In this document: in pieces, positions 1-64,000 of the stretch
Layout of the letters: every line of letters begins with the position of its first letter
Numbering within the stretch: position 1 is the stretch's first letter
NCBI GenBank assembly: GCA_000991245.1
Contig: LBRD01000001.1
Location: 69,467-133,466 of the forward strand
Direction of reading: 5' to 3'
Source of the DNA: Parcubacteria group bacterium GW2011_GWC1_36_108
GTDB lineage: Bacteria; Patescibacteriota; Minisyncoccia; Moranbacterales; GWC2-37-73
Length of the DNA: 64,000 nucleotides
The notes under the pieces: model-generated
What the model saw: the letters and a program-made list of their open reading frames with translations, nothing else
Told to the model about the DNA's origin: nothing
The model's database searches: none
Made by a program: the position numbers and the translations under genes

Positions 1-291
1 TGCTTGAAATCATCAACAACACCCAAAAACAAAATTAGCAAAGAACCAAAAAGCACGCCAAGCAAGGGCGCGCCTATGACAAGATTTTTGTCCAACAATA
101 TTGCAAACAAAAAAGATCCTATTAAAGCTATCCCACCAAAACGCAAAATTCCTTTTTTATGAATATGCCTGTTGGAAGTCCTGCCATCATCATTTGAATA
201 TTTTTGGCCAAATGAAATCAATAAAATAAGCAGCGATACTGAAATCAGCAAAGAAGAAAACATCGGCATTAAATAAAGAGAATAGTCCATA
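1..291 (-). CDS. N-terminal part of MraY/WecA-family polyprenyl-phosphate sugar-phosphate transferase (partial, runs off window)
   Basis: Manual minus-strand translation from ATG at 291: MDYSLYLMPMFSSLLISVSLLILLISFGQ...RFGGIALIGSFLFAILLDKNLVIGAPLLGVLFGSLLILFLGVVDDFK. Hydrophobic segments and a GG...VDD pattern typical of MraY/WecA. Immediately downstream of the GT2 gene on the same strand. Confidence 0.45.
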
Positions 292-295
292 TTAA

Positions 296-1984
296 CTACT
301 TCTTACGTATTTTGTCTGTTACCCAAAATTCTCCAAAATATTGTTTGAACAAAATACGCGTCTGCGAATCAATAGCAGGAATAGCCCCAAGAGTCGGTGC
401 AATAATAGGCGCCAAGAACCATTGCAGGAACATATAGATATATCGTTTTTTGCCATATTTCGCAGGACGCGGAGGCAAAAGCACGAAACTAAGAAACATC
501 GAGATAACCAACCCACCCATTGCAAGTGTCATCAAATAACGAGTCACGAAAGGCAGATTGTGAGCCAACACGCTTTGGTTAAAGGCTGGTCCACCGAAAA
601 TGAGCGGAAGCCATCCCAAGAGTGCCAAAATGAAGGCTGACGTTGCCCAAGAATGATGTCCTTCGATCATTTCAAATCCTATTCTAAATTTTCTATACAA
701 TGAAATTGTCTTATCCGGCCAAAGAGCTCGCATAATTACTGGGAAATTTTCAATTCCATATGCCCAGCGTCTTTTTTGTTTGTATTGATTTTTGATAGTT
801 TTCCAATATGTTTCAGCCAAAACTGCATCAAGAGAAATCGGCAAATAAATAGGTCTTACCATATAATCTCCGTGATAATAAGCGTAGCATTTCCAATATA
901 TAATCGAATCTTCACTAATCATATCCAAAGGCCAAAAGTTAACTTTTACCAATGTGTCAAAAGGCTCAGAGTGTGATGAAAAAGTTACCATCTGCACCCT
1001 TGTGCTTTGAAACATATGCCAGAAAGATGAACCCGTCACAATAACGCGCACAAACGCATTAGTGTCCCAAATGTTATTGTGATACATCGGCAAAGGCTGA
1101 TATGAACGCTGCAGACGCTTCGGATCGGTAATATAAGCATGAGTTAGCGCTGCAAAATATTGAGGATGACACACGCTATCACAATCAAAATTTGAAAAAA
1201 TAACCCGCTTATAATCAATATCTCTCTCATCCAAATACACCATCAATTTCTTGGCGGCATAAGTTGCGTTTGATGCTTTGCACTTCATTTCATTATCCTG
1301 CACTTCGTGAGTAGTAACCAAGAAATCTTTAAAAACTCCTTTGAATTTATCCTGCAAATAATTCACTTTCTCCAATCTGTTTTGCTCATTTTCACGTTCC
1401 TCTGTTGCCAAAAGAATAACGATTTGTTGATTTGGGAAATTGCTATCAGCAACAGCTTGGATAGCTGGTTCAATAACATCCGCAGGCTCATTGGCAGTCG
1501 GCAAAAGAACCACGTGCACAATCTTGCGCCAATCAAGCACGTCAATCTTTTCCGTCGCAATATATTGAACTTCCCTTTTATATTCCGCCAGTCTTGCAAT
1601 CTCCCTTCTTAAAGTTCTTCTTTCAGTGAATGTCATTTTGTTCTTTCTAAGACTCAATTTCAATTGCGCCATACGGTCGTATATGGTTTGAGCATATTCT
1701 TTTGGGTGAACGATATTTTGACATCTCTCCCACCAGTCAATCATTTTACCATTTTGAAGTTTATTATAAGCAACGATGGAATAATAAGTAATAAAAATAG
1801 TACGATAAATCCAATAAATATCAAACATTATAATAAAAACTGCAATCCAAATCGGCAGCAAAAACGAAGCCACCAACATTCCAATAAGAGTAATCCACGT
1901 CAAAATACCTGGGATCATTTCCAGTGTGCGCTGAACTCTTCGTTCTTTCAAATCAGTTGTTTTTGGGCTTGGAAAATAAAACAT
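296..1984 (-). CDS. Family-2 (processive) glycosyltransferase, cellulose/chitin-synthase-like
   Basis: 562 aa ORF; QxxRW motif (QYKQKRRWAYG), DxD-like motifs, N- and C-terminal TM helices. Confidence 0.7.
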   Translation of the reverse strand: MFYFPSPKTTDLKERRVQRTLEMIPGILTWITLIGMLVASFLLPIWIAVFIIMFDIYWIYRTIFITYYSIVAYNKLQNGKMIDWWERCQNIVHPKEYAQTIYDRMAQLKLSLRKNKMTFTERRTLRREIARLAEYKREVQYIATEKIDVLDWRKIVHVVLLPTANEPADVIEPAIQAVADSNFPNQQIVILLATEERENEQNRLEKVNYLQDKFKGVFKDFLVTTHEVQDNEMKCKASNATYAAKKLMVYLDERDIDYKRVIFSNFDCDSVCHPQYFAALTHAYITDPKRLQRSYQPLPMYHNNIWDTNAFVRVIVTGSSFWHMFQSTRVQMVTFSSHSEPFDTLVKVNFWPLDMISEDSIIYWKCYAYYHGDYMVRPIYLPISLDAVLAETYWKTIKNQYKQKRRWAYGIENFPVIMRALWPDKTISLYRKFRIGFEMIEGHHSWATSAFILALLGWLPLIFGGPAFNQSVLAHNLPFVTRYLMTLAMGGLVISMFLSFVLLPPRPAKYGKKRYIYMFLQWFLAPIIAPTLGAIPAIDSQTRILFKQYFGEFWVTDKIRKK

Positions 1985-2147
1985 TGAATTAACTTACAAC
2001 TTATAACTCATAACTCACAACACGAGATTAACTTACAAATCACGACTTACAACGTACAACAGAAATGCATTGAAGATGTTGTTAGTTATTAGTTGTCGGT
2101 TGTTAGTTTTTGGTTGTGAGTTGTCAGTCATGAGTTGTGGGTTAGTT

Positions 2148-2570
2148 TTAATAGTTTATCAACAGCAGGCTTGATACTGCAATAGTGATGCAGATTTGGA
2201 CTATAAAGGTTGCCAACATCAACAAATGGGCTACTATTCGCTCTTTTTGCTGATAAAACAAATACCCCAATACCGCATTTACACACAAAATAACCAACCC
2301 GATCAGGGGTAAAAAGTACATTTGCCACCATGCCCCAATCACATCCACCCCGAAATATACATTATAGTGAAGAATGATAGGAAAATCAACTGGTCTGATG
2401 AAATATGCAATCGCACCCCAATTTGCAAGATTAACAAAAAACGCACAGATCATAACCCATTGAATTAGTGCGCTACGAAAAAACTCTTGTGAAAAAAAGT
2501 ATTTTAGCTTTAATTTTATATTTTCAATTTTAAAAAAGTTCATGTGGTTTTTCCAAAGCCAGTGGCTCAA
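2148..2570 (-). CDS. Small polytopic membrane protein, hypothetical
   Basis: 140 aa ORF, 3-4 hydrophobic helices. Confidence 0.4.
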   Translation of the reverse strand: MSHWLWKNHMNFFKIENIKLKLKYFFSQEFFRSALIQWVMICAFFVNLANWGAIAYFIRPVDFPIILHYNVYFGVDVIGAWWQMYFLPLIGLVILCVNAVLGYLFYQQKERIVAHLLMLATFIVQICITIAVSSLLLINY

Positions 2571-3654
2571 TTGTTTTTTCGCCTTCGGTTATTTTTGCAA
2601 CATCCTTATCTATTTTTCCAAGCTCTTTATATGCAGTGTTGAAACTGTTTACAGTGGTTCCAAGATTATTTCCCAATTTTTTCAAATAGTCTTCATAGGC
2701 AATAATATGTTTTCCAAGTTTCTCCACGTTGGCACGAATCTCTTTGGCATTTTCCTCAATCTGAAAAGCGCGCAGACCTTGAAGCACTGTCTGCAAATAT
2801 GCCAAAAATGATGTTGGGGAAACGATGATGACTTTCTTTTCTTGAAAAGCATATTCAATCAAATCGCGCGTGTTAATTTGAGCCGCTCCAACTTTGTTTA
2901 CAAGCAAATCATAATAAATTGCTTCAGAAGGAATAAACATAAAAGCAAAGTCCATTGTTCCCATTTCAGGACGAATATATTTAGCAGTTTCATCAATACG
3001 ATTTTTCAAATCTTGCTTGAACAATTTTTCAAATTTTTCACGCTCAGCGCTGTCTGTGCAATTTAGAATTCTTTCATAATTTTCAAGTGAAAACTTTGAA
3101 TCAATTGGCACAATCTTATCCTTCACAAAAACCACCGCATCCACAATCAAATCCTGATCAGTTTTTTCACTCTTTCCAAGCTTATATTGCATTTGATATG
3201 ATTTCGGACCCAGCACATTTTTCAGTGTTTCCTCCAGGAAATATTCCCCCAGCACTCCGCGCTGCTTTGGGTTTTTCAAAATATCCTGCAAATTTTGAAG
3301 TTGCGCTGAAAAATTAACCACTTGCCTATTTGTCTCATCAAGTTTAGTCAGTTTTTCAGTAACATTACTAATAAGCTTGGCTGATTGACCCGTAATCCCC
3401 TTGACTGTCTCAATCGTGTCTCGCATATGCTCACTCGAAGAGCGCCGTGCTTCAGTCAATTTCGTGTCTATCTCAGTGCGCATTTGATGATTTTGTTCGC
3501 TCAAGTTTCGAAGGCGCTCCAAAATTGCCGTCATTTTTTCCCTTTCCTCCTTGTTATCGCTACTCGCCACAACTTTCATTTTTAAATCAAAAACAAGCCA
3601 CAAAAGAGCGGCCAAGATTCCTATTATAATAATCGCGACAAAAATTGATGACAT
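2530..3654 (-). CDS. rmuC: DNA recombination protein RmuC-like
   Basis: 374 aa; N-terminal TM helix, long coiled-coil, C-terminal region with D...D.K/E-x-K nuclease-like residues, as in RmuC. Confidence 0.55.
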   Translation of the reverse strand: MSSIFVAIIIIGILAALLWLVFDLKMKVVASSDNKEEREKMTAILERLRNLSEQNHQMRTEIDTKLTEARRSSSEHMRDTIETVKGITGQSAKLISNVTEKLTKLDETNRQVVNFSAQLQNLQDILKNPKQRGVLGEYFLEETLKNVLGPKSYQMQYKLGKSEKTDQDLIVDAVVFVKDKIVPIDSKFSLENYERILNCTDSAEREKFEKLFKQDLKNRIDETAKYIRPEMGTMDFAFMFIPSEAIYYDLLVNKVGAAQINTRDLIEYAFQEKKVIIVSPTSFLAYLQTVLQGLRAFQIEENAKEIRANVEKLGKHIIAYEDYLKKLGNNLGTTVNSFNTAYKELGKIDKDVAKITEGEKTIEPLALEKPHELF

Positions 3655-3667
3655 ATTTGTTTTATAT

Positions 3668-3806
3668 TTTCAAAAGTTACGCATTTCGAAACATTTCTTT
3701 TTTGGCCAATTGTCGGCGACAGCGACTCTTTGAGCTTTTGGATATTGAGTATTTATCCAAAAGCGTGCCAAATAAGAAATAGTTGAGAAAATGCGTAAGT
3801 CCTAAT
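3668..3806 (+). ncRNA. Copy 1 of a ~138-nt conserved structured element (candidate small RNA)
   Basis: Terminal stem ttacgcatttcg/gaaaatgcgtaag, internal 4-bp stem gtcg-gcgacag-cgac, 11-bp stem gcttttggata/tatccaaaagc. Near-identical copy at 36859-36996. Confidence 0.45.
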
Positions 3807-3807
3807 A

Positions 3808-4413
3808 TTAATATTTTTTACGACCAGCAATAAATCTCTTAAGCCCAGGGATTTTGTCGATCAATTCCAGATGAGATCCTTCGATGAAGTCCAGCAAGAA
3901 ACGATCAAGCATATCCAAACGATATTTGAATTCATCACTGTTCATCAGCACAAAACTCACTTCTTTTCCTATTTCAGCTTCCAAACTGCTCATAACGCTT
4001 TTCAATTTTCCGCGACTAACGTTGTTTGCCACCAAAACCATATCCACTTTGCTTTTTGGATAATTTAGAAAAATACCACTTACCAAAGCTAGTTTAACAT
4101 CCCCAATATTTTTCAATCGTGACAAACTCTTGGATTCAGGCGAAGCAGTTGATTTTGCAAACAAACTCTTAAGTTCGGAATAAAAACAAAAATCTTGATC
4201 GAGTGTATAATATTTTGATCCCTTTTTTGTTTTTTCAACCAAGAATTTTATTTTTTTAAGCTCGCCTATCTCTTTTCGCACAGAAGCTGCTGCCAACATA
4301 TTTTTCTTCGCAATATCAGCAACGCTGTATTCTTTTTCCGAGTTAAGCAAAAAAAATCTCAAGATTCTGGTTTTTGCTTTTGAGCCGAATAGCACTTCAA
4401 GGATTTCTGACAT
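3808..4413 (-). CDS. Hypothetical protein, possible wHTH DNA-binding N-terminus
   Basis: 201 aa ORF; N-terminal region looks like a helix-turn-helix regulator (TRILRFFLLNSEKEYSVADIAK). Confidence 0.4.
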   Translation of the reverse strand: MSEILEVLFGSKAKTRILRFFLLNSEKEYSVADIAKKNMLAAASVRKEIGELKKIKFLVEKTKKGSKYYTLDQDFCFYSELKSLFAKSTASPESKSLSRLKNIGDVKLALVSGIFLNYPKSKVDMVLVANNVSRGKLKSVMSSLEAEIGKEVSFVLMNSDEFKYRLDMLDRFLLDFIEGSHLELIDKIPGLKRFIAGRKKY

Positions 4414-4543
4414 AAGTTTGGCAGTGATTAATAGAAATTAAGTATTTCTCCTGCTTTTAAAAGCAGCAATATTGCCATTATACAATCAATAAAATTAAAA
4501 GTAAACCTCAAATCACAGCCCTTCCCGAGCTAATTGCATTTGA

Positions 4544-7234
4544 ATGAAAATTGCTATATTATATAGAAAGATACTTGAGGGCTTTTTATGCCACAAAAAA
4601 CCAATGTCCCCAAGAAACTCAGATAAAAACAAAGATGTGATAAAAGAACTGGAAAAAACAATTTCCCCAATTTTGGTTGTCAACAATTCCTCATTAAAAC
4701 CATACGTGGAATTATTTGAATACGCGCCAGAAAACATTTACCAGCAACCACTCGGCTCGCTTGTTGGCTTTTTTGAAGTCAAAGAATTCTCCGATGAGTC
4801 TGCCTATGTTGTGAATTTTCTAACTTCTGTTTTAAAAAAGGAATATTATATAAACCCAAAAAGGCCGGTCACGGAAAGTTTGGACAGCGCCCTGCACAAA
4901 GTTAACATTGCCCTTTCTGAATTAGCCAAACACGGGAATGTTGAATGGCTAGGCAAAATAAACGCCGCAATTTGCGTGCTGGAAAAAAACAATGCTCATT
5001 TCAGCGTTTCAGGCGATGCTAAAATCTTTTTATACAGAAATCAAAGTCTTTCCGAAATAAGTGAAGATCTGGCCTCAGATTCTCTTGAACCACACCCACT
5101 GAAAACATTTGTTAATGTTTCCAGCGGACGCCTTGAAAAAAATGACCGGATGTTGATAACTTCAGCGGATATTTTTCATATTTTGCCGATCATTGAAATC
5201 AAAAAGAATTTCCAGCGATTTGAAGGAGACAAATTTGTGCAATTTTTGAAAACTGCACTTTCAAACCAAATAGAAATGATCGCTTCGGTGGTTGTCGAAA
5301 TGAGCGAAGTGATTCCTATCGCAGCAACCAAGGCGCTGCCTCGCAAAAAATCTTCCAAGGCAGTCAATGCTTTCAGCCAACAATCTTTTGCCAGTGCCAA
5401 AGACACTGAAACCTTGGCGCAAGAACAAGAAAATGAATTAGAAATGACAATACTGCCAGCAGATGCCGAACAAGAATATACCGATGAAAAAACTGGGCAT
5501 ATATACGTTCAGGGAGAAGTAAATGAAAACAATGAAAACGCCAATCCCCAAATGAATTTATATTGGGATATGATCAAAGAAAAAATCTCCCAAGGATCAT
5601 ATTTAACCAAAAATGAAATTCGAAAGCGTTTCTCTTTATACAAAAAACAATTAGCAAAAAAGAAGGAGCTTCGCAGAATTGAAAAAGAAAAACAACAGCT
5701 TCTTGCAGCCGAAGAGGCAAAACGTCTTGAAGAAGAAAGGGTTCTGCAAGAAATTCAGCATGAACAACAAATCGCCGAGGAGCAGCAACTTGCCAAACTT
5801 CATCTTGAGGAGGAAAACCAGCGTCAACAAGAAAATCTTGCGCAAGAAAATATTCTCGCAAAAGCGGAAGTAACCAAGAAAAAAACAGCAGCAAAAATTA
5901 AAGTTACAAATATTGACGCAGAAGAATCAGAGAGTGAACCAACCGCAGATTCGCAATTAAGCTTCAAAGAAAAACTTCGCTTAGCAAGATTGGAGCAACA
6001 AGGAAATGCTGTCATTGATCTGAAAAACAAAACTACAAAGGAAACCGAAACATTTGAAGAAGAAATTATTATTCAACCAGAGATACAATTTGAAACTGTT
6101 GAAACAATATCAAAAACAACAAAGTTCAAGGCATTGGCTTTGGAAAATATCAAAAAAATACTGCCACTATCAAAAAAATTAATTGCGCACACAAAAATCT
6201 GGCTCAGCAAAATTGGCGCAATAGCAAAAAATAGATCCCACGTCGCAAAACCAAACAAACTAGCCAACATCATAACTCCTCATTTTTCAAAGATTGGAAA
6301 ACTATTCTCACATTTTTCAGGAAAACAAAAACTGTTTATTCTTTTTGCACTAGCCCTTATTTTTATCGCGCCTCTTTTCATTGTGCGTTTCTTGAACAGA
6401 CCAAAAGCTCCAACAATCGTTGAACTTCAGGATGTGCCATTGACTCAAATAGGAGCATTGGCAAGTGACAAAAACATTGATTTTAACACACAAGTTCAAA
6501 CAATTTTATCAAACTCAAATATCGTTACCGCTTTGATCGCAAACAACAATCCAACAGTGGTGACCAAAAACAGCGTTATTGTTTTACAAAACAATCAACC
6601 AAAAGAATTTCCGATTCCTACCGACTCCGGAGCTGCTGTTTCCGCAACATATATGAAAGATTTGTCCCTTGTTTTAATCTTCACTGATAGCAACAAGATT
6701 CTTTCCTTCAGTCCAATTTCAGAAAAGTTTGCAAGCAACAACATCGATTTATCCAACATTTCATCAGGAAGTCCAATTGGAACATACCTAACATATTTAT
6801 ATATGCTTGATCAAAAAAACAATCAGATTTATCGCTTCCCACGCGCAGACGGTGGATTTGGCGAGAAAACAAGTTGGCTCAAAGATTCAACATCTCTTAC
6901 TAATGTTTCAGAAATAACCATCGACGACAATATTTATGCGATTTCAGATAACAAAATTTTAAAATTCTTCAAAGGCAAAGCTGTTGATTTTTCACTTGAA
7001 TCATCCACCACGCCTATTAACTTTGATAAAATTTATACAACTCCGGACTTGCAAAACTTCTATGCACTAGACACACAAAACTCGCGTCTAGTTTCATATA
7101 GCAAAGACGGCAACATTATTAAACAATATCACAATGAAGCGCTCAAGGACGTGATCTCATTGACAGTAGACGAACAAAACAAACTCGCATACATCGCAAC
7201 TTCAACTGGATTAATTTCACTTTCAATTCAATAG
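4544..7234 (+). CDS. Large hypothetical protein with charged coiled-coil region, one TM helix and a C-terminal domain
   Basis: 896 aa ORF; E/K/Q-rich coiled coil (aa ~340-420), TM LFILFALALIFIAPLFIV, Asn-rich C-terminal region. Confidence 0.5.
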   Translation: MKIAILYRKILEGFLCHKKPMSPRNSDKNKDVIKELEKTISPILVVNNSSLKPYVELFEYAPENIYQQPLGSLVGFFEVKEFSDESAYVVNFLTSVLKKEYYINPKRPVTESLDSALHKVNIALSELAKHGNVEWLGKINAAICVLEKNNAHFSVSGDAKIFLYRNQSLSEISEDLASDSLEPHPLKTFVNVSSGRLEKNDRMLITSADIFHILPIIEIKKNFQRFEGDKFVQFLKTALSNQIEMIASVVVEMSEVIPIAATKALPRKKSSKAVNAFSQQSFASAKDTETLAQEQENELEMTILPADAEQEYTDEKTGHIYVQGEVNENNENANPQMNLYWDMIKEKISQGSYLTKNEIRKRFSLYKKQLAKKKELRRIEKEKQQLLAAEEAKRLEEERVLQEIQHEQQIAEEQQLAKLHLEEENQRQQENLAQENILAKAEVTKKKTAAKIKVTNIDAEESESEPTADSQLSFKEKLRLARLEQQGNAVIDLKNKTTKETETFEEEIIIQPEIQFETVETISKTTKFKALALENIKKILPLSKKLIAHTKIWLSKIGAIAKNRSHVAKPNKLANIITPHFSKIGKLFSHFSGKQKLFILFALALIFIAPLFIVRFLNRPKAPTIVELQDVPLTQIGALASDKNIDFNTQVQTILSNSNIVTALIANNNPTVVTKNSVIVLQNNQPKEFPIPTDSGAAVSATYMKDLSLVLIFTDSNKILSFSPISEKFASNNIDLSNISSGSPIGTYLTYLYMLDQKNNQIYRFPRADGGFGEKTSWLKDSTSLTNVSEITIDDNIYAISDNKILKFFKGKAVDFSLESSTTPINFDKIYTTPDLQNFYALDTQNSRLVSYSKDGNIIKQYHNEALKDVISLTVDEQNKLAYIATSTGLISLSIQ

Positions 7235-7473
7235 ACTCTTTTCCACATTTCTTTTTTCCGCAAAAAGAAACCTGGAGGAAAGAAAAGCTCGCACCGGATG
7301 AAGATACTGTGGCAAAAACTTCGCTCTTCACTAAAATTTACACTGCGCGCCTACGCTTGCTAGCGGGCGCTACGTTTCAAAATTTCTTAACGCTCATCAC
7401 TCGTTTTTCGCCTACGTACTTCATATGGTGCAAAGGGAATGCGGAATGCGAATACATACAGGAGCGAGAATGA

Positions 7474-7566
7474 TTTTTCTTTTTTCACTTAAAACAAGTC
7501 TCATTGGCGTTATGTCAAAAGTTGCAATTGTTTTTCTGTGACAAAAAGAAAAAGGCATTCGAACGA
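7474..7566. repeat. Copy 1 of a ~95-nt hairpin element
   Basis: Inverted termini ctttttcttttttcac / gtgacaaaaagaaaaag around a conserved core ttaaaacaagtctc..ttgg.gtta..aaaagttgcaattgtttttct. Second copy at 27801-27896. Confidence 0.6.
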
Positions 7567-7644
7567 TGCACGCAGAACGCCTTTAAGAAGTGTAAACACT
7601 ATCTTTATATTATACACCTAAATCATCAAAAAGTCAATGGTAGA

Positions 7645-7677
7645 GCAAAAAACGGCTAACGATAGCCGTTTTTTGAT
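7645..7677. terminator. Bidirectional rho-independent terminator between convergent genes
   Basis: Perfect hairpin aacggctaacgatagccgtt with A-run upstream and T-run downstream. Confidence 0.7.
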
Positions 7678-7712
7678 GTATGTATTTTCCTAACAAGCTA
7701 AAAAGCTAAAGC

Positions 7713-10199
7713 CTAAAAAGCTGATTCCTTCATTGCGCTGCGTGCAAATTGGGCGCGCTGCATAATCTCACGGTTCACAATGGCAGCGTCGCGGCCATAT
7801 TTGAGGCGTGACAGCTCTTTGAGATAATTGGCAGCTTCCTGATTACCTCTGGTTGGTGGATAAAATTTAATATTAAATGGTTTGGAAAGTTCCCCATTAA
7901 CAAGCATTCTCGTGAAACCACTATAATTATCAACGTTGACCAAATCATTAGCAGTAAAAATCGGTTCGAATTGTTTTTCCAAAAACTCTGCGTCTTCCGG
8001 TCCAACTCGCAGCGCCACCATTGAACCAACATTACCAAAAACTGCCTTGGAAATTTCTTCCTTGAGTTGCCCAATAAATTGATGTGCAATAATCAGACAC
8101 AAACGATATTTTCGCGCTTCAGAAAGAATTTGAGAAATTGATTCAGTTGTAACATTTTGAAATTCATCCAAATAAAGATAAAAATCGCGACGCTGATCTT
8201 CAGGCATATCGCCGCGCGCCAGCGCATTCATCAAAATTTTTCCCACAATAACCATCCCCAAAAGATGGGCATTAATTTCTCCAATCTTTCCTTTGGAAAG
8301 CTTTACCAACAAGATCTTACCAGAATCCATCACTTCACGGAAATTGATTGTACTTTTTTGCTGCGCGATGATTGGACGCATCATATCATTAGAAACAAAA
8401 GTGGTAAGTTTGGAAGTGATATATGGAACCATATTGGCAAGTGCCGCTTCCCCGCCAGCTTTCTCAGCTTCTTTGATCCAAAAATCTGAAACCACAGGAT
8501 TGTTGCATTTGGACAATTTCATTTTGCGGAAATCTTCATCAGCCAAGACCTTGGAAATTTCCATAAGCGTTGAGCCTGATTCAGGATCTTCCATAATAAG
8601 GAGCATTGCATTTCGCACATATTGTTCAAACATTGGACCTCCCGTAGCTTTAAGATCATACAATTGATCAAAAATACCAATCATTTCATTAATCACAAAA
8701 GTTTTTTGCTCAGGATGACTTGGGTCATATTCCAGCATATTAAGTCCAAATGGACGCTCCATATCGGATGGATCAAACACAATCACATCTTCCGCGCGCT
8801 CTTTTGGAATGGCAGTTAAAATATCTTCAATCGCATCTCCGTGTGGATCAATAAAGCAAAATCCTTTGCCGTCGCGCGCATCTTGTTTGGCCATTTCCTG
8901 CAAGAAATTTGATTTACCAACACCAGTTTGACCGATAGTATACAAATGTCTTCTTCTGTCTCCATCGCTAAGTCTGATGTCAGTTTTTACCCCACGATAA
9001 TCATTATAGCCAAGCACCAAACCTTCTTTTGGAATATTAAGTGGCGGTGGTGCAGCACCTGCCTTCAGCCATTTAATTTTTGGTGTTTCAGTGGTAGAAA
9101 TTGGAAAATGAAAAACACTGGCGATTTCTTCGGTAGACAAAATAATAGAATGATCTTCGTCAAAATTTCTGAAGATATAATCAAAAGATATTTTTTTGGA
9201 CTTTATTCTTTTTTGCACCACAAAATGATTGACGTCGTGATTTTCAAATTGCGCAAAAGCATTTTCCATATGCGCCAAAATTTCATCTGCCTTTTGTTGA
9301 GTCATTGCAGAGGCAAGCAAGCGAATATTAGCTTTGAATCCAGCCTTGCCAGATTTTGCTTCGATTTTCTTTACAAGCTCCTGCTCTTCAGGAGTAAGTT
9401 GCACTGATTCTTTGTGCATAATTTCCTCCTTTGGCTTGTTTTGAATCACTTGCACCATACCTTTTCCAAGATCCATTGCAATCGAACTTGAATGAGCATC
9501 TTTAAGTTGTTTTCCTTGTTGCATCTTGTGTGCGATTCCTCTTCCCAATTTTCTCCAGTTTTTTCCCGCAGGACGCAAAACAATTTGAATCGCCGCACCT
9601 TCCCCTTCTGTTTGCAGTTTACTAAGCGCATTTGAAATTTCGTTGAGCGGGTCAACATCAATATTTTCATATGTAAGAACTGGCAAAGCATACGAACGTT
9701 TAAGTCCAAGTGTTGCAGCAGCAGTAAAGCTCCCCGGCGAAAAAATCGTATAGTCAGGAATTTTTTCAATAGAAGCGTGTGGGAAATATGAATGAACTTG
9801 CTTCTCAATACTGTCACGAAATTTCTTCGGCACTGCCAAATAAAAAGAAATTTCCTCATTTCCACAAGGATTGGCAATTTCAAGTGCCATATATGGCTCG
9901 CTATACAAAAAATGAGCCCAGAGTGATTTTTTTTCTTTAATATTAGAAAGTGTCGTAAGCAATTGCTCCATCGCACCAATTTCCTCTTTCCAAGCCTCCC
10001 CATTTTCACTTCGCTCTCCTTTTTCCTTGAAAATTTTTGTCACTCGCACGACTTCCAAGTCCATATTCATTGAACGATTGATTTGAGCACGATAATTCAA
10101 AAAACTTCGCACAACTAAAAAAGCACCACTAAAAAGAGTCAGTGTGGCAAAAACCCAAAGCAAAGGGACGAGGATGGTGTTGAGGTCAAGAGTATTCAT
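7713..10199 (-). CDS. VirB4/TraC/TrbE-like (AAA_10/HerA-like) secretion or conjugation ATPase with N-terminal TM helices
   Basis: 828 aa; N-terminal TM helices; Walker A GQTGVGKS at about aa 425; Walker B YLYLDEFQN followed by IIAHQ. Confidence 0.55.
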   Translation of the reverse strand: MNTLDLNTILVPLLWVFATLTLFSGAFLVVRSFLNYRAQINRSMNMDLEVVRVTKIFKEKGERSENGEAWKEEIGAMEQLLTTLSNIKEKKSLWAHFLYSEPYMALEIANPCGNEEISFYLAVPKKFRDSIEKQVHSYFPHASIEKIPDYTIFSPGSFTAAATLGLKRSYALPVLTYENIDVDPLNEISNALSKLQTEGEGAAIQIVLRPAGKNWRKLGRGIAHKMQQGKQLKDAHSSSIAMDLGKGMVQVIQNKPKEEIMHKESVQLTPEEQELVKKIEAKSGKAGFKANIRLLASAMTQQKADEILAHMENAFAQFENHDVNHFVVQKRIKSKKISFDYIFRNFDEDHSIILSTEEIASVFHFPISTTETPKIKWLKAGAAPPPLNIPKEGLVLGYNDYRGVKTDIRLSDGDRRRHLYTIGQTGVGKSNFLQEMAKQDARDGKGFCFIDPHGDAIEDILTAIPKERAEDVIVFDPSDMERPFGLNMLEYDPSHPEQKTFVINEMIGIFDQLYDLKATGGPMFEQYVRNAMLLIMEDPESGSTLMEISKVLADEDFRKMKLSKCNNPVVSDFWIKEAEKAGGEAALANMVPYITSKLTTFVSNDMMRPIIAQQKSTINFREVMDSGKILLVKLSKGKIGEINAHLLGMVIVGKILMNALARGDMPEDQRRDFYLYLDEFQNVTTESISQILSEARKYRLCLIIAHQFIGQLKEEISKAVFGNVGSMVALRVGPEDAEFLEKQFEPIFTANDLVNVDNYSGFTRMLVNGELSKPFNIKFYPPTRGNQEAANYLKELSRLKYGRDAAIVNREIMQRAQFARSAMKESAF

Positions 10200-10204
10200 T
10201 TTTG

Positions 10205-10360
10205 TTTTATATTTATTTTAATGCATTCATGATACGAATGTTACGAATGACCTTCTACGAATGACGCTAATATGCAAATCAGCCTTCGCATTTTTATTCG
10301 CATCATTAGCATATTCGCGTATTTGCATACATTTGCATAATTCGTATAATTCGTATCAAA
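10205..10360. repeat. Palindromic array of acgaatg/tgcgaat/tgcaaat-type octamers (family R)
   Basis: Left half has forward units (tacgaatg, gctaatatgcaaat); right half has the reverse-complement units (attcgcat, atttgcat, attcgtat). Confidence 0.7.
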
Positions 10361-10798
10361 TCAAATTTCCTTTATCATCCCCTTCTCCACCAATGCATTG
10401 TGCAGTTCTTCGCCGAGCATACGGTCGTGAAAAGTGTCGAGGACATAATTGTCTTGCATATGTTGCGCAACTTTCACGGCGTGTACAACACCTTTTTGCC
10501 CTGCAATATCAACCAAATGCTGCACTTGTGACTCTGCATCCATTTTTTCGTAGCCAGTCTTCGCATCAGCCGCAATAACTGTCTGATCCAATTCATCATC
10601 TGTTTGCACTGTTTGAACTTTAGAAAGAATTTTTCCATAAGCATCATCCTTTTCAGCTGCACTAACTTCTTTTATCGCTTCACGCTCAATAGCAGCAGCA
10701 GGCACAGCCTCCTCACGAGAAAAATCTACACTTCCATTTTTAATTTTACCCTCCAAGTCCAAATCACTTTCTTCAATCGGCTCTAGGTTACTCTTCAT
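10361..10798 (-). CDS. Hypothetical acidic protein
   Basis: 145 aa ORF, D/E-rich. Confidence 0.45.
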   Translation of the reverse strand: MKSNLEPIEESDLDLEGKIKNGSVDFSREEAVPAAAIEREAIKEVSAAEKDDAYGKILSKVQTVQTDDELDQTVIAADAKTGYEKMDAESQVQHLVDIAGQKGVVHAVKVAQHMQDNYVLDTFHDRMLGEELHNALVEKGMIKEI

Positions 10799-10799
10799 A

Positions 10800-10862
10800 A
10801 GTTTATAATACTAATTATGCGAATGTATGCAAATACGCGAATATGCTAATGATGCGAATTCA
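10800..10862. repeat. Half-array of forward atgcgaat/atgcaaat/atgctaat units (left arm)
   Basis: ctaattatgcgaatgtatgcaaatacgcgaatatgctaatgatgcgaatt. Confidence 0.65.
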
Positions 10863-11261
10863 CTCCTTTGCAGATGAATTAATAATTCTCTTAGGAATTA
10901 AATGTCTTTGATGAAAATTTACGATAATACCTAATTTTAAATTTGCTGCTTTTAAATATCTTTGCGTTTGATTATATTCATCCCTACCTACGAATCTTTT
11001 TGCTTTAACCTCAACAACAATTTTATCCTCTATCAAGAAATCCACCCTATTACTATTATTTCGCATCAAATCATTACCGCTATCTATGCAACATTCTCTT
11101 TTATAATTTATTTGTTTCATTTTCAGTAGTTCTTCAATTGCATCACAATATTGCACTTCCTTACAATAAAAACCAAGTTCATTGTGAGTATCGAAAAATA
11201 TTCCATTGAGTGTATAGGATATTTCAGGATAAATAATATTTTCTAGATTTTTAGTCATCAC
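10860..11261 (-). CDS. PD-(D/E)XK nuclease-superfamily protein, GxxExxY-like
   Basis: 133 aa; N-terminal LGFYCKEVQY (G-x4-E-x2-Y, one residue longer than GxxExxY) and D-x-(E/D)-x-K core DFLIEDKIVVEVKA. Flanked by the two complementary half-arrays of family R. Confidence 0.5.
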   Translation of the reverse strand: MMTKNLENIIYPEISYTLNGIFFDTHNELGFYCKEVQYCDAIEELLKMKQINYKRECCIDSGNDLMRNNSNRVDFLIEDKIVVEVKAKRFVGRDEYNQTQRYLKAANLKLGIIVNFHQRHLIPKRIINSSAKE

Positions 11262-11306
11262 ATTTGCATATTTGCATCATTTGCATTAATTCGCACATTC
11301 GTATCA
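11262..11306. repeat. Half-array of reverse units atttgcat/attcgcac/attcgtat (right arm)
   Basis: catttgcatatttgcatcatttgcattaattcgcacattcgtatc, the reverse-complement unit type of the array at 10800-10862. Confidence 0.65.
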
Positions 11307-11618
11307 CTTATTAGCAGCCATCATTTCACCTCTAAATTCTTCAATAATCCCCTGCACCATTTCATCATAATCATTAATTCTTTCTTTGAAAAATTCTTCT
11401 ACTTGCTCTGGTGCAACTTCACCTTCTGACATTTTTTCATATTCTTCGCGTCCTTCTTCGCCAAGTTTATCCATTGTTTCCAAAAAAATTCTCTTCAGCA
11501 AAACTTCCGTCATCTTAATGATGAGTTCATTTTGTTTGTCTTGAGAAAGCGTGTCGATTCCCAAATCCTTAATCAATTGACTCAATGCCTCTGCTTGCGC
11601 AGTGTTATGTTCTTCCAT
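11304..11618 (-). CDS. Hypothetical small acidic coiled-coil protein
   Basis: 104 aa ORF. Confidence 0.45.
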   Translation of the reverse strand: MEEHNTAQAEALSQLIKDLGIDTLSQDKQNELIIKMTEVLLKRIFLETMDKLGEEGREEYEKMSEGEVAPEQVEEFFKERINDYDEMVQGIIEEFRGEMMAANK

Positions 11619-11680
11619 ATTTTTTACCCCGTGAAATTATGGTACTCCATACTATTTAACTGGGGTTTTTAGTTTAATTT

Positions 11681-13873
11681 TTATTCAATATTTATACCTA
11701 AACGTTTCTTTATAGTAACCTCTTTTACACGGTAAAGCCATTTTCCAAGAGTAGCATTGCTATTAGGAAAATTATTAGTACCTCTAAATTCTTCTTTATA
11801 TTTTTTTATAATATCTTTCATAATTGGACGCAATTTATCGTCAGCATAAGCAGAACTATAATCCAAATCTTTGATATCAACCCATTTATATCCGGTAGTT
11901 TTATATATATTATCCGTAGCCAACTTTATATCCTTAAAGCAAGTGTCTTTTGCCTTAGTCAATTCTTCAACAGTCAAAGCTGCAGATTTGCGCGCCTCAT
12001 CAGCATGACCCATATCCTCATATTGAGATATTGATGGTCCATCTCCTCCAGCAGGATGATCAGTTGCGTCATTGGCCGCTTGAATATATTCAGCATTGGC
12101 GCTTTTAAACATTTCTTGCGCTGTTGAAAGATGTTGCTGATTTTCTGCAGCGTGCCCTAAAGCATCAGCATTTCCTACTACTGCAGCCACTGATGGCTTT
12201 GGAATACTAATTGGCTTCACACTATCGCCAGCTCCTTGCCCATTTTCAACACCGCCACCACCAACAGAATGATGCCCATCCAGATGTGAGATTTTCCCGT
12301 CAATATTACTCAATTTCATCTCCAACGGATTATTTTCATTTATAAAAATATGCGTTCCAGGCTTAACATTAACCATTCCATCTTTCAGCATCTTGTGATA
12401 TTCATTGTCTCCAACTTTTTTAATTATCTCAGCTTTATTATCATGCATATAATCAAGCCACATGCGATGTGCTGCAACTCCTGGATTTTTTATTCCATGA
12501 ATTTTGAGATGATCGATCAATGTTTTTTCAATGCTTGAACCTTTTTCTATTGTTAAGGATTCAACCGCTTTATTTGAAGCATCAACAACAGCTTCAGCAG
12601 CTTTTTTTGCTTGCGCAGCAGCATCTTGAGCTGAAACTGGGGGTTTTCCACCATGTTCAGCCACATATTTCATATATTCTGGCGACCCTGGCTTTAAATC
12701 CACAGGAATACCTGTACTTGGAGGGGTTGGCCAATTATCTATAGATGGAGCAGTGCTAACCACGGGAGGTGCTGCAGTCATTTTTTCAAAAGCATGTGAC
12801 AAACCTTGAAGTCCTTGCACACCGATAATTGTTGCAACGCTTATTGCAAAAGCTTTATTCAAATAAGATCGCATCACATGCTTATTCACTTTCCTGTCCA
12901 CATCTGCAACTTTTTTATTCAAAATTCCTCTCAATTTTTCAAAATCAACTTCTCCACTTTCTTTAGAAATTTCTTTAAGATTTTTTTTATCCTCTTTTTT
13001 ATCAAGAATGCGGTCAGCAAATTGAGCCATTGCATCCAACTGCATCCCGCCAGCAGTTGCCATCATAAATGCTCCCCAAATTCTTTTTCCCGAAGAAAAT
13101 ACCCCGGCGCCAGCGTAAAAAGCACCAACAGCAAGACCAGTTTTAACTAAAAATGGAACTTTTTTATTATAAAATTCCGCAACCTGATCCATTTTTAAAG
13201 TCGTCTTGTCCCAAGTATTTTTAAGTTTTGATTTCCCCTCAGTTTCTTTTTTTTGAGCAGTTTTTACTGCGATTCTCTCATTATACAATTCCATAGCCGC
13301 CCCCGTATTATAATAAGTGAGCAATTTCTCGATTTCAACATTCAAAGCATCTCCTTTGAGCGTACCACTTTCGAGTTTGGCAATCTCGCCATTCATCTTT
13401 TCTTTACGTAATTTCTCATAAGCCATACGAGCTGCAGCAATATTTGGTGTTTCCGTTTTGTCTTCCTTTCCAATTGCTCGACTAAAATAACTTCGAACTT
13501 CTTTCAAGGCATTTCGTTCATTAAATTCAGTTTCAACATAATTTTTTCTTGCTTCCCTAAGAGCTCTTTCTTGAGGATCAACAGCTTCAGCCATATCTGT
13601 GGACTTTTTGAAGTTTTGCTCACCTTCAAAAGCGGAATCTTTTTTTTCCGTTCCTTTCTTGGAACTCTTTGCGGCAGACTCAAAATTTTTATCATCCCGA
13701 TCTTGCTGTCCTTTTATGATCTCTGTTTCAAGCAGCAGTTTATCCTTGTGTTTTTGTGTCCATTCGGCAATTCGCTTGTCTTCATTTTCAACTTCAACAT
13801 CAGCACTTATTTGTGCTGTGTGCTTGTTAAGCAAATCATTAAATATGGTTGCGTCCAATGTTCCTACCGCCAT
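11681..13873 (-). CDS. Large hypothetical protein with central TM helices
   Basis: 730 aa ORF; coiled-coil N-terminal part, hydrophobic segments (GLAVGAFYAGAGVF, AISVATIIGVQGL), Gly-rich stretch; no recognisable catalytic motif. Confidence 0.5.
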   Translation of the reverse strand: MAVGTLDATIFNDLLNKHTAQISADVEVENEDKRIAEWTQKHKDKLLLETEIIKGQQDRDDKNFESAAKSSKKGTEKKDSAFEGEQNFKKSTDMAEAVDPQERALREARKNYVETEFNERNALKEVRSYFSRAIGKEDKTETPNIAAARMAYEKLRKEKMNGEIAKLESGTLKGDALNVEIEKLLTYYNTGAAMELYNERIAVKTAQKKETEGKSKLKNTWDKTTLKMDQVAEFYNKKVPFLVKTGLAVGAFYAGAGVFSSGKRIWGAFMMATAGGMQLDAMAQFADRILDKKEDKKNLKEISKESGEVDFEKLRGILNKKVADVDRKVNKHVMRSYLNKAFAISVATIIGVQGLQGLSHAFEKMTAAPPVVSTAPSIDNWPTPPSTGIPVDLKPGSPEYMKYVAEHGGKPPVSAQDAAAQAKKAAEAVVDASNKAVESLTIEKGSSIEKTLIDHLKIHGIKNPGVAAHRMWLDYMHDNKAEIIKKVGDNEYHKMLKDGMVNVKPGTHIFINENNPLEMKLSNIDGKISHLDGHHSVGGGGVENGQGAGDSVKPISIPKPSVAAVVGNADALGHAAENQQHLSTAQEMFKSANAEYIQAANDATDHPAGGDGPSISQYEDMGHADEARKSAALTVEELTKAKDTCFKDIKLATDNIYKTTGYKWVDIKDLDYSSAYADDKLRPIMKDIIKKYKEEFRGTNNFPNSNATLGKWLYRVKEVTIKKRLGINIE

Positions 13874-13887
13874 TTTGTTTTGTAACT

Positions 13888-15630
13888 TTATTTTATTTGA
13901 CTCAAAATATACTCAGAAATCTTTTCTAGTTCCTCGCCTCTTTTTTTTGTGTGCCTGGCAATATCACGTTCAATAACATCCGGCAAAACACTTAGAACTA
14001 GCTTCTTTTTTTCATCTCCAACTATTCCCTTTTTCCCAACTACATTCATCATTTCATTATACAACATTTGATATCTTTCCACACTAAAAACAGAAAGTTC
14101 AACATTCAATTCTTTAAATAAATCTTCCGGTGTTTTTTCTTTTGGTTTTTCAATTGGTAATGCGTCCACATCCGAGACCAATGACAAGACCCCTAGCGCA
14201 TGAGAGCTTGGCGCCACCACAGCGATATTTGGGTCAGCAGTGCCAGCTGGTTTCACAACAAGAAGATTTTCATCAACATATTTAATAATTGCACTCTCCA
14301 TTGCTTTTCTTTGTTCCTTGGCAAGTATAATACCTTTAGAACCAGCCTGTTCTCGCTGATCAATGAAACTTGAGATTTTTGCTTGCAAATCTTGATCAAA
14401 ACTTTGCAACACATCATCTACAAGTTCTCTATTTTTAATATATTTTTCTTCATTGGTTAAGTTTTTAGACTTATCACTTTGAGCAATTGCACTTCCAATT
14501 TTATTATAAACATAAACCCTAACTGCCAGCCTATTTGCCTCCTTACTATTATTCTCCTTGAAAATTTCATCAACAGCGATATCCATTTTTTTCTTCTCAT
14601 CATCAAGTAGCAAAGAATCAACACCTTCATCTAAAACTATTCCTAAATTATTCTTATCCTCAAGAACATCTTTCAATATTTCAAAAGCCAAATAACGCAA
14701 ATCTGCATTTTTAACATTTTTCCCCCATAATAAATTTCCTGAAATATCATAAACTTCCTTTTCTTCAAACTTTTTTTGTAATTTTTCAATCACAACTCTA
14801 TTCAAAGACTCTCTAGCTTTCTTTACATCATCTTTATCAAAAGTTTTTGATTTTTTAGCATCAGGCATCGCATAGGTTTGATCACCAACAATTATGAATT
14901 TTTTTGGAGTCCTAGAATCATTAACCATTCTAGCTGCTGCAAAAATTTCAATCCATTTTTTCTTACCAACCAGGCCAAAAGGATCTTTTTTTGCATTTGG
15001 AAGATCTGCGGATTCTAACAGATACTCTCTTAAATCAAAGTCGAAATCCTTATCAACATCGCCAATCGTGATGCCAGGATTTTTAACATTAAAATCTAAC
15101 ATATCAACAAATTCTTCTGTAATACGAACAGAGGCTTTCCTAAATTGATCTTCCCAGCCCTTGTTTCTTGGTTCACTTAAAAAATCATCATTAGCTTTTT
15201 TTTCAAGCTTATTCTTTTCAATCTCTTCCAAAAAATTATCTAGTTCTTTTCTACAGTCATCTAACTCGATAGAAAGTTCGGGTGTTTTTTCATTATTTTC
15301 ATCGTGACGTTTAAATAGTTTTTCCCATTTATCACTAATTTTATTTAGCTTTACTTTGCCATCAACAATATGCTCTTTATATAATGTTTCATCATCAAAA
15401 ATTACATCTAAATCCAAAGAACCTAAAATAGCATCTATGTCATTAATTTTACTTTCCAACTTTTCCTCAAATTCATTTTTTAATACTTCATGATCCTTTA
15501 TAGATCCAGGCGTTACAGCATATTCACTACCATTAAAAACAATCCCGGATGCGTTTTTAAAGTCAGGAACTAATTTCCCTGGACCATTAATATTATTAAA
15601 TTGTATTTTGAAAGTTTTACCGCTTGGCAT
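13888..15630 (-). CDS. Hypothetical soluble protein
   Basis: 580 aa ORF, K/E/D-rich, no recognisable motif. Confidence 0.5.
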   Translation of the reverse strand: MPSGKTFKIQFNNINGPGKLVPDFKNASGIVFNGSEYAVTPGSIKDHEVLKNEFEEKLESKINDIDAILGSLDLDVIFDDETLYKEHIVDGKVKLNKISDKWEKLFKRHDENNEKTPELSIELDDCRKELDNFLEEIEKNKLEKKANDDFLSEPRNKGWEDQFRKASVRITEEFVDMLDFNVKNPGITIGDVDKDFDFDLREYLLESADLPNAKKDPFGLVGKKKWIEIFAAARMVNDSRTPKKFIIVGDQTYAMPDAKKSKTFDKDDVKKARESLNRVVIEKLQKKFEEKEVYDISGNLLWGKNVKNADLRYLAFEILKDVLEDKNNLGIVLDEGVDSLLLDDEKKKMDIAVDEIFKENNSKEANRLAVRVYVYNKIGSAIAQSDKSKNLTNEEKYIKNRELVDDVLQSFDQDLQAKISSFIDQREQAGSKGIILAKEQRKAMESAIIKYVDENLLVVKPAGTADPNIAVVAPSSHALGVLSLVSDVDALPIEKPKEKTPEDLFKELNVELSVFSVERYQMLYNEMMNVVGKKGIVGDEKKKLVLSVLPDVIERDIARHTKKRGEELEKISEYILSQIK

Positions 15631-15781
15631 ATTTTTTTAAATCACCCTAAATCATATTTACTCTAAAATTATATCACAAAATTCTTATTTTACCCATAGC
15701 AAATTTTATGAAAAAATTAAAAGACGCAGAGTGGAATTATCCATTCTGCGTCTTTCGTTGTGCTAACTTTTCAGTGTATTT

Positions 15782-16672
15782 TTATCCCTCCCTTTTTATT
15801 CTTAAAATTTCATCTTTGATAGCTTGAGGCATATCTTCTTTAGGATGTCGCTTTTGATATTCAGCAACATCTTTCAGGAATTTGTCATTAGCCTCAATTT
15901 TTTTATTCTTCTGAAACTCATCGATATCATTGACGAGCTTCGCAGTCGACGGTGGAATTATTTTTATTTTGTCCCCAACCAACTCATTAATATAAAAGCC
16001 AGCTTGCGGAAACAAAACAAATACTAACCCCACAGTATATGCAACAACTGCCACCTTAACCGTAAATCTCGACAACTTTTTAAATGATACGAGATTATCA
16101 ATTGCGATAATTGTCAGCAGCATTACAATTATGATAGCTGTCGTTTTACCACCCATTGTGTAATTCACATACAATGGCAGAATCAGAAACAGGGCGGTCT
16201 GGACTAAAAAGATATTTGAAATTACCGTAAGGTACTTTCGAATAAATGGGTTATCGAAGATTCCGGTCGATTCCGATGCTGCAGCCACTGCAGGTGTAGT
16301 TGTAGTTGTGGTTGTTGTTGTAGTTGGCGGTGTGACTGTTGCCACTACCGATGGTGTTGTCACTACTACCGTTGTTGCCGCTGCTACCGAGGTCATCGCA
16401 TTATTGATGATACCCATCATTGCCTGCAGTGACTCCAATATCTCCCCAGTTATGTGCATATTGATGAATCTTCGAACGGCGAAGAGTCTATATGCCGAAT
16501 AAAGCCACGGCGCCAATGTCCACCAAATCGAAACTTCGACAGATAGACTGAGCGCGACAATAGGAACAGCTCCTAACAATGTTGCACCCAGCACCGTAAT
16601 CAGAACCCAACGAAGCTGTTGAAGTTCTCCTTCGACCGCATTCCACAGTAATGCAAACATTCTCCAAATCAT
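15782..16672 (-). CDS. Polytopic membrane protein with a poly-Thr linker
   Basis: 296 aa; TPPTTTTTTTTTTPAVAAAS tract encoded by the gttgta/gttgtg simple repeat at 16290-16390; several TM helices. Confidence 0.5.
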   Translation of the reverse strand: MIWRMFALLWNAVEGELQQLRWVLITVLGATLLGAVPIVALSLSVEVSIWWTLAPWLYSAYRLFAVRRFINMHITGEILESLQAMMGIINNAMTSVAAATTVVVTTPSVVATVTPPTTTTTTTTTTPAVAAASESTGIFDNPFIRKYLTVISNIFLVQTALFLILPLYVNYTMGGKTTAIIIVMLLTIIAIDNLVSFKKLSRFTVKVAVVAYTVGLVFVLFPQAGFYINELVGDKIKIIPPSTAKLVNDIDEFQKNKKIEANDKFLKDVAEYQKRHPKEDMPQAIKDEILRIKREG

Positions 16673-16692
16673 GACTATCTCCTTTTCTGAAT

Positions 16693-17457
16693 TTAGTTTA
16701 TGAATATTTTTTTCCAGAGCGGACGAGTATTGAATGTATCATTTCTTGTTTTTATACCCTCTTCCCACTCTTCCAATTTCACATCGGCAGATTTATAAAG
16801 TTTTTTTGACGCTTCAGGTAGAGAAGTAAACATTACTCTTTTGCAATACTCCACAAATTTTTCAAAGTTTGTAGTGGTATCCTGCATAACGCCAAGTGCC
16901 ATAATTCGCATACAAACCTCGTCAACATTATTGCATTTAGCAAGATCTTCCAAAATTGTAATTCCTGGACGAACAGTCGCTGGCACAGCAGGAATTGCTG
17001 GCTTAGCAGGTATTGCAGGTTTTGCAGGAATTTCAGGCGAGGTTGCAGTGGCTGGAATAGCTGGTTTGGCAGGTACCGCAGGCACTGCGGGCACGGCCGG
17101 TACAGCAGGTTTACTGGGATGAGTGATGTCATTAAAAGTCACAAGAATACGAAAATTTCTCGCATAAGTTGTACTGTTAACTCTATCTTCATCCTCAACC
17201 TTTTTCATTGCCTCGCTAATCATATTCTTCTGGTCAGGTGTAGCATTGGCTTCGGATAAGTCCAAAGCGAAATAATTTTCATCTTCCCAACCTTTTGGAT
17301 CGATAAGACGTTTTTTTATTTCTTCTCCAACTTTTTTTCCAGCAATTTCGCCAACACCCAAAAAACCAATGATTCTACCAGCCCATTTCCAGGCTTGCTT
17401 CACTAAATTCAAAAACGCACCCTCTCCAACTGCTTCCATCATCCATTTTCCAAACAT
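16693..17457 (-). CDS. Secreted or envelope protein with PAxP tandem repeats
   Basis: 254 aa; (PAVPA/PAKPAI)n encoded by the gcagg(t/a)att repeat DNA at 16980-17110. Confidence 0.5.
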   Translation of the reverse strand: MFGKWMMEAVGEGAFLNLVKQAWKWAGRIIGFLGVGEIAGKKVGEEIKKRLIDPKGWEDENYFALDLSEANATPDQKNMISEAMKKVEDEDRVNSTTYARNFRILVTFNDITHPSKPAVPAVPAVPAVPAKPAIPATATSPEIPAKPAIPAKPAIPAVPATVRPGITILEDLAKCNNVDEVCMRIMALGVMQDTTTNFEKFVEYCKRVMFTSLPEASKKLYKSADVKLEEWEEGIKTRNDTFNTRPLWKKIFIN

Positions 17458-17613
17458 GATAAACCTCCCCTTTTCCTTTATTTAGTGTGTATTTATTATA
17501 TTGTCAAAGAGCCTATTTAAGGCCCTTTTTGGCCTTGCTATAGGACTATCCTATAACCATCTATCTTAGCACAAAAAAGACATTATGTCAAGCTCGCTGA
17601 AAGATGAAATTGG

Positions 17614-17622
17614 TGGTATAAT
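17614..17622 (+). promoter_or_regulatory. Extended -10 promoter element (TGGTATAAT) upstream of the GT-C gene
   Basis: tggtataat about 120 nt upstream of the 17744 start; a hairpin (tctgcc tac ggcaga) lies in the putative 5' UTR. Confidence 0.35.
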
Positions 17623-17743
17623 ACAGCTAATAAAGAAACAGGGGGGAATTCTATTGAGAATAAAAAACTAATTTCAATCACAAAAATACAACCCCAGTTA
17701 AATAGTCTGCCTACGGCAGAATTTAACGGGGCAAGAAACAAAA

Positions 17744-19306
17744 ATGCAAAACAAAAAAATCGTCTGGGGGCTGCTGCTGGCAATTTTGATTGCGGCTTTT
17801 GCACTGAGAGTGACTAATATCAAAAACATTCCAGCGGGAATATATCCTGATGAAGCGCAAAATGGAGTTGATGCGCAGCAGGCTAATGCGACTGGGGAAT
17901 ACAAAATCTTTTATGAAGGCAACCAGGGTCGCGAAGGATTGTTTATAAACCTGCAGGCACTTTCGATTAAGGCTTTTGGTCCGACTGAATTTGCGCTCAA
18001 ACTTTGGTCAATCATTTTTGGCACCCTGACAGTGCTGGGGGTCTTCTTGCTAACCAAAGAACTTTTCAAAAGTTATGCAGCTGCTCTGATTGGTGCATAT
18101 CTGACTGCATTTTCGTATTGGGCGATCAATTTTTCCCGCATCGGCTTTCGGGCTATTATGGTTCCGTTTCTTCTTTCTTTTTCTTTTTACTTTCTCTTTA
18201 AGGGTCTGCGCACGAAAAAGCTTCACGATTTTGTCATCGCAGGTTTGATTTATGGACTTGGTGTTCACACTTACATCGCCTTTCGCGTTTCCCCACTGAT
18301 ATTGGTAATGCTACTCATTTCACTAATCATAACTCGTAAAAACTTTTTATTAAACTATTGGAAACACACGCTTGTTTTCGCTTTTGCGATGCTAGTCACA
18401 GCCACTCCAATGCTGCTTGATTTTTTCGTTTATAACCCACAGCATTATGCGTCACGCACCAGCGCAATTTCTGTTTTCAATTCAGCCACCAATGGTGGAA
18501 ATCTTCCGCTGACAATCGCCAAGACATTCGGACTGAGTTTGCAAAAATATTTTGTAATGGGCGATCTCAATATGAGACACAATTATCCACCTTATCCACT
18601 GCTTAATCCCATTGTTGGCATTTCTTTTTTAATCGGATTTATATATATCATTGCTAAATTTTTGCAATTATTTTGGCTGCGAATATACAAGGGTGTTCGA
18701 GATGAAAAATTAGACGTTTATATCTTTCTTTTATCTTGGTTTTTCGCAATGCTTATTCCAGAATTTTTGGCCAACGAAGGAAATCCTCACGCACTGCGCT
18801 CTATTGGAACATTGCCGGTAGTGATAATGATTTCGATTCTTCCTTTTCTTTGGATATTAAAAAAATATAATCAATTTGGACACAGTTATAAAATTTTTAC
18901 CGTTTCCATTCTTGCAGGAGTTTTTGTTTTTATTGGGCTAGCTGATCCAATTAAATATTTTGTCTTTTTTGCCAACAGTCCAAAACAGCATCAAGTTTTT
19001 GAAGCCAACACAAGAGCAATCTCCGATTATATTCGAACTCTTCCCCAAAGCGAAAAGAAATATATTATTACAGGCGCTATGCCAAGATTGACAATCAATT
19101 ATCTCAACCCGACACTTCCAAACACTTTTTATATTTATCCTCACGAAATAAACAACATCAAAGTTGAAGGCAATGAAAAAATTGAAATAATATTCACAGG
19201 ATGGGATTGGAATTCAATAAACTCGCTCCGCGGAAGAATTCCAAATCTCACTTTTCAAGAACACAAAAACAAATTTGGGGATATATTTATAACACTAAGT
19301 AACTAA
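17744..19306 (+). CDS. GT-C fold glycosyltransferase, ArnT/PMT (GT39/GT83)-like
   Basis: 520 aa, about 11 TM helices, DE motif in first loop (YPDEAQNG). Confidence 0.6.
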   Translation: MQNKKIVWGLLLAILIAAFALRVTNIKNIPAGIYPDEAQNGVDAQQANATGEYKIFYEGNQGREGLFINLQALSIKAFGPTEFALKLWSIIFGTLTVLGVFLLTKELFKSYAAALIGAYLTAFSYWAINFSRIGFRAIMVPFLLSFSFYFLFKGLRTKKLHDFVIAGLIYGLGVHTYIAFRVSPLILVMLLISLIITRKNFLLNYWKHTLVFAFAMLVTATPMLLDFFVYNPQHYASRTSAISVFNSATNGGNLPLTIAKTFGLSLQKYFVMGDLNMRHNYPPYPLLNPIVGISFLIGFIYIIAKFLQLFWLRIYKGVRDEKLDVYIFLLSWFFAMLIPEFLANEGNPHALRSIGTLPVVIMISILPFLWILKKYNQFGHSYKIFTVSILAGVFVFIGLADPIKYFVFFANSPKQHQVFEANTRAISDYIRTLPQSEKKYIITGAMPRLTINYLNPTLPNTFYIYPHEINNIKVEGNEKIEIIFTGWDWNSINSLRGRIPNLTFQEHKNKFGDIFITLSN

Positions 19307-19420
19307 GCTTAACATAATACGAATTATGCGAATTTATGCGTATGGTGCGAATATGCGAATGACACGAATCATTTGCGTATTCGCGTATTAGCATGACATT
19401 CGCGTCATTAGTATAAATTT
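19307..19420. repeat. Palindromic octamer array, family R
   Basis: cgaattatgcgaatttatgcgtatggtgcgaatatgcgaatgacacgaat | catttgcgtattcgcgtattagcatgacattcgcgtcattagtat. Confidence 0.7.
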
Positions 19421-19422
19421 AT

Positions 19423-21270
19423 ATGGAGAATTCTCTAAAAAAACATTACCGCTGGGTTATTTTTGCCATTATGACATTTTTTGTCACAGTGTCTTTGCTT
19501 AATGCGAAAAATGACACAGCCACTTTTGATGAAGTTGCGCACATTCCTGCAGGATACAGCTACATCACCCAGCAGGATATGCGGCTTAATCCTGAACATC
19601 CACCGCTACTCAAAGATTTAATCGGCATTCCACTGGCATTTCTCAATCTCAATTTTGACACAACCAAACAATTTTGGACTGGCGATGGTTTGAACAGGAT
19701 TTGGGATGATGGACAATGGGTTGCCGGCAAACACCTGCTATATGAAGCTGGAAACAATCCTGATCAGATTCTTTTCTGGGCGCGCCTTCCAATTATAATA
19801 ATCTCCGTGCTGCTTGGTTTGTTTCTTTTTATGTGGGGCAAAGAAATTGCCGGGATTCTGGGTGGACTTTTTGTTTTGACCCTATATGCTTTTGATCCAA
19901 ATATTTTGGGACACAATCATTACGTTACCACAGACATCGGAATTGCTGCATTTTTAACTTTTGCTTTTTATTATTTTCTCAAATTCATCAAAAATCCAAC
20001 TTGGAAAAATGCTGCGATTGGCGGAGTTTTTCTGGGTCTCGTGAGCTGCGTGAAGTTTTCATCCATAATGGCTTTTCCAATTCTTGGACTTGTTCTTCTT
20101 GGCTATCCTTTAATTAAAAAAATATCGCACGATGACACCGAAATAAAAGAGAACTTTTTGCGCACAAAGTTATTTTTTTCATATTTAATAAAAAGTCTTG
20201 CAGCTTTCGCAATCTCAATGATTATTGTTTGGATTTTGTATTTCGCAAACACTTTTAATATGCCTCAAGATGTTATTGCTAGACAGATTAATTTTTCCTT
20301 CCCATCTAATGATACAAATCCTCTCAGCATAGCGACCAACAGCGCACTAACAACCCTTAATTCATCCGCATTTCTTCGTCCATACGCTGAATACTTCCTT
20401 GGTGTCACGATGGTGTTCAAACGTGTCGCTGGAGGAAATGGTGCATATTTCTTGAACAATGTTTCCGGCAAGGCATCTCCTGTATATTTCCCATTGGTGT
20501 TTCTACTCAAGGAAACTCTTCCATTTCTAATGCTGATTCTTTTTTCACTGATTTATACTGGAGCACAAATCACAAGAACATTCAAAAGATCAATAACTGA
20601 AAAAAGCATTGGAAAAAATTTCAAACGCTTTTTGCAAACAGGCGTGATGCAATACTCCCTCTTTGGTTTTATTATTCTTTATTCATATCTCAGCATAACC
20701 GGAAATCTAAACATTGGCCTTCGGCATCTCTTTCCGATTATGCCGTTAGCATATTTACTTGTGACTAAAAAAGTTTTTGATTTTCTCAGACACAAGCACT
20801 TTGCCACAAGACACCAACTTCAAATTATTTTTTCCATCCTAATAACTTGGATCGTTATTATCCCAATTTTCAATTATCCAAACTATGTTTCATATTTTAA
20901 TGAATCCATCGGTGGTTCGCAGAACGGATACAAATATGTAACCGATTCAAATGTTGACTGGGGACAAGACTTAGGCAGATTAAAAATATTTTTGGATGAA
21001 AATCCGCAAATAAAAAAGATTAATGTGGATTATTTCGGTGGAGGAAATCCTGCATATTATCTGGGAGATAAATATGTTTCGACTTGGGATTCCAAGCGAC
21101 CAATTGAGACTGGCTGGTATGCCATCTCAACGAATTCACTTCAGACCAGCATATACGACAAAGCCAACAAGACTCCTGCAACAAATTACGCTTGGACACA
21201 GCAATACGAACCAATTGATATGATTGGAAATTCAATTATGATTTATTATGTGCCATTTGCAATAGAATAA
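19423..21270 (+). CDS. GT-C fold glycosyltransferase, protein O-mannosyltransferase (GT39/PMT)-like
   Basis: 615 aa, many TM helices, FDEVAH motif in the first periplasmic loop. Confidence 0.6.
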   Translation: MENSLKKHYRWVIFAIMTFFVTVSLLNAKNDTATFDEVAHIPAGYSYITQQDMRLNPEHPPLLKDLIGIPLAFLNLNFDTTKQFWTGDGLNRIWDDGQWVAGKHLLYEAGNNPDQILFWARLPIIIISVLLGLFLFMWGKEIAGILGGLFVLTLYAFDPNILGHNHYVTTDIGIAAFLTFAFYYFLKFIKNPTWKNAAIGGVFLGLVSCVKFSSIMAFPILGLVLLGYPLIKKISHDDTEIKENFLRTKLFFSYLIKSLAAFAISMIIVWILYFANTFNMPQDVIARQINFSFPSNDTNPLSIATNSALTTLNSSAFLRPYAEYFLGVTMVFKRVAGGNGAYFLNNVSGKASPVYFPLVFLLKETLPFLMLILFSLIYTGAQITRTFKRSITEKSIGKNFKRFLQTGVMQYSLFGFIILYSYLSITGNLNIGLRHLFPIMPLAYLLVTKKVFDFLRHKHFATRHQLQIIFSILITWIVIIPIFNYPNYVSYFNESIGGSQNGYKYVTDSNVDWGQDLGRLKIFLDENPQIKKINVDYFGGGNPAYYLGDKYVSTWDSKRPIETGWYAISTNSLQTSIYDKANKTPATNYAWTQQYEPIDMIGNSIMIYYVPFAIE

Positions 21271-21289
21271 TAAAGAATACCGATGCAAA

Positions 21290-21324
21290 AAAACGCTCCG
21301 AAGAAATTCGTGAGCGTTTTTTAT
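21290..21324 (+). terminator. Rho-independent terminator
   Basis: aacgctc cgaagaaattcgt gagcgtt followed by ttttatt. Confidence 0.55.
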
Positions 21325-21346
21325 TGTACATTTAAATAGATGTGCA

Positions 21347-21419
21347 TTGTCATCCTCAGCTTGACTGGGGATCCAGAGCGATGCCTAGCCCTGGATTCCC
21401 GTTTTCACGGGAATGACAC
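21347..21419. mobile_element. Palindromic element (PE) copy A, intergenic, inverted and diverged
   Basis: ttgtcatcc...ggatccag...ctggattcccgttttcacgggaatgaca; the reverse complement matches the 5' module gtcattcccgtgaaaacgggaatccag of copies B and C. Confidence 0.6.
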
Positions 21420-21469
21420 AGTGGTAATAATTAAGTTAACCTAGTGTTGCGTAACAAGTTACGTAACTT

Positions 21470-22354
21470 TTATTTTACCTCAACATTTTCTGCTTGTGGG
21501 TTTTCATCCACGGGAGGGTCGGTGTTTTTGAATTTATAGAAAACCTTGTTTTCGTTGCGAAGATCGATGTATGCAATTTCTCCTTTCTTATCCTCAGGAA
21601 TTTCTTTTTTCAAAACAGTTTCCAATGTTCTTATTGCTGAATCCAAGGAGAATTGAGTTGAAAAATAAAATTCTGTTTCCTGATTTGTTTTCACATTGAT
21701 TTCTTCAGCCATTCTTGATGGCGTGAAATATTGTCCAGTTGCCTCAAAACCAAGAGCTGCCAAAGAATCCTTGATGGCAAGTGCGTATTGTTCGTAAGAA
21801 GGTTCAATTATTTTGTCGCCAATTGTCACATCCCTCCTATTGGTTTCATTTATTTGCAACAGATTATTACCCATAAGATCTGGCGAGGAAAAATCAGCTT
21901 CGCTATATGCCGTGCCATTTTCATCAAGCAAATAACATTTTTCACTGCTACACCAAACCAGCAATGCTTTTCGTTCGTCGATTTCTATGCTCACAGTGTC
22001 TGGAAATTTTTTAATCACACTCAGTGTGCGAATTTTTTTAAATTTATCATTCAAAAGATTTTCAAACTTTCTTTGCGAAACAAACAAAAAATTATTTCTT
22101 GGAATTATTCCCAAGTATTTTCCTTGTAGCGAATCACTAACAATCTGTTGAATTTCCTGCCCATTAAGTTCTTTTGTGCCTAAAACTGTAATGTTTACGA
22201 TTTGAAGATGTTGAGAAAAAAATACGACATATCCCGTCACACCGATAAAACAAACCAGCAACGTATAGAAAATAAACACCGAGAAAAATCGTGAAGACTT
22301 TTTTTCTTCCTCGCAATCATTTCCTGTGCAATTTTTAATATATTTTCTCGACAT
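21470..22354 (-). CDS. ftsQ: Cell division protein FtsQ/DivIB-like
   Basis: 294 aa; short cytoplasmic N-terminus, single TM, POTRA-like region (HLQIVNITVLGTKELNGQEIQ). Confidence 0.5.
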   Translation of the reverse strand: MSRKYIKNCTGNDCEEEKKSSRFFSVFIFYTLLVCFIGVTGYVVFFSQHLQIVNITVLGTKELNGQEIQQIVSDSLQGKYLGIIPRNNFLFVSQRKFENLLNDKFKKIRTLSVIKKFPDTVSIEIDERKALLVWCSSEKCYLLDENGTAYSEADFSSPDLMGNNLLQINETNRRDVTIGDKIIEPSYEQYALAIKDSLAALGFEATGQYFTPSRMAEEINVKTNQETEFYFSTQFSLDSAIRTLETVLKKEIPEDKKGEIAYIDLRNENKVFYKFKNTDPPVDENPQAENVEVK

Positions 22355-22395
22355 TTTCGTATTAATTTTAATTTGTATTTATATCCGAGTGACAA

Positions 22396-23295
22396 CTACA
22401 TATCCATAAACAAGGTTTCCAAAATAAGTCTACTATTAGCGTTAGTCCTTTTCAAGACTGTCATAGCTTTCTGAATTTTTTCAATGATAGCACACGCTCT
22501 ATTACTTTCTATTTGATTTACATCAACAGCAATCTTTCTAATCTCCCAAAGCCAAACATTCAGCTTATCAAGAGTTCGAACCGCATCTTTGGAAAGTTCT
22601 TCCGCTAACTTGAATTTTTCATTCAATGTCCCCTTTCTTATTTTTTCAAGTTCCATTAGAGCATTAGTTCTAAAAAGTTTTTCCTCATTATGCTCGCTTA
22701 AATATTGCGCCAAGCCAGGTCTGCCGATAGAAAGTTCCACACAATCTTTTTGAAAAGAAAAATTTTCTGCAAAACCAACTTGCATATCCTCATCATCAAC
22801 CAAGCCAAAATTAATAACTTGCAAACGCGAAAGGATGGTAGGCAGAATCCTATCAATTTCATTGGTTATTAAAATTAAAATAGTTGTCGGATTAGGCTCT
22901 TCAAGAATTTTCAATAATGCGTTTTGACAACCATTTGTCATACGATGAGCATCGTTAACGATAAGAACCTTATATTTTCCGTGATAAGGAAACAAACTCA
23001 AACTAAGCTTGGCGTCCCTTATTGATTCGATTGAAATGTCGCGCTGTTTTGAAATGCCATTTTTCTCAGTAATCTCCGGCTCCACAATTACCAAATCAAG
23101 CATTGCATCCTTATCCACATTATCAATATCCAAATTTAATTCACTGCCGGAAATAGCACCAAGTGCAAACATTTTTGCCAAAGTAAATTTTCCAACCTTT
23201 TCCGGCCCAGAAAAAAGATACGCGTGATTAAGTGTAGCATTTTGGATGCTTCTTTGAAGAATATCAACTGCTTTTTTGTTACCAATGAAATCCAT
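22396..23295 (-). CDS. holB: DNA polymerase III delta' subunit
   Basis: 299 aa; AAA+ P-loop-like HAYLFSGPEKVGKFTLAKMFA, typical clamp-loader size. Confidence 0.65.
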   Translation of the reverse strand: MDFIGNKKAVDILQRSIQNATLNHAYLFSGPEKVGKFTLAKMFALGAISGSELNLDIDNVDKDAMLDLVIVEPEITEKNGISKQRDISIESIRDAKLSLSLFPYHGKYKVLIVNDAHRMTNGCQNALLKILEEPNPTTILILITNEIDRILPTILSRLQVINFGLVDDEDMQVGFAENFSFQKDCVELSIGRPGLAQYLSEHNEEKLFRTNALMELEKIRKGTLNEKFKLAEELSKDAVRTLDKLNVWLWEIRKIAVDVNQIESNRACAIIEKIQKAMTVLKRTNANSRLILETLFMDM

Positions 23296-23392
23296 TCAAC
23301 CATGTAGCATGTAGCATGTAGCATGTAGCAAGAGCTTTTTAAAACTCTCCGCATTTTTGTTATATGTTATATGTTGTATGTTATATGATTAA
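23296..23392. repeat. Tandem heptamer arrays (catgtag)x4 and (atgttat)-type
   Basis: catgtagcatgtagcatgtagcatgtagca ... atgttatatgttgtatgttatatg. Confidence 0.7.
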
Positions 23393-24512
23393 CATATTCC
23401 CCAAACTCATGTCTAAACCTTTCTCTCGAAAATTCTTCTCCTCTTTTTCTGATCACATTTTTATCATATTTATCTTTGCTATCCAAAAATCTCCTCACAC
23501 CATCTGCCAACACTTCTGGTGTCTGAGCATCAAAAAATTCTCCAGTAATTCCCTCTTGCACTGTTTCTTGCGCGCCACCTTTTCGATATGCAATCACAGG
23601 CACACCAGCGAGCATCGCTTCCACTGGCGCAATACCAAAATCATCTTCTGTTGGAAAAATAAAAGCTGCAGCATTTTGATAATATTGCGAAACGGCTGAA
23701 TCATCTTGCCAACCCAAAATGTGCACATTTTCTTTGGCAATTTTCCTCAAGTATTTTTCCTGCTCTCCAGTTCCAATAACAACCAAAGGAAGTCCGAGCT
23801 TATTAAAAGCCTCCACCACCAAATCAACTTTTTTGTATGGAGAAAGACGAGAAACAACTAGAAAATAGGATTTGGGTTTTAGGTTGTAGGTTGTAGGTTT
23901 AGATTGTTTTTCTAATTCCAAATTCCTATTTCCTAATTCCTGATTTACTGGTGGATATATGACTTTACTATCGCGTCTATAATATTTATCTACACGTTGT
24001 TGAGTATATTTCGAATTTGCAATCAGAAAATCCGGCCTGTCCGCTGCCAAGCGATCCCACACGCGCAGATAATTAAAAACTATTCTCGTCAAAAAATTCA
24101 TCCTTCTATGTTCAGTTTCTTTGACATATCTTTCATTATAATCCCAAACAAAACGCATTGGAGAATGAAGATATGCGATATGCACGGTGTCTAATTTTGT
24201 CACAATCCCTTTGCTCCAAGCACCAGAAGATGAAATGACCAAATCATATTCTCGAAGATCAAATGTTTCTGGAATTACTGGGAAAAATGGCAGCAAAAAA
24301 CGATATCTTTTTTTCAAAAAATTTGGGAATTTTTGCAAATATGATGGTCTGATATCTTTCCCCTCAAACAAACCTTTCATTTTTTCTTTATCATACAGCA
24401 ACGTGAAAATTGGCGCCTCTGGATACATATCTGAAAGCTCTTTCAGCACTCTCTCCGCTCCGCCCTGCTGAACAAGGAAGTCGTGGACCAACGCAACCCT
24501 TAATTTATCCAT
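23367..24512 (-). CDS. GT4-family glycosyltransferase
   Basis: 381 aa; EDDFGIAPVEAMLAGVPVIAY (E-x7-E). Contains an in-frame simple repeat (ggttgtaggttgtaggtt giving KPTTYNLKPK). Confidence 0.65.
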   Translation of the reverse strand: MDKLRVALVHDFLVQQGGAERVLKELSDMYPEAPIFTLLYDKEKMKGLFEGKDIRPSYLQKFPNFLKKRYRFLLPFFPVIPETFDLREYDLVISSSGAWSKGIVTKLDTVHIAYLHSPMRFVWDYNERYVKETEHRRMNFLTRIVFNYLRVWDRLAADRPDFLIANSKYTQQRVDKYYRRDSKVIYPPVNQELGNRNLELEKQSKPTTYNLKPKSYFLVVSRLSPYKKVDLVVEAFNKLGLPLVVIGTGEQEKYLRKIAKENVHILGWQDDSAVSQYYQNAAAFIFPTEDDFGIAPVEAMLAGVPVIAYRKGGAQETVQEGITGEFFDAQTPEVLADGVRRFLDSKDKYDKNVIRKRGEEFSRERFRHEFGEYVNHITYNI

Positions 24513-24524
24513 AAAAAATGATTC

Positions 24525-25796
24525 TTAATTCTTTTTTAACAATATTTGGGATATTTCCTGTGCACATTTCTCCCAACTGAACCTTTTCACGTTCTCCAAT
24601 CCTTTCTGTATTATAGCATTTTTTAGGGTTTCGTCCGAGATGAGCTTAAAAATATTTTCGGCAATGTCCTGAGGGTTTTGGGGATCGACCAAGAGGGCTG
24701 AGCAATATCCGTTGTCATTCCCGTGAAAACGGGAATCCAGACCCTCTCCTGCATGCTTAGCCCTGGATTCCGGATCAAGTCCGGAATGACAAGATGCAAC
24801 CTCAGGAATAGATGAATTATTGCTAGCCACGACAGGGCAACCAACACTTTGCGCTTCCAAAACAGGAATTCCAAATCCCTCATACAGGGTTGGAAAAACG
24901 AAAACATCCGCCTTTTTTAATAATTCCCATTTTTCTTCTTCACTCACAAAACCAAGCTCGACAATGTCGTCGCAACATTTAACCTTTGACATTTGACTTT
25001 TGACATCTTGATAACCAAATCCAGACTTCCCAGCAAGAACTAGTTTGTGCGGAATATTATATTTCTCTTTCAAAATCTCAAAAGCCTTAACAATATTGGA
25101 AATATTTTTTCTTTCCTCAATGCGACCAATAAATAAAAGAAATTTCGAATTTCGAATTTCGAATTTCGATTGAATTTCTAATGTTTTAATTTTTGAAATT
25201 TGATCATTTGGATTTGATTGGAAATTGGAAATTGGAAATTGGAAATTCCGCTCCCCGCGGCTATACCCTTCGTAAATTACAGATATTTTTTTACTATCCA
25301 CGTTATATAATCTTTGCAAATCAAGCTTTGTATTATTCGACACTGCAATAATTGAACTCGCCCACTGACATGATTTCTTAATCGTTCCGCGCATATAAAT
25401 TCTTTCCCAAGAAGAATATGCTTTTGGACAAAATTCATATTCCAAACCGTGAATCACAACTATTGTTTTTTTGGGATGGATGATTGGAACAGTGTGCGCA
25501 GGAATAAAAAGCACATCAACCGGATGCAACAACATTTCCAAAGACAAGCCAATCTGCGTCCAAAATCTAGGAAATTTAATGACCTTTATTTGCCAACTTT
25601 TTGGCAATTCCAAATCATTAATTTTAACAACTCCGTTGTAAGTTGTAAGTTGTAAGTTGTTAGTTTTTTTAACATACAAAATAACCCGCTGATCATTTAA
25701 TTTATCACGCAGGTTTTTAATAACTTGATATGAATATTCTTCAATTCCAGTTCTGTTTTTTATAAAAGCCCGAGAGCCATCGATTCCTATGATCAT
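24525..25796 (-). CDS. GT4-family glycosyltransferase carrying a palindromic-element insertion and several in-frame oligomer-repeat insertions
   Basis: YEGFGIPVLEAQSVGCPVVAS GT4 motif. Likely start at MIIGIDGSRAF (25796); the ORF-track start at 25838 would read through repeat DNA. In-frame inserts: element copy B (CHSGLDPESR...LDSRFHGND), cgaatttc x3, ttggaaa x4, ttgtaag x3. Confidence 0.6.
   Translation of the reverse strand: MIIGIDGSRAFIKNRTGIEEYSYQVIKNLRDKLNDQRVILYVKKTNNLQLTTYNGVVKINDLELPKSWQIKVIKFPRFWTQIGLSLEMLLHPVDVLFIPAHTVPIIHPKKTIVVIHGLEYEFCPKAYSSWERIYMRGTIKKSCQWASSIIAVSNNTKLDLQRLYNVDSKKISVIYEGYSRGERNFQFPISNFQSNPNDQISKIKTLEIQSKFEIRNSKFLLFIGRIEERKNISNIVKAFEILKEKYNIPHKLVLAGKSGFGYQDVKSQMSKVKCCDDIVELGFVSEEEKWELLKKADVFVFPTLYEGFGIPVLEAQSVGCPVVASNNSSIPEVASCHSGLDPESRAKHAGEGLDSRFHGNDNGYCSALLVDPQNPQDIAENIFKLISDETLKNAIIQKGLENVKRFSWEKCAQEISQILLKKN
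24712..24792. mobile_element. Palindromic element copy B, 81 nt, inserted in frame in the GT4 gene
   Basis: TIR ttgtcattcc/ggaatgacaa; hairpin modules cccgtgaaaacggg and ccggatcaagtccgg; ggaatccag/ctggattcc. Confidence 0.7.
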
Positions 25797-25891
25797 TATA
25801 CGAATTATGCAAATTAATGCTAATACACGAATATGCAAATTAATTCATTCGCATATTTGCATCATTTGCATTCATTCGCGTATTAGTATCA
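25797..25891. repeat. Palindromic octamer array, family R
   Basis: cgaattatgcaaattaatgctaatacacgaatatgcaaattaatt | cattcgcatatttgcatcatttgcattcattcgcgtattagtat. Confidence 0.7.
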
Positions 25892-26899
25892 TTATTTACT
25901 AAGTGTAATCGTCCTTTTATACACCTCAAGATTATCAAGAGCAATTCCAATTCCTTTAATCACGCAAAACAATGGATCATCAGCAACATAGCAAGGAACA
26001 CCAATCGTTTTTGTGATCAACTGATCAAGATTGCGAAGCAGTGCTCCACCACCAGAAAGGATCATTCCCTTATCCATAATATCAGCAGCTAATTCTGGAG
26101 GAGTTTCTTGAAAAACTTTTTTAATGGCATTTATCACTTCTCGCAGCTCATCTTGCAAAGCTTCTGTCACTTCATTGGAAGAAATTTTAATTGTCTTTGG
26201 CAGTCCACCCATCAAGTCGCGTCCGCGCACTTCCATATGTTCTTCTTTAACTTGTGCAATTGCAGATCCAATTTCTTTTTTAATATCCTCAGCAGTTCTA
26301 TCACCAACTGCCAAACCATATTTTCGTTTAATATAATCAGAAATAGCTTGATCAAATTTATTGCCTCCCACGCGTGCACTGTGCGCTGCCACAACGCCGC
26401 CCAACGAAATTACTGCGATTTCAGATGTACCACCACCGATATTAATAATCATATTACCAGAAGCGTTGTGAATCGGAATTCCAGCACCGATTGCAGCCAA
26501 GAGTGGCTCCTTCACAACGTACGCTGATTTTGCTCCAGCTTTCACAGCCGCATCAATCACTGCACGACGTTCAGTTGAAGTCACTCCTGCCGGAATTGAA
26601 ATCATAATTTCCGGTTTGAAAATTCGAACTTTGCCAGTCACTTTATTGATAAAATATTTCAACATAGCTTCCGTCACGCGATAATCTGCAATCACACCAT
26701 CCTTCATTGGACGAGATGCCACAATATTATCCGGTGTGCGCCCAAGCATTTCGCGCGCTTGATTCCCCACCGCCAAAACAATATTCTCTATCGGAGAAAC
26801 TGCCACCACCGATGGCTCATTCACAACAATTCCTTTGCCGGGTATAAAAACCAAGGTGTTTGCTGTGCCAAGATCAATTCCAATTCTTCGTATAAACAT
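25892..26899 (-). CDS. mreB: Rod-shape-determining protein MreB
   Basis: 335 aa; IGIDLGTANTLVF actin-fold phosphate-1 motif, typical length. Confidence 0.9.
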   Translation of the reverse strand: MFIRRIGIDLGTANTLVFIPGKGIVVNEPSVVAVSPIENIVLAVGNQAREMLGRTPDNIVASRPMKDGVIADYRVTEAMLKYFINKVTGKVRIFKPEIMISIPAGVTSTERRAVIDAAVKAGAKSAYVVKEPLLAAIGAGIPIHNASGNMIINIGGGTSEIAVISLGGVVAAHSARVGGNKFDQAISDYIKRKYGLAVGDRTAEDIKKEIGSAIAQVKEEHMEVRGRDLMGGLPKTIKISSNEVTEALQDELREVINAIKKVFQETPPELAADIMDKGMILSGGGALLRNLDQLITKTIGVPCYVADDPLFCVIKGIGIALDNLEVYKRTITLSK

Positions 26900-26904
26900 A
26901 AGCG

Positions 26905-27005
26905 TAAAAAATTTCTAATTACTAATTTCTAATTTCTAAACAATTTCCAATGATTCAATTTTTAAATCCTAATTTCTAATTTCTAATTCCTAACTCCTAA
27001 AATCT
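26905..27005. repeat. Tandem (ctaattt/ctaattc)n array
   Basis: taattactaatttctaatttctaaa...cctaatttctaatttctaattcctaactcctaaaatc; extends into the 3' end of the next CDS. Confidence 0.65.
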
Positions 27006-27316
27006 GACACTCTAAAATTTCCGTTTTCTAATTTTCTTTTTTCCCTGCTCATTATTTTTGCGTGCTTTTTCCAGAACGCTTCTTCAAATTCTTCAACAGG
27101 AATTCCAGTACTAATCAAATTTCCTAAAATCAAAACAACCAAATCAACATTTTCCTCTATAAATTCTTCTCTTGATTTCCCTTTCGTCACAGCCTGCGCC
27201 AACTCACCCAATTCCTCAGTCATCAAATTCAAACGAAATTGCATATCCTCATTATTCGTCCCCTTCATTTCATTCTTCTTATGAAATTCCACAATCGCAT
27301 TATAAAATTTTTCCAT
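26990..27316 (-). CDS. MazG-like nucleotide pyrophosphohydrolase (small all-alpha NTP-PPase)
   Basis: 108 aa; EELGELAQAV (EExxE) metal-binding helix. Confidence 0.5.
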   Translation of the reverse strand: MEKFYNAIVEFHKKNEMKGTNNEDMQFRLNLMTEELGELAQAVTKGKSREEFIEENVDLVVLILGNLISTGIPVEEFEEAFWKKHAKIMSREKRKLENGNFRVSDFRS

Positions 27317-27321
27317 AATAT

Positions 27322-27768
27322 TTATAATTTAATATATTTCTTTTCTAAATAACTATTAATGGTACCTTTTGTTGTCTGCGTAAGTTTATTCGGAAGATTA
27401 TCAAGAGAAAACCAACCAATTTCGTCGCATTTTTCTGGCTCCATAATTTTCGGGATTCCTTTTTTAATTTTAGCTAAAAATGGAATTGCCATCCAATGCT
27501 GTTGTTCTTTTTTTAAAATGTGATCAATATGTGAAACCTCAGCCCAGATGTCTATATCTATACCAAGCTCTTCTTTAATTTCTCTCTTAGTTGCAACAAT
27601 TGCTTTCTCATTAAAATCAACTGCTCCGCCAGGCTGCGACCACCAAAGTGCTTGATTCTTTGAATTTTTGCTTCGCTTCATTAATAATACCTCTTTTTTA
27701 TTGTTAAAGATAAGTGCTCCGCACCCAACCCCAATACAATGTTTTCCAATTTTAAATTCTTTTTCCAT
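27322..27768 (-). CDS. NUDIX hydrolase
   Basis: Nudix box GGAVDFNEKAIVATKREIKEELGI. Start placed at MEKEFKIGKHCIG; the ORF-track start at 27816 lies inside the hairpin element. Confidence 0.65.
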   Translation of the reverse strand: MEKEFKIGKHCIGVGCGALIFNNKKEVLLMKRSKNSKNQALWWSQPGGAVDFNEKAIVATKREIKEELGIDIDIWAEVSHIDHILKKEQQHWMAIPFLAKIKKGIPKIMEPEKCDEIGWFSLDNLPNKLTQTTKGTINSYLEKKYIKL

Positions 27769-27800
27769 ATTTTTTATAAATCTTTTGAATGGTGGGCATA

Positions 27801-27896
27801 CTTTTTCTTTTTTCACTTAAAACAAGTCTCCTTGGTGTTAATTTTAAAAAGTTGCAATTGTTTTTCTGTGATAAAAAGAAAAATGTATGCGAACAA
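27801..27896. repeat. Copy 2 of the ~95-nt hairpin element
   Basis: ctttttcttttttcacttaaaacaagtctccttggtgtta...aaaagttgcaattgtttttctgtgataaaaagaaaaa; matches 7474-7566. Confidence 0.6.
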
Positions 27897-27915
27897 CTAA
27901 AGCACAGAAACAAAA

Positions 27916-29181
27916 CTATTTTGAAACCCTTTTAATGTCCGCACCAAGTGCAGCTAGGCGCTCTTCGATCCTTTCATATCCACGGTCAACTTGATAAATT
28001 TCATCGATAGTTGTGGTTCCCTTGGCGCAAAGTGCGGCAATGATAAGCGATGCTCCGGCGCGAAGGTCAAAACTTTTGATTGAACTACCTTTCAATTGAA
28101 CCGGTCCGGTAATAATAGCTTGATGAGGATTAAGAATTCTAGAATGAGCCCCCATCTTTTCCAGCTCGCTCAGATAATTAAATCGTCCTTCAAAAATTGT
28201 GTCGAAAATCAAAGTCTGCCCTTCAGCTTGCGTCGCCAAAACTCCAAGAGGCTGCTGCACATCAGAAGGCACTCCGGGATAAGTGCGAGTGTCAATTTTC
28301 TCAATCGCAAACAATTTTTCTTGCGGAATAACTGTAATTGAATTTTCCTTAATTTCAAAAGCCGCTCCAAATTGTCTGAGTCTTTCTAGGACAATATCCA
28401 GATTTTCTTCGCGCGCGTTATTAACAGTAATTGGACTTTTTGTTGCCACACCCATAATTAAAAATGTTGCAGCCTCATTAGCATCAGGAATTATTTCATG
28501 CTTAGCGCCAGAAAGTTTTTCATTTCCAATGATTTCCAAAGTATGCGCTCCAAGTCCTGTTATTTTCGCTCCCATTGAAATCAAAAATCTTCCAAGATCT
28601 TCCACGTGAGGTTCAGCGGCTGCAATTTTTATGATTGTTTTCCCAGGAAGTGACGCAGCCAGCATCATTGCATTTTCTGTGGCTGTAACTGAAAATTCTC
28701 GCAGCACCACCTTACCCGCCTTTCGAGAGCTGGCATCAACAATATAGCAATTTTCATCTTGCGTTATGCTTACACCCATTTTTTCCAGCGCGTCAAAATG
28801 TGTTCCGACAGGACGCTTGCCAATCGTGCAACCACCGGGATGAGCAATTCTAAATTTGTCAGCGCGCGCACTCAAACTACCCAGCAACAAAATTGATGAA
28901 CGGAGTTTTTTCACAATTTGTAAATCTATTTTTTCACTTTCAAGATCCTTGGCGCAAATTCTCACTGTTCGCTCGCCTTCCCAAACAACCGTCACATTCA
29001 TACTTTCCAAAATTTCAAGCATTCGATACACATCTTCAATAAGCGGTATATTAGAAATAACACATTCCTCTTTAGTCAAAAGTGTGGCAGCCAAAATAGG
29101 AGTAGTCGCATTTTTTGACCCCCTCACGTCGATTGACCCTAGGAGTGTTTTACCCCCAGTAATTTCAAAATATTCAGTCAT
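27916..29181 (-). CDS. murA: UDP-N-acetylglucosamine 1-carboxyvinyltransferase
   Basis: 421 aa; N-terminal MTEYFEITGGKTLLGSIDVRGSKNA. Confidence 0.9.
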   Translation of the reverse strand: MTEYFEITGGKTLLGSIDVRGSKNATTPILAATLLTKEECVISNIPLIEDVYRMLEILESMNVTVVWEGERTVRICAKDLESEKIDLQIVKKLRSSILLLGSLSARADKFRIAHPGGCTIGKRPVGTHFDALEKMGVSITQDENCYIVDASSRKAGKVVLREFSVTATENAMMLAASLPGKTIIKIAAAEPHVEDLGRFLISMGAKITGLGAHTLEIIGNEKLSGAKHEIIPDANEAATFLIMGVATKSPITVNNAREENLDIVLERLRQFGAAFEIKENSITVIPQEKLFAIEKIDTRTYPGVPSDVQQPLGVLATQAEGQTLIFDTIFEGRFNYLSELEKMGAHSRILNPHQAIITGPVQLKGSSIKSFDLRAGASLIIAALCAKGTTTIDEIYQVDRGYERIEERLAALGADIKRVSK

Positions 29182-29319
29182 ATTTGTCTGTTTTAAGCCT
29201 AAATTAAGTCGTACTTAACTACAAACTAATTATACAGGTCTTGGGTTTTTTTTCAAGTAAAAAGACGCTCAGAGTAGAGCGTCTTTTTGTGTTTCCTTTA
29301 TTCAAAAATTTTAACAATT

Positions 29320-30726
29320 TTACTTCAACTTTTTAACCGCGTCTCGAAATTTATCCCCGCGATCAAATTCATTAGCAAAGAGTCCGAAGCTGGCAGCCCC
29401 TGGCGAAAGCAAAACGACATCGCCTTGCTCAGCTTTTTTTTGAGCCAGTGCAGTCGCTTCTTCCATGGAACTAACTATTTCAATATTATCTAAAAATTCT
29501 TTGTCAGCAATTTTTCTAATTTTTTCAAGCAACTTATCAGTCGCGTTACCTTTGAGTAAAACAACATCTTTTGCTTTTTCTAAAATTTCTTTTGCAAACT
29601 CGGCAAAGTCCAGATTCTTATCCGTTCCACCTGCAATCAAAACAATTGGTTTTTCAAAAGCATTAAGACCAGAAATAGCTGCGTCTGGAATTGTTGCCGC
29701 GGTGTCATTGTAATATTTCACACCGTTAAGTTCGCGCACAAATTCCAATCGATGAGCAACGCCTTTCAATTGCGGCAGAGCCTTTTTGATTTCTATTGCA
29801 CTTAATCCCAATGCATAGACAGCTCCAATTGCAGCCATCACATTAGAAAGATTATGTCTCCCTGGGATAAGTACGTCTTTAATTGCAACTAACTTTTTCA
29901 CATCAATTCCATTGTTGAGGTATATTGCATCATCCTCAATAAACACGGCTCTGCTGCGCTTAAGCGGCTCATATGAAAAACGCACGACTTGTGCAGGCAC
30001 TTCTTTGGTTGCCTCCCTGAGAAGTTCGTCATCATTATTCATAATTAGCCAATCCTTGGGTTTTTGATTTGTAAAAATATATTTTTTATCCTGAAAATAT
30101 TTTTCCATCGTGCCATAATAATTCAAATGATCAGGCATAATATTTTTAAACACAGCAATGTGCGGACTAAGTTTTGCTCGCCCCAAAGCAGAAAGACGCC
30201 AAGAGGAAAGTTCGAAAACCACCACTGAATCTTTCTTCAGCAGCAGCAATTTATCCAACACCGAAACTTGTCCAATGCCAATCTTTATCGGGTTTTTTCC
30301 TACTGTTTTTAAAATTTCATATATAAGAGTGGCGGTAGTCGTTTTTCCCTTGGTACCAGTCACTCCAATTATTTTGTTTTTGCAAATCTTAAAAAAAAGA
30401 CTAGAGTCCATTTCGACCGGAACTTTGTTTTCAAGAGCAAACTTGATATGTTTGTCCGACCATTGCGCTGCTGGATTTTTTATTACCATATCAACTTTGG
30501 AAAAATCTTCCATCCGATGATGACCCAAAACATATTCCACATTTTTAAGTCCCTTGAGTTTTTCTAGTGATGCGCTAAGCTGCTCCTTTGTTCGAAGATC
30601 AGTTGCTATAACCTTAGCTCCTTGCGCAACCAAAAATTTCACCGTGCCGACTCCGCCACCGTGAAGACCAATACCCATTACTGTTATTTTTTTGTTCTTA
30701 AAAAAGGATAGTTCCATAATGTTCAA
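29320..30726 (-). CDS. murD: UDP-N-acetylmuramoylalanine--D-glutamate ligase
   Basis: 468 aa; Rossmann N-terminal domain (VMGIGLHGGGVGTVKFL), Mur ligase P-loop GTKGKTTT. Confidence 0.8.
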   Translation of the reverse strand: MNIMELSFFKNKKITVMGIGLHGGGVGTVKFLVAQGAKVIATDLRTKEQLSASLEKLKGLKNVEYVLGHHRMEDFSKVDMVIKNPAAQWSDKHIKFALENKVPVEMDSSLFFKICKNKIIGVTGTKGKTTTATLIYEILKTVGKNPIKIGIGQVSVLDKLLLLKKDSVVVFELSSWRLSALGRAKLSPHIAVFKNIMPDHLNYYGTMEKYFQDKKYIFTNQKPKDWLIMNNDDELLREATKEVPAQVVRFSYEPLKRSRAVFIEDDAIYLNNGIDVKKLVAIKDVLIPGRHNLSNVMAAIGAVYALGLSAIEIKKALPQLKGVAHRLEFVRELNGVKYYNDTAATIPDAAISGLNAFEKPIVLIAGGTDKNLDFAEFAKEILEKAKDVVLLKGNATDKLLEKIRKIADKEFLDNIEIVSSMEEATALAQKKAEQGDVVLLSPGAASFGLFANEFDRGDKFRDAVKKLK

Positions 30727-30823
30727 TAATCAATAGTAAAAAGTCAATATACACCAAAAAATAAACGAAGTAAAGCAACACCCTACTTACTGAATTTTGT
30801 ATATTACATTTTGTATATTGTTT

Positions 30824-32416
30824 TTAGAACTCAAACAATGATGACTTTCTGCGAAGTACCACGCCTGCACGCTCTTCCAAGATTTTTCCATTTTTAATTG
30901 CAGGACGACCATTGACAAGTACCCAGTCAATGCCTTGTGAATATTGATATGGATTTTCAATTGTAGCAAGATCTTGAATCTTTTTTGGATCAAAAACAAC
31001 CACATCAGCAAAATTCCCCTCTGCAAGAATGCCACGCTTTTCAATATTAAATTTTTCCGCAGGTAATCCTGACATTTTTCGAATAGCCTCTTCCCAACCT
31101 ACAACACCTCTTTCCCTAACATAATCAGCCAGCACTCTCGGGAATGAACCGAAGTTTCGAGGATGCACAACTTCACCAGTTTCTCTATGTTTAATATCAT
31201 ATCCAGAACCATTTGATGAAACAATTGAAAAAGGATTTATAACACCCTTATCCACATTTTTTTCACTAAGCACTTCCATCATCGTTACTACTCGACCCTC
31301 ACTAGCAATAAGAACGTCGATGATCGTGTCTTCAATGCTTTTTCCTTGAGCCTCGGCAATTTCAGTAATTTTTTTACGATTAAGTGCCTTGTCCAAAGCT
31401 GAAATTGAAATAGTTATTTTTGAATAATCATATTCACTTGCTTTCATTTCTTTAATAACACGTTTTCGAATTTCTGAATCCTTAAGTCGCGAAAGCATCA
31501 TATTGCGACCACCTTCTGTAACCCAATCGGGAAGCAAAATATACAGCACGCTGCCTGTTGACGTGTATGGGTATACGTCGAAATGAACATCAATTCCACT
31601 GGTACGAGCTGTTTCAATCAAATTCAAAGCTTCTTCCATAAGCGGCCAATTTTTCTTTCCCATAACTTTTAGATGTGAGATTTGAAGCCTGACTCCCGTG
31701 ATCTGCGCAACACGAATTGCCTCTTCTACTGCTCTGATAAGTTCGTGCGCTTCTCCGCGAATATGAGTTGTATAAACACCGTTATATTTTTTCACAATCT
31801 CAGCCAATTCTGCAATTTCTCGAGAAGATGCCAATTTGGCGTGAGTATAAACCAATCCTGTTGAAAAACCAAGTGCGCCTTCTTTCATTGCTTGTGTCAG
31901 CATTTTTTTCATCACTTTCATCTCACCTGGGCTGATATCTCGAACTTCATCGCCAACCAAACCTCTTCGAAGTGTTCCGTGCCCCACCAGAGTTGCAAAG
32001 TTTAAAGCAATTTTTTTCTGTTCAACTTCAGCCAAAAATTCTTTCATACTGAGCCAATTAAAACTGACATTTTTCATATCAGTCCATTTTTGAATTGACT
32101 TTATAACACTATGATTAGCCAATGGTGCAAGCGATGAACCGCAATTTCCCCCAATAATAGTAGTAACACCTTGATGCAGCAAACTTTCAAGTACAGGATC
32201 AATAAAAATTCTCCAATATGTGTCGGAATGATTATTGACATCAATAAACCCAGGGGCTATATATTTTTTTGTTGCATCAATTTCAATTTCCGCATGCTCA
32301 TTGTGCAAGTCTCCAATATCAGTAATAACTCCCTCGCGAATCCCCACATCTCCGCGATACATTGGTTTACCAGAGCCATCAACAATTGTCCCATTTTTTA
32401 TGATTACATCAAGCAT
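30824..32416 (-). CDS. Amidohydrolase-superfamily protein, D-aminoacylase-like
   Basis: 530 aa; N-terminal MLDVIIKNGTIVDGSG...GFIDVNNH (first metal-binding HxH degenerated to NNH). Confidence 0.55.
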   Translation of the reverse strand: MLDVIIKNGTIVDGSGKPMYRGDVGIREGVITDIGDLHNEHAEIEIDATKKYIAPGFIDVNNHSDTYWRIFIDPVLESLLHQGVTTIIGGNCGSSLAPLANHSVIKSIQKWTDMKNVSFNWLSMKEFLAEVEQKKIALNFATLVGHGTLRRGLVGDEVRDISPGEMKVMKKMLTQAMKEGALGFSTGLVYTHAKLASSREIAELAEIVKKYNGVYTTHIRGEAHELIRAVEEAIRVAQITGVRLQISHLKVMGKKNWPLMEEALNLIETARTSGIDVHFDVYPYTSTGSVLYILLPDWVTEGGRNMMLSRLKDSEIRKRVIKEMKASEYDYSKITISISALDKALNRKKITEIAEAQGKSIEDTIIDVLIASEGRVVTMMEVLSEKNVDKGVINPFSIVSSNGSGYDIKHRETGEVVHPRNFGSFPRVLADYVRERGVVGWEEAIRKMSGLPAEKFNIEKRGILAEGNFADVVVFDPKKIQDLATIENPYQYSQGIDWVLVNGRPAIKNGKILEERAGVVLRRKSSLFEF

Positions 32417-32617
32417 ATGTTTTGTTTTTATTTTGGTTATTTTACAACTATATTATACAAAATTTTGACACTATTAGCAAGCAACAAAGCAATAATTTTC
32501 AATTTACAATTCACAATTTTCATTTAATTTTCAAATACTTAATTTTCAAATCTAAATTAAAATTTTAGTCATTGAGTCATTGAGATTTTATTGGAAATTG
32601 GGAATTGATCATTGGTA

Positions 32618-32648
32618 ATTTAAAAGGTTCGCAATAATTGCGAACCCA
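32618..32648 (-). terminator. Rho-independent terminator downstream of rnc
   Basis: ggttcgcaataattgcgaacc hairpin followed by a T-run on the minus strand. Confidence 0.55.
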
Positions 32649-32696
32649 GTTGACATAGAAAATATAATTTTGCAATAAAACAAAAAGCGAAGTTTT

Positions 32697-33434
32697 CTAG
32701 ATCCAGCTTTTCGCTTCTAATCCCAATCTAGCGGCTTCCCGCTGAGCTTCTTGTTTTGAATTTCCTTCTCCTTCAGCAACCAATTCATCTGCCAGATATA
32801 CTCCAACCACAAAATGCTTGTCGTGATCAGGTCCCCATTCTTTCATTACGCGATATGATGGTGTTACTTTGCTGTTTTCTTGTGCTTTCTCTTGAAAATA
32901 ACTTTTGGGATCAAGATATAATTTTTTCTCAATTATTTCGCTAAGTTTTGTGGCTACATTTTTCAATACGAATTTTTTTGTAACATCATAACCCTGATCA
33001 AGATATGCTGCACCAATAATAGCCTCCAGTGCGTTAGCCAACAAATATTGCCGAGCACGTCCCTTGTCTTTTGCTTCGCCACGACTCATTAATAAATATT
33101 TTTCAACTCCAATTTCTTGAGAAACAACAGCTAGCATTTCGCCGTTTACCAATGCGCTGCGCCAGCTGGTAAGTTCTCCTTCCGGATTTTTATAATTATT
33201 GTACAAATGTTCAGTAATAATAAGTTCCAAAACTGCATCACCCAAAAATTCCAAACGCTCATTATGGTCAAGCGCATAATCCCTGTTTTCATTCAGATAA
33301 CTGCGATGAGTCACTGCCTGACGCAACAACTCGATATTATCAAATTTAATGCCAATTTTCTTAGCCAAAGACTCTACCATGGAATTTAATGTCAAAACCC
33401 CAATAACAAATGTCAAATAAATGCCAAATGTCAA
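32697..33434 (-). CDS. rnc: Ribonuclease III
   Basis: 245 aa; RNase III signature ERLEFLGDAVLELIITEHLY, C-terminal dsRBD. Confidence 0.85.
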   Translation of the reverse strand: MTFGIYLTFVIGVLTLNSMVESLAKKIGIKFDNIELLRQAVTHRSYLNENRDYALDHNERLEFLGDAVLELIITEHLYNNYKNPEGELTSWRSALVNGEMLAVVSQEIGVEKYLLMSRGEAKDKGRARQYLLANALEAIIGAAYLDQGYDVTKKFVLKNVATKLSEIIEKKLYLDPKSYFQEKAQENSKVTPSYRVMKEWGPDHDKHFVVGVYLADELVAEGEGNSKQEAQREAARLGLEAKSWI

Positions 33435-33510
33435 AATTCAAAAAATTTAAACATTAGGATTTGATTTGAAATTTTTAATTTGAAATTTTTAATTTGAAAT
33501 AATTATTACG
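33395..33510. repeat. Tandem oligomer arrays (aaatgtca/aaatgcca; tttgaaattttta x3)
   Basis: caaatgtcaaataaatgccaaatgtcaaaa ... atttgaaatttttaatttgaaatttttaatttgaaat. Confidence 0.65.
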
Positions 33511-33512
33511 CT

Positions 33513-34013
33513 TCAATTTTTTTCCTCCTCCACTTTTTCTATCTTTTCTTCAGATATTTCCTTATGTTTCTTCGTGCTATCATCTTTCATTGGTTCGCCC
33601 ATTTCGCGATAAATCGTGCCTAGCACACCGTTTACAAAGCGGGCAGAACTTTCGCCGCCAAAAGTTTTGGCAAGTTCAATAGATTCATTGATGGCAACTT
33701 TTGGAGGAACTTCACCATAATTACCATGCATAAGTTCATATATCCCCAAACGAAGAATGTTGCGATCAATAATTGTCACTTGTTCCAAGGGCCATTCAGG
33801 AGCACATTTTTCAATCAGAGCATCAATAGTTGCTCGTTTTTCAAGTGTTCCTTTTGCAAGCGCTTTTACAAATTCGCAGTCCTCAATTCCCGGAGCAAAT
33901 TCCGAGACATTGCGCGCCACGATGTCGGAAATTTGCTCATCGTGCTTACCTTGAAAATCCCACTCAAAAAGAGCCTGCATTGCTACTGATCTTTGAAGGT
34001 GCCTGTTAGCCAT
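33513..34013 (-). CDS. nusB: Transcription antitermination factor NusB
   Basis: 166 aa; [18 protein letters not shown]-terminus typical of NusB. Confidence 0.8.
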
Positions 34014-34115
34014 TGAAGTAACTGATTTTCACGAATTTAAAACGAATTTTCACGAATCACGAATGATCCGTGATCTGTGATTATTAGTTTTACATCTGTG
34101 TTTATCCGTTTATAT

Positions 34116-34313
34116 TTATTTTTTCTTCGCTACTTTTTTGATTGTATTTACAACTTCATTTCCCTTGTAAAATCCACAGTGAGTACAAACTCTGTGCGCA
34201 AGTTTTTCCTTGCCACATTTTGTGCAAGTTTGAGTTTTCACAGTTTCAATTGCAAAGCGATCGCGTTTAGCATCTCGTCGTTGTTTAGTGTGTCGTTGTT
34301 TTGGTACTGACAT
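34116..34313 (-). CDS. rpmF: 50S ribosomal protein L32
   Basis: 65 aa; MSVPKQRHTKQRRDAKR..., CxxC...CxxC zinc ribbon. Confidence 0.75.
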   Translation of the reverse strand: MSVPKQRHTKQRRDAKRDRFAIETVKTQTCTKCGKEKLAHRVCTHCGFYKGNEVVNTIKKVAKKK

Positions 34314-34379
34314 AATCGTGCATAAAAAATAAAGCGTTTCTCTCTAACCGTATCTGGAAAACCAAAGAAGTTTATCTGA

Positions 34380-34440
34380 TAATTTTAGGGTTTTAATTTC
34401 CAATTTCCAATTTCCAATTTCCAATCAATTTCCAATGACC
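34380..34440. repeat. Tandem (tttccaa)n array, reverse complement of the ttggaaa arrays at 25225 and 43676
   Basis: tttccaatttccaatttccaatttccaatcaatttccaatg. Confidence 0.7.
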
Positions 34441-34561
34441 GAATTTTTAAATTTCAAAAATGAAAATGTCGCTCTATTTCTAACTTTTTAAATGTTAAAA
34501 TATCAAAATTATAATAGCATGCATATTGTAATTTGGCAAGATTTAGCAATATTTTGCAACA

Positions 34562-35308
34562 TTATCTTAAGGATGGGTCAATTCCCACAGCCAGAAGCTC
34601 ATTAATCGCTCTTTTGACTGGAGCAAAGCTTTTTCGATGAATCTCGCATGGTCCGTATTTAAAAAGTGCATCCATATGAACCTTCGTTCCGTACCCCTTA
34701 TGTTTATCTAAGCCATATTGAGGGTATTTCGAGGCAAATTCAAGCATCATTCTATCACGAGTCACTTTTGCCACAATCGAAGCCGCTGAAATTGATTTTA
34801 CTAATTTATCCCCTCCCACCACAGCATATTGTTCCATAGAAAGATTTGGGATAACCTTATTGCCATCCACAAGGACTATGTATTTAGGCTCCACATCACC
34901 CCAAATTTCCTGTCCCATGTTGCGTTTAAGCTCCTGGATAGCTTTTTTCATGGACAAAAAACTTGCTTCCAAAATATTAATCCTATCGATCGTTTCATGA
35001 TCGCAAAGTCCGATGCCAATATAAAAATGCTCATTAATAAAATCAAAAATCTCTTCACGCTGTTTTTCTGAAACTTTTTTGGAATCCCGAATAAGATCAA
35101 ATTGCTTTTGTTTGTCAGTGGGAATTTTAAAATTAATATCCTTAAACATTGCAGCGCACGCCAAAACAGGACCACAAAGCGGTCCACGACCAACTTCATC
35201 AGTTCCAATGATATGAGTGAAACCCTGATTAGCAAAATCTTTTTCAAGAATAAATGTTGAAGTCTCCATAAGGGCAGTATAATGCATTTCGCAGAATGTA
35301 TAAAGCAT
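34562..35308 (-). CDS. rnhB: Ribonuclease HII
   Basis: HIIGTDEVGRGPLCGPVLACAA catalytic motif. The real start may be the internal Met (METSTF...). Confidence 0.8.
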   Translation of the reverse strand: MLYTFCEMHYTALMETSTFILEKDFANQGFTHIIGTDEVGRGPLCGPVLACAAMFKDINFKIPTDKQKQFDLIRDSKKVSEKQREEIFDFINEHFYIGIGLCDHETIDRINILEASFLSMKKAIQELKRNMGQEIWGDVEPKYIVLVDGNKVIPNLSMEQYAVVGGDKLVKSISAASIVAKVTRDRMMLEFASKYPQYGLDKHKGYGTKVHMDALFKYGPCEIHRKSFAPVKRAINELLAVGIDPSLR

Positions 35309-35362
35309 AAAAAAATTACCGCCTTTTCAGACGGTAATTTCAAGTATCGAATTTTTTATTTT

Positions 35363-35911
35363 TTATTTTTTAATATATTTTGCCAAAGCTAATCGCGCAG
35401 GCTCAATGCTGACAACTGAAACACCTTCGCAATCAAGATAAAATCCTTTTATGGTTATTGTTTCTGGTTTTTCTTCGGTAGCCTTTTTAAGCTTTGCAGC
35501 TAATGCTGGAGTCAAATCCTCAATAAAAAGCAGGCTGCTTATAATTCCATTTTTTTCTGTTTTAGCTGGGTCTGGCAATTTTTCAATATCTTCTTTTACA
35601 ATTTTAAACATCCAATCCTTTTTTGTTGAACCAGGAATTGTTGTTAATTCATATGTACCTCTCAATGCTGCCTCTCCTTCGTACAGCTTTGCAACACATT
35701 TTCCATCCTCGGGACCATTAACTGGTGCCTGTTGCTTTTTTTCCGGTTGCGCTGCTGGTTTGATTGGCGCAGCCACTTGTTTATTTTCTCCCTTAGCAGC
35801 ACCACCAAACAAACTTTGGCGCACATCTTGAGCCAAGAAAATTCCTCCAACAATAACTGCTGCCAATAAAATCACTCCAGTTGCAAGTTCACTTGCTATT
35901 TTTTTATTCAT
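35363..35911 (-). CDS. Hypothetical exported protein with N-terminal signal/anchor
   Basis: 182 aa; N-terminal hydrophobic helix. Confidence 0.45.
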   Translation of the reverse strand: MNKKIASELATGVILLAAVIVGGIFLAQDVRQSLFGGAAKGENKQVAAPIKPAAQPEKKQQAPVNGPEDGKCVAKLYEGEAALRGTYELTTIPGSTKKDWMFKIVKEDIEKLPDPAKTEKNGIISSLLFIEDLTPALAAKLKKATEEKPETITIKGFYLDCEGVSVVSIEPARLALAKYIKK

Positions 35912-36027
35912 TTTTGTTTACTTTGTTGAACTGTGCAGGGCGCAATATTCAACTGAAGTCTTTTAAAACTTACATATAAATTATACCACAAAGAAAACGA
36001 TTTGCACAGCAATAACAATATTAAGTG

Positions 36028-36474
36028 TTACAAGCAAGGTACCTGTACATCCAAAATATCATCATCCCCTGGAAAAGTCCCCACCCAAAGCATTTGATTA
36101 TTTTTTTCCGCATTTTCAATGATGCTGCGCAATTCGTCAAAGCGCGGATTTGTGTTTGAAAGAAAGAGTGGTGCTGGACGAGGTACAACCTGAATCATTA
36201 AACCAGTTTTTGGCTGCTGAATAAATTCCATTGTTTCCACATAAACATTATTAATAGGTGTTGCAAAATCAACCAATCCTGTGGCAGTATCATATGAAAC
36301 AAAGAAAAAACTATTTTCTGCTGCCACGCGACGAACAAACTGAATATTAAGTTTTCCTAATTCCCCATTTTGAATCCAACATTTTTTTCCATTATCAATA
36401 TCAAAAGAAAAAATATTTTTTGAAGAATCCTCAATAATATTTTCTGCCTTAGTAAAAGCATGCGAGGTTCTCAT
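36028..36474 (-). CDS. Hypothetical protein
   Basis: 148 aa ORF. Confidence 0.4.
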   Translation of the reverse strand: MRTSHAFTKAENIIEDSSKNIFSFDIDNGKKCWIQNGELGKLNIQFVRRVAAENSFFFVSYDTATGLVDFATPINNVYVETMEFIQQPKTGLMIQVVPRPAPLFLSNTNPRFDELRSIIENAEKNNQMLWVGTFPGDDDILDVQVPCL

Positions 36475-36476
36475 AT

Positions 36477-36767
36477 TTATTTCAAAATTATAAAAATGAT
36501 TACTGTCATCAAAGCAGCATCTATAATAAAATTTAGCACATTAAATTTCTCAGTAAGCCCATAGCCAAGAAATTTTAAGGGAAATCCACCATTAGCTTCG
36601 ATTTCGCCCAATGTTCCCTGTTTTGACATTTCAACCATTTCCTTCTTTTGCCGATTTAATTGAAAATTGGCTTGCCAATATCCCACAAAAAATGTCAGCA
36701 CTATTCCAATTAAAGCACTCACAACAAAAACTTTTCCTGATATCATATTTTTATAATTTATTCGCAT
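36477..36767 (-). CDS. Small membrane protein, hypothetical
   Basis: 96 aa with two TM helices. Confidence 0.4.
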   Translation of the reverse strand: MRINYKNMISGKVFVVSALIGIVLTFFVGYWQANFQLNRQKKEMVEMSKQGTLGEIEANGGFPLKFLGYGLTEKFNVLNFIIDAALMTVIIFIILK

Positions 36768-36858
36768 TATTAAACAATTTTTCTATTCCAATATTCATAT
36801 TAATAGTTAAATTATAGCATATTTACAAGAAAAGTTATCCACTTTTTATTCTTAAACT

Positions 36859-36996
36859 GTTTCAGAAGTTACGCGTTTCGAAACATTTCTTTTTTGGCCA
36901 ATTGTTGGCGACAGCAACTCTTTGAGCTTTTGGATATTGAGCATTTATCCAAAAGCGTGCCAAAGAAGAAAAGTTGAGAAAATGCGTAAGTCCTAA
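36859..36996 (+). ncRNA. Copy 2 of the ~138-nt structured element (candidate small RNA)
   Basis: Same three helices as copy 1. Compensatory changes (gtcg/cgac to gttg/caac) and an A to G change that keeps pairing as G-U only on the plus strand. A T-rich tract (gtgtttttcttttttc) follows it. The overlapping ORF 36862..37101 is judged spurious. Confidence 0.45.
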
Positions 36997-37129
36997 AATG
37001 CCGTGTTTTTCTTTTTTCAAAAAATATGCTAAGATGGATTTATTAAAATATCTTGCAAAACCCAATGGCTTGGTCCCTGGGAGATGAAGATAAACACACA
37101 TATGATATTACCTTATTTTTATAATTATA

Positions 37130-37280
37130 TTTTTTAAACTACATTGTTTGTGGTTTTTTATTTTATCCGTAATTTTATAATTTTTAATTTTGTAATTTTT
37201 AAATAATGTTCAAATTTTTTAATTTTTAAAAATTAAAAATTAAGATTTATTTATAAAATTTAAAAATTAAAAATTTTTAA
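37130..37280. repeat. AT-rich (aattttta/aaaattaaaaatt)n array
   Basis: Similar arrays at 41040-41170 and 48170-48285. Confidence 0.6.
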
Positions 37281-37282
37281 AT

Positions 37283-40200
37283 ATGAAGTATACCCATCTC
37301 CACGTTCACTCCCATTACTCACTTTTAGATGGTCTCGGCAAAGTCGATGATCTGCTTGATCGTGCCAAAGAACTGGGAATGGAATCGATTGCTCTGACTG
37401 ATCACGGTGTTATGTATGGCGCGGTGGAACTTTTTATTAAAGCCAAGGAGAAAGGAATCAAGGCAATCATTGGCTGCGAAATGTATGTGACTGCCGGCGA
37501 TTACACTTCCAAAGATGCCACAGCTGAAAACCGCAAAAGATATCATTTAATTTTGCTTGTAAAAGATGAGGTTGGATATCATAATCTTATGAAGCTTGTT
37601 TCATTGGCTCATTTGGATGGATTTTATTACAAGCCAAGAATTGATAGAAAACTTCTGAGAAAATATGCCAAAGGTTTAATTGGTTTATCTGCCTGCACAG
37701 AAGGAGAAATTCCCGCTCAAATTATCATGGGAAATTATGATAAAGCTAAAGAATTAGCTTTGGAATACAAAGATATTTTTGATGAAGGAGGTTTTTTTCT
37801 GGAAGTTCAAGATCACAAAAAATATCCCAGTCAAGCAATTGCTAATGAAGGAATTTTCAAATTAGCCAAAGAAATCAATCTGCCAGTAGTTGCCACTTGC
37901 GATGTACATTATGTCAACAAAGAAGACGCCAGTGCGCAAGACATCTTGCTTTGTGTGCAAACCAACCGCAAAGTATACGAGTCTGATCGTATGAATTTGA
38001 TGGATTTTGATTTATCCCTGCGCAGTCCTGAAGAAGTCTTGGCTGGCTTTCCTGACAATCCTGAAGTGCTTTCCAACACCCAGCTCGTGACTGATCAGTG
38101 TGATTTCAAAATAAAAATGGGAGAAACACAACTTCCCCATTTTGATGTGCCAGATGGGAAAACAGATATGGCGTATTTAGTAGAGCTTTGTGAAAAAGGT
38201 CTTACGAAAAAATATGGCGAAAATATCACAGAAATTCATCGCACGCGTATGGACTACGAACTTTCTGTTATTGAAAAATGCGGATATGGATCATACTTTT
38301 TGATTGTGCAAGATTTTGTTAACTGGGCACGTGCCAATGGGATTGTGGTTGGACCGGGACGCGGAAGCGCGGCTGGTAGTTTTGTTTCATATTTAACCGG
38401 AATTACCAATGTTGATCCAATTGAATATAACTTACTTTTTGAACGATTTCTTAATCCAGAGCGTGTTTCAATGCCCGATGTTGATATGGATTTTGCCGAC
38501 GACAGAAGAGAAGATGTTCTTAATTATGTACGTCAAAAATATGGCAACGATCATGTTTCACAAATAATTACTTTTGGAACTATGGCAGCCCGCGCTGCAA
38601 TTCGAGACACCGGCAGAGCGCTAGGAATTCCCTATGATTTTTGCAACAAAACTTCTCAAATGATTCCGATGTTTACTTCGATTAAAAAAGCATTAGAAGA
38701 AGTTCCGGAATTTAAAGACCATTACAATTCTTCTGAAGATGCTCGGAAACTCATCGACAGCGCAATGCGATTAGAAGGCGTAATCAGGCATGCTGGAATG
38801 CATGCTTGTGGGGTTGTTATTACCAAAGAGCCAGTAACGTATTATTCCCCTATTCAAAACATCACGGGATCGCGCGAAGGCACCGTGACTCAATATTCAT
38901 CTTCGACCAAATCTTCTTATGTGGAAAAAATTGGGTTACTCAAGATGGACTTTTTGGGATTAAAAAATCTTACCATTATTCAAAACACTTTGCGCATTGT
39001 CAAAAAGACCAAAGGCATTGACATTGATATTGATACCATTCCGATTGACGACGTTAAGACATATGAACTTTTGCAAGAAGCGCGAACAACCGGAGTTTTT
39101 CAATTGGAAAGTTCTGGAATGAAACGTTACCTCAAGATGCTAAAACCAACAGTTATCGAAGATATTATCGCAATGGTGGCACTGTATCGTCCAGGGCCGA
39201 TGGATTGGATTCCTGATTTTATTTCAGGCAAACACGGACGAAAAATAAAATATGTGCATCCAAAGCTTGAACCGATTTTGAAAAATACTTATGGCGTGGC
39301 GGTATATCAAGAACAAGTTATGCAAATTGCTCGCGACTTAGCAGGCTTTACTATGGGTGAAGCTGATGTGCTGCGAAAAGCAATGGGAAAGAAAATTTTT
39401 GAATTGATTAAGGAACAAAAAATTAAATTCGTGGAAGGTTGTATCGCCAACGGAAGCACAAAAGAAATTGCTGAAAAAGTTTTTTCTTTTATCGAACCCT
39501 TTGCTGGTTATGGTTTCAATCGCTCACACGCAGCTTGCTATGCCATCATCGGATATCAAACAGCATATCTCAAAGCTCATTATCCTGCTGCTTTTATGGC
39601 AGCGCTGCAAACATCAGATCAAGATAACATCGATCGCATCGCCATTGAAGCAGCTGAATGTCACGATATGGGCATCAAAGTTCTTGCGCCAAACGTAAAC
39701 GAAAGTTTTGAAGATTTTGCTGTGATCACAGCAACAGACGGAACTGAAAGCATTCGCTTTGGGTTTAATGCCATTAAAAATGTTGGTCACGTGATTGCCA
39801 GTGAAATTGTGGCGGAAAGAAAAAGAAACGGAAAATTCAAATCACTTGGCGATTTCCTGGAACGCGTCGAAACAAAAGATCTCAACAAAAAATCCATCGA
39901 CGCTCTGGCAAAAGTTGGAGCACTTGATGAACTCGGGGAACGAAATCAAATCGTGGAAAGTATGGAGCAAATCCTGATGTTCACAAAAAGTGTGCAGAAA
40001 TCAAAAAATTCAAACCAAGTAAGCTTGTTCGGAGAAGCTATTTTGGAAACTCCACAAGTTCCCCTTTTGGAAGTTGAGTCTGCTTCAAAAAAGCAACAAT
40101 TAAAATGGGAGAAGGAATTGCTTGGTCTTTATGTCAGTGGACATCCTGTTAAAGAATATCAAGCTTACATTGATAAGGTTGCAGTTTCACTGGACAAACT

Positions 40201-40834
40201 AACTCCGGAATTAGTTGGACAAAAAATTGCTGTCGGTGGCGTGATTCAAAAAATTCAAAAAATTCTAACCAAGCGTCAAGAAACTATGCTTTTTGTTATG
40301 CTTGAAGATACTAAGGGGAAAATAGAAGTTTTGGTTTTTCCAAAAGTATTGGAACGAATTGGAAGTGTTTGGGAAGAAGAAAGAATGATTATTGCAGAAG
40401 GCAGACTTTCTGATAAGGATGGTGTTTATAAATTAATTGTTGATGAAGCCAAAGAACTTAACCGCAGTGAAATTGAAAATTATCTTCGCGTTGAGGCGAC
40501 AAAAAAAACTTACGGTGTGAAAGATGAGGATGACAATAATAAAAATGATCCACCCACTCCAAGCGGAGACAGTGGCAATCAACAACAAATCATTGACAAT
40601 AATCCAGCCACGCAAGCAACAAGAAAATTAATAATTACTCTGCCACGAAATGCAACGCCAGAGATAATTCACAATTTATCAAAATTTTTCAACACTTGTG
40701 CCATTGGACAATGCAAGGTTTTTTTGCATCATCAAGAAAATAAACTTGAAACACCTTTTTCCATCGAGCACAGCCCAACACTTTTAGATGAAATTAAAAA
40801 AATAGTTAACGGTGGAAATGCAGAACTTGCCTAA
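37283..40834 (+). CDS. dnaE: DNA polymerase III alpha subunit
   Basis: 1183 aa; PHP N-terminus MKYTHLHVHSHYSLLDG, polymerase core, OB-fold. Confidence 0.95.
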   Translation: MKYTHLHVHSHYSLLDGLGKVDDLLDRAKELGMESIALTDHGVMYGAVELFIKAKEKGIKAIIGCEMYVTAGDYTSKDATAENRKRYHLILLVKDEVGYHNLMKLVSLAHLDGFYYKPRIDRKLLRKYAKGLIGLSACTEGEIPAQIIMGNYDKAKELALEYKDIFDEGGFFLEVQDHKKYPSQAIANEGIFKLAKEINLPVVATCDVHYVNKEDASAQDILLCVQTNRKVYESDRMNLMDFDLSLRSPEEVLAGFPDNPEVLSNTQLVTDQCDFKIKMGETQLPHFDVPDGKTDMAYLVELCEKGLTKKYGENITEIHRTRMDYELSVIEKCGYGSYFLIVQDFVNWARANGIVVGPGRGSAAGSFVSYLTGITNVDPIEYNLLFERFLNPERVSMPDVDMDFADDRREDVLNYVRQKYGNDHVSQIITFGTMAARAAIRDTGRALGIPYDFCNKTSQMIPMFTSIKKALEEVPEFKDHYNSSEDARKLIDSAMRLEGVIRHAGMHACGVVITKEPVTYYSPIQNITGSREGTVTQYSSSTKSSYVEKIGLLKMDFLGLKNLTIIQNTLRIVKKTKGIDIDIDTIPIDDVKTYELLQEARTTGVFQLESSGMKRYLKMLKPTVIEDIIAMVALYRPGPMDWIPDFISGKHGRKIKYVHPKLEPILKNTYGVAVYQEQVMQIARDLAGFTMGEADVLRKAMGKKIFELIKEQKIKFVEGCIANGSTKEIAEKVFSFIEPFAGYGFNRSHAACYAIIGYQTAYLKAHYPAAFMAALQTSDQDNIDRIAIEAAECHDMGIKVLAPNVNESFEDFAVITATDGTESIRFGFNAIKNVGHVIASEIVAERKRNGKFKSLGDFLERVETKDLNKKSIDALAKVGALDELGERNQIVESMEQILMFTKSVQKSKNSNQVSLFGEAILETPQVPLLEVESASKKQQLKWEKELLGLYVSGHPVKEYQAYIDKVAVSLDKLTPELVGQKIAVGGVIQKIQKILTKRQETMLFVMLEDTKGKIEVLVFPKVLERIGSVWEEERMIIAEGRLSDKDGVYKLIVDEAKELNRSEIENYLRVEATKKTYGVKDEDDNNKNDPPTPSGDSGNQQQIIDNNPATQATRKLIITLPRNATPEIIHNLSKFFNTCAIGQCKVFLHHQENKLETPFSIEHSPTLLDEIKKIVNGGNAELA

Positions 40835-40845
40835 TTGACTTTTAG

Positions 40846-40873
40846 CATATTTTTGCTAAAGTAAGATTACAAT
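40846..40873 (+). promoter_or_regulatory. Sigma70-like promoter (TTGACT-16 nt-TAAAGT) upstream of thrS
   Basis: ttgacttttagcatatttttgctaaagt. Confidence 0.35.
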
Positions 40874-41174
40874 CAAATGGAGCTGCGGATTACCAACCCG
40901 CTTACAGGCTTCCGATTAAGCTGCTTGCGAACAAGCGCACAAAGTGCCCAAATAATACGGGAAATCGAGTGGAACCACCGCAGCGCAAGCTGGGGTCTCG
41001 ATAAAAAAACATTAATCTGTTTTTGCTGTATTGTTTAGGGTTTTTATTTTTAAATTTTTAATTTCCAATTTTGTAATTTTTAAATAAATCCTAATTTTTA
41101 ATGTTTAAAAAATTATGATTTTATATTTTATTTAAAAATTAAAAATTACAAAATTTAAAAATTAATACATAAGT

Positions 41175-42947
41175 ATGAAAGATGAATCAAACAAATTAGA
41201 ACTCCTCCGCCACTCCACTGCTCACATCCTTGCCAATGCTGTTTTGGAAATGTTTCCGGAAGCTAAATTTGGCATTGGACCGGCGGTGGAAAATGGATTT
41301 TATTACGACTTCGAACTTCCAAGAACTTTGATTCCGGAAGATCTTCCATTGTTGGAAGAAAAAATGAAAGCGATAATAAAAGCAAACCACGCATTTGAAA
41401 AAGCTGATGTTTCTGTTGAGCAGGCGATGGAAAAATTCAAAGAGCTTGATCAAACTTTAAAACTGGAACTTATTGATGATCTTCATAAGGCTGGAAATGA
41501 AACTGTCACGATTTATAAATCTGGACATTTTGTGGACCTCTGCTCTGGACCACACATTGAATCAACTGGCAAAATTCAGCACAATGCTTTTGCGCTTACA
41601 AAAATTTCCGGAGCTTATTGGAAAGGAGATGCTGAAAAGCAACAACTGCAAAGAATTTATGGAGTAGTATTTGAAAATAAAGAAGGACTCAAAAACTATT
41701 TCCACCTAGTTGAAGAAGCTGCAAAAAGGGATCATCGCAAACTTGGTAAGGAATTAGATTTATTTTGCTTTTCAGATTTAGTCGGACCAGGGCTTCCACT
41801 TTTCACGCCTAATGGAACCATCATCAAAGATGAACTGCAAAAGCATATTGAAAAAGTTTGCCGAGGATATGGTTTTCAAAAAGTTTCAACTCCACATCTT
41901 GCTAAAATAGATTTATATGAAAAATCAGGACATGCTCAAAAATTTGGAGATGAACTTTTCCAAGTAGCATCACATTACAAACAAAATTATGTGATGAAGC
42001 CTGTGCAATGTCCTCATCAAACTCAAATTTTTGCTTCTAAGGCTCGTTCATATCGAGACCTGCCTATTCGTTATATGGAAAGTGAAAAGCAATATCGCGA
42101 TGAAAAACCCGGAGAAATTGGTGGTCTTCAACGTGTAATTGCAATCACAGTTGAAGATGGTCACAGTTTCTGCACCGTTGATCAGGTCAAACAAGAAGTA
42201 AAAAATATGGTAGAAATTATTCAAAATTTTTATACATCATTGGGAATGTGGGAAAATCACCGTGTTTCACTTTCAGTGCGAGATTATGCACATCCAGAAA
42301 AATACATTGGAGAAGCCGCTGATTGGGATGTTTGCGAAAAAATGCTGCAAGATATTTCAGATGAAATGGGTCTAAATGCAATTAAACACGAAGGAGAAGC
42401 TGCGCTTTATGGTCCAAAATTAGATTTTATGTTTCAAGATTCTCTTGGCAAAGAAATTCAAATTCCAACAGTGCAACTTGACTTTGCTACTCCAAAGAGA
42501 TTTGAGTTGGAATATACCAATAACGAAGGAGGAAAATCTTCTCCAGTTATGGTGCATCGAGCAATTTTAGGATCTTACGAAAGATTTATGATGCTCCTCA
42601 TCGAACACTTTGCCGGAGCTTTTCCACTTTGGCTCTCCCCTGTTCAAGTTGCTGTTTTGCCAATTTCTGAAAAATTTGCAGACTACGCCGAAGAAGTAAA
42701 AAAGAAATTTTTAGAAAATGATATCCGTACCGAACTTAGCGACAAAGCTGAATCACTTGGCAAAAGAATTTCCGAAGCAGAAAAAATGAAAACTCCATAC
42801 ATTATTGTGGTTGGAGAAAAAGAAGTTGCAGACAAAACTGTAGCAATTCGAACTCGTGGAATTAGAGAGCAACAGACACTGCCAATTGACGAATTCATCG
42901 AAAAAATGGTAAAAGAAATTAAGGAAAAGAAACAATTAGTACCTTAA
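41175..42947 (+). CDS. thrS: Threonyl-tRNA synthetase (short form lacking the N-terminal TGS domain)
   Basis: 590 aa; HSTAHIL editing-domain motif, class II catalytic core and anticodon-binding domain. Confidence 0.85.
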   Translation: MKDESNKLELLRHSTAHILANAVLEMFPEAKFGIGPAVENGFYYDFELPRTLIPEDLPLLEEKMKAIIKANHAFEKADVSVEQAMEKFKELDQTLKLELIDDLHKAGNETVTIYKSGHFVDLCSGPHIESTGKIQHNAFALTKISGAYWKGDAEKQQLQRIYGVVFENKEGLKNYFHLVEEAAKRDHRKLGKELDLFCFSDLVGPGLPLFTPNGTIIKDELQKHIEKVCRGYGFQKVSTPHLAKIDLYEKSGHAQKFGDELFQVASHYKQNYVMKPVQCPHQTQIFASKARSYRDLPIRYMESEKQYRDEKPGEIGGLQRVIAITVEDGHSFCTVDQVKQEVKNMVEIIQNFYTSLGMWENHRVSLSVRDYAHPEKYIGEAADWDVCEKMLQDISDEMGLNAIKHEGEAALYGPKLDFMFQDSLGKEIQIPTVQLDFATPKRFELEYTNNEGGKSSPVMVHRAILGSYERFMMLLIEHFAGAFPLWLSPVQVAVLPISEKFADYAEEVKKKFLENDIRTELSDKAESLGKRISEAEKMKTPYIIVVGEKEVADKTVAIRTRGIREQQTLPIDEFIEKMVKEIKEKKQLVP

Positions 42948-42973
42948 TTTTATCTCAATAAGGGAGGTGTCCA

Positions 42974-43246
42974 ATGTCTGTGAATACATACAAAGAAGGT
43001 GGAGAGCGGCGAGATGTAATTCTCAAAAAAGATCATCTACACTTGCCAGATGGAAAGCCTATACCAGTTGCAGAAAGATGTTACACATCTATACCTTCAA
43101 CTGGCCAAGAAAAAGCACCCCAGGGGCATAGAGAAAAAACAAAAAACATCGGCGTGTTGCCAAAAACATCACTACCGAAAACGACATTGGCAGAAAAAAC
43201 GAAACTCCCAAAAACTTCGTTTTTTCCAAAAACCCCAATGAAGTGA
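42974..43246 (+). CDS. Small hypothetical protein with lysine-rich C-terminal repeats
   Basis: 90 aa; good SD (aagggaggtg); C-terminal LPKTSLPKTTLAEKTKLPKTSFFPKTP repeats. Confidence 0.35.
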   Translation: MSVNTYKEGGERRDVILKKDHLHLPDGKPIPVAERCYTSIPSTGQEKAPQGHREKTKNIGVLPKTSLPKTTLAEKTKLPKTSFFPKTPMK

Positions 43247-43254
43247 GTTTCCTC

Positions 43255-43290
43255 AATGGAGTCGCAACCGCGGCTCCATTACCCTTTTAT
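43255..43290 (+). terminator. Rho-independent terminator
   Basis: aatggagtcgc aac cgcggctccatt followed by acccttttat. Confidence 0.6.
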
Positions 43291-43335
43291 ACAATTACTG
43301 TATTTTGCTATATGTTTTATGTTATCTGATTATTT

Positions 43336-44733
43336 ATGAAATATTTTATCAAAACATTTGGTTGCCAGATGAATGTTAGCGACAGCGAGCGCATCGCTGC
43401 TTTTTTAGAGCAGCATAATTTTTCTGTTGCTGATAACATCAAAGAAGCTGATTTGGCAATTTTCAATACTTGCGGAATAAAACAAACTGCTGAAAACCGC
43501 GCTTACAGCATGATCAACAATTTGCGCAAGGAGAAAAAACAAGACGTAAAGATAATAATGACGGGCTGCCTTGCAAATCGCGCGGATGTGCAGAAGAGAA
43601 TGAAATCAAAAGTTGATTTATTCTTCCCCGTTAAAGATATTAGGGAATTTGAAAATTGGATCATTGAAAATTATTTGGAAATTGGAAATTGGAAATTGGA
43701 AATTGCGGCACCAAATAAAATTACCAACAAAGAAAAAATCGCATATCTCTCTATTAATCCAAAATATAGTAGCAATTATGCCGCTTATGTTCCTATTATG
43801 ACTGGCTGCAATAATTTCTGCAGTTATTGTGTTGTTCCAAATGCGCGCGGACGCGAGGTTTCTCGTCCTGTAGAAGAAATAATCAAAGAAATTAAAAACC
43901 TTATTACAAAAGGATACAAAAGCATCACACTACTGGGACAAAATGTTAATAGTTATACTTCAAAGGTTTATAAAGTTCGTAAGGTTCGTAAGGTTCATAA
44001 AGAAAACATAGAGGAAATTAATTTTTCGAAATTGTTAAAAAAAATAAATTCAGTTCCAGGAAAATTCTGGATTAGTTTTGTTTCGTCGCATCCCAAAGAT
44101 ATGAGCGATGAATTAATAGAAACAGTAGCAAAATGCAAAAAGGTTTGCGAATGGATTCATTTGCCAATGCAAGCTGGGGATGATGAAATTTTGCGAAGAA
44201 TGAATAGAAAATATACCCAAAAACATTATTTACAGCAAATTAAAAAAATGCGAGCTGCATTTAAAAAATACAAACCTGATTCACTACATTCCATTTCATC
44301 TGATATTATTGTGGGTTTTCCCGGTGAAACAAACAAACAGTTTCTTGAGTCTGCTGAAGTAATGAAGAAATCAAAATTTGATATGGTCTTTTTCGGGCAA
44401 TACTCTCCCCGCCCTGAAACAGTAGCCTGGAAAATGAAAGACAATGTTTCACAAAAAGAAAAGTTTAGGCGTGAAAATTTTCTTAATGAAATTCTCAAGA
44501 AAACCGCTTTTGCAAATAATAAAAAATATGTTGGCAAAACTTTCGAAGTACTTATTGAAACCTGTCGCTCGCGAGCGACGGGTGAAAAAGAAAAAAACAA
44601 TGTCTACTTCGGCAAAACCAGAACCCAGAAAAATGTAAAGCTTATTTCTAACAAAAAAATTCAAATCGGAACATTTATGAAAGTTGAAATTACTAAAGCT
44701 AACATTTGGAACTTAGAAGGTAAAGCAAAATAA
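43336..44733 (+). CDS. miaB: tRNA-2-methylthio-N6-dimethylallyladenosine synthase (MiaB/RimO family methylthiotransferase)
   Basis: 465 aa; UPF0004 cysteines (FGCQMN...NTCGI...TGCL), radical-SAM CNNFCSYC, TRAM C-terminus. In-frame simple-repeat inserts EIGNWKLEI (ggaaatt x3) and KVYKVRKVRKVHK (aaggttcgt x2). Confidence 0.8.
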   Translation: MKYFIKTFGCQMNVSDSERIAAFLEQHNFSVADNIKEADLAIFNTCGIKQTAENRAYSMINNLRKEKKQDVKIIMTGCLANRADVQKRMKSKVDLFFPVKDIREFENWIIENYLEIGNWKLEIAAPNKITNKEKIAYLSINPKYSSNYAAYVPIMTGCNNFCSYCVVPNARGREVSRPVEEIIKEIKNLITKGYKSITLLGQNVNSYTSKVYKVRKVRKVHKENIEEINFSKLLKKINSVPGKFWISFVSSHPKDMSDELIETVAKCKKVCEWIHLPMQAGDDEILRRMNRKYTQKHYLQQIKKMRAAFKKYKPDSLHSISSDIIVGFPGETNKQFLESAEVMKKSKFDMVFFGQYSPRPETVAWKMKDNVSQKEKFRRENFLNEILKKTAFANNKKYVGKTFEVLIETCRSRATGEKEKNNVYFGKTRTQKNVKLISNKKIQIGTFMKVEITKANIWNLEGKAK

Positions 44734-44734
44734 T

Positions 44735-45670
44735 ATGCAAACACAAGCACCAAAAATCATCGTTGTTATGGGACCCACCGCTTCTGGTAAATCCGGAATC
44801 GCTATTAAACTTGCTCAAAAATTTAATGGTGAAATTATCTCAGCCGATTCAAGACAGATTTACAGAGGTCTTGATATTGGCGCAGGCAAAGTTGATGGAG
44901 CATGGAGCATGGAGCATGGAATATTTGTTTCTGACAATGTTTTACACCACTTGATTGATGTGGCTGAGCCAATGGAAGATTATAATATTTCACATTTCAA
45001 AAAAGATGCTGAAAAAATAATTAGAGAAATTATTGAGCGTGGAAAAATCCCAATCATTTGCGGTGGAACAAATTTTTGGATTGATTCAATCACGAAAAAC
45101 ACAACCATACCCGAAGTCGCACCCGACGAACTGCTACGTAGCATGTTACGTAGCAAAACAACTGAGGAACTTTTTGAAGAATTAAAAAAACTTGATCCTG
45201 AGCGCGCGAAAAACATCGATGCAAAAAACCCAGTGCGCCTCATTCGCGCAATTGAAATATGCAAAGAACTTGGCGCAGTTCCAATGTTGTCAGTTGTCAG
45301 TTATGAGTCGTCAGTTAAAAAATATGCTTTTTTGCAAATTGGGATAAAAACTGAGCGAGAAGAATTAAATGCAAAAATACAAAAACGCCTTAATGAACGT
45401 TTTGATGAGGGGATGATTCAAGAAGTTGAAAAGCTCCAAAAAAATGGAGTTTCTTGGCAATGGATGGAGCGCATTGGCTTGGAATATCGCTGGATATCAA
45501 GATTTCTGCAAAACAAGGTTGAGTTAGATGAGATGAAAAAACTTTTATATTTTGACATTATCCACTTCGCCAAACGTCAAATGACTTGGCTTAAAAGAAA
45601 CAAAGATATTGTCTGGCTAGACAAGTATGAAGATATTGAAAAAGAAGTTAAAAATTTTCTTGAAAAATAA
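44735..45670 (+). CDS. miaA: tRNA dimethylallyltransferase
   Basis: 311 aa; P-loop GPTASGKS and DSRQIYRGLDIG. In-frame repeats ggagcat x3 (GAWSMEHG) and tacgtagcatgt tacgtagca (LLRSMLRSK). Confidence 0.85.
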   Translation: MQTQAPKIIVVMGPTASGKSGIAIKLAQKFNGEIISADSRQIYRGLDIGAGKVDGAWSMEHGIFVSDNVLHHLIDVAEPMEDYNISHFKKDAEKIIREIIERGKIPIICGGTNFWIDSITKNTTIPEVAPDELLRSMLRSKTTEELFEELKKLDPERAKNIDAKNPVRLIRAIEICKELGAVPMLSVVSYESSVKKYAFLQIGIKTEREELNAKIQKRLNERFDEGMIQEVEKLQKNGVSWQWMERIGLEYRWISRFLQNKVELDEMKKLLYFDIIHFAKRQMTWLKRNKDIVWLDKYEDIEKEVKNFLEK

Positions 45671-45751
45671 GAGGTATAAACCTCTTGAGAAATGTCGCTC
45701 ACTCGGAAATATTCGTCTGCTGACGAATCATTTCGCTCGTTTTGCTAGATA

Positions 45752-45793
45752 ATAAAAGAGGGCTGACGTGTTTCGCGTCAGCCCTTTATTTCC
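45752..45793. terminator. Bidirectional rho-independent terminator between miaA and the convergent minus-strand gene
   Basis: agagggctgacg tgtttcg cgtcagccct with aataaaa upstream and ttatttcc downstream. Confidence 0.65.
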
Positions 45794-45800
45794 ACAATTC

Positions 45801-46046
45801 TTATGCTGCCAATAAATAGTCTAAGTGTGATTTCTCTGCAAATCCACCCAGTTGTTGCGGATGTCCAGCGCAACAGCAGCATGTTTCATTTTTAAGATTC
45901 ATATTTCTTGCCTTTTCAACAGGTCCAACACTCAATGTCCAAATATCTTGGAAATTGTTTTCTCCAAACATAACCCTTTCCTTTACTGCTTTTCCACAAT
46001 GATCACACCAAGCAACAAGCTGATTTCCGTTTGTACACATAGACAC
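45801..46046 (-). CDS. Small Cys-rich hypothetical protein (possible Zn or Fe-S binding)
   Basis: 81 aa; CDHCGK and CCCCAGH cysteine clusters. Confidence 0.35.
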   Translation of the reverse strand: MSMCTNGNQLVAWCDHCGKAVKERVMFGENNFQDIWTLSVGPVEKARNMNLKNETCCCCAGHPQQLGGFAEKSHLDYLLAA

Positions 46047-46289
46047 ACCCCTTTCTTGAACATCTCTGTATTCAAGTTGTTATAGGTTAACTGCATTTTT
46101 TCAAAGAACCGATTTTTGCTCAAAAAAAATCACCATCACTGGCGATTTTCAATCACATATTTTTACTATATATTCAAATTTTCCTTGTATTTTTTTACTC
46201 ATTAAAATCATTATACACCCACCCTATTTCCAATACAAATTGACTTATCCACAGACTCAAAGTCCATTTCAGTATCAGCTACTAACTGT

Positions 46290-46682
46290 TTAGATTTCTT
46301 TATTTGTAAGATATTTATAAATAGAATTTAATTTGTTAAGCACTGGCAAAACTTCTGCTATATTGCCATACACTGAAAGATTTTTAATGTCATCACTTAT
46401 CTGATTAGCTATGTCTTCTCGATCTTTAATTGGGGCAAATTCTGCAATCTTCACAAAACCCATATATTTCTCCATATCAATGCTTTCTATAATTTCTTTT
46501 GCTGCATCTTCGGAGTTGTCTGGATTTTTTATATCACTTCTAATTCTTTCCGTAGCCTGAAGCATGACAACGTCGGGATCAATTCCTTTTTTTTGCAATT
46601 TTTCCCTTTCTGCTGGTGTAAGTGAAACCTGCCCCTTTTTGTATTCATGTAATCCTCTTCCTTGTGATATTTTTTCAGGCAT
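46290..46682 (-). CDS. Hypothetical protein
   Basis: 130 aa ORF, abuts gatB in the same orientation. Confidence 0.4.
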   Translation of the reverse strand: MPEKISQGRGLHEYKKGQVSLTPAEREKLQKKGIDPDVVMLQATERIRSDIKNPDNSEDAAKEIIESIDMEKYMGFVKIAEFAPIKDREDIANQISDDIKNLSVYGNIAEVLPVLNKLNSIYKYLTNKEI

Positions 46683-46686
46683 ATTT

Positions 46687-48168
46687 TTATTTTAATTTAT
46701 TAATTAGCATTTCCATTACCACTTGAGGATTCGCTTTACCGCCAGTTTCCTTCATAACCTGCCCCATTAGGAATTTAAGTGCATTATCTTTCCCTGCTTT
46801 ATAATCTACAACTGATTTTTCATTTACACTAAGAACACTGTCTACAGCGGCTTCCAACTGCGAAGCATCTTCCATTTGCCCAAGATTTTTTTCTTCAATG
46901 ATTTGGGATGGATCGCCACCAGTGTGATACATTTCCTTGAGCACGGTTTGCGCAGCAGAAGAATTTATTTTCCCATCCGCCACAATTCCAATAAACTCAG
47001 CATAATTCTCAGCTGAAATTTTAAGGTCACGAATGTCGTGATTATTCTCTGCCAAATGCTTGCGAACTTCTGATATAAGATAATTCACTGCCAACTTAAT
47101 GGTTTTTTCTTCGCCAACTTCAATTTCATGTGAAGAAATTTTTTCCTTAATTTCACTAATAACATTTTCAAAATATTCAGCCAAATCAGCTTGGGCAGTT
47201 AAGATCAAAATATCATCCATCTTTAACCCATATTCCTCAGCAAATCTTTTCTCTTTTGCAGCAGGAAGTTCTGGCAATTTGCAGCGTAAATTTTCAACAT
47301 ACTCAGCAGTAAATTCCATCGGTGGAATATCTGGTTCTGGAAAATATCTGTAATCATGAGCGGATTCTTTTTTTCTTTGCGACACTGTCACATTTTTCAC
47401 ACTATCCCAACCGCGAGTTTCCTGAACAATTTTTTCTCCATTTTCCAAAGCCTCAGTTTGACGTTCAATTTCATAGTTAATGGCTTTTTCCACAAACCTA
47501 AAAGAGTTGATATTCTTCACTTCCACTTTAGTTCCGCTTAGTTTTTCCTCATTTTCTTTGTGCAGTGAGAGATTAACTTCGCAGCGCATATTGCCCTTTT
47601 CCATATCCGCATCAGAAATGCCTAAGTAGCGACAAATTTGCTGAAGTCGGGTGCAAAATATCCGAGCTTGCTCCCCATTTTCAATGTCAGGTTCCGTCAC
47701 AAGCTCCATTAAAGGCACTCCAGCGCGGTTATAGTCCACTAGAGTATAATCGGCGCCCTCGGGATGAATCAGCTTTCCTGTGTCCTCCTCGAGATGAATT
47801 CGGGTCACTCCAATGTGCTTTTCTTCGCCATTAGACGTTTGAATATCCATATGTCCCAACCCGCAAAGTGGCTGGTCATATTGTGAAATTTGATAGCCTT
47901 TTGGAAGATCTGGATAAAAATAGTTTTTGCGGTCAAATTTAGATTTCAGATTTAACTCACAATTTAGCGCAAGCCCTGCCAATTGCACAAACTCAATAGC
48001 CTGCTGGTTTGGCACTGGCAAAGTTCCCGGCTGCGCTGTGCAAACAGGACAAATATGAATATTTGGTTTTTTCTCAAGTCCAAGTCCATTTTTGGAATTA
48101 CAAAACATCTTAGAATGTGTTTTGAGCTCCACATGAACTTCCATACCGATGACTGGGATATATTTCAT
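46687..48168 (-). CDS. gatB: Asp/Glu-tRNA(Asn/Gln) amidotransferase subunit B
   Basis: 493 aa; MKYIPVIGMEVHVELKTHSKMFC N-terminus. Confidence 0.9.
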   Translation of the reverse strand: MKYIPVIGMEVHVELKTHSKMFCNSKNGLGLEKKPNIHICPVCTAQPGTLPVPNQQAIEFVQLAGLALNCELNLKSKFDRKNYFYPDLPKGYQISQYDQPLCGLGHMDIQTSNGEEKHIGVTRIHLEEDTGKLIHPEGADYTLVDYNRAGVPLMELVTEPDIENGEQARIFCTRLQQICRYLGISDADMEKGNMRCEVNLSLHKENEEKLSGTKVEVKNINSFRFVEKAINYEIERQTEALENGEKIVQETRGWDSVKNVTVSQRKKESAHDYRYFPEPDIPPMEFTAEYVENLRCKLPELPAAKEKRFAEEYGLKMDDILILTAQADLAEYFENVISEIKEKISSHEIEVGEEKTIKLAVNYLISEVRKHLAENNHDIRDLKISAENYAEFIGIVADGKINSSAAQTVLKEMYHTGGDPSQIIEEKNLGQMEDASQLEAAVDSVLSVNEKSVVDYKAGKDNALKFLMGQVMKETGGKANPQVVMEMLINKLK

Positions 48169-48282
48169 AAATAATTTTTAATTTTTAATTTTTAATTTTT
48201 AATCAATTTCAAATGACCAAATTTTAAAATTAAAAATTCATATTTTATTTCAAATTTCAAATTAAAAATTTCAAATTTTGCT

Positions 48283-48621
48283 TTAACGGTTGTCTCCATT
48301 TCCATGTGTCATATTTCTTTCTCTCCTACTTCTTATTTTTTCTATATTGTCATTTGCAACATCATCAAGAGAAAGTTCAAATTCGCTAGCAATCTGGGAA
48401 AGATACCATAAAACATCTCCCAATTCTTTTCCCACTTCTTCTCTTGAACTATCGTCTACCACGCCATCCTTATCTCTGATGATTTTCTTTATTTTTTCTG
48501 CAACCTCACCAGTTTCGCCCGCTAATCCAATCACAGGAAAAGAAAAATTGCTTCCAATTCCGGGATAAATAGCGTGTTTACGAGATTCTTTTTGATATTC
48601 ATTAAAGTCCATATCTTTCAA
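48283..48621 (-). CDS. MazG-like nucleotide pyrophosphohydrolase (second copy)
   Basis: 112 aa; GLAGETGEVAEKIKK and ELGDVLWYL helices. Confidence 0.55.
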   Translation of the reverse strand: MKDMDFNEYQKESRKHAIYPGIGSNFSFPVIGLAGETGEVAEKIKKIIRDKDGVVDDSSREEVGKELGDVLWYLSQIASEFELSLDDVANDNIEKIRSRRERNMTHGNGDNR

Positions 48622-48633
48622 ACTTAGAATAAT

Positions 48634-49059
48634 TTATTTTAATCCAGTACTTCCAAACCCTCCATCTCCCCTGTTTGTTTCTTCCAATTCTTCCACTTGC
48701 TCAATTTCCGGTATTTCAATTTTTTGAAAAAGCACCTGTGCAATTTTTTGACCTTTTTCTATTTTAAAATCCTCTTTTCCTAAGTTTACCAGCCCAACCA
48801 AATATTCGCCATTATAATTACTATCAATAACACCGCCCAGCGTTTTAATCCCAAATTTGTGTGATGGACCACTTTTATCCCAAATAAGGGCTGCATACCC
48901 CTCAGGAATTTTTATTGCAATTCCAGTAGGACAAGAAATTCTTTCTCCTGGCTTTAATATTAATTCAGTAACAGAATATAAATCCATCCCAACATCGCCA
49001 GCCAGCGCGAACTGCGGAATTTTAGCATCTGGATGAAGTTTTTTTATTTGAATTTTCAT
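48634..49059 (-). CDS. dut: dUTP diphosphatase
   Basis: 141 aa; AGDVGMDLYS motif and C-terminal RGDGGFGSTG (motif 5). Confidence 0.8.
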   Translation of the reverse strand: MKIQIKKLHPDAKIPQFALAGDVGMDLYSVTELILKPGERISCPTGIAIKIPEGYAALIWDKSGPSHKFGIKTLGGVIDSNYNGEYLVGLVNLGKEDFKIEKGQKIAQVLFQKIEIPEIEQVEELEETNRGDGGFGSTGLK

Positions 49060-49060
49060 T

Positions 49061-49666
49061 TTATAATAAAATTTCTACCTGCTCAATAATATCCTTGTGC
49101 ACTTTATCAATCTTTTGTTTTGCGCTTACCTTTGTCCAGCCATAACGATCACAAAGTAAAAAATGAAAATTTCTACAAATTTCGATTCTTTCCGAATCCA
49201 TTTCATTACGATGATCTTTCTCGATGGCACTCAAAAATCTTGGACCATCCATCAATATTTCCAAATCAGGTTTCAATAAATCCTCATTTATATCTTCAAC
49301 ATAATCAAGCTTTCCTCCCCATGTCAAACCCCAAGAAATTCCCGTACCAGTATAATCCTCAGCCACAATCCATTCCCCATTTTTCAATCTTTCTCTTAAG
49401 GTTGGCTCATAACGCATGCGGTTTTCTGCATATTTTTTTTGCAGTTTGTGCGTGGAAAGTTCATTATTTTTTCTAAATTCCGGATCACGAAGATATTTAT
49501 AAATAAAAGGTCCTTCTGGTTCCAAATCATAAACGGGATATTTTAAACGCGAAGCATTTTTGCCTTTGCTTTTCAAATATTCTACCAACAATTCAACTTG
49601 GGTAGTTTTCCCAATACCATTAATTCCATAAATGGCAATGAATTTTCCCGTTTCTTTTTCCGTCAT
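49061..49666 (-). CDS. tmk: Thymidylate-kinase-like P-loop nucleotide kinase
   Basis: 201 aa; FIAIYGINGIGKTTQ P-loop in dTMP-kinase style. The lid region is divergent, so specificity is uncertain. Confidence 0.5.
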   Translation of the reverse strand: MTEKETGKFIAIYGINGIGKTTQVELLVEYLKSKGKNASRLKYPVYDLEPEGPFIYKYLRDPEFRKNNELSTHKLQKKYAENRMRYEPTLRERLKNGEWIVAEDYTGTGISWGLTWGGKLDYVEDINEDLLKPDLEILMDGPRFLSAIEKDHRNEMDSERIEICRNFHFLLCDRYGWTKVSAKQKIDKVHKDIIEQVEILL

Positions 49667-49670
49667 ACTA

Positions 49671-50156
49671 TTATTTTTCTAATTCTAAAAATGTATATTC
49701 AAAATTTTCGTCACTGCTTTTTCTTTCGCTAACAACTTTTGTAAATTCGGAATATTCAGGAAAGAAAACGTCAGCATCAAAATTTCCTTTCACAACGGTT
49801 AAATACAATTTATCAGCCATCCCAATAGTCTGAGCATATACACTGCCCCCACCGCAAATAAAAACTTCTTCCTTTTCAATCTCGCGCGCCTTTGCAAAAA
49901 CTTCATCAAAAGTTCTAGCCATAATAACGCCTTCGATATTACAATCCGGATCATTAGACAAAACAATAGTGGTGCGATTTGGAAGTGGCTTTCCGATTGA
50001 TTCAAAAGTTTTCTGCCCCATCACAATCACATGTCCAGAGGTTTTTTCCTTGAAAAATTTGAAATCCTCCTTAATATGCCAAAGCAGCTGATTGTTTTTT
50101 CCAATCGCTCTATTCTTAGCTATGGCACAAATTATACTAATTTTTGGATTGTACAT
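49671..50156 (-). CDS. folA: Dihydrofolate reductase
   Basis: 161 aa; ISIICAIAKNRAIGKNNQLLW and VIVMGQKTFESIG motifs. Confidence 0.85.
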   Translation of the reverse strand: MYNPKISIICAIAKNRAIGKNNQLLWHIKEDFKFFKEKTSGHVIVMGQKTFESIGKPLPNRTTIVLSNDPDCNIEGVIMARTFDEVFAKAREIEKEEVFICGGGSVYAQTIGMADKLYLTVVKGNFDADVFFPEYSEFTKVVSERKSSDENFEYTFLELEK

Positions 50157-50162
50157 ATTTTT

Positions 50163-51074
50163 TTACACTGCAATTGGCGCTTTAATTGCTGGATGTGGGT
50201 TATAATTTTCCAAGGTAAAATCTTCGTATTTAAAATCAAAAATATTTTTCACTTCTGGGTTTATTTTCATAGTTGGAAGTTCTCGCGTATCGCGGGAAAG
50301 CTGCTCAGTTACTTGATCAAAATGAAAATTATAAATATGCGCATCGCCCAAGGTATGCACAAATTCGCCAGCCTCAAGTCCGCAAGCTTGTGCAATCATC
50401 ATTGTGAGTAGCGCATACGATGCAATGTTAAACGGCACTCCCAAAAGCGTATCTGCACTTCGCTGATAAAGCTGACACGAAAGTTTTCCATTTGCCACGT
50501 TAAACTGAAACAACAAGTGACACGGCGGAAGTGCCATTTTATCAATGTCACCAACATTCCAAGCTGACAAAATAATTCGACGAGAATCAGGATTATTCTT
50601 GATTGTGTCAATGACTTGCTGGATCTGATCAATTTCTTTTCCGTCAGTGGTTTTCCATTTCCTCCATTGCACACCATAAACCGGTCCAAGCTCTCCCCAC
50701 TCTTTAGCAAAAACGTCATCAGCTTTTATTTTCTCAATGTAGTTTTTCATTTCCGCCTTCCATTCCTCTGAATATTTTGGAAATTTTTCAGCCAAATTAT
50801 TTTTTTCAAGATAGGATTGAAATGGCCAATCATTCCAGATGTGTACATCATTATCTACCAAATATTTAATATTTGACTCACCTTTTAAAAACCAAATAAG
50901 CTCATGAATAATTCCCTTAAGAAAAACTTTTTTAGTTGTCAAAAGAGGAAAGCCCTTTTGCAGATCAAATCTCATCTGATAACCAAAAACACTTTTGGTG
51001 CCAACACCCGTGCGATCATTTTTTTGGACACCATTATCCACAATGTGTTGCAACAAATCCAAATATTGTTTCAT
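50163..51074 (-). CDS. thyA: Thymidylate synthase (ThyA type)
   Basis: 303 aa; [26 protein letters not shown], catalytic LPPCH motif ([11 protein letters not shown]). Confidence 0.9.
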
Positions 51075-51101
51075 AAATTTTGGAAACTTTAAAAAATAAT
51101 T

Positions 51102-51677
51102 TTATGAAAGATTTTCTTTAATTATTTCATCAACTTGTGCATACAATTCTTGATATGTCCCATCGTTATTCACAACATAACTGGCATAATTTTTCAAATC
51201 GCGAATTTGAATTTCACTATCAGCATCGTGTTCAGCTTTAAATTCTTCAAATGTCTTGGTTGAATCATCAGTATTTTCACCGCGTTTAACAATGCGCTCA
51301 TAACGATTTTGCATATCAGCCTCCATATAAACAAGTTTAAAGTGTGGCAATTCTTTAAGGAAAGTAATATCGGCCAATCTTCGCACTCCATCAACAACCA
51401 CAATGTCATGTTCATCATTTTCAACATCGTGATACATCGATTTTGCCATTATGTCCTCACTAAAATTCTTTCTCAAAATCATTGAGAGTATCTGGATATT
51501 TTCGCGTGATTGTTCCAAATATAACCTGTCGAGAACATCTCTCAGGATTGTTGAAAAACGATGGGAACTTCCACCACGCTCCGTTGTTACATGTTTTGCA
51601 ATTGTCCCTTTTCCAGATCCCATTTCACCAGTAATTCCCAAAATTAACTTTGCCATATTATTTTTGCCTCTTTTCAA
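51102..51677 (-). CDS. P-loop (deoxy)nucleotide kinase, unclassified
   Basis: 191 aa; ILGITGEMGSGKGT Walker A; sits within the dNTP-metabolism cluster. Confidence 0.45.
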   Translation of the reverse strand: MKRGKNNMAKLILGITGEMGSGKGTIAKHVTTERGGSSHRFSTILRDVLDRLYLEQSRENIQILSMILRKNFSEDIMAKSMYHDVENDEHDIVVVDGVRRLADITFLKELPHFKLVYMEADMQNRYERIVKRGENTDDSTKTFEEFKAEHDADSEIQIRDLKNYASYVVNNDGTYQELYAQVDEIIKENLS

Positions 51678-52149
51678 AAATTAAATTATTTTTAGTTTCA
51701 TATTTTCGATAAACCACGCCAGCCAAATCTAACATTTTTCTAGATGCCACCCAAATTTCATCATCATGATATTTATCATCTTCGAAGATAATTTCTCTGA
51801 TTCCATTTTGAATAATAGTCTTAGCGCATTCATTGCAAGGAAACAAAGTGCAATATAGTCTAGAACCCTCAGTTGAAGCATTGGCATTATAAATCGCATT
51901 TTCCTCTGCATGCACAACGTAGGCATATTTTTTTTCACAAAAAGTTCCCTCTCTCGCCCAAGGCAAATCACCATCCCCACAACCTCGCGGAAACCCATTA
52001 TATCCAAGACCAATAATTACATTTTTTTCATTCACAATACAAGCCCCATTTTGCGTGTTTGGATCCTTGGAACGATTAGCGATAACTTTCGACATCTGCA
52101 TAAATGTTTCATCCCAATCAAAATATCCCTGTCGCTTATCATTTTCCAT
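51658..52149 (-). CDS. dCMP deaminase
   Basis: 163 aa; HAEENAI and PCNECAK zinc-binding motifs. Confidence 0.8.
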   Translation of the reverse strand: MENDKRQGYFDWDETFMQMSKVIANRSKDPNTQNGACIVNEKNVIIGLGYNGFPRGCGDGDLPWAREGTFCEKKYAYVVHAEENAIYNANASTEGSRLYCTLFPCNECAKTIIQNGIREIIFEDDKYHDDEIWVASRKMLDLAGVVYRKYETKNNLIFEKRQK

Positions 52150-52247
52150 AATTTTTGATTATTAATAGTTGCTTCTTCATTATATACACTTAATCAAATC
52201 CAGTAAATACCATATTAGAACATAAAAAAGACACCCACGGGTGTCTT

Positions 52248-52715
52248 TTAAAGTTTATTTTTATCTATAATTTTTCGTAAATCTTCAGGCAAAATTGTTA
52301 TAACTTCAATATCAGCAAAAATATTAACGGAATTACTAATTTTCTTCCTTCTTGGAATTATTTGCCAATGCAAGTGTTCTATCGAGCCACCAGCATCAAT
52401 ACCAATATTTGCTCCAATATTAAAATCTTCAGTTTTGAAAATTTGACTCAACTTTTTCATTGTTTTTTCTAAAATATCCTGAAATTCAAACCATTCATCT
52501 TTTAATAAGTCAGCTACATTGCGAACGTGTCTTTTTGGAATAATCATCACATTACCATCCATATATGGATATTTATTAACAACAACCATCCAATGTTTAC
52601 TCTCCAAACTTAAACATTGCTGCTCATTTATAGTCTTTTTATCACAAAACTGACAACAGCCAGTAGTAGGCTTGTTTTTTCTATACAATGCTCTTTTTGG
52701 TTCGTAAATTTTCAT
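52248..52715 (-). CDS. HIT-family (histidine triad) protein
   Basis: 155 aa; IEHLHWQII (HxHxQ variant of the triad), N-terminal CQFCD. Confidence 0.55.
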   Translation of the reverse strand: MKIYEPKRALYRKNKPTTGCCQFCDKKTINEQQCLSLESKHWMVVVNKYPYMDGNVMIIPKRHVRNVADLLKDEWFEFQDILEKTMKKLSQIFKTEDFNIGANIGIDAGGSIEHLHWQIIPRRKKISNSVNIFADIEVITILPEDLRKIIDKNKL

Positions 52716-52786
52716 AAAAGTAAATATTAAAAGCCGCCAATATATTAATTATATCAGCGGCCTTGCGAAAGCGCAATTTGCAAAAA

Positions 52787-53317
52787 TTAACCTTTTGCTC
52801 TCAATTCTTTTATAATATCCGTTGAATGAATATCAGAGAACGGAGGCAGCATTACTATTTTTCCACCCAACTTGATTACAGTATCAATTTGATGTTTTCT
52901 TTCAGTTGGCTTTCTATGTGATGACTCCGACATGACAAAGAATTTTGGCTCCACAATTTCAATTAATTCAACCTGCTCCTCAAAAGAAAAAATGTACACC
53001 ATGTCGACACAATCAAACTCGGATAAGCTCAAGGCCCGCGCTTGCTGATTGTAATACGGGCGATCAGGACCCTTAATTTTCTTAACGAAATCGTCATCGT
53101 TAATTCCGACAACTAAGACATCTCCGAGACTTTTTGCATGATTTAGATATCTAAAATGTCCATCATGCAAAACATCAAATGCCCCAGTAGTAAGTACCAT
53201 CTTTTCGCAACCATTAGTTTTGATTGCTTGACAATTAAACAGCAAATCTCGCATATTACCAATCACTTTCAAACAAATATTTCTGTCGCCAAGATTTTTC
53301 ATACTTACTCCTTTCAA
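52787..53317 (-). CDS. Cytidylyl/adenylyltransferase-like protein (TagD/RfaE domain II family)
   Basis: 176 aa; TTGAFDVLHDGH nucleotidyltransferase (T/H)xGH motif. Confidence 0.55.
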   Translation of the reverse strand: MKGVSMKNLGDRNICLKVIGNMRDLLFNCQAIKTNGCEKMVLTTGAFDVLHDGHFRYLNHAKSLGDVLVVGINDDDFVKKIKGPDRPYYNQQARALSLSEFDCVDMVYIFSFEEQVELIEIVEPKFFVMSESSHRKPTERKHQIDTVIKLGGKIVMLPPFSDIHSTDIIKELRAKG

Positions 53318-53475
53318 AAAAGTAGTGACGTGAGATTATAATAATAAGAACTATTACCCAAATACTAACAACATATAAACAATGCAGTCAAGAGTTACAC
53401 AAAAAAAAGACACCCGTATGAGTATCTTTTTTGTGAACTCTAAGTTCCTAATTCCTAACTCCTAAATCCTAAGTG

Positions 53476-54153
53476 TTATAAAGCAATCTTAATTCCAGGT
53501 CCCATGGTTGAGCAGATGGAAATTGTCATTACATATTTTCCTTTAATTCCAGATGGACGAGCCTTTTGGATTGCATCAACAAACATTGCATAATTTTCTT
53601 CCAATTTTTTAGCATCAAAAGAAACTTTTCCAATAACTTGATGAACATTTCCAGTATTATCATTTTTGAAACTTAGTTTTCCTTTTTTAAGCATTTCAAC
53701 AGCTTCCTTGATTTTGTCTGTTACTGTTTCAGTCTTAGGTGATGGCATAAGCCCACGGGGTCCAAGTATTTTAGCAACGCTGGCAAGTTTTGGCATCATT
53801 TCAGGGCTTGCAACGATCACATCAACTTCTTCCATTTTCCCAAGTTTAATTTTTTCAATCAAATCTTCAGCTCCAACAAAGTCAGCACCAGCCTCCTTGG
53901 CTTCAGTCGCCTTGGTTGATGTTATAACTGCAATTCTAGCAGCTTTGCCAATTCCGTGTGGAAGAACAACAGCTCCACGAACTTGTTGATCGCCTTTTTT
54001 AGGATCAACAGCTAATCTGATGTGAACTTCAACAGCTTCATCAAATTTTGCAGTCTTTGTTTCTCTTACAAGAGCCAATGCTTCTTCGGCAGTGTAAAGT
54101 TTGTTTTTTTCTACTTTTTCGGCAACAGCCTTGTACTTTTTTCCTCTTTTCAT
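53476..54153 (-). CDS. rplA: 50S ribosomal protein L1
   Basis: Start placed at MKRGKKYKAV; the ORF-track start at 54204 is inside repeat DNA. L1 core motifs present. Confidence 0.85.
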   Translation of the reverse strand: MKRGKKYKAVAEKVEKNKLYTAEEALALVRETKTAKFDEAVEVHIRLAVDPKKGDQQVRGAVVLPHGIGKAARIAVITSTKATEAKEAGADFVGAEDLIEKIKLGKMEEVDVIVASPEMMPKLASVAKILGPRGLMPSPKTETVTDKIKEAVEMLKKGKLSFKNDNTGNVHQVIGKVSFDAKKLEENYAMFVDAIQKARPSGIKGKYVMTISICSTMGPGIKIAL

Positions 54154-54204
54154 CTTTTTATTGTGGTACAAACAAAGTCTGCGATAATCGCCTACTTCTC
54201 CCAC

Positions 54205-54345
54205 CTAATTAAATTATAAATATAATACTAATATGCAAATTTATACTAATACGCGAATACGCTAATGACGCAAATGAAAACGTGAGCACTGATTTGCATA
54301 TTTGCATCATTCGCAGAAGGTCATTTGCATCATTTGTATCAGGTC
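54205..54345. repeat. Palindromic octamer array, family R
   Basis: ctaatatgcaaatttatactaatacgcgaatacgctaatgacgcaaat ... atttgcatatttgcatcattcgca...tcatttgcatcatttgtatc. Confidence 0.7.
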
Positions 54346-54773
54346 TACTGTTCGATTTTAATTCCCATTGATCTTGCTGTTCCAGCCACAATCTTCATTG
54401 CACCTTCAACATCATTAGCATTAAGATCAACCATTTTGGTTTTAGCAATTTCTTCTAGTTGAGCTTTAGTCACAGGCTTTCCAACTTTATCTTTCAATGG
54501 ATTTCCAGCACCTTTTTCAGCACCTGCAGCTTTTTTCAAAAGTTCTGCAGCTGGAGCAGTCTTCATGATAAAATCGAATGTTCGATCTTCATATACTGTG
54601 ATTTCAACTGGCACAACTTCTCCCATTTTATCGCGAGTTGCATCATTGAAACGCACGCAGAATTCTTGAATAGCAACACCATGCTGACCCAAAACTGGAC
54701 CAACTGGAGGAGCTGGATTTGCTTTTCCACCAACTATTTGCAACTTGATAACTGTTTTAATTTTCTTTGCCAT
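54345..54773 (-). CDS. rplK: 50S ribosomal protein L11
   Basis: 142 aa; [33 protein letters not shown]. Confidence 0.9.
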
Positions 54774-54797
54774 AATATTTTTACCTTATACTTATTA

Positions 54798-55343
54798 TTA
54801 TATCTTAGTGATTTGCAAGAAATCTAATTCTACAGGAGTTTCACGTCCGAAGATTGTAACTAATACTTTAACCTTACCCTTCTCTTCATCAAATTCTTGA
54901 ACTTTTCCATCAAAATCTTTAAACGGTCCTTCGTTGATTTTAACTGCATCACCATTTTTAAGATCAATTTTGTATTTAGGTTCAGACACTCCCATTCGCT
55001 TTTTAAGCATTTCTATTTCTTTTGGATCAACTGGGGTTGGTGTTGTTCCAAGTCCAATAAATCCAGTCACGTTTGGCGTGTTTCGAACAACATACCAAGA
55101 TGCATCCGTTACCACCATATTTACTAACACATATCCAGGATAAATTCGTTCTTCAATAACCGTTCTTTTTCCATTTTTAATTTTAATCTTATTTTCCTTT
55201 GGCACCATTACATCGAAGATTAAATCTTGCATATCCATTGATTCGATACGCTGCTTTAGGTTTCGAGTAACATTGTCTTCATAACCAGAATATGTGTGAA
55301 TCACATACCAAGCTCGCCCATGATGTTGTGTCTGTTTCGCCAT
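54798..55343 (-). CDS. nusG: Transcription termination/antitermination factor NusG
   Basis: 181 aa; WYVIHTYSGYE NGN domain, C-terminal KOW. Confidence 0.9.
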   Translation of the reverse strand: MAKQTQHHGRAWYVIHTYSGYEDNVTRNLKQRIESMDMQDLIFDVMVPKENKIKIKNGKRTVIEERIYPGYVLVNMVVTDASWYVVRNTPNVTGFIGLGTTPTPVDPKEIEMLKKRMGVSEPKYKIDLKNGDAVKINEGPFKDFDGKVQEFDEEKGKVKVLVTIFGRETPVELDFLQITKI

Positions 55344-55507
55344 TTTTGTCTGCGAGGTACGAGCAGCTACAAAAATGAGCGTCCCGTCTCGATTCTTTAA
55401 TTAATCTTTAAACTACATGTGACTAAGCCGGAGGCGATTCCGTGAACATAACTACAAATTTCAGAAAACTATCTTTGGAATCGTGACTGGGAAGCCACTC
55501 AATATTG

Positions 55508-55696
55508 TTACTTTATAATAAATGTCTTCAAAATGTAACTAAAAATCCAATCTAATCCCCCAAGAAATCCTGCAACAACCAAGCTAACTGCGACCACAAG
55601 CAACGTATAATTCACTGTTTGCTTTTTGGTTGGCCAATTCACTTTCAGCATTTCTGCCTTAGCTTCAAGGAAAAACTGTATAATTTTGTTAATCAT
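55508..55696 (-). CDS. secE: Preprotein translocase subunit SecE
   Basis: Single TM LLVVAVSLVVAGFLGGLDWIF. Start placed at MINKIIQFF; upstream ATGs lie in the (taacatg)n array. Confidence 0.75.
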   Translation of the reverse strand: MINKIIQFFLEAKAEMLKVNWPTKKQTVNYTLLVVAVSLVVAGFLGGLDWIFSYILKTFIIK

Positions 55697-55780
55697 GTAA
55701 CATGTAACATGTAACATGTAACATTTTAGGCAAACAGCAATGTTTTTGCTATATGCTATATGCTATATGCTATATGATTT
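55697..55780. repeat. Tandem arrays (taacatg)x4 and (gctatat)x4
   Basis: taacatgtaacatgtaacatgtaacat ... gctatatgctatatgctatatgctatatg. Confidence 0.75.
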
Positions 55781-55784
55781 TAAG

Positions 55785-55812
55785 GTTTTTTAAAAAGCCC
55801 TCGGGGCTTTCT
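55785..55812 (-). terminator. Rho-independent terminator (minus strand)
   Basis: aaagccctcggggcttt hairpin with an A-run on the plus strand, giving a T-run on the minus strand. Confidence 0.5.
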
Positions 55813-55860
55813 TATAAATTAAATATACACCATACGGCATTTCTTGTCAATGGAGCCAAA

Positions 55861-55890
55861 AAAACAAAAAATCCCCATTTCGGGGACATT
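55861..55890 (-). terminator. Rho-independent terminator after tRNA-Ile (minus strand)
   Basis: tccccatttcgggga hairpin; minus strand reads gtccccgaaatggggattttttgttt. Confidence 0.55.
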
Positions 55891-55893
55891 TTA

Positions 55894-55970
55894 TTGGTGG
55901 GCTTATCAAGATTCGAACTTGAGACCTCGTCATTATCAGTGACGCGCTCTAACCAGCTGAGCTATAAGCC
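55894..55970 (-). tRNA. tRNA-Ile (anticodon GAU), CCA encoded
   Basis: Minus-strand sequence GGGCTTATAGCTCAGCTGGTTAGAGCGCGTCACTGATAATGACGAGGTCTCAAGTTCGAATCTTGATAAGCCCACCA folds as a canonical cloverleaf. Confidence 0.9.
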
Positions 55971-56009
55971 CGTATAATTTGTAAAAGCTGCGTGATAAAC
56001 GCAGCATTG

Positions 56010-56082
56010 TGGACCGGACAGGACTTGAACCCGCTACCTCCTCAGTGCAAGTGAGGCGCTCTACCAGGTGAGCTACCGGCCC
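56010..56082 (-). tRNA. tRNA-Ala (anticodon UGC), no encoded CCA
   Basis: GGGCCGGTAGCTCACCTGGTAGAGCGCCTCACTTGCACTGAGGAGGTAGCGGGTTCAAGTCCTGTCCGGTCCA; G3:U70 Ala identity pair; T stem contains two G-U pairs. Confidence 0.85.
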
Positions 56083-56150
56083 ATAAATGAGCTACAAAAA
56101 CAATTATAACAGTATAAAAAAATTTGTCTATAGTACGCTACTCTTGTACG

Positions 56151-56753
56151 CTACTCTTTTATTTCCAAGTGACTTTCAAGATATTTATCCCTTAAATATA
56201 TAGCGCAGGCTGTTATCACCTTAAAATCATCTAGTTTAGCATTTTCATACAAAAATCTCTTTACTGGCGTGTAGGGATTATTTTCTCTCATACCCGCGAG
56301 TTCCGTTAACAAAACGATTGAATATTTTTCAACGTCATATTTTGTCTGCAATTTAAATTTATCCAAAGTTTCAAATAAGCTTTTTCTATTATCTTCATTA
56401 TCGATCGATGCTTTCCACCCAACCTTTTCAATAAATGCAATGCCATCTGGCGTAAGATTTACTGGACTATTTGTGGAAAAAAGATCTGGATTATCAAGAG
56501 TATTTTTTTCAGCTAAAGCAGCAATGAGCGTATTGAATTTTTCAAGTAGTTTAGTGTGTTTTTTATCTAACGATTTTATATCCTTTTTTACATCATCAAA
56601 CAAGCACATGGTACTATTTGTCTTATCAACAAATCTAAAAATACGAATGGCTATACCTACAATTATATAAACAGCCCAAACAACAAAAGCAACACTGACA
56701 AGCCATGCTGGCATTGGAAAATTAGAAGCTATTGTTAATAAGAATGTTTCCAT
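56151..56753 (-). CDS. Hypothetical membrane-anchored protein
   Basis: 200 aa; N-terminal TM helices. Confidence 0.45.
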   Translation of the reverse strand: METFLLTIASNFPMPAWLVSVAFVVWAVYIIVGIAIRIFRFVDKTNSTMCLFDDVKKDIKSLDKKHTKLLEKFNTLIAALAEKNTLDNPDLFSTNSPVNLTPDGIAFIEKVGWKASIDNEDNRKSLFETLDKFKLQTKYDVEKYSIVLLTELAGMRENNPYTPVKRFLYENAKLDDFKVITACAIYLRDKYLESHLEIKE

Positions 56754-57077
56754 ACATTTAGTTTAGCAATAAATAAATTGTACGTCCAACGACGATCGCC
56801 GACTTGGCCGTCAAGGTCGCTCAGCTTCACTCTCCTGACTGCCGTCGGAACGATTTAAAATACTGCCTGTAAGCAAAAAATGGAATTTTTTGCATGTCTA
56901 AAAACTGCAGGAATTAGAAATTTGTGATTTAACAAAATAAAAAAGGTGGACAGCAATATAATCTCCAAAGTCGTTTTCTTTTCATTTTCATTAAGAGAAT
57001 CGTTTCTTTTTGAATTATATATTTGTCCACCCTCTAGCCCCTTTCATAAAAACAGTCGATTCATTACAAGTTTGCTA

Positions 57078-57734
57078 TCAGTACATTTCCTCGGACTTCA
57101 ACGCCGGTGACAATCCGCAATGGGAAGGAATTCCATTGCTACCCTTCCAGTTTTCGGAAGACTTTCCTTCTCGGATGCTCTTGTAGCAATCAACAGCGCT
57201 TTGAAGATTTGTGCTTCTGACACGAACCTTGATGAGAGAGCGAAACGCATAGGCACAGCCATACTGACTTGCCGTTGGTATATCAAACTTCTCATCGGTG
57301 TACGTTACGGAATATGTAGCCCTACCCATGCTGTCGGTACCCTGTTTGATGTGCTGGTTTTCTTCCTTGAGCAGGGTGTCGAATATCGTCACGTTCACGA
57401 TCTTAAGACCTTTGAAAATCCTGTGGATCTCAAGATCAATAACATCGTTAGCCTTGACATAGGCAAGGTCGGGTTCCTTATCCTCCCGTATTACTGTCGT
57501 GTTTCCGAGGTTTGTGTAATTATAGCCAGATTCCTTTTTACCCTCTTCCTTTTTGAGGACGCCTGCTTTTTCCAGTCTTCGCAGAACTGCCTGCTTGTTA
57601 AAATAAATTCTCGCTTCCATTTCCTGCCTCCTTTGACTGAGTGATTGATTGAGTAATTGTCTTCTGGTTACTTTTTCTCGACTGTAAAAATTTAAAGGGC
57701 TAGTGCTGACTGTTTGATATTCATCAACAATCAA
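57078..57734 (-). CDS. Hypothetical protein in a GC-richer (probably acquired) segment
   Basis: 218 aa ORF; about 45% GC against a genome background of about 33%; distinct codon usage. Confidence 0.45.
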   Translation of the reverse strand: MIVDEYQTVSTSPLNFYSREKVTRRQLLNQSLSQRRQEMEARIYFNKQAVLRRLEKAGVLKKEEGKKESGYNYTNLGNTTVIREDKEPDLAYVKANDVIDLEIHRIFKGLKIVNVTIFDTLLKEENQHIKQGTDSMGRATYSVTYTDEKFDIPTASQYGCAYAFRSLIKVRVRSTNLQSAVDCYKSIREGKSSENWKGSNGIPSHCGLSPALKSEEMY

Positions 57735-57892
57735 CTTACTATGTTAGCATAAAATTCATCACCTGTCAAGCATACTAATGGCCTAGTAAAGCCATAATTT
57801 TCAAGGGTTAATCAATTTTAGGGTAAAATGTGGAAATTTCATCAGTATACCTTTCAAATATATAAGTTCGGACAGCACACCATGTCGACCAC

Positions 57893-57962
57893 CTAAAAAA
57901 TCCCTATTTATAGGGATTTTATATATATAAAAAACCCCCGGAAAATTATATTTTCCGGGGCA
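57893..57962 (-). terminator. Tandem rho-independent terminators
   Basis: aaatccctatttatagggattt and ccccggaaaattatattttccgggg hairpins, each followed by a T-run on the minus strand. Confidence 0.55.
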
Positions 57963-57998
57963 TATTCAATCTTAAGGCATTTTTAAGGCATTGCTTTT

Positions 57999-58820
57999 TT
58001 AAACACTAGCTTGAGCTCTCCTTACTTCCTTTTTAAGAGAACGCAATCCACATGCATTTATAGGAATTCCAATGTCAGACAAAATGAATTTTTTCCTAGA
58101 AAATTTCTCATCCTTACTTAATCTGCCGATACCAAAATCTTCCTCCAATAACCCACAATAAACCGCTCCTTTATGGGTTATTTGAACAAAGGTTTTTTGT
58201 CCAATTTTTTTTTGCATTATAAGTCCCGATTTCAGCATTTTTTCAACAAGCCTGAAAGCACTTCTTTTATTTGGTTCAGTATTACCTTCTAATTCACCTT
58301 CTTCATTATCCCTGTATTTATTAAAATCATACCACTGAGCCCGCATAAGATCATGTGTCCAATTCTGAAATAAATCAAACGAAAAAAAGGCATCGATTTT
58401 CATGAATACGACCTTGAGCACAACCACTATCATTTCATTGAAAATAACTTTAGCAGCCAGTGCCTTTGCTTGTTTTTTTTGTTCCTTGCGTGACTTTAAT
58501 GTTTCCAGCGATTGATTTTCTATCCGCTTTTGATTAATAACTTCACGTCTATGTATGCGCAAGGTTTGCATTCTTGACTGCACCACAACTAATCTTCCGT
58601 TAGATACCCTGCAAAATTTCCGATGCAAAAGATATTTCATTATATTAGCACATTCCTCTTTGGGTAGCTTTTTCCTTTTGATAAATTCTCTCAAAACAGA
58701 ACAAGTATCCATACAGCAAGCCGTACTACGACCTTTAAAAATGGTCTCTAAAACCTTATGCAAAAAATACAACTTGTAGGGTTTCTTTCGCCTAAGTGTA
58801 TTAGTCTGTTTTTTAGACAT
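57999..58820 (-). CDS. Hypothetical basic protein (possibly a DNA-binding or replication-type protein of a mobile element)
   Basis: 273 aa, K/R-rich, AGG/AGA-rich codon usage unlike the neighbouring genes. Confidence 0.4.
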   Translation of the reverse strand: MSKKQTNTLRRKKPYKLYFLHKVLETIFKGRSTACCMDTCSVLREFIKRKKLPKEECANIMKYLLHRKFCRVSNGRLVVVQSRMQTLRIHRREVINQKRIENQSLETLKSRKEQKKQAKALAAKVIFNEMIVVVLKVVFMKIDAFFSFDLFQNWTHDLMRAQWYDFNKYRDNEEGELEGNTEPNKRSAFRLVEKMLKSGLIMQKKIGQKTFVQITHKGAVYCGLLEEDFGIGRLSKDEKFSRKKFILSDIGIPINACGLRSLKKEVRRAQASV

Positions 58821-59037
58821 GGTGTCCTCCTTCTTTTGTTAAGATAACCACTTAAAATCATTCTCGCATTATTTCAATCAATGTCAATACATCTCACTTA
58901 TACACTGTTTTATTTTTATTAAAAAGGAGTATACTAAAATTATCCAGAATATGCGAAGTTCTTTATTAAATTTAAAGGAGGTGATATCAAAAAACTTCAC
59001 TTCGCATATTCCAAATTCCTTTTTAAGGAGTAACTTT

Positions 59038-59199
59038 ATGTCAAATAGCACGCCCACCAGATGGGCAGCAAAAAGTTTCATACCCCACCCCACAAAAAGT
59101 CAAGAAAAATTTATTTGCACTATTTGTGGAGACAGCACCAAGGTTGACGTAGGAACTGAGCCAGGTGAAAGTACTCAGTGCAAATGCAACTCACAATAA
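59038..59199 (+). CDS. Small zinc-ribbon protein (CxxC...CxC), hypothetical
   Basis: SD aaggag 8 nt upstream of ATG; CTICGD...CKCNSQ. Confidence 0.3.
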   Translation: MSNSTPTRWAAKSFIPHPTKSQEKFICTICGDSTKVDVGTEPGESTQCKCNSQ

Positions 59200-59224
59200 A
59201 AAACTTTCAGCCACTAAACAAACA

Positions 59225-59270
59225 AGAGCCCGACGGAAAAATCCGCCGGGCTCTGATAATATATTTTTCG
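59225..59270. terminator. Bidirectional rho-independent terminator
   Basis: agagcccgacgg aaaaatcc gccgggctct followed by a T-run. Confidence 0.6.
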
Positions 59271-59271
59271 T

Positions 59272-60195
59272 TTATTGCTTTTTCAAAAATTCTTGAACAC
59301 TATGTGCAGCGACTGCGCCTTCGGCGGCGGCAGTGATGATCTGTTTAAATTTATCTGAGCCGGTCGTGATGTCCCCTGCAGCCCAAATACCTTTTTTACT
59401 AGTCCTGCCAGAAGTGTCAATTTTTACATATCCTTGCTCATCCAATTCAATTTCCAAATTTTTTATCAAATCAACATTTGGATCAGAGCCAATTTCAGCA
59501 AACACACCATCAACTTTCAATGTTTCACTATTTTTATATGGACTGTCCAAAATTAACTCCTCAACTTTTTGTTCACCTTTAATTTCTTTGATGTTTGTCA
59601 TAAAAACACTTTCTATTTTTGGATTTTTGGAAATAGCCTCTCCCCAAAAAGTTTCGCATCTAAGTTTTTCTCCACGATAAATCAAATATACTTTCTCGGC
59701 GATGTCACCTAAATACACCGCAGCGCCTGCTGCGCTGTCATTTCCACCAACCACTGCCACAGTTTTTCCACGATAAAAAAATCCGTCGCATGTTGCACAA
59801 TACGAAACACCTTTGCCGGCAAATTCTTTTTCTCCAGGCACACCCAGGTGCCTGTGTTTTGTTCCCATTGCTAGCAAAATTGTTTTTGCTTGAATTTTTT
59901 TTCCATTGCTAAGAGATAAAACGTAATTATTGTCTTTTTCGTTGATCTCATCAATCAAGGTATTTATGATTTCAGCCTTATTGTAGCTTTTAGCATGAGC
60001 CTCAGCTTTTTGTGCAAAATCAAAACCACTGATCTTTTCAGTGCCAAGCCAATTACCAATCTCGTGAGTTTGTGTTGTGAGTCCCCCTGAAATTCCACCA
60101 ATAACCACATTGGAAATTCCATAACGTGAAGCATACACCGAAGCCGAAAGCCCCGCGGGTCCAGCACCTATAATAGCTAAGTCAAAAACTTCCAT
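59272..60195 (-). CDS. trxB: Thioredoxin reductase
   Basis: 307 aa; FDLAIIGAGPAGLSASVYASRYG FAD motif, redox-active CATC. Confidence 0.9.
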   Translation of the reverse strand: MEVFDLAIIGAGPAGLSASVYASRYGISNVVIGGISGGLTTQTHEIGNWLGTEKISGFDFAQKAEAHAKSYNKAEIINTLIDEINEKDNNYVLSLSNGKKIQAKTILLAMGTKHRHLGVPGEKEFAGKGVSYCATCDGFFYRGKTVAVVGGNDSAAGAAVYLGDIAEKVYLIYRGEKLRCETFWGEAISKNPKIESVFMTNIKEIKGEQKVEELILDSPYKNSETLKVDGVFAEIGSDPNVDLIKNLEIELDEQGYVKIDTSGRTSKKGIWAAGDITTGSDKFKQIITAAAEGAVAAHSVQEFLKKQ

Positions 60196-60229
60196 ACAAA
60201 TAAAATATTATTTTGAAATTATATTTTTT

Positions 60230-60375
60230 CCCATTTAATTCAATTTTAAATCCCAATATCAAAATCTAAATTTCAAATAAATGCCTAAATGACGAAATGT
60301 CAAAAAAATGCATTGATTTTTTAGAATTTAAGATTTTAGGTTTTATTTGACATTTGTCATTTAGATTTTGGATTT
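60230..60375. repeat. Oligomer arrays (aaatgtca/aaatgcct; gatttta/ggtttta)
   Basis: Intergenic region between trxA and trxB. Confidence 0.55.
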
Positions 60376-60376
60376 T

Positions 60377-60706
60377 CTACAAAAGTATTTCTATTTCTTC
60401 TCTCAACTTCTCCTTAGCATTAAAACCAATTATTTCTCTAATAACTTTTCCGTCTTTAAAAACTTTCATATTGGGAATGCTTTGAATTTGATATTCCATT
60501 GCTAATGCTTGATGAGCTGGATTTTCCACATCAAGCTTTGTAATTTTTACTTTTCCATCAAGTTCAGCTACAAGTTCATCCAAAATTGGAGCCATCATAC
60601 GACATGGTCCACACCAAGGTGCCCAAAAATCAACCAACACAATTTCTTTTGATTCAAGCACTTCCTCCTTGAATGTTTTGTCTGTAAGCTCTATTACTTT
60701 GTTCAT
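60377..60706 (-). CDS. trxA: Thioredoxin
   Basis: 109 aa; WAPWCGPCR active site. Confidence 0.85.
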   Translation of the reverse strand: MNKVIELTDKTFKEEVLESKEIVLVDFWAPWCGPCRMMAPILDELVAELDGKVKITKLDVENPAHQALAMEYQIQSIPNMKVFKDGKVIREIIGFNAKEKLREEIEILL

Positions 60707-60803
60707 AACTTTTGTTCATGTAGCATATAGCATATTTATACTATAAACTTTTTCTATTATTAATTTAGTGTTACATGCTATATGTTGCATGTTATATGAA
60801 TTT

Positions 60804-61073
60804 TTATTGCATTTTAAATAATGATTTAAGATATTTTTCGTCTATTTTTTTCTTTCCATCAAATTTGCAAACGAAATCATTTTTTAGAAGCTCTATTCCT
60901 AGCATCGAAACCGCCTCACGAATAGCGGTAATTTGAGTAATCACATCCAAACATTGTTTTTTATCTTCCACCATTTTACGCACACCTCGCAGTTGTCCCT
61001 CGATACGAGAAATACGATTCACTATTTTTTCAGCTGATTCCTTCTCAGATGAAATTTTATCTTCCTTTTTCAT
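60804..61073 (-). CDS. CsoR/RcnR/FrmR-family metal-sensing transcriptional repressor
   Basis: 89 aa; RISRIEGQLRGVRKMVEDKKQCLDVITQITAIREA matches the family helix pattern with a conserved Cys. Confidence 0.65.
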   Translation of the reverse strand: MKKEDKISSEKESAEKIVNRISRIEGQLRGVRKMVEDKKQCLDVITQITAIREAVSMLGIELLKNDFVCKFDGKKKIDEKYLKSLFKMQ

Positions 61074-61273
61074 TTGGAATTAAACCCGCCTGCATCGCTA
61101 TGCGAAGCATTGCGGGCAGGAATTAAAAATTAAAAATTCCGCCTCGTGCGGTAAATACCCTCTAGGGGTATATTACAGTATAAGAAAAAATCTGTCAAAT
61201 GTCCAATTATATTAATTGACATAACACTTTGTTACTGTTAATTTTAAGAAAAATCAAAGGAAGGAGTACTGCT

Positions 61274-61465
61274 ATGCAGAAATCGTATCAGGAACCTTAT
61301 CAGGTCTTTAACAATGGAACAGAAATACTACACATTATCGGCACAGTAGTACTTGTTCTTTTACTCTTTTACGTGCTTGCATTCCTTTATTGCGTCTTAA
61401 GGGGTTACTGCAATCTCCTCCCCCAAAAACCTAAGCACCACACGAAAGAACAAGAGGAAGAGTAG
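61274..61465 (+). CDS. Small membrane peptide (one TM), hypothetical
   Basis: SD aaggaaggag; TM HIIGTVVLVLLLFYVLAFLYCVL. Confidence 0.3.
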   Translation: MQKSYQEPYQVFNNGTEILHIIGTVVLVLLLFYVLAFLYCVLRGYCNLLPQKPKHHTKEQEEE

Positions 61466-61544
61466 GTCAAAAAAATTGTAATAAAAGTCTCTTCAAATGA
61501 TCAATGTCCATAAAAACACATATTTTTCAAAAAGGAGATCAATT

Positions 61545-61709
61545 ATGTATTATCTAAAAATGCTTATTGACGACCATCCAGGAATTTGCGTTTTTATTTC
61601 TTTTTCTATTCTTGCATGGATTATTCTTTTTTCAATTTTTTGCAGACGTGATAAACAGCAAGATCAGCAGGACAGTCTTGCGATCGCACAGCAAGACGAC
61701 TTTGAATAA
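61545..61709 (+). CDS. Small membrane peptide (one TM), hypothetical
   Basis: SD aaaaggag; TM GICVFISFSILAWIILFSIFC. Confidence 0.3.
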   Translation: MYYLKMLIDDHPGICVFISFSILAWIILFSIFCRRDKQQDQQDSLAIAQQDDFE

Positions 61710-61755
61710 AAAAAATTTTCCAACAAAATAAAACGTGCATTATTCAGGGATAGGA

Positions 61756-62559
61756 CTATAATCTTATCCCTTTTTTATTTCCAATAAACAATATATTTTT
61801 TCCATCCACAATTGCGCATTTTTCTGTTTTAAAACCTGCTTGTTCAAAAAGTTTTCTTAATTCTCTTTTTGTGAAGGCCCGGTGGAATCTTTGGATCTTC
61901 TCACCCTCATTATTTGTAAAAGATATATAACAATCATTCCAATCCAAAATACTATTTCCCTTTAATTTATCAATCCAGTTTTGTAAAATATTTTTAAAGT
62001 ATTTCTGCTGCCATAAATACCAAACTGTCACCACAATATGCCCACCATCTTTTGTGGTTCGATAAAGTTCTGCTGCCACATCCTCGCGATATTTTTTTGA
62101 AGGAAAATGATGAAAAACAGCAATGCTATATATAGTATTGAAAAAATTATCATTGAATGCTAGAGTGGTTGAACTAGGATTAATTTTCTGAAAACATACC
62201 TCCGTGTCATTCCCGTGAAAACGGGAATCCAGAACTTTGCCAGACTGAAACGCGAACCTAGATTCCGGATCAAGTCCGGAATGACAAACAGACTGTTTTT
62301 GATATTTTTCTTTAGCAAGTTCAATAAGTTTTTCCGAAACATCCAAGCCCCAATAGCGAATATCCTCAAAATCAAGCAATTCCAAAAGGCGACCATTGCC
62401 ACAGCCATAATCCAAAACATTATCATTTTTGCGCGTATAATCTTTTATAAACTCCAGCCCACGCCAAAAATGCTTCCGAGTCTCGGAAAATTTCTTAGAA
62501 ATCAGATCATAGCCAACTTCAGTTTCATTTAATATTCTTTCTGCAATTTCTTTATCCAT
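61756..62559 (-). CDS. Class I SAM-dependent methyltransferase carrying an in-frame palindromic-element insertion
   Basis: Motif I VLDYGCGNGRLLELL; inserted segment CHSGLDPESRFAFQSGKVLDSRFHGNDTEV is encoded by element copy C. Confidence 0.65.
   Translation of the reverse strand: MDKEIAERILNETEVGYDLISKKFSETRKHFWRGLEFIKDYTRKNDNVLDYGCGNGRLLELLDFEDIRYWGLDVSEKLIELAKEKYQKQSVCHSGLDPESRFAFQSGKVLDSRFHGNDTEVCFQKINPSSTTLAFNDNFFNTIYSIAVFHHFPSKKYREDVAAELYRTTKDGGHIVVTVWYLWQQKYFKNILQNWIDKLKGNSILDWNDCYISFTNNEGEKIQRFHRAFTKRELRKLFEQAGFKTEKCAIVDGKNILFIGNKKGIRL
62204..62287. mobile_element. Palindromic element copy C, 84 nt, in frame in the methyltransferase gene
   Basis: gtgtcattcccgtgaaaacgggaatccag...tagattccggatcaagtccggaatgacaa; same modules and orientation as copy B. 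Confidence 0.7.
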
Positions 62560-62600
62560 GACTTTATGAACTTTATAACTTTATAACTTTATGAACTTAC
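62560..62600. repeat. Tandem (aactttat)n array at the Elp3 start
   Basis: gaactttataactttataactttatgaactt; its reverse complement array lies at 63117-63157 inside the same gene. Confidence 0.7.
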
Positions 62601-64000
62601 TGTACGACAATTATATAATCTCCGCAATAAACGAACTTTCTGAAAATCAGGGAGATTTTGGCAAACTCAAAAAAAGTCTATGCAAAAAATTTGGCGTTGC
62701 TATGCCGACCAACGCTGATTTACGTGACAGATACAATAAATTAGTCCAGCAAAAGAAAATTAAACGCAGCGAAAAATTTGAGGAAGCTTTGATGAGTCGT
62801 TTGATTCGCACACAATCCGGTGTGGCTGTGGTGGCGGTTCTTACCAAATCATATCCCTGCCCCGGAAAATGTATTTATTGCCCCAGTGAAAAAGATATGC
62901 CCAAAAGCTATCTTTCCAATGAGCCGGCTGTGATGCGTGCGATTGATTCGCAATTTGATCCATATCGCCAAATGCAAAATCGTCTGCGTTCATTGGAGCT
63001 CAACGGCCACCGCACAGATAAAATTGAATTAATTGTGATGGGTGGAACATTCAGTTTTTTACCTAAAAATTACCAAAAAAAATTTATCACCAGATGTTTT
63101 CAAGGAGCTAATGAATATAAAAGTTATAAAGTTCATAAAGTTATAAAGTTCATAAAGTCGGTGAGGACTCCTAACGAAGAACTTTTATACCAACAAAAGA
63201 AAAATGAAAGTGCTAATCACAGGATTATTGGGCTTACTTTGGAAACGCGACCGGATTATATTGATGAAAAAGAAATTTTGAACTTTCGCCAACTTGGCTG
63301 CACCAGAGTTGAACTTGGTGTACAAAGTCTTTATGACAACGTGCTCGAATTAAACAAGCGTGGACACCTCATCCAAAGCACCATAGAAGCCACCAAAATG
63401 CTCAAGGATAGTGGTTTCAAGATAAATTATCATATGATGCCGGGGCTTCCGGGAAGCACCCCAAAGCGCGATTTTGAGATGTTTAAGGCCCTTTTTGAAG
63501 GTCCCAAATTTCAACCTGATATGCTCAAAATATACCCCACGGTCGTTTTAAAAAACAGCGAGCTGTATAACATCTGGAAGAAAAATAACTACGTCCCACT
63601 GACAAATCAAGCGTTTGAGAGGCTTGTGGTCAAGATAAAAAACGAAGCAATCACGCCCTATGTTCGCATTGCTCGCCTTATTCGCGATGTGCCCACCCCA
63701 TCCATTATAGCTGGCCCAACAGTTTCCAATCTTAGACAAATTATTATTCCACAATCCAATTGTCCTTGCATTCGTTGCCGTGAAGTTGGCGCAGGTTATA
63801 CCATCAAAGAAGAAATTATCCTGGATCGAATTGACTACGCCGCCTCAGATGGTACAGAAATTTTCCTGCAATACGTTTCGCCAGACAAGAAAAAGTTGTT
63901 TGCGCTCCTGCGCCTACGCATTCCATCAGAGAACAATGCTAAGCATTTTATTGGCACACTAAAAAATGCAGCCATTATTAGAGAAGTTCACACTTACGGA
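62591..64000 (+). CDS. Elp3-like radical-SAM protein (tRNA wobble-uridine modification family), partial (continues past window end)
   Basis: Manual translation: CPGKCIYC (CxxxCxxC) radical-SAM cluster motif and GCTRVELGVQS, characteristic of Elp3. Absent from the ORF track, probably because the ORF has no in-window stop codon. Contains an in-frame (ataaagtt)n array (YKSYKVHKVIKFIKS). Confidence 0.7.
   Translation, partial: MNLLYDNYIISAINELSENQGDFGKLKKSLCKKFGVAMPTNADLRDRYNKLVQQKKIKRSEKFEEALMSRLIRTQSGVAVVAVLTKSYPCPGKCIYCPSEKDMPKSYLSNEPAVMRAIDSQFDPYRQMQNRLRSLELNGHRTDKIELIVMGGTFSFLPKNYQKKFITRCFQGANEYKSYKVHKVIKFIKSVRTPNEELLYQQKKNESANHRIIGLTLETRPDYIDEKEILNFRQLGCTRVELGVQSLYDNVLELNKRGHLIQSTIEATKMLKDSGFKINYHMMPGLPGSTPKRDFEMFKALFEGPKFQPDMLKIYPTVVLKNSELYNIWKKNNYVPLTNQAFERLVVKIKNEAITPYVRIARLIRDVPTPSIIAGPTVSNLRQIIIPQSNCPCIRCREVGAGYTIKEEIILDRIDYAASDGTEIFLQYVSPDKKKLFALLRLRIPSENNAKHFIGTLKNAAIIREVHTYG

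What the first reader, a model, noticed from the sequence alone, without database searches (positions are those of the whole stretch)
21347..62287. An ~80-nt palindromic element in three copies, two inserted in frame inside protein-coding genes
Copies at 24712-24792 and 62204-62287 share 10-nt terminal inverted repeats (ttgtcattcc / ggaatgacaa), two internal hairpin modules (cccgtgaaaacggg; ccggatcaagtccgg), the pair ggaatccag / ctggattcc and a variable 26-29-nt centre. They are 81 and 84 nt long, both multiples of 3. Each sits inside an intact ORF: a GT4 glycosyltransferase (24525..25796) and a class I SAM methyltransferase (61756..62559). In both they are read in the same frame and orientation, adding CHSGLDPESR-x(8-11)-LDSRFHGND between conserved regions. 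A third copy at 21347-21419 is intergenic, inverted and more diverged. This matches the behaviour of Rickettsia palindromic elements, which are selfish palindromes tolerated as in-frame peptide insertions. I do not know of a described equivalent in this lineage. The GT4 gene also carries three in-frame oligomer-repeat insertions, so it is unusually tolerant of insertions.
Basis: partly seen in the sequence, partly recalled or inferred. Interest (0 to 1): 0.8.

Follow-up and report, generated by a model that had tools for sequence, protein, structure and literature searches.

The report
REP-type hairpin pairs inside CPR genes
Three copies of a small paired-hairpin DNA repeat sit in this Candidatus Moranbacteria (candidate phyla radiation) genome, two read through as disordered loops of working enzymes; the repeat belongs to an already described, pan-bacterial family (CGTC-tagged REPs, which include Neisseria dRS3/NTS and Rickettsia RPE-4/-6), so this is a new host lineage, not a new kind of element.

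Summary
Three copies exist at the stated coordinates, and two are true in-frame insertions in an intact GT4 glycosyltransferase and an intact SAM methyltransferase. Orthologues lack the segments. AlphaFold places both in the low-confidence loops of otherwise confident folds.

The element is not an undescribed kind. Each copy is a head-to-head dimer of two 28-29-nt hairpin modules, each starting with TGTC. One module differs from the Neisseria NTS consensus at 3 of 28 positions, two of them a compensatory pair. It is also the only thing in the window that matches the published Ssn-related-motif (SRM) pattern. This is the CGTC-tagged REP superfamily (Di Nocera 2013), which includes dRS3 and Rickettsia RPE-6/RPE-4. 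Its hairpins are the ssDNA targets of Ssn GIY-YIG nucleases (Chenal 2025). In-frame intragenic dimers encoding 20-30 aa were already reported for this family.

What is new:
- The host lineage, Patescibacteria.
- The exact 25-mer occurs across about 20 taxonomic groups.
- The GT4 loop carries five different inserts in five relatives.
- The hairpin modules are conserved far beyond the synonymous divergence of the host gene.

No ssn gene was found in the roughly 100 kb I could reach, so the mobilising enzyme in this genome is inferred. Verdict: new member of a known kind, moderate interest.

The parts
24712..24792 (.). Copy A: 81-nt head-to-head dimer of two hairpin modules, inserted in frame in the GT4 gene. 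It encodes CHSGLDPESRAKHAGEGLDSRFHGND, residues 336-361.
   Evidence: As ssDNA it folds to -17.3 kcal/mol, z -3.9. The segment is absent from orthologues. AF2 pLDDT is below 50 at residues 336-363.
24713..24740 (+). Module A1: TGTCATTCCCGTGAAAACGGGAATCCAG. TGTC tag, 8-bp stem, GAAA loop, CCAG tail (CGTC-1 / NTS type).
   Evidence: It matches the published SRM pattern. It differs from the NTS consensus at 3 of 28 positions, two of which form a compensatory pair.
24763..24791 (-). Module A2: TGTCATTCCGGACTTGATCCGGAATCCAG on the minus strand. TGTC tag, 8-bp stem, 5-nt CTTGA loop.
62204..62287 (.). Copy B: 84-nt head-to-head dimer inserted in frame in the SAM methyltransferase gene. It encodes CHSGLDPESRFAFQSGKVLDSRFHGND, residues 92-118.
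   Evidence: ssDNA fold -17.7 kcal/mol, z -4.3. Homologues match in two stretches that skip it. AF2 pLDDT is below 50 at residues 94-116. It is retained at the orthologous site in a sister species, L324.
62205..62232 (+). Module B1, identical to A1.
62258..62286 (-). Module B2: as A2 except for one tail base (CTAG instead of CCAG).
21347..21419 (.). Copy C: 73-nt intergenic head-to-head dimer between the 3' ends of two convergent genes, the PMT_2-type glycosyltransferase 19423..21270 (+) and the FtsQ-like gene 21470..22354 (-).
   Evidence: ssDNA fold -16.1 kcal/mol, z -4.1.
21391..21418 (-). Module C1, identical to A1 and B1, on the minus strand.
21348..21376 (+). Module C2: TGTCATCCTCAGCTTGACTGGGGATCCAG. 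It has the same CTTGA loop as A2/B2. The stem differs at five positions: four are compensated on both sides and one gives a G·T pair.
24525..25796 (-). Host gene 1: GT4-family glycosyltransferase, 423 aa, intact.
   Evidence: Pfam Glycos_transf_1 3.9e-34. Syntenic orthologues. AF2 mean pLDDT 78.
61756..62559 (-). Host gene 2: class I SAM-dependent methyltransferase, 267 aa, intact and under purifying selection.
   Evidence: Pfam Methyltransf_23/11. AF2 mean pLDDT 86. dN/dS 0.09 against the L324 orthologue. The identical protein is recorded in 41 blocks of the assembly collection, and six contigs from six independent samples were retrieved.

Best explanation
Each copy is a head-to-head (HH) heterodimer of two CGTC-tagged REP hairpins. 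One module has an 8-bp stem and a GAAA loop; it is the Neisseria dRS3/NTS, or 'Ssn-related motif', type. The other has an 8-bp stem and a CTTGA loop. A variable spacer separates them.

Shown here:
- The modules belong to a family found across about 20 taxonomic groups.
- The hairpin, rather than the exact sequence, is what is conserved.
- The dimers carry no target-site duplication.
- Two copies are genuine insertions into coding DNA that leave the enzymes intact.

The two in-gene copies are tolerated for three reasons. The inserted length is a multiple of three. The frame used is free of stop codons and hydrophilic. The site encodes a permissive surface loop.

Inferred from the literature on the family: the modules are single-stranded-DNA recognition hairpins for a small GIY-YIG nuclease of the Ssn family. 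The dimers are non-autonomous elements spread or homogenised through that ssDNA-hairpin pathway, analogous to REPIN/RAYT. They have no demonstrated benefit to the host proteins.

The enzyme acting in this Moranbacteria genome was not found.
For: Family identity:
- The published SRM pattern hits the window exactly three times, at the three GAAA modules, against 0.07 expected.
- The module has 3 mismatches in 28 to the NTS consensus CGTCATTCCCGCGMAVGCGGGAATCYRG. Two of them are a C-G to T-A swap of one stem pair.
- It fits the CGTC-REP description: tag often TGTC, stems of 8-9 bp starting with AT, loops of 4-5 nt, a 3-bp tail, mostly HH dimers with variable spacers, frequent heterodimers, and intragenic in-frame dimers encoding 20-30 aa.

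Spread:
- The exact 25-mer occurs in more than 120 stretches of species-representative genomes from about 20 taxonomic groups, including 13 CPR loci and a Rickettsia endosymbiont.
- The specific heterodimer occurs at 39 other distinct sites in metagenome contigs (41 with window copies A and B).

Hairpin selection:
- In 37 distinct partner modules, 98% of stem cells pair, against 26-48% when the partner is shifted. Up to four pair types occur per position.
- Module C2 has four compensated stem changes.

Insertion:
- 11 of 18 GT4 orthologues are empty at the site, and the closest (84% identity) lacks the dimer.
- Nearly all MTase homologues align as residues 1-90 plus 120-262.

Tolerance:
- In the MTase model the insert is the only internal segment with pLDDT below 50. 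In the GT4 model it is one of two, the other being the oligomer-repeat linker.
- The MTase has dN/dS 0.09.

Length filter: core length mod 3 is 2,2,2,2,1 for in-ORF copies, against 19:10:7 (mod 1:0:2) for intergenic copies.

DNA-level constraint: against the sister-species orthologue (L324), the 29-nt CTTGA module and the 28-nt GAAA module show no differences, the 25-nt spacer shows 6, and host-gene dS is 0.84.

No TSD: 195 dimers show none.

Link to Ssn:
- Ssn-like GIY-YIG ORFs with an SRM immediately upstream sit in L045, L009, and L298/L308. L298/L308 also carries the same heterodimer about 1 kb away.
- The published work shows that Ssn binds the hairpin and cleaves ssDNA upstream of it.
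Against: - No GIY-YIG/Ssn ORF was found in the window, in about 8.5 kb beyond its right end, or in about 45 kb of sister Moranbacteria sequence. The whole genome could not be read.
- Transposition of SRM or CGTC REPs by Ssn has never been shown. The 2025 paper raises it only as a hypothesis and demonstrates an effect on transformation instead.
- Copy density here is low, 3 in about 72 kb, whereas the ssn association was reported mainly for SRM-rich genomes.
- The CTTGA module does not fit the published SRM pattern strictly (my hand check; the scan returned only the GAAA modules).
- The module-conservation argument uses an orthologue that was found by requiring exact modules, so it is partly ascertained.
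- An RNA-level role for the hairpins is not excluded.
Confidence: 0.75

Rival explanations
1. The hairpin dimers have been taken over by the host. For example, they could be RNA stem-loops that tune mRNA stability or translation of the host genes. Or they could be DNA marks through which an Ssn-type nuclease limits recombination of incoming single-stranded DNA, as NTS does in Neisseria. On this view they are kept by selection, not merely tolerated.
For: The modules are unchanged between two species whose host gene has dS 0.84, while the spacer drifts. Hairpin covariation is strong. NTS/SsnA modulates natural transformation in Neisseria. From my own knowledge, not tested here: CPR bacteria depend on DNA uptake.
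Against: The same dimers occur in either orientation relative to transcription and mostly in intergenic DNA. They sit in unrelated genes: GT4, MTase, a HypF-like protein and an Eco57I-type methylase. SsnA does not act on RNA. Gene conversion among copies would produce the same conservation. There are no expression or functional data.
Confidence: 0.15
2. It is a classical MITE: a deleted insertion sequence with terminal inverted repeats, moved by a DDE transposase encoded elsewhere.
For: It has 9-10-nt terminal inverted repeats, a length of about 80 nt, several copies and no coding capacity.
Against: No target-site duplication occurs at 195 dimers; 2-5-nt matches are at chance level. The 'TIRs' are simply the tags and outer stems of two independent hairpin modules, and those modules also occur singly and with many different partners. 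Partner modules and spacers are freely exchanged. No related IS was seen.
Confidence: 0.05
3. It is a REPIN, that is a pair of GTAG-type REPs mobilised by a RAYT (IS200/IS605-like tyrosine transposase).
For: The architecture is the same: two inverted hairpins, a spacer and no TSD. A GTAG-tagged palindrome does occupy the same GT4 site in the sister species.
Against: The modules carry the CGTC/TGTC tag, not GTAG. Di Nocera 2013 found no association of CGTC families with RAYT genes. The window contains no GTAG palindromes. I did not search for RAYT genes with a profile.
Confidence: 0.04
4. The 26-27-aa segments are ancestral protein sequence, or a functional peptide module, and the palindromy is incidental.
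For: The segments are translated in frame, and the MTase segment is conserved in two species.
Against: Most orthologues lack them. The same DNA occurs in intergenic positions and in unrelated proteins. They are predicted to be disordered. Synonymous sites in the insert are about 8-fold more conserved than in the host gene, which points to a DNA-level constraint, not a protein-level one.
Confidence: 0.01

Closest known systems
CGTC-tagged REP superfamily (Di Nocera, De Gregorio & Rocco 2013, BMC Genomics 14:522; PMC3733652)
   Same: Tag CGTC, often TGTC. Stem of 8-9 bp starting with AT. Loop of 4-5 nt. 3-bp tail. Mostly head-to-head dimers, with spacers commonly 20-100 bp. Frequent heterodimers. 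Intragenic in-frame dimers encoding 20-30 aa. The GAAA module fits CGTC-1 (8-bp stem, 4-nt loop) and the CTTGA module fits the 8-bp/5-nt class.
   Different: [quoted passage not shown] Copy number here looks low. I could not see its Figure 2, so the assignment to numbered sub-families rests on the text only.
Neisseria dRS3 / NTS and 'Ssn-related motifs' with SsnA GIY-YIG ssDNA nucleases (Chenal et al. 2025, Nat Commun 16:2388; PMC11893778)
   Same: The 28-nt module matches NTS at 25 of 28 positions, with one compensated stem pair among the differences. It contains the dRS3 core ATTCCC-N8-GGGAAT and matches the published SRM search pattern. Ssn-like genes with an SRM directly upstream were found in loci that carry the same modules.
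   Different: No ssn gene was found in the sequence available for this organism. In N. meningitidis only 2% of NTS lie inside genes, whereas here 2 of 3 do. Neisseria copies cluster in large mosaic arrays, whereas here they are isolated dimers.
Rickettsia palindromic elements (RPE; Ogata et al. 2000, cited in PMC3733652)
   Same: Palindromic repeats inserted in frame in functional genes, adding short peptides. RPE-6 and RPE-4 are themselves CGTC-1 and CGTC-4 members, so they are homologous at module level. The exact 25-mer occurs in a Rickettsia endosymbiont (L238).
   Different: The classical RPE-1 is a longer, different palindrome. The host is an intracellular alphaproteobacterium, whereas here it is a groundwater CPR bacterium.
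REPIN / RAYT systems (Bertels & Rainey 2011)
   Same: Two inverted REP hairpins plus a spacer form one non-autonomous unit. There is no TSD. A single-copy enzyme that recognises ssDNA hairpins is presumed to act in trans.
   Different: REPINs carry a GTAG tag and use a HUH tyrosine transposase. This element carries a CGTC/TGTC tag, and its associated enzyme in other genomes is a GIY-YIG nuclease.
Bacterial MITEs such as the Neisseria Correia/NEMIS element
   Same: Small, non-coding, multi-copy, with inverted ends.
   Different: MITEs have long IS-derived TIRs and target-site duplications. Neither is present here.

Membership tests
CGTC-tagged REP superfamily | Terminal tetranucleotide CGTC (variants TGTC, CCTC) at the outer end of each module | tested here: met
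   All six modules start with TGTC. Across 195 dimers the tag base is T in 58-63% and C in 33-39%.
CGTC-tagged REP superfamily | Stem of 8-9 bp beginning with A-T and T-A pairs, loop of 4-5 nt, 3-bp tail | tested here: met
   ATTCCCGT/GAAA/ACGGGAAT+CCA; ATTCCGGA/CTTGA/TCCGGAAT+CCA; ATCCTCAG/CTTGA/CTGGGGAT+CCA. Description of the family.
CGTC-tagged REP superfamily | Stem maintained by compensatory change (a hairpin, not a fixed sequence) | tested here: met
   98.3% of stem cells pair in 37 distinct partner modules, against 26-48% when shifted. Position 7/22 shows T-A, C-G, A-T and G-C.
CGTC-tagged REP superfamily | Predominantly head-to-head dimers (tags outside) with a spacer, often heterodimers | tested here: met
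   All three copies are HH heterodimers with spacers of 14-25 nt. 120 and 195 such dimers were counted in related loci.
NTS / Ssn-related motif (SRM) | Matches the published degenerate pattern HGTCWYN(0-2)YYVSBRHN(0-5)WNVSBRGN(0-2)RNCYNB | tested here: met
   Three hits, the three GAAA modules, against 0.07 expected. The CTTGA modules were not returned by that scan, so they meet the pattern only loosely.
NTS / Ssn-related motif (SRM) | An ssn gene (single-domain GIY-YIG, about 100 aa, cd10448) in the same genome, typically flanked by SRMs | tested here: inconclusive
   None in the window or in the roughly 50 kb of flanking and sister-species sequence reached. The rest of the genome could not be read. 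The association was seen elsewhere: L045, L009, L098, L213, L298/L308.
NTS / Ssn-related motif (SRM) | The hairpin is bound, and ssDNA upstream of it is cleaved, by the cognate Ssn nuclease | not testable with these tools
   This needs an in-vitro assay. It has been shown for Neisseria and Wolbachia homologues.
Rickettsia palindromic elements | Palindromic repeat inserted in frame within functional ORFs, absent from orthologues | tested here: met
Rickettsia palindromic elements | Sequence relationship to a named RPE family | tested here: inconclusive
   The literature equates CGTC-1 with RPE-6 and CGTC-4 with RPE-4. The exact 25-mer is present in a Rickettsia endosymbiont (L238). I did not align against RPE consensus sequences.
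REPIN/RAYT | GTAG tag and an associated RAYT gene | tested here: not met
   The tag is TGTC, and the window contains no GTAG palindromes. RAYT genes were not searched with a profile.
MITE | Target-site duplication flanking IS-derived terminal inverted repeats | tested here: not met
   2-5-nt flank identities are at chance level in 195 dimers.

The most novel reading that the evidence does not exclude
Inside CPR genes these hairpin dimers may not be passive passengers.

First, the same loop-coding position of the GT4 gene carries five different structured or repetitive inserts in five Moranbacteria relatives. This suggests targeted insertion or element-for-element replacement at a 'landing pad', rather than random insertion filtered by selection.

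Second, the modules stay identical across species whose host gene is near synonymous saturation. This suggests either a DNA-level function or active homogenisation. One candidate function is Ssn-type control of recombination of incoming ssDNA in DNA-scavenging episymbionts.
Probability: 0.2. Interest if true: 0.6.

Novelty: new member of a known kind. Interest (0 to 1): 0.4.

Why it matters
This extends the CGTC-REP / NTS-SRM family, whose cognate Ssn nucleases were characterised only in 2025, into the candidate phyla radiation. It shows that an identical 25-nt hairpin is shared by organisms from about 20 taxonomic groups. That implies either very strong constraint from a conserved protein partner or frequent horizontal spread.

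For annotation, it explains the recurrent peptides CHSGLDPES..., LDSRFHGND, VIPVKTGIQ and SFPRKRES... seen in metagenomic proteins and in spurious small ORFs.

The recurrent colonisation of single surface loops by several repeat families in the small genomes of CPR bacteria offers a natural experiment in how proteins tolerate insertions. If the landing-pad reading is right, it also offers a handle on the insertion mechanism.

Tried and rejected
- Peptide search for other host proteins. The concatenated query returned only 34 short spurious ORFs and missed even the window's own proteins, so it says nothing about the in-ORF fraction.
- Rfam: no family matches the elements.
- GIY-YIG regex on the window: nothing found. 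My first regex on the loci was too strict (1 hit) and was replaced by phmmer and a profile.
- Genome-collection scan with the exact 25-mer. I hoped it would recover the source genome and give a copy count.
- Ssn profile search of the protein database: 8000 hits, with the top 120 dominated by Sphingomonadaceae. It is uninformative about CPR.
- L233, an apparent in-ORF single module. Rejected because it probably reflects read-through between two adjacent glycosyltransferase genes.
- Same frame and orientation in A, B and L330. Four of the six frames are open for this length class, so agreement of three independent cases (about 1 in 16) is not significant.
- P0039, a shorter cluster member, turned out to be a frameshifted assembly variant, not an empty site.
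- A bioRxiv preprint that mentions SsnA could not be opened.

Full report
**1. Observation**

- The 27-nt left end occurs exactly three times, with none expected by chance. The right end occurs twice.
- A scan for tag-plus-hairpin structures finds six modules, that is three dimers, and nothing else in 64 kb.
- Copy A (24712-24792, 81 nt) lies in a GT4 glycosyltransferase. Copy B (62204-62287, 84 nt) lies in a class I SAM methyltransferase. Both genes are on the minus strand and both have clear Pfam matches.
- Copy C (21347-21419) lies between two convergent genes.
- The elements are 49-55% G+C in a 36.5% G+C window.
- Minor corrections to repeat lengths and to the x(n) spacing are listed in the observation check.

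**2. Source organism**

Exact-sequence look-ups place the window in Candidatus Moranbacteria bacterium GW2011_GWC2_37_73, also named Parcubacteria GW2011_GWC1_36_108. This is a Rifle-aquifer CPR bacterium. The methyltransferase with its insert is recorded as the identical protein in 41 blocks of the assembly collection, and I retrieved it on six contigs from six independent NCBI, ENA and JGI samples. The insertions are therefore not assembly artefacts.

**3. Anatomy**

- Each copy consists of two hairpin modules in inverted orientation, with their TGTC ends outward, separated by a variable spacer.
- Module 1 is TGTC-ATTCCCGT-GAAA-ACGGGAAT-CCAG and is identical in all three copies.
- Module 2 is TGTC-ATTCCGGA-CTTGA-TCCGGAAT-CCAG in A and B.
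- In C, module 2 is TGTC-ATCCTCAG-CTTGA-CTGGGGAT-CCAG: the same loop, with four fully compensated stem changes.
- As single-stranded DNA each copy folds into an outer stem, two module hairpins and a central stem. Free energies are -16 to -19 kcal/mol, with z-scores of -3.5 to -4.7 against shuffles.

**4. They are insertions**

GT4:
- 11 of 18 aligned orthologues have nothing between ...SSIPEV and SALLVDP....
- The closest orthologue (84% identity, syntenic MreB-GT4-GT4-holB-FtsQ) lacks the dimer at the DNA level.

Methyltransferase:
- Nearly all of the 150 best homologues align as two stretches, residues 1-90 and about 120-262.
- The alignment shows the gap directly.

Predicted structures:
- The methyltransferase model has mean pLDDT 86, and its only internal segment below 50 is residues 94-116.
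- The GT4 model has mean pLDDT 78, with segments below 50 at 336-363 (the insert) and 180-199.
- Both inserts therefore lie between regular secondary-structure elements, as disordered loops.

Host gene function: the methyltransferase remains under purifying selection, with dN/dS 0.09 against a sister-species orthologue.

**5. What it is**

The core ATTCCC-N8-GGGAAT recalled the Neisseria dRS3 repeat, and a literature search confirmed the link.

Chenal et al. 2025 (PMC11893778) define the 28-nt NTS as CGTCATTCCCGCGMAVGCGGGAATCYRG. It is the ssDNA hairpin bound by SsnA, a small GIY-YIG nuclease. They also define a degenerate 'Ssn-related motif' found near ssn genes in many phyla.
- Module 1 differs from NTS at three positions, two of which swap one C-G stem pair for T-A.
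- The published SRM pattern hits the window exactly three times, at the three copies of module 1, against 0.07 expected.

Di Nocera et al. 2013 (PMC3733652) had already described the superfamily as CGTC-tagged REPs:
- The tag is often TGTC.
- Stems are 8-9 bp and start with AT; loops are 4-5 nt; the tail is 3 bp.
- Members are mostly head-to-head dimers with spacers of 20-100 bp, and heterodimers are frequent.
- Intragenic, in-frame dimers encode 20-30 aa.
- CGTC-1 equals Neisseria dRS3 and R. conorii RPE-6, and CGTC-4 equals RPE-4.

The window's elements fit every one of these features.

**6. Distribution**

- Hits came from Dehalococcoidia, Desulfobacterota, Nitrospirota, Nitrospinota, Ignavibacteria, Bacteroidota, Cloacimonadota, Planctomycetota, Verrucomicrobiota, Spirochaetota, Cyanobacteria, Proteobacteria, a Rickettsia endosymbiont and 13 CPR loci.
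- In the other CPR loci it again forms head-to-head dimers, with various partner modules.
- A looser pattern also saturated the viral-contig scan.
- The specific GAAA+CTTGA heterodimer occurs in 83 metagenome stretches. Counting window copies A and B, that gives 41 distinct sites and 29 different spacers.

**7. The hairpin is the conserved feature**

Partner modules of dimers were selected only through their tag and tail.
- 98.3% of stem cells form standard pairs, against 26-48% when the 3' partner is shifted.
- Up to four pair types occur at one position.

**8. In-ORF copies elsewhere, and length**

Among the 41 sites, five lie in real genes:
- window A;
- window B;
- the orthologous methyltransferase of a sister species (L324);
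- a HypF-like protein (L330);
- an Eco57I/TaqI_C-type methylase (L309).

Core lengths (GTCAT...ATGAC) modulo 3 are 2,2,2,2,1 for the in-ORF copies. Intergenic copies split 19:10:7 for residues 1:0:2. This is what a frame-preservation filter predicts if the inserted unit is the core plus about 4 nt.

Flanks of 195 dimers show no target-site duplication. They show a symmetric T-Y preference just outside the tag. This argues against a DDE-type MITE and is compatible with ssDNA-hairpin mechanisms.

That A, B and L330 share the same frame is not statistically significant, but that frame is the hydrophilic one.

**9. Conservation of the modules**

- The sister-species methyltransferase gene (L324) differs from the window gene at 110 of 699 sites outside the insert, with dS 0.84.
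- Within the insert, the 29-nt CTTGA module and the 28-nt GAAA module show no differences, while the 25-nt spacer shows six. Insert dS is 0.11.
- The orthologue was found by requiring exact modules, so this result is partly ascertained. Even so, zero changes in about 51 nt at this divergence is very unlikely under neutrality.
- Either selection on the hairpins or homogenisation among copies is acting.

**10. Mechanism, and what is not shown**

Shown: family membership, the insertion events, tolerance in loops, absence of TSDs, and hairpin covariation.

Inferred: that an Ssn-type GIY-YIG nuclease recognises these modules in this organism and is responsible for their spread or maintenance.
- Ssn-like ORFs (Pfam GIY-YIG) with an SRM directly upstream occur in L045 and L009, and in L298/L308. 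L298/L308 also carries the same heterodimer about 1 kb away.
- None was found in the window, in about 8.5 kb beyond it, or in about 45 kb of sister Moranbacteria DNA.
- An Ssn profile search was swamped by Sphingomonadaceae.
- Ssn-mediated transposition itself is only a published hypothesis.

**11. Comparison and novelty**

The element is a member of a described family, and its in-frame behaviour has precedent in Rickettsia and other genera. I found no paper linking REP, SRM or REPIN elements with Patescibacteria.

New here:
- the host lineage;
- the breadth of exact sequence identity across taxonomic groups;
- the high share of in-gene copies, 2 of 3 here against 2% in N. meningitidis;
- the loop hot spot described in section 12.

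I rate it a new member of a known kind, with interest 0.4.

**12. Side observation worth follow-up**

At the same codon position of the GT4 gene, five Moranbacteria relatives carry five different inserts:
- the dimer described here (window);
- a second TGTC-tagged dimer with the same left junction, CATCT|TGTCAT (L332);
- a two-hairpin insert (L333);
- a perfect 28-nt GTAG-tagged palindrome, GTAGAGACGCAAAATTTTGCGTCTCTAC (L247);
- a TACGAAY oligomer array (L334).

The methyltransferase loop likewise holds unrelated inserts in other homologues. I could not decide whether this reflects a permissive loop under heavy insertion pressure or a landing-pad effect.

Noticed in passing
window 24700-24800; L247:3990-4030; L332, L333 and L334 at the equivalent site: The same loop-coding position of the GT4 gene holds five different inserts in five Moranbacteria relatives: two different TGTC-tagged dimers, a two-hairpin insert, a perfect 28-nt GTAG-tagged palindrome, and a TACGAAY oligomer array. 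11 of 18 aligned orthologues are empty at this site.
   Followed up: partly
window 25143-25259 and 25617-25670: GT4 residues 180-218 and 43-60 are in-frame copies of dispersed oligomer-repeat elements (AATTTCC-type and GTTGTAA-type arrays). The same elements lie in intergenic DNA of the window, for example at 26910, 34395, 43648, 48173 and 2078. The first is a low-confidence linker in the AF2 model. This is a second and third repeat family read through as protein.
   Followed up: partly
window 3668-3800 and 36860-36992: An intergenic repeat of about 135 nt in two copies, 93-95% identical. It has no Rfam match and its nature is unknown.
   Followed up: partly
L330:6457-6536 and the surrounding ORF: A HypF-like ORF from a 40% G+C contig carries the same heterodimer in frame. 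It also appears, by eye, to carry further inserts: another palindrome-derived peptide (CHCESASW...ILAMT) and an oligomer-repeat peptide. Multiple in-frame repeat insertions per gene may therefore be common in these organisms.
   Followed up: no
P0039 (GW2011_GWD1_36_198), equivalent to window 24525-25796: One deposited version of the GT4 protein is frameshifted upstream of the element and reads it in the VIPDLIRNP...WIPVFTGMT frame. This is probably an assembly or indel artefact at the repeat.
   Followed up: no
L298:7618-8037 and L308:3718-4137: An Ssn-like GIY-YIG gene with an SRM (peptide VIPAKAGIQ) immediately upstream of its start, on a contig that also carries the GAAA+CTTGA heterodimer about 1 kb away. 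It is a candidate master locus for this dimer sub-family in a 46% G+C organism.
   Followed up: partly
window 55895-56082: tRNA-Ile(GAT) and tRNA-Ala(TGC) lie side by side, the pair usually found in an rRNA spacer. Rfam detects no rRNA anywhere in the window.
   Followed up: no
window 10230-10350, 10805-10859, 19314-19362, 25795-25898, 54232-54341: Arrays of TATGCGAAT-like oligomers recur in both orientations in several intergenic regions, including just upstream of the GT4 start codon. They may be a promoter-region repeat family.
   Followed up: no
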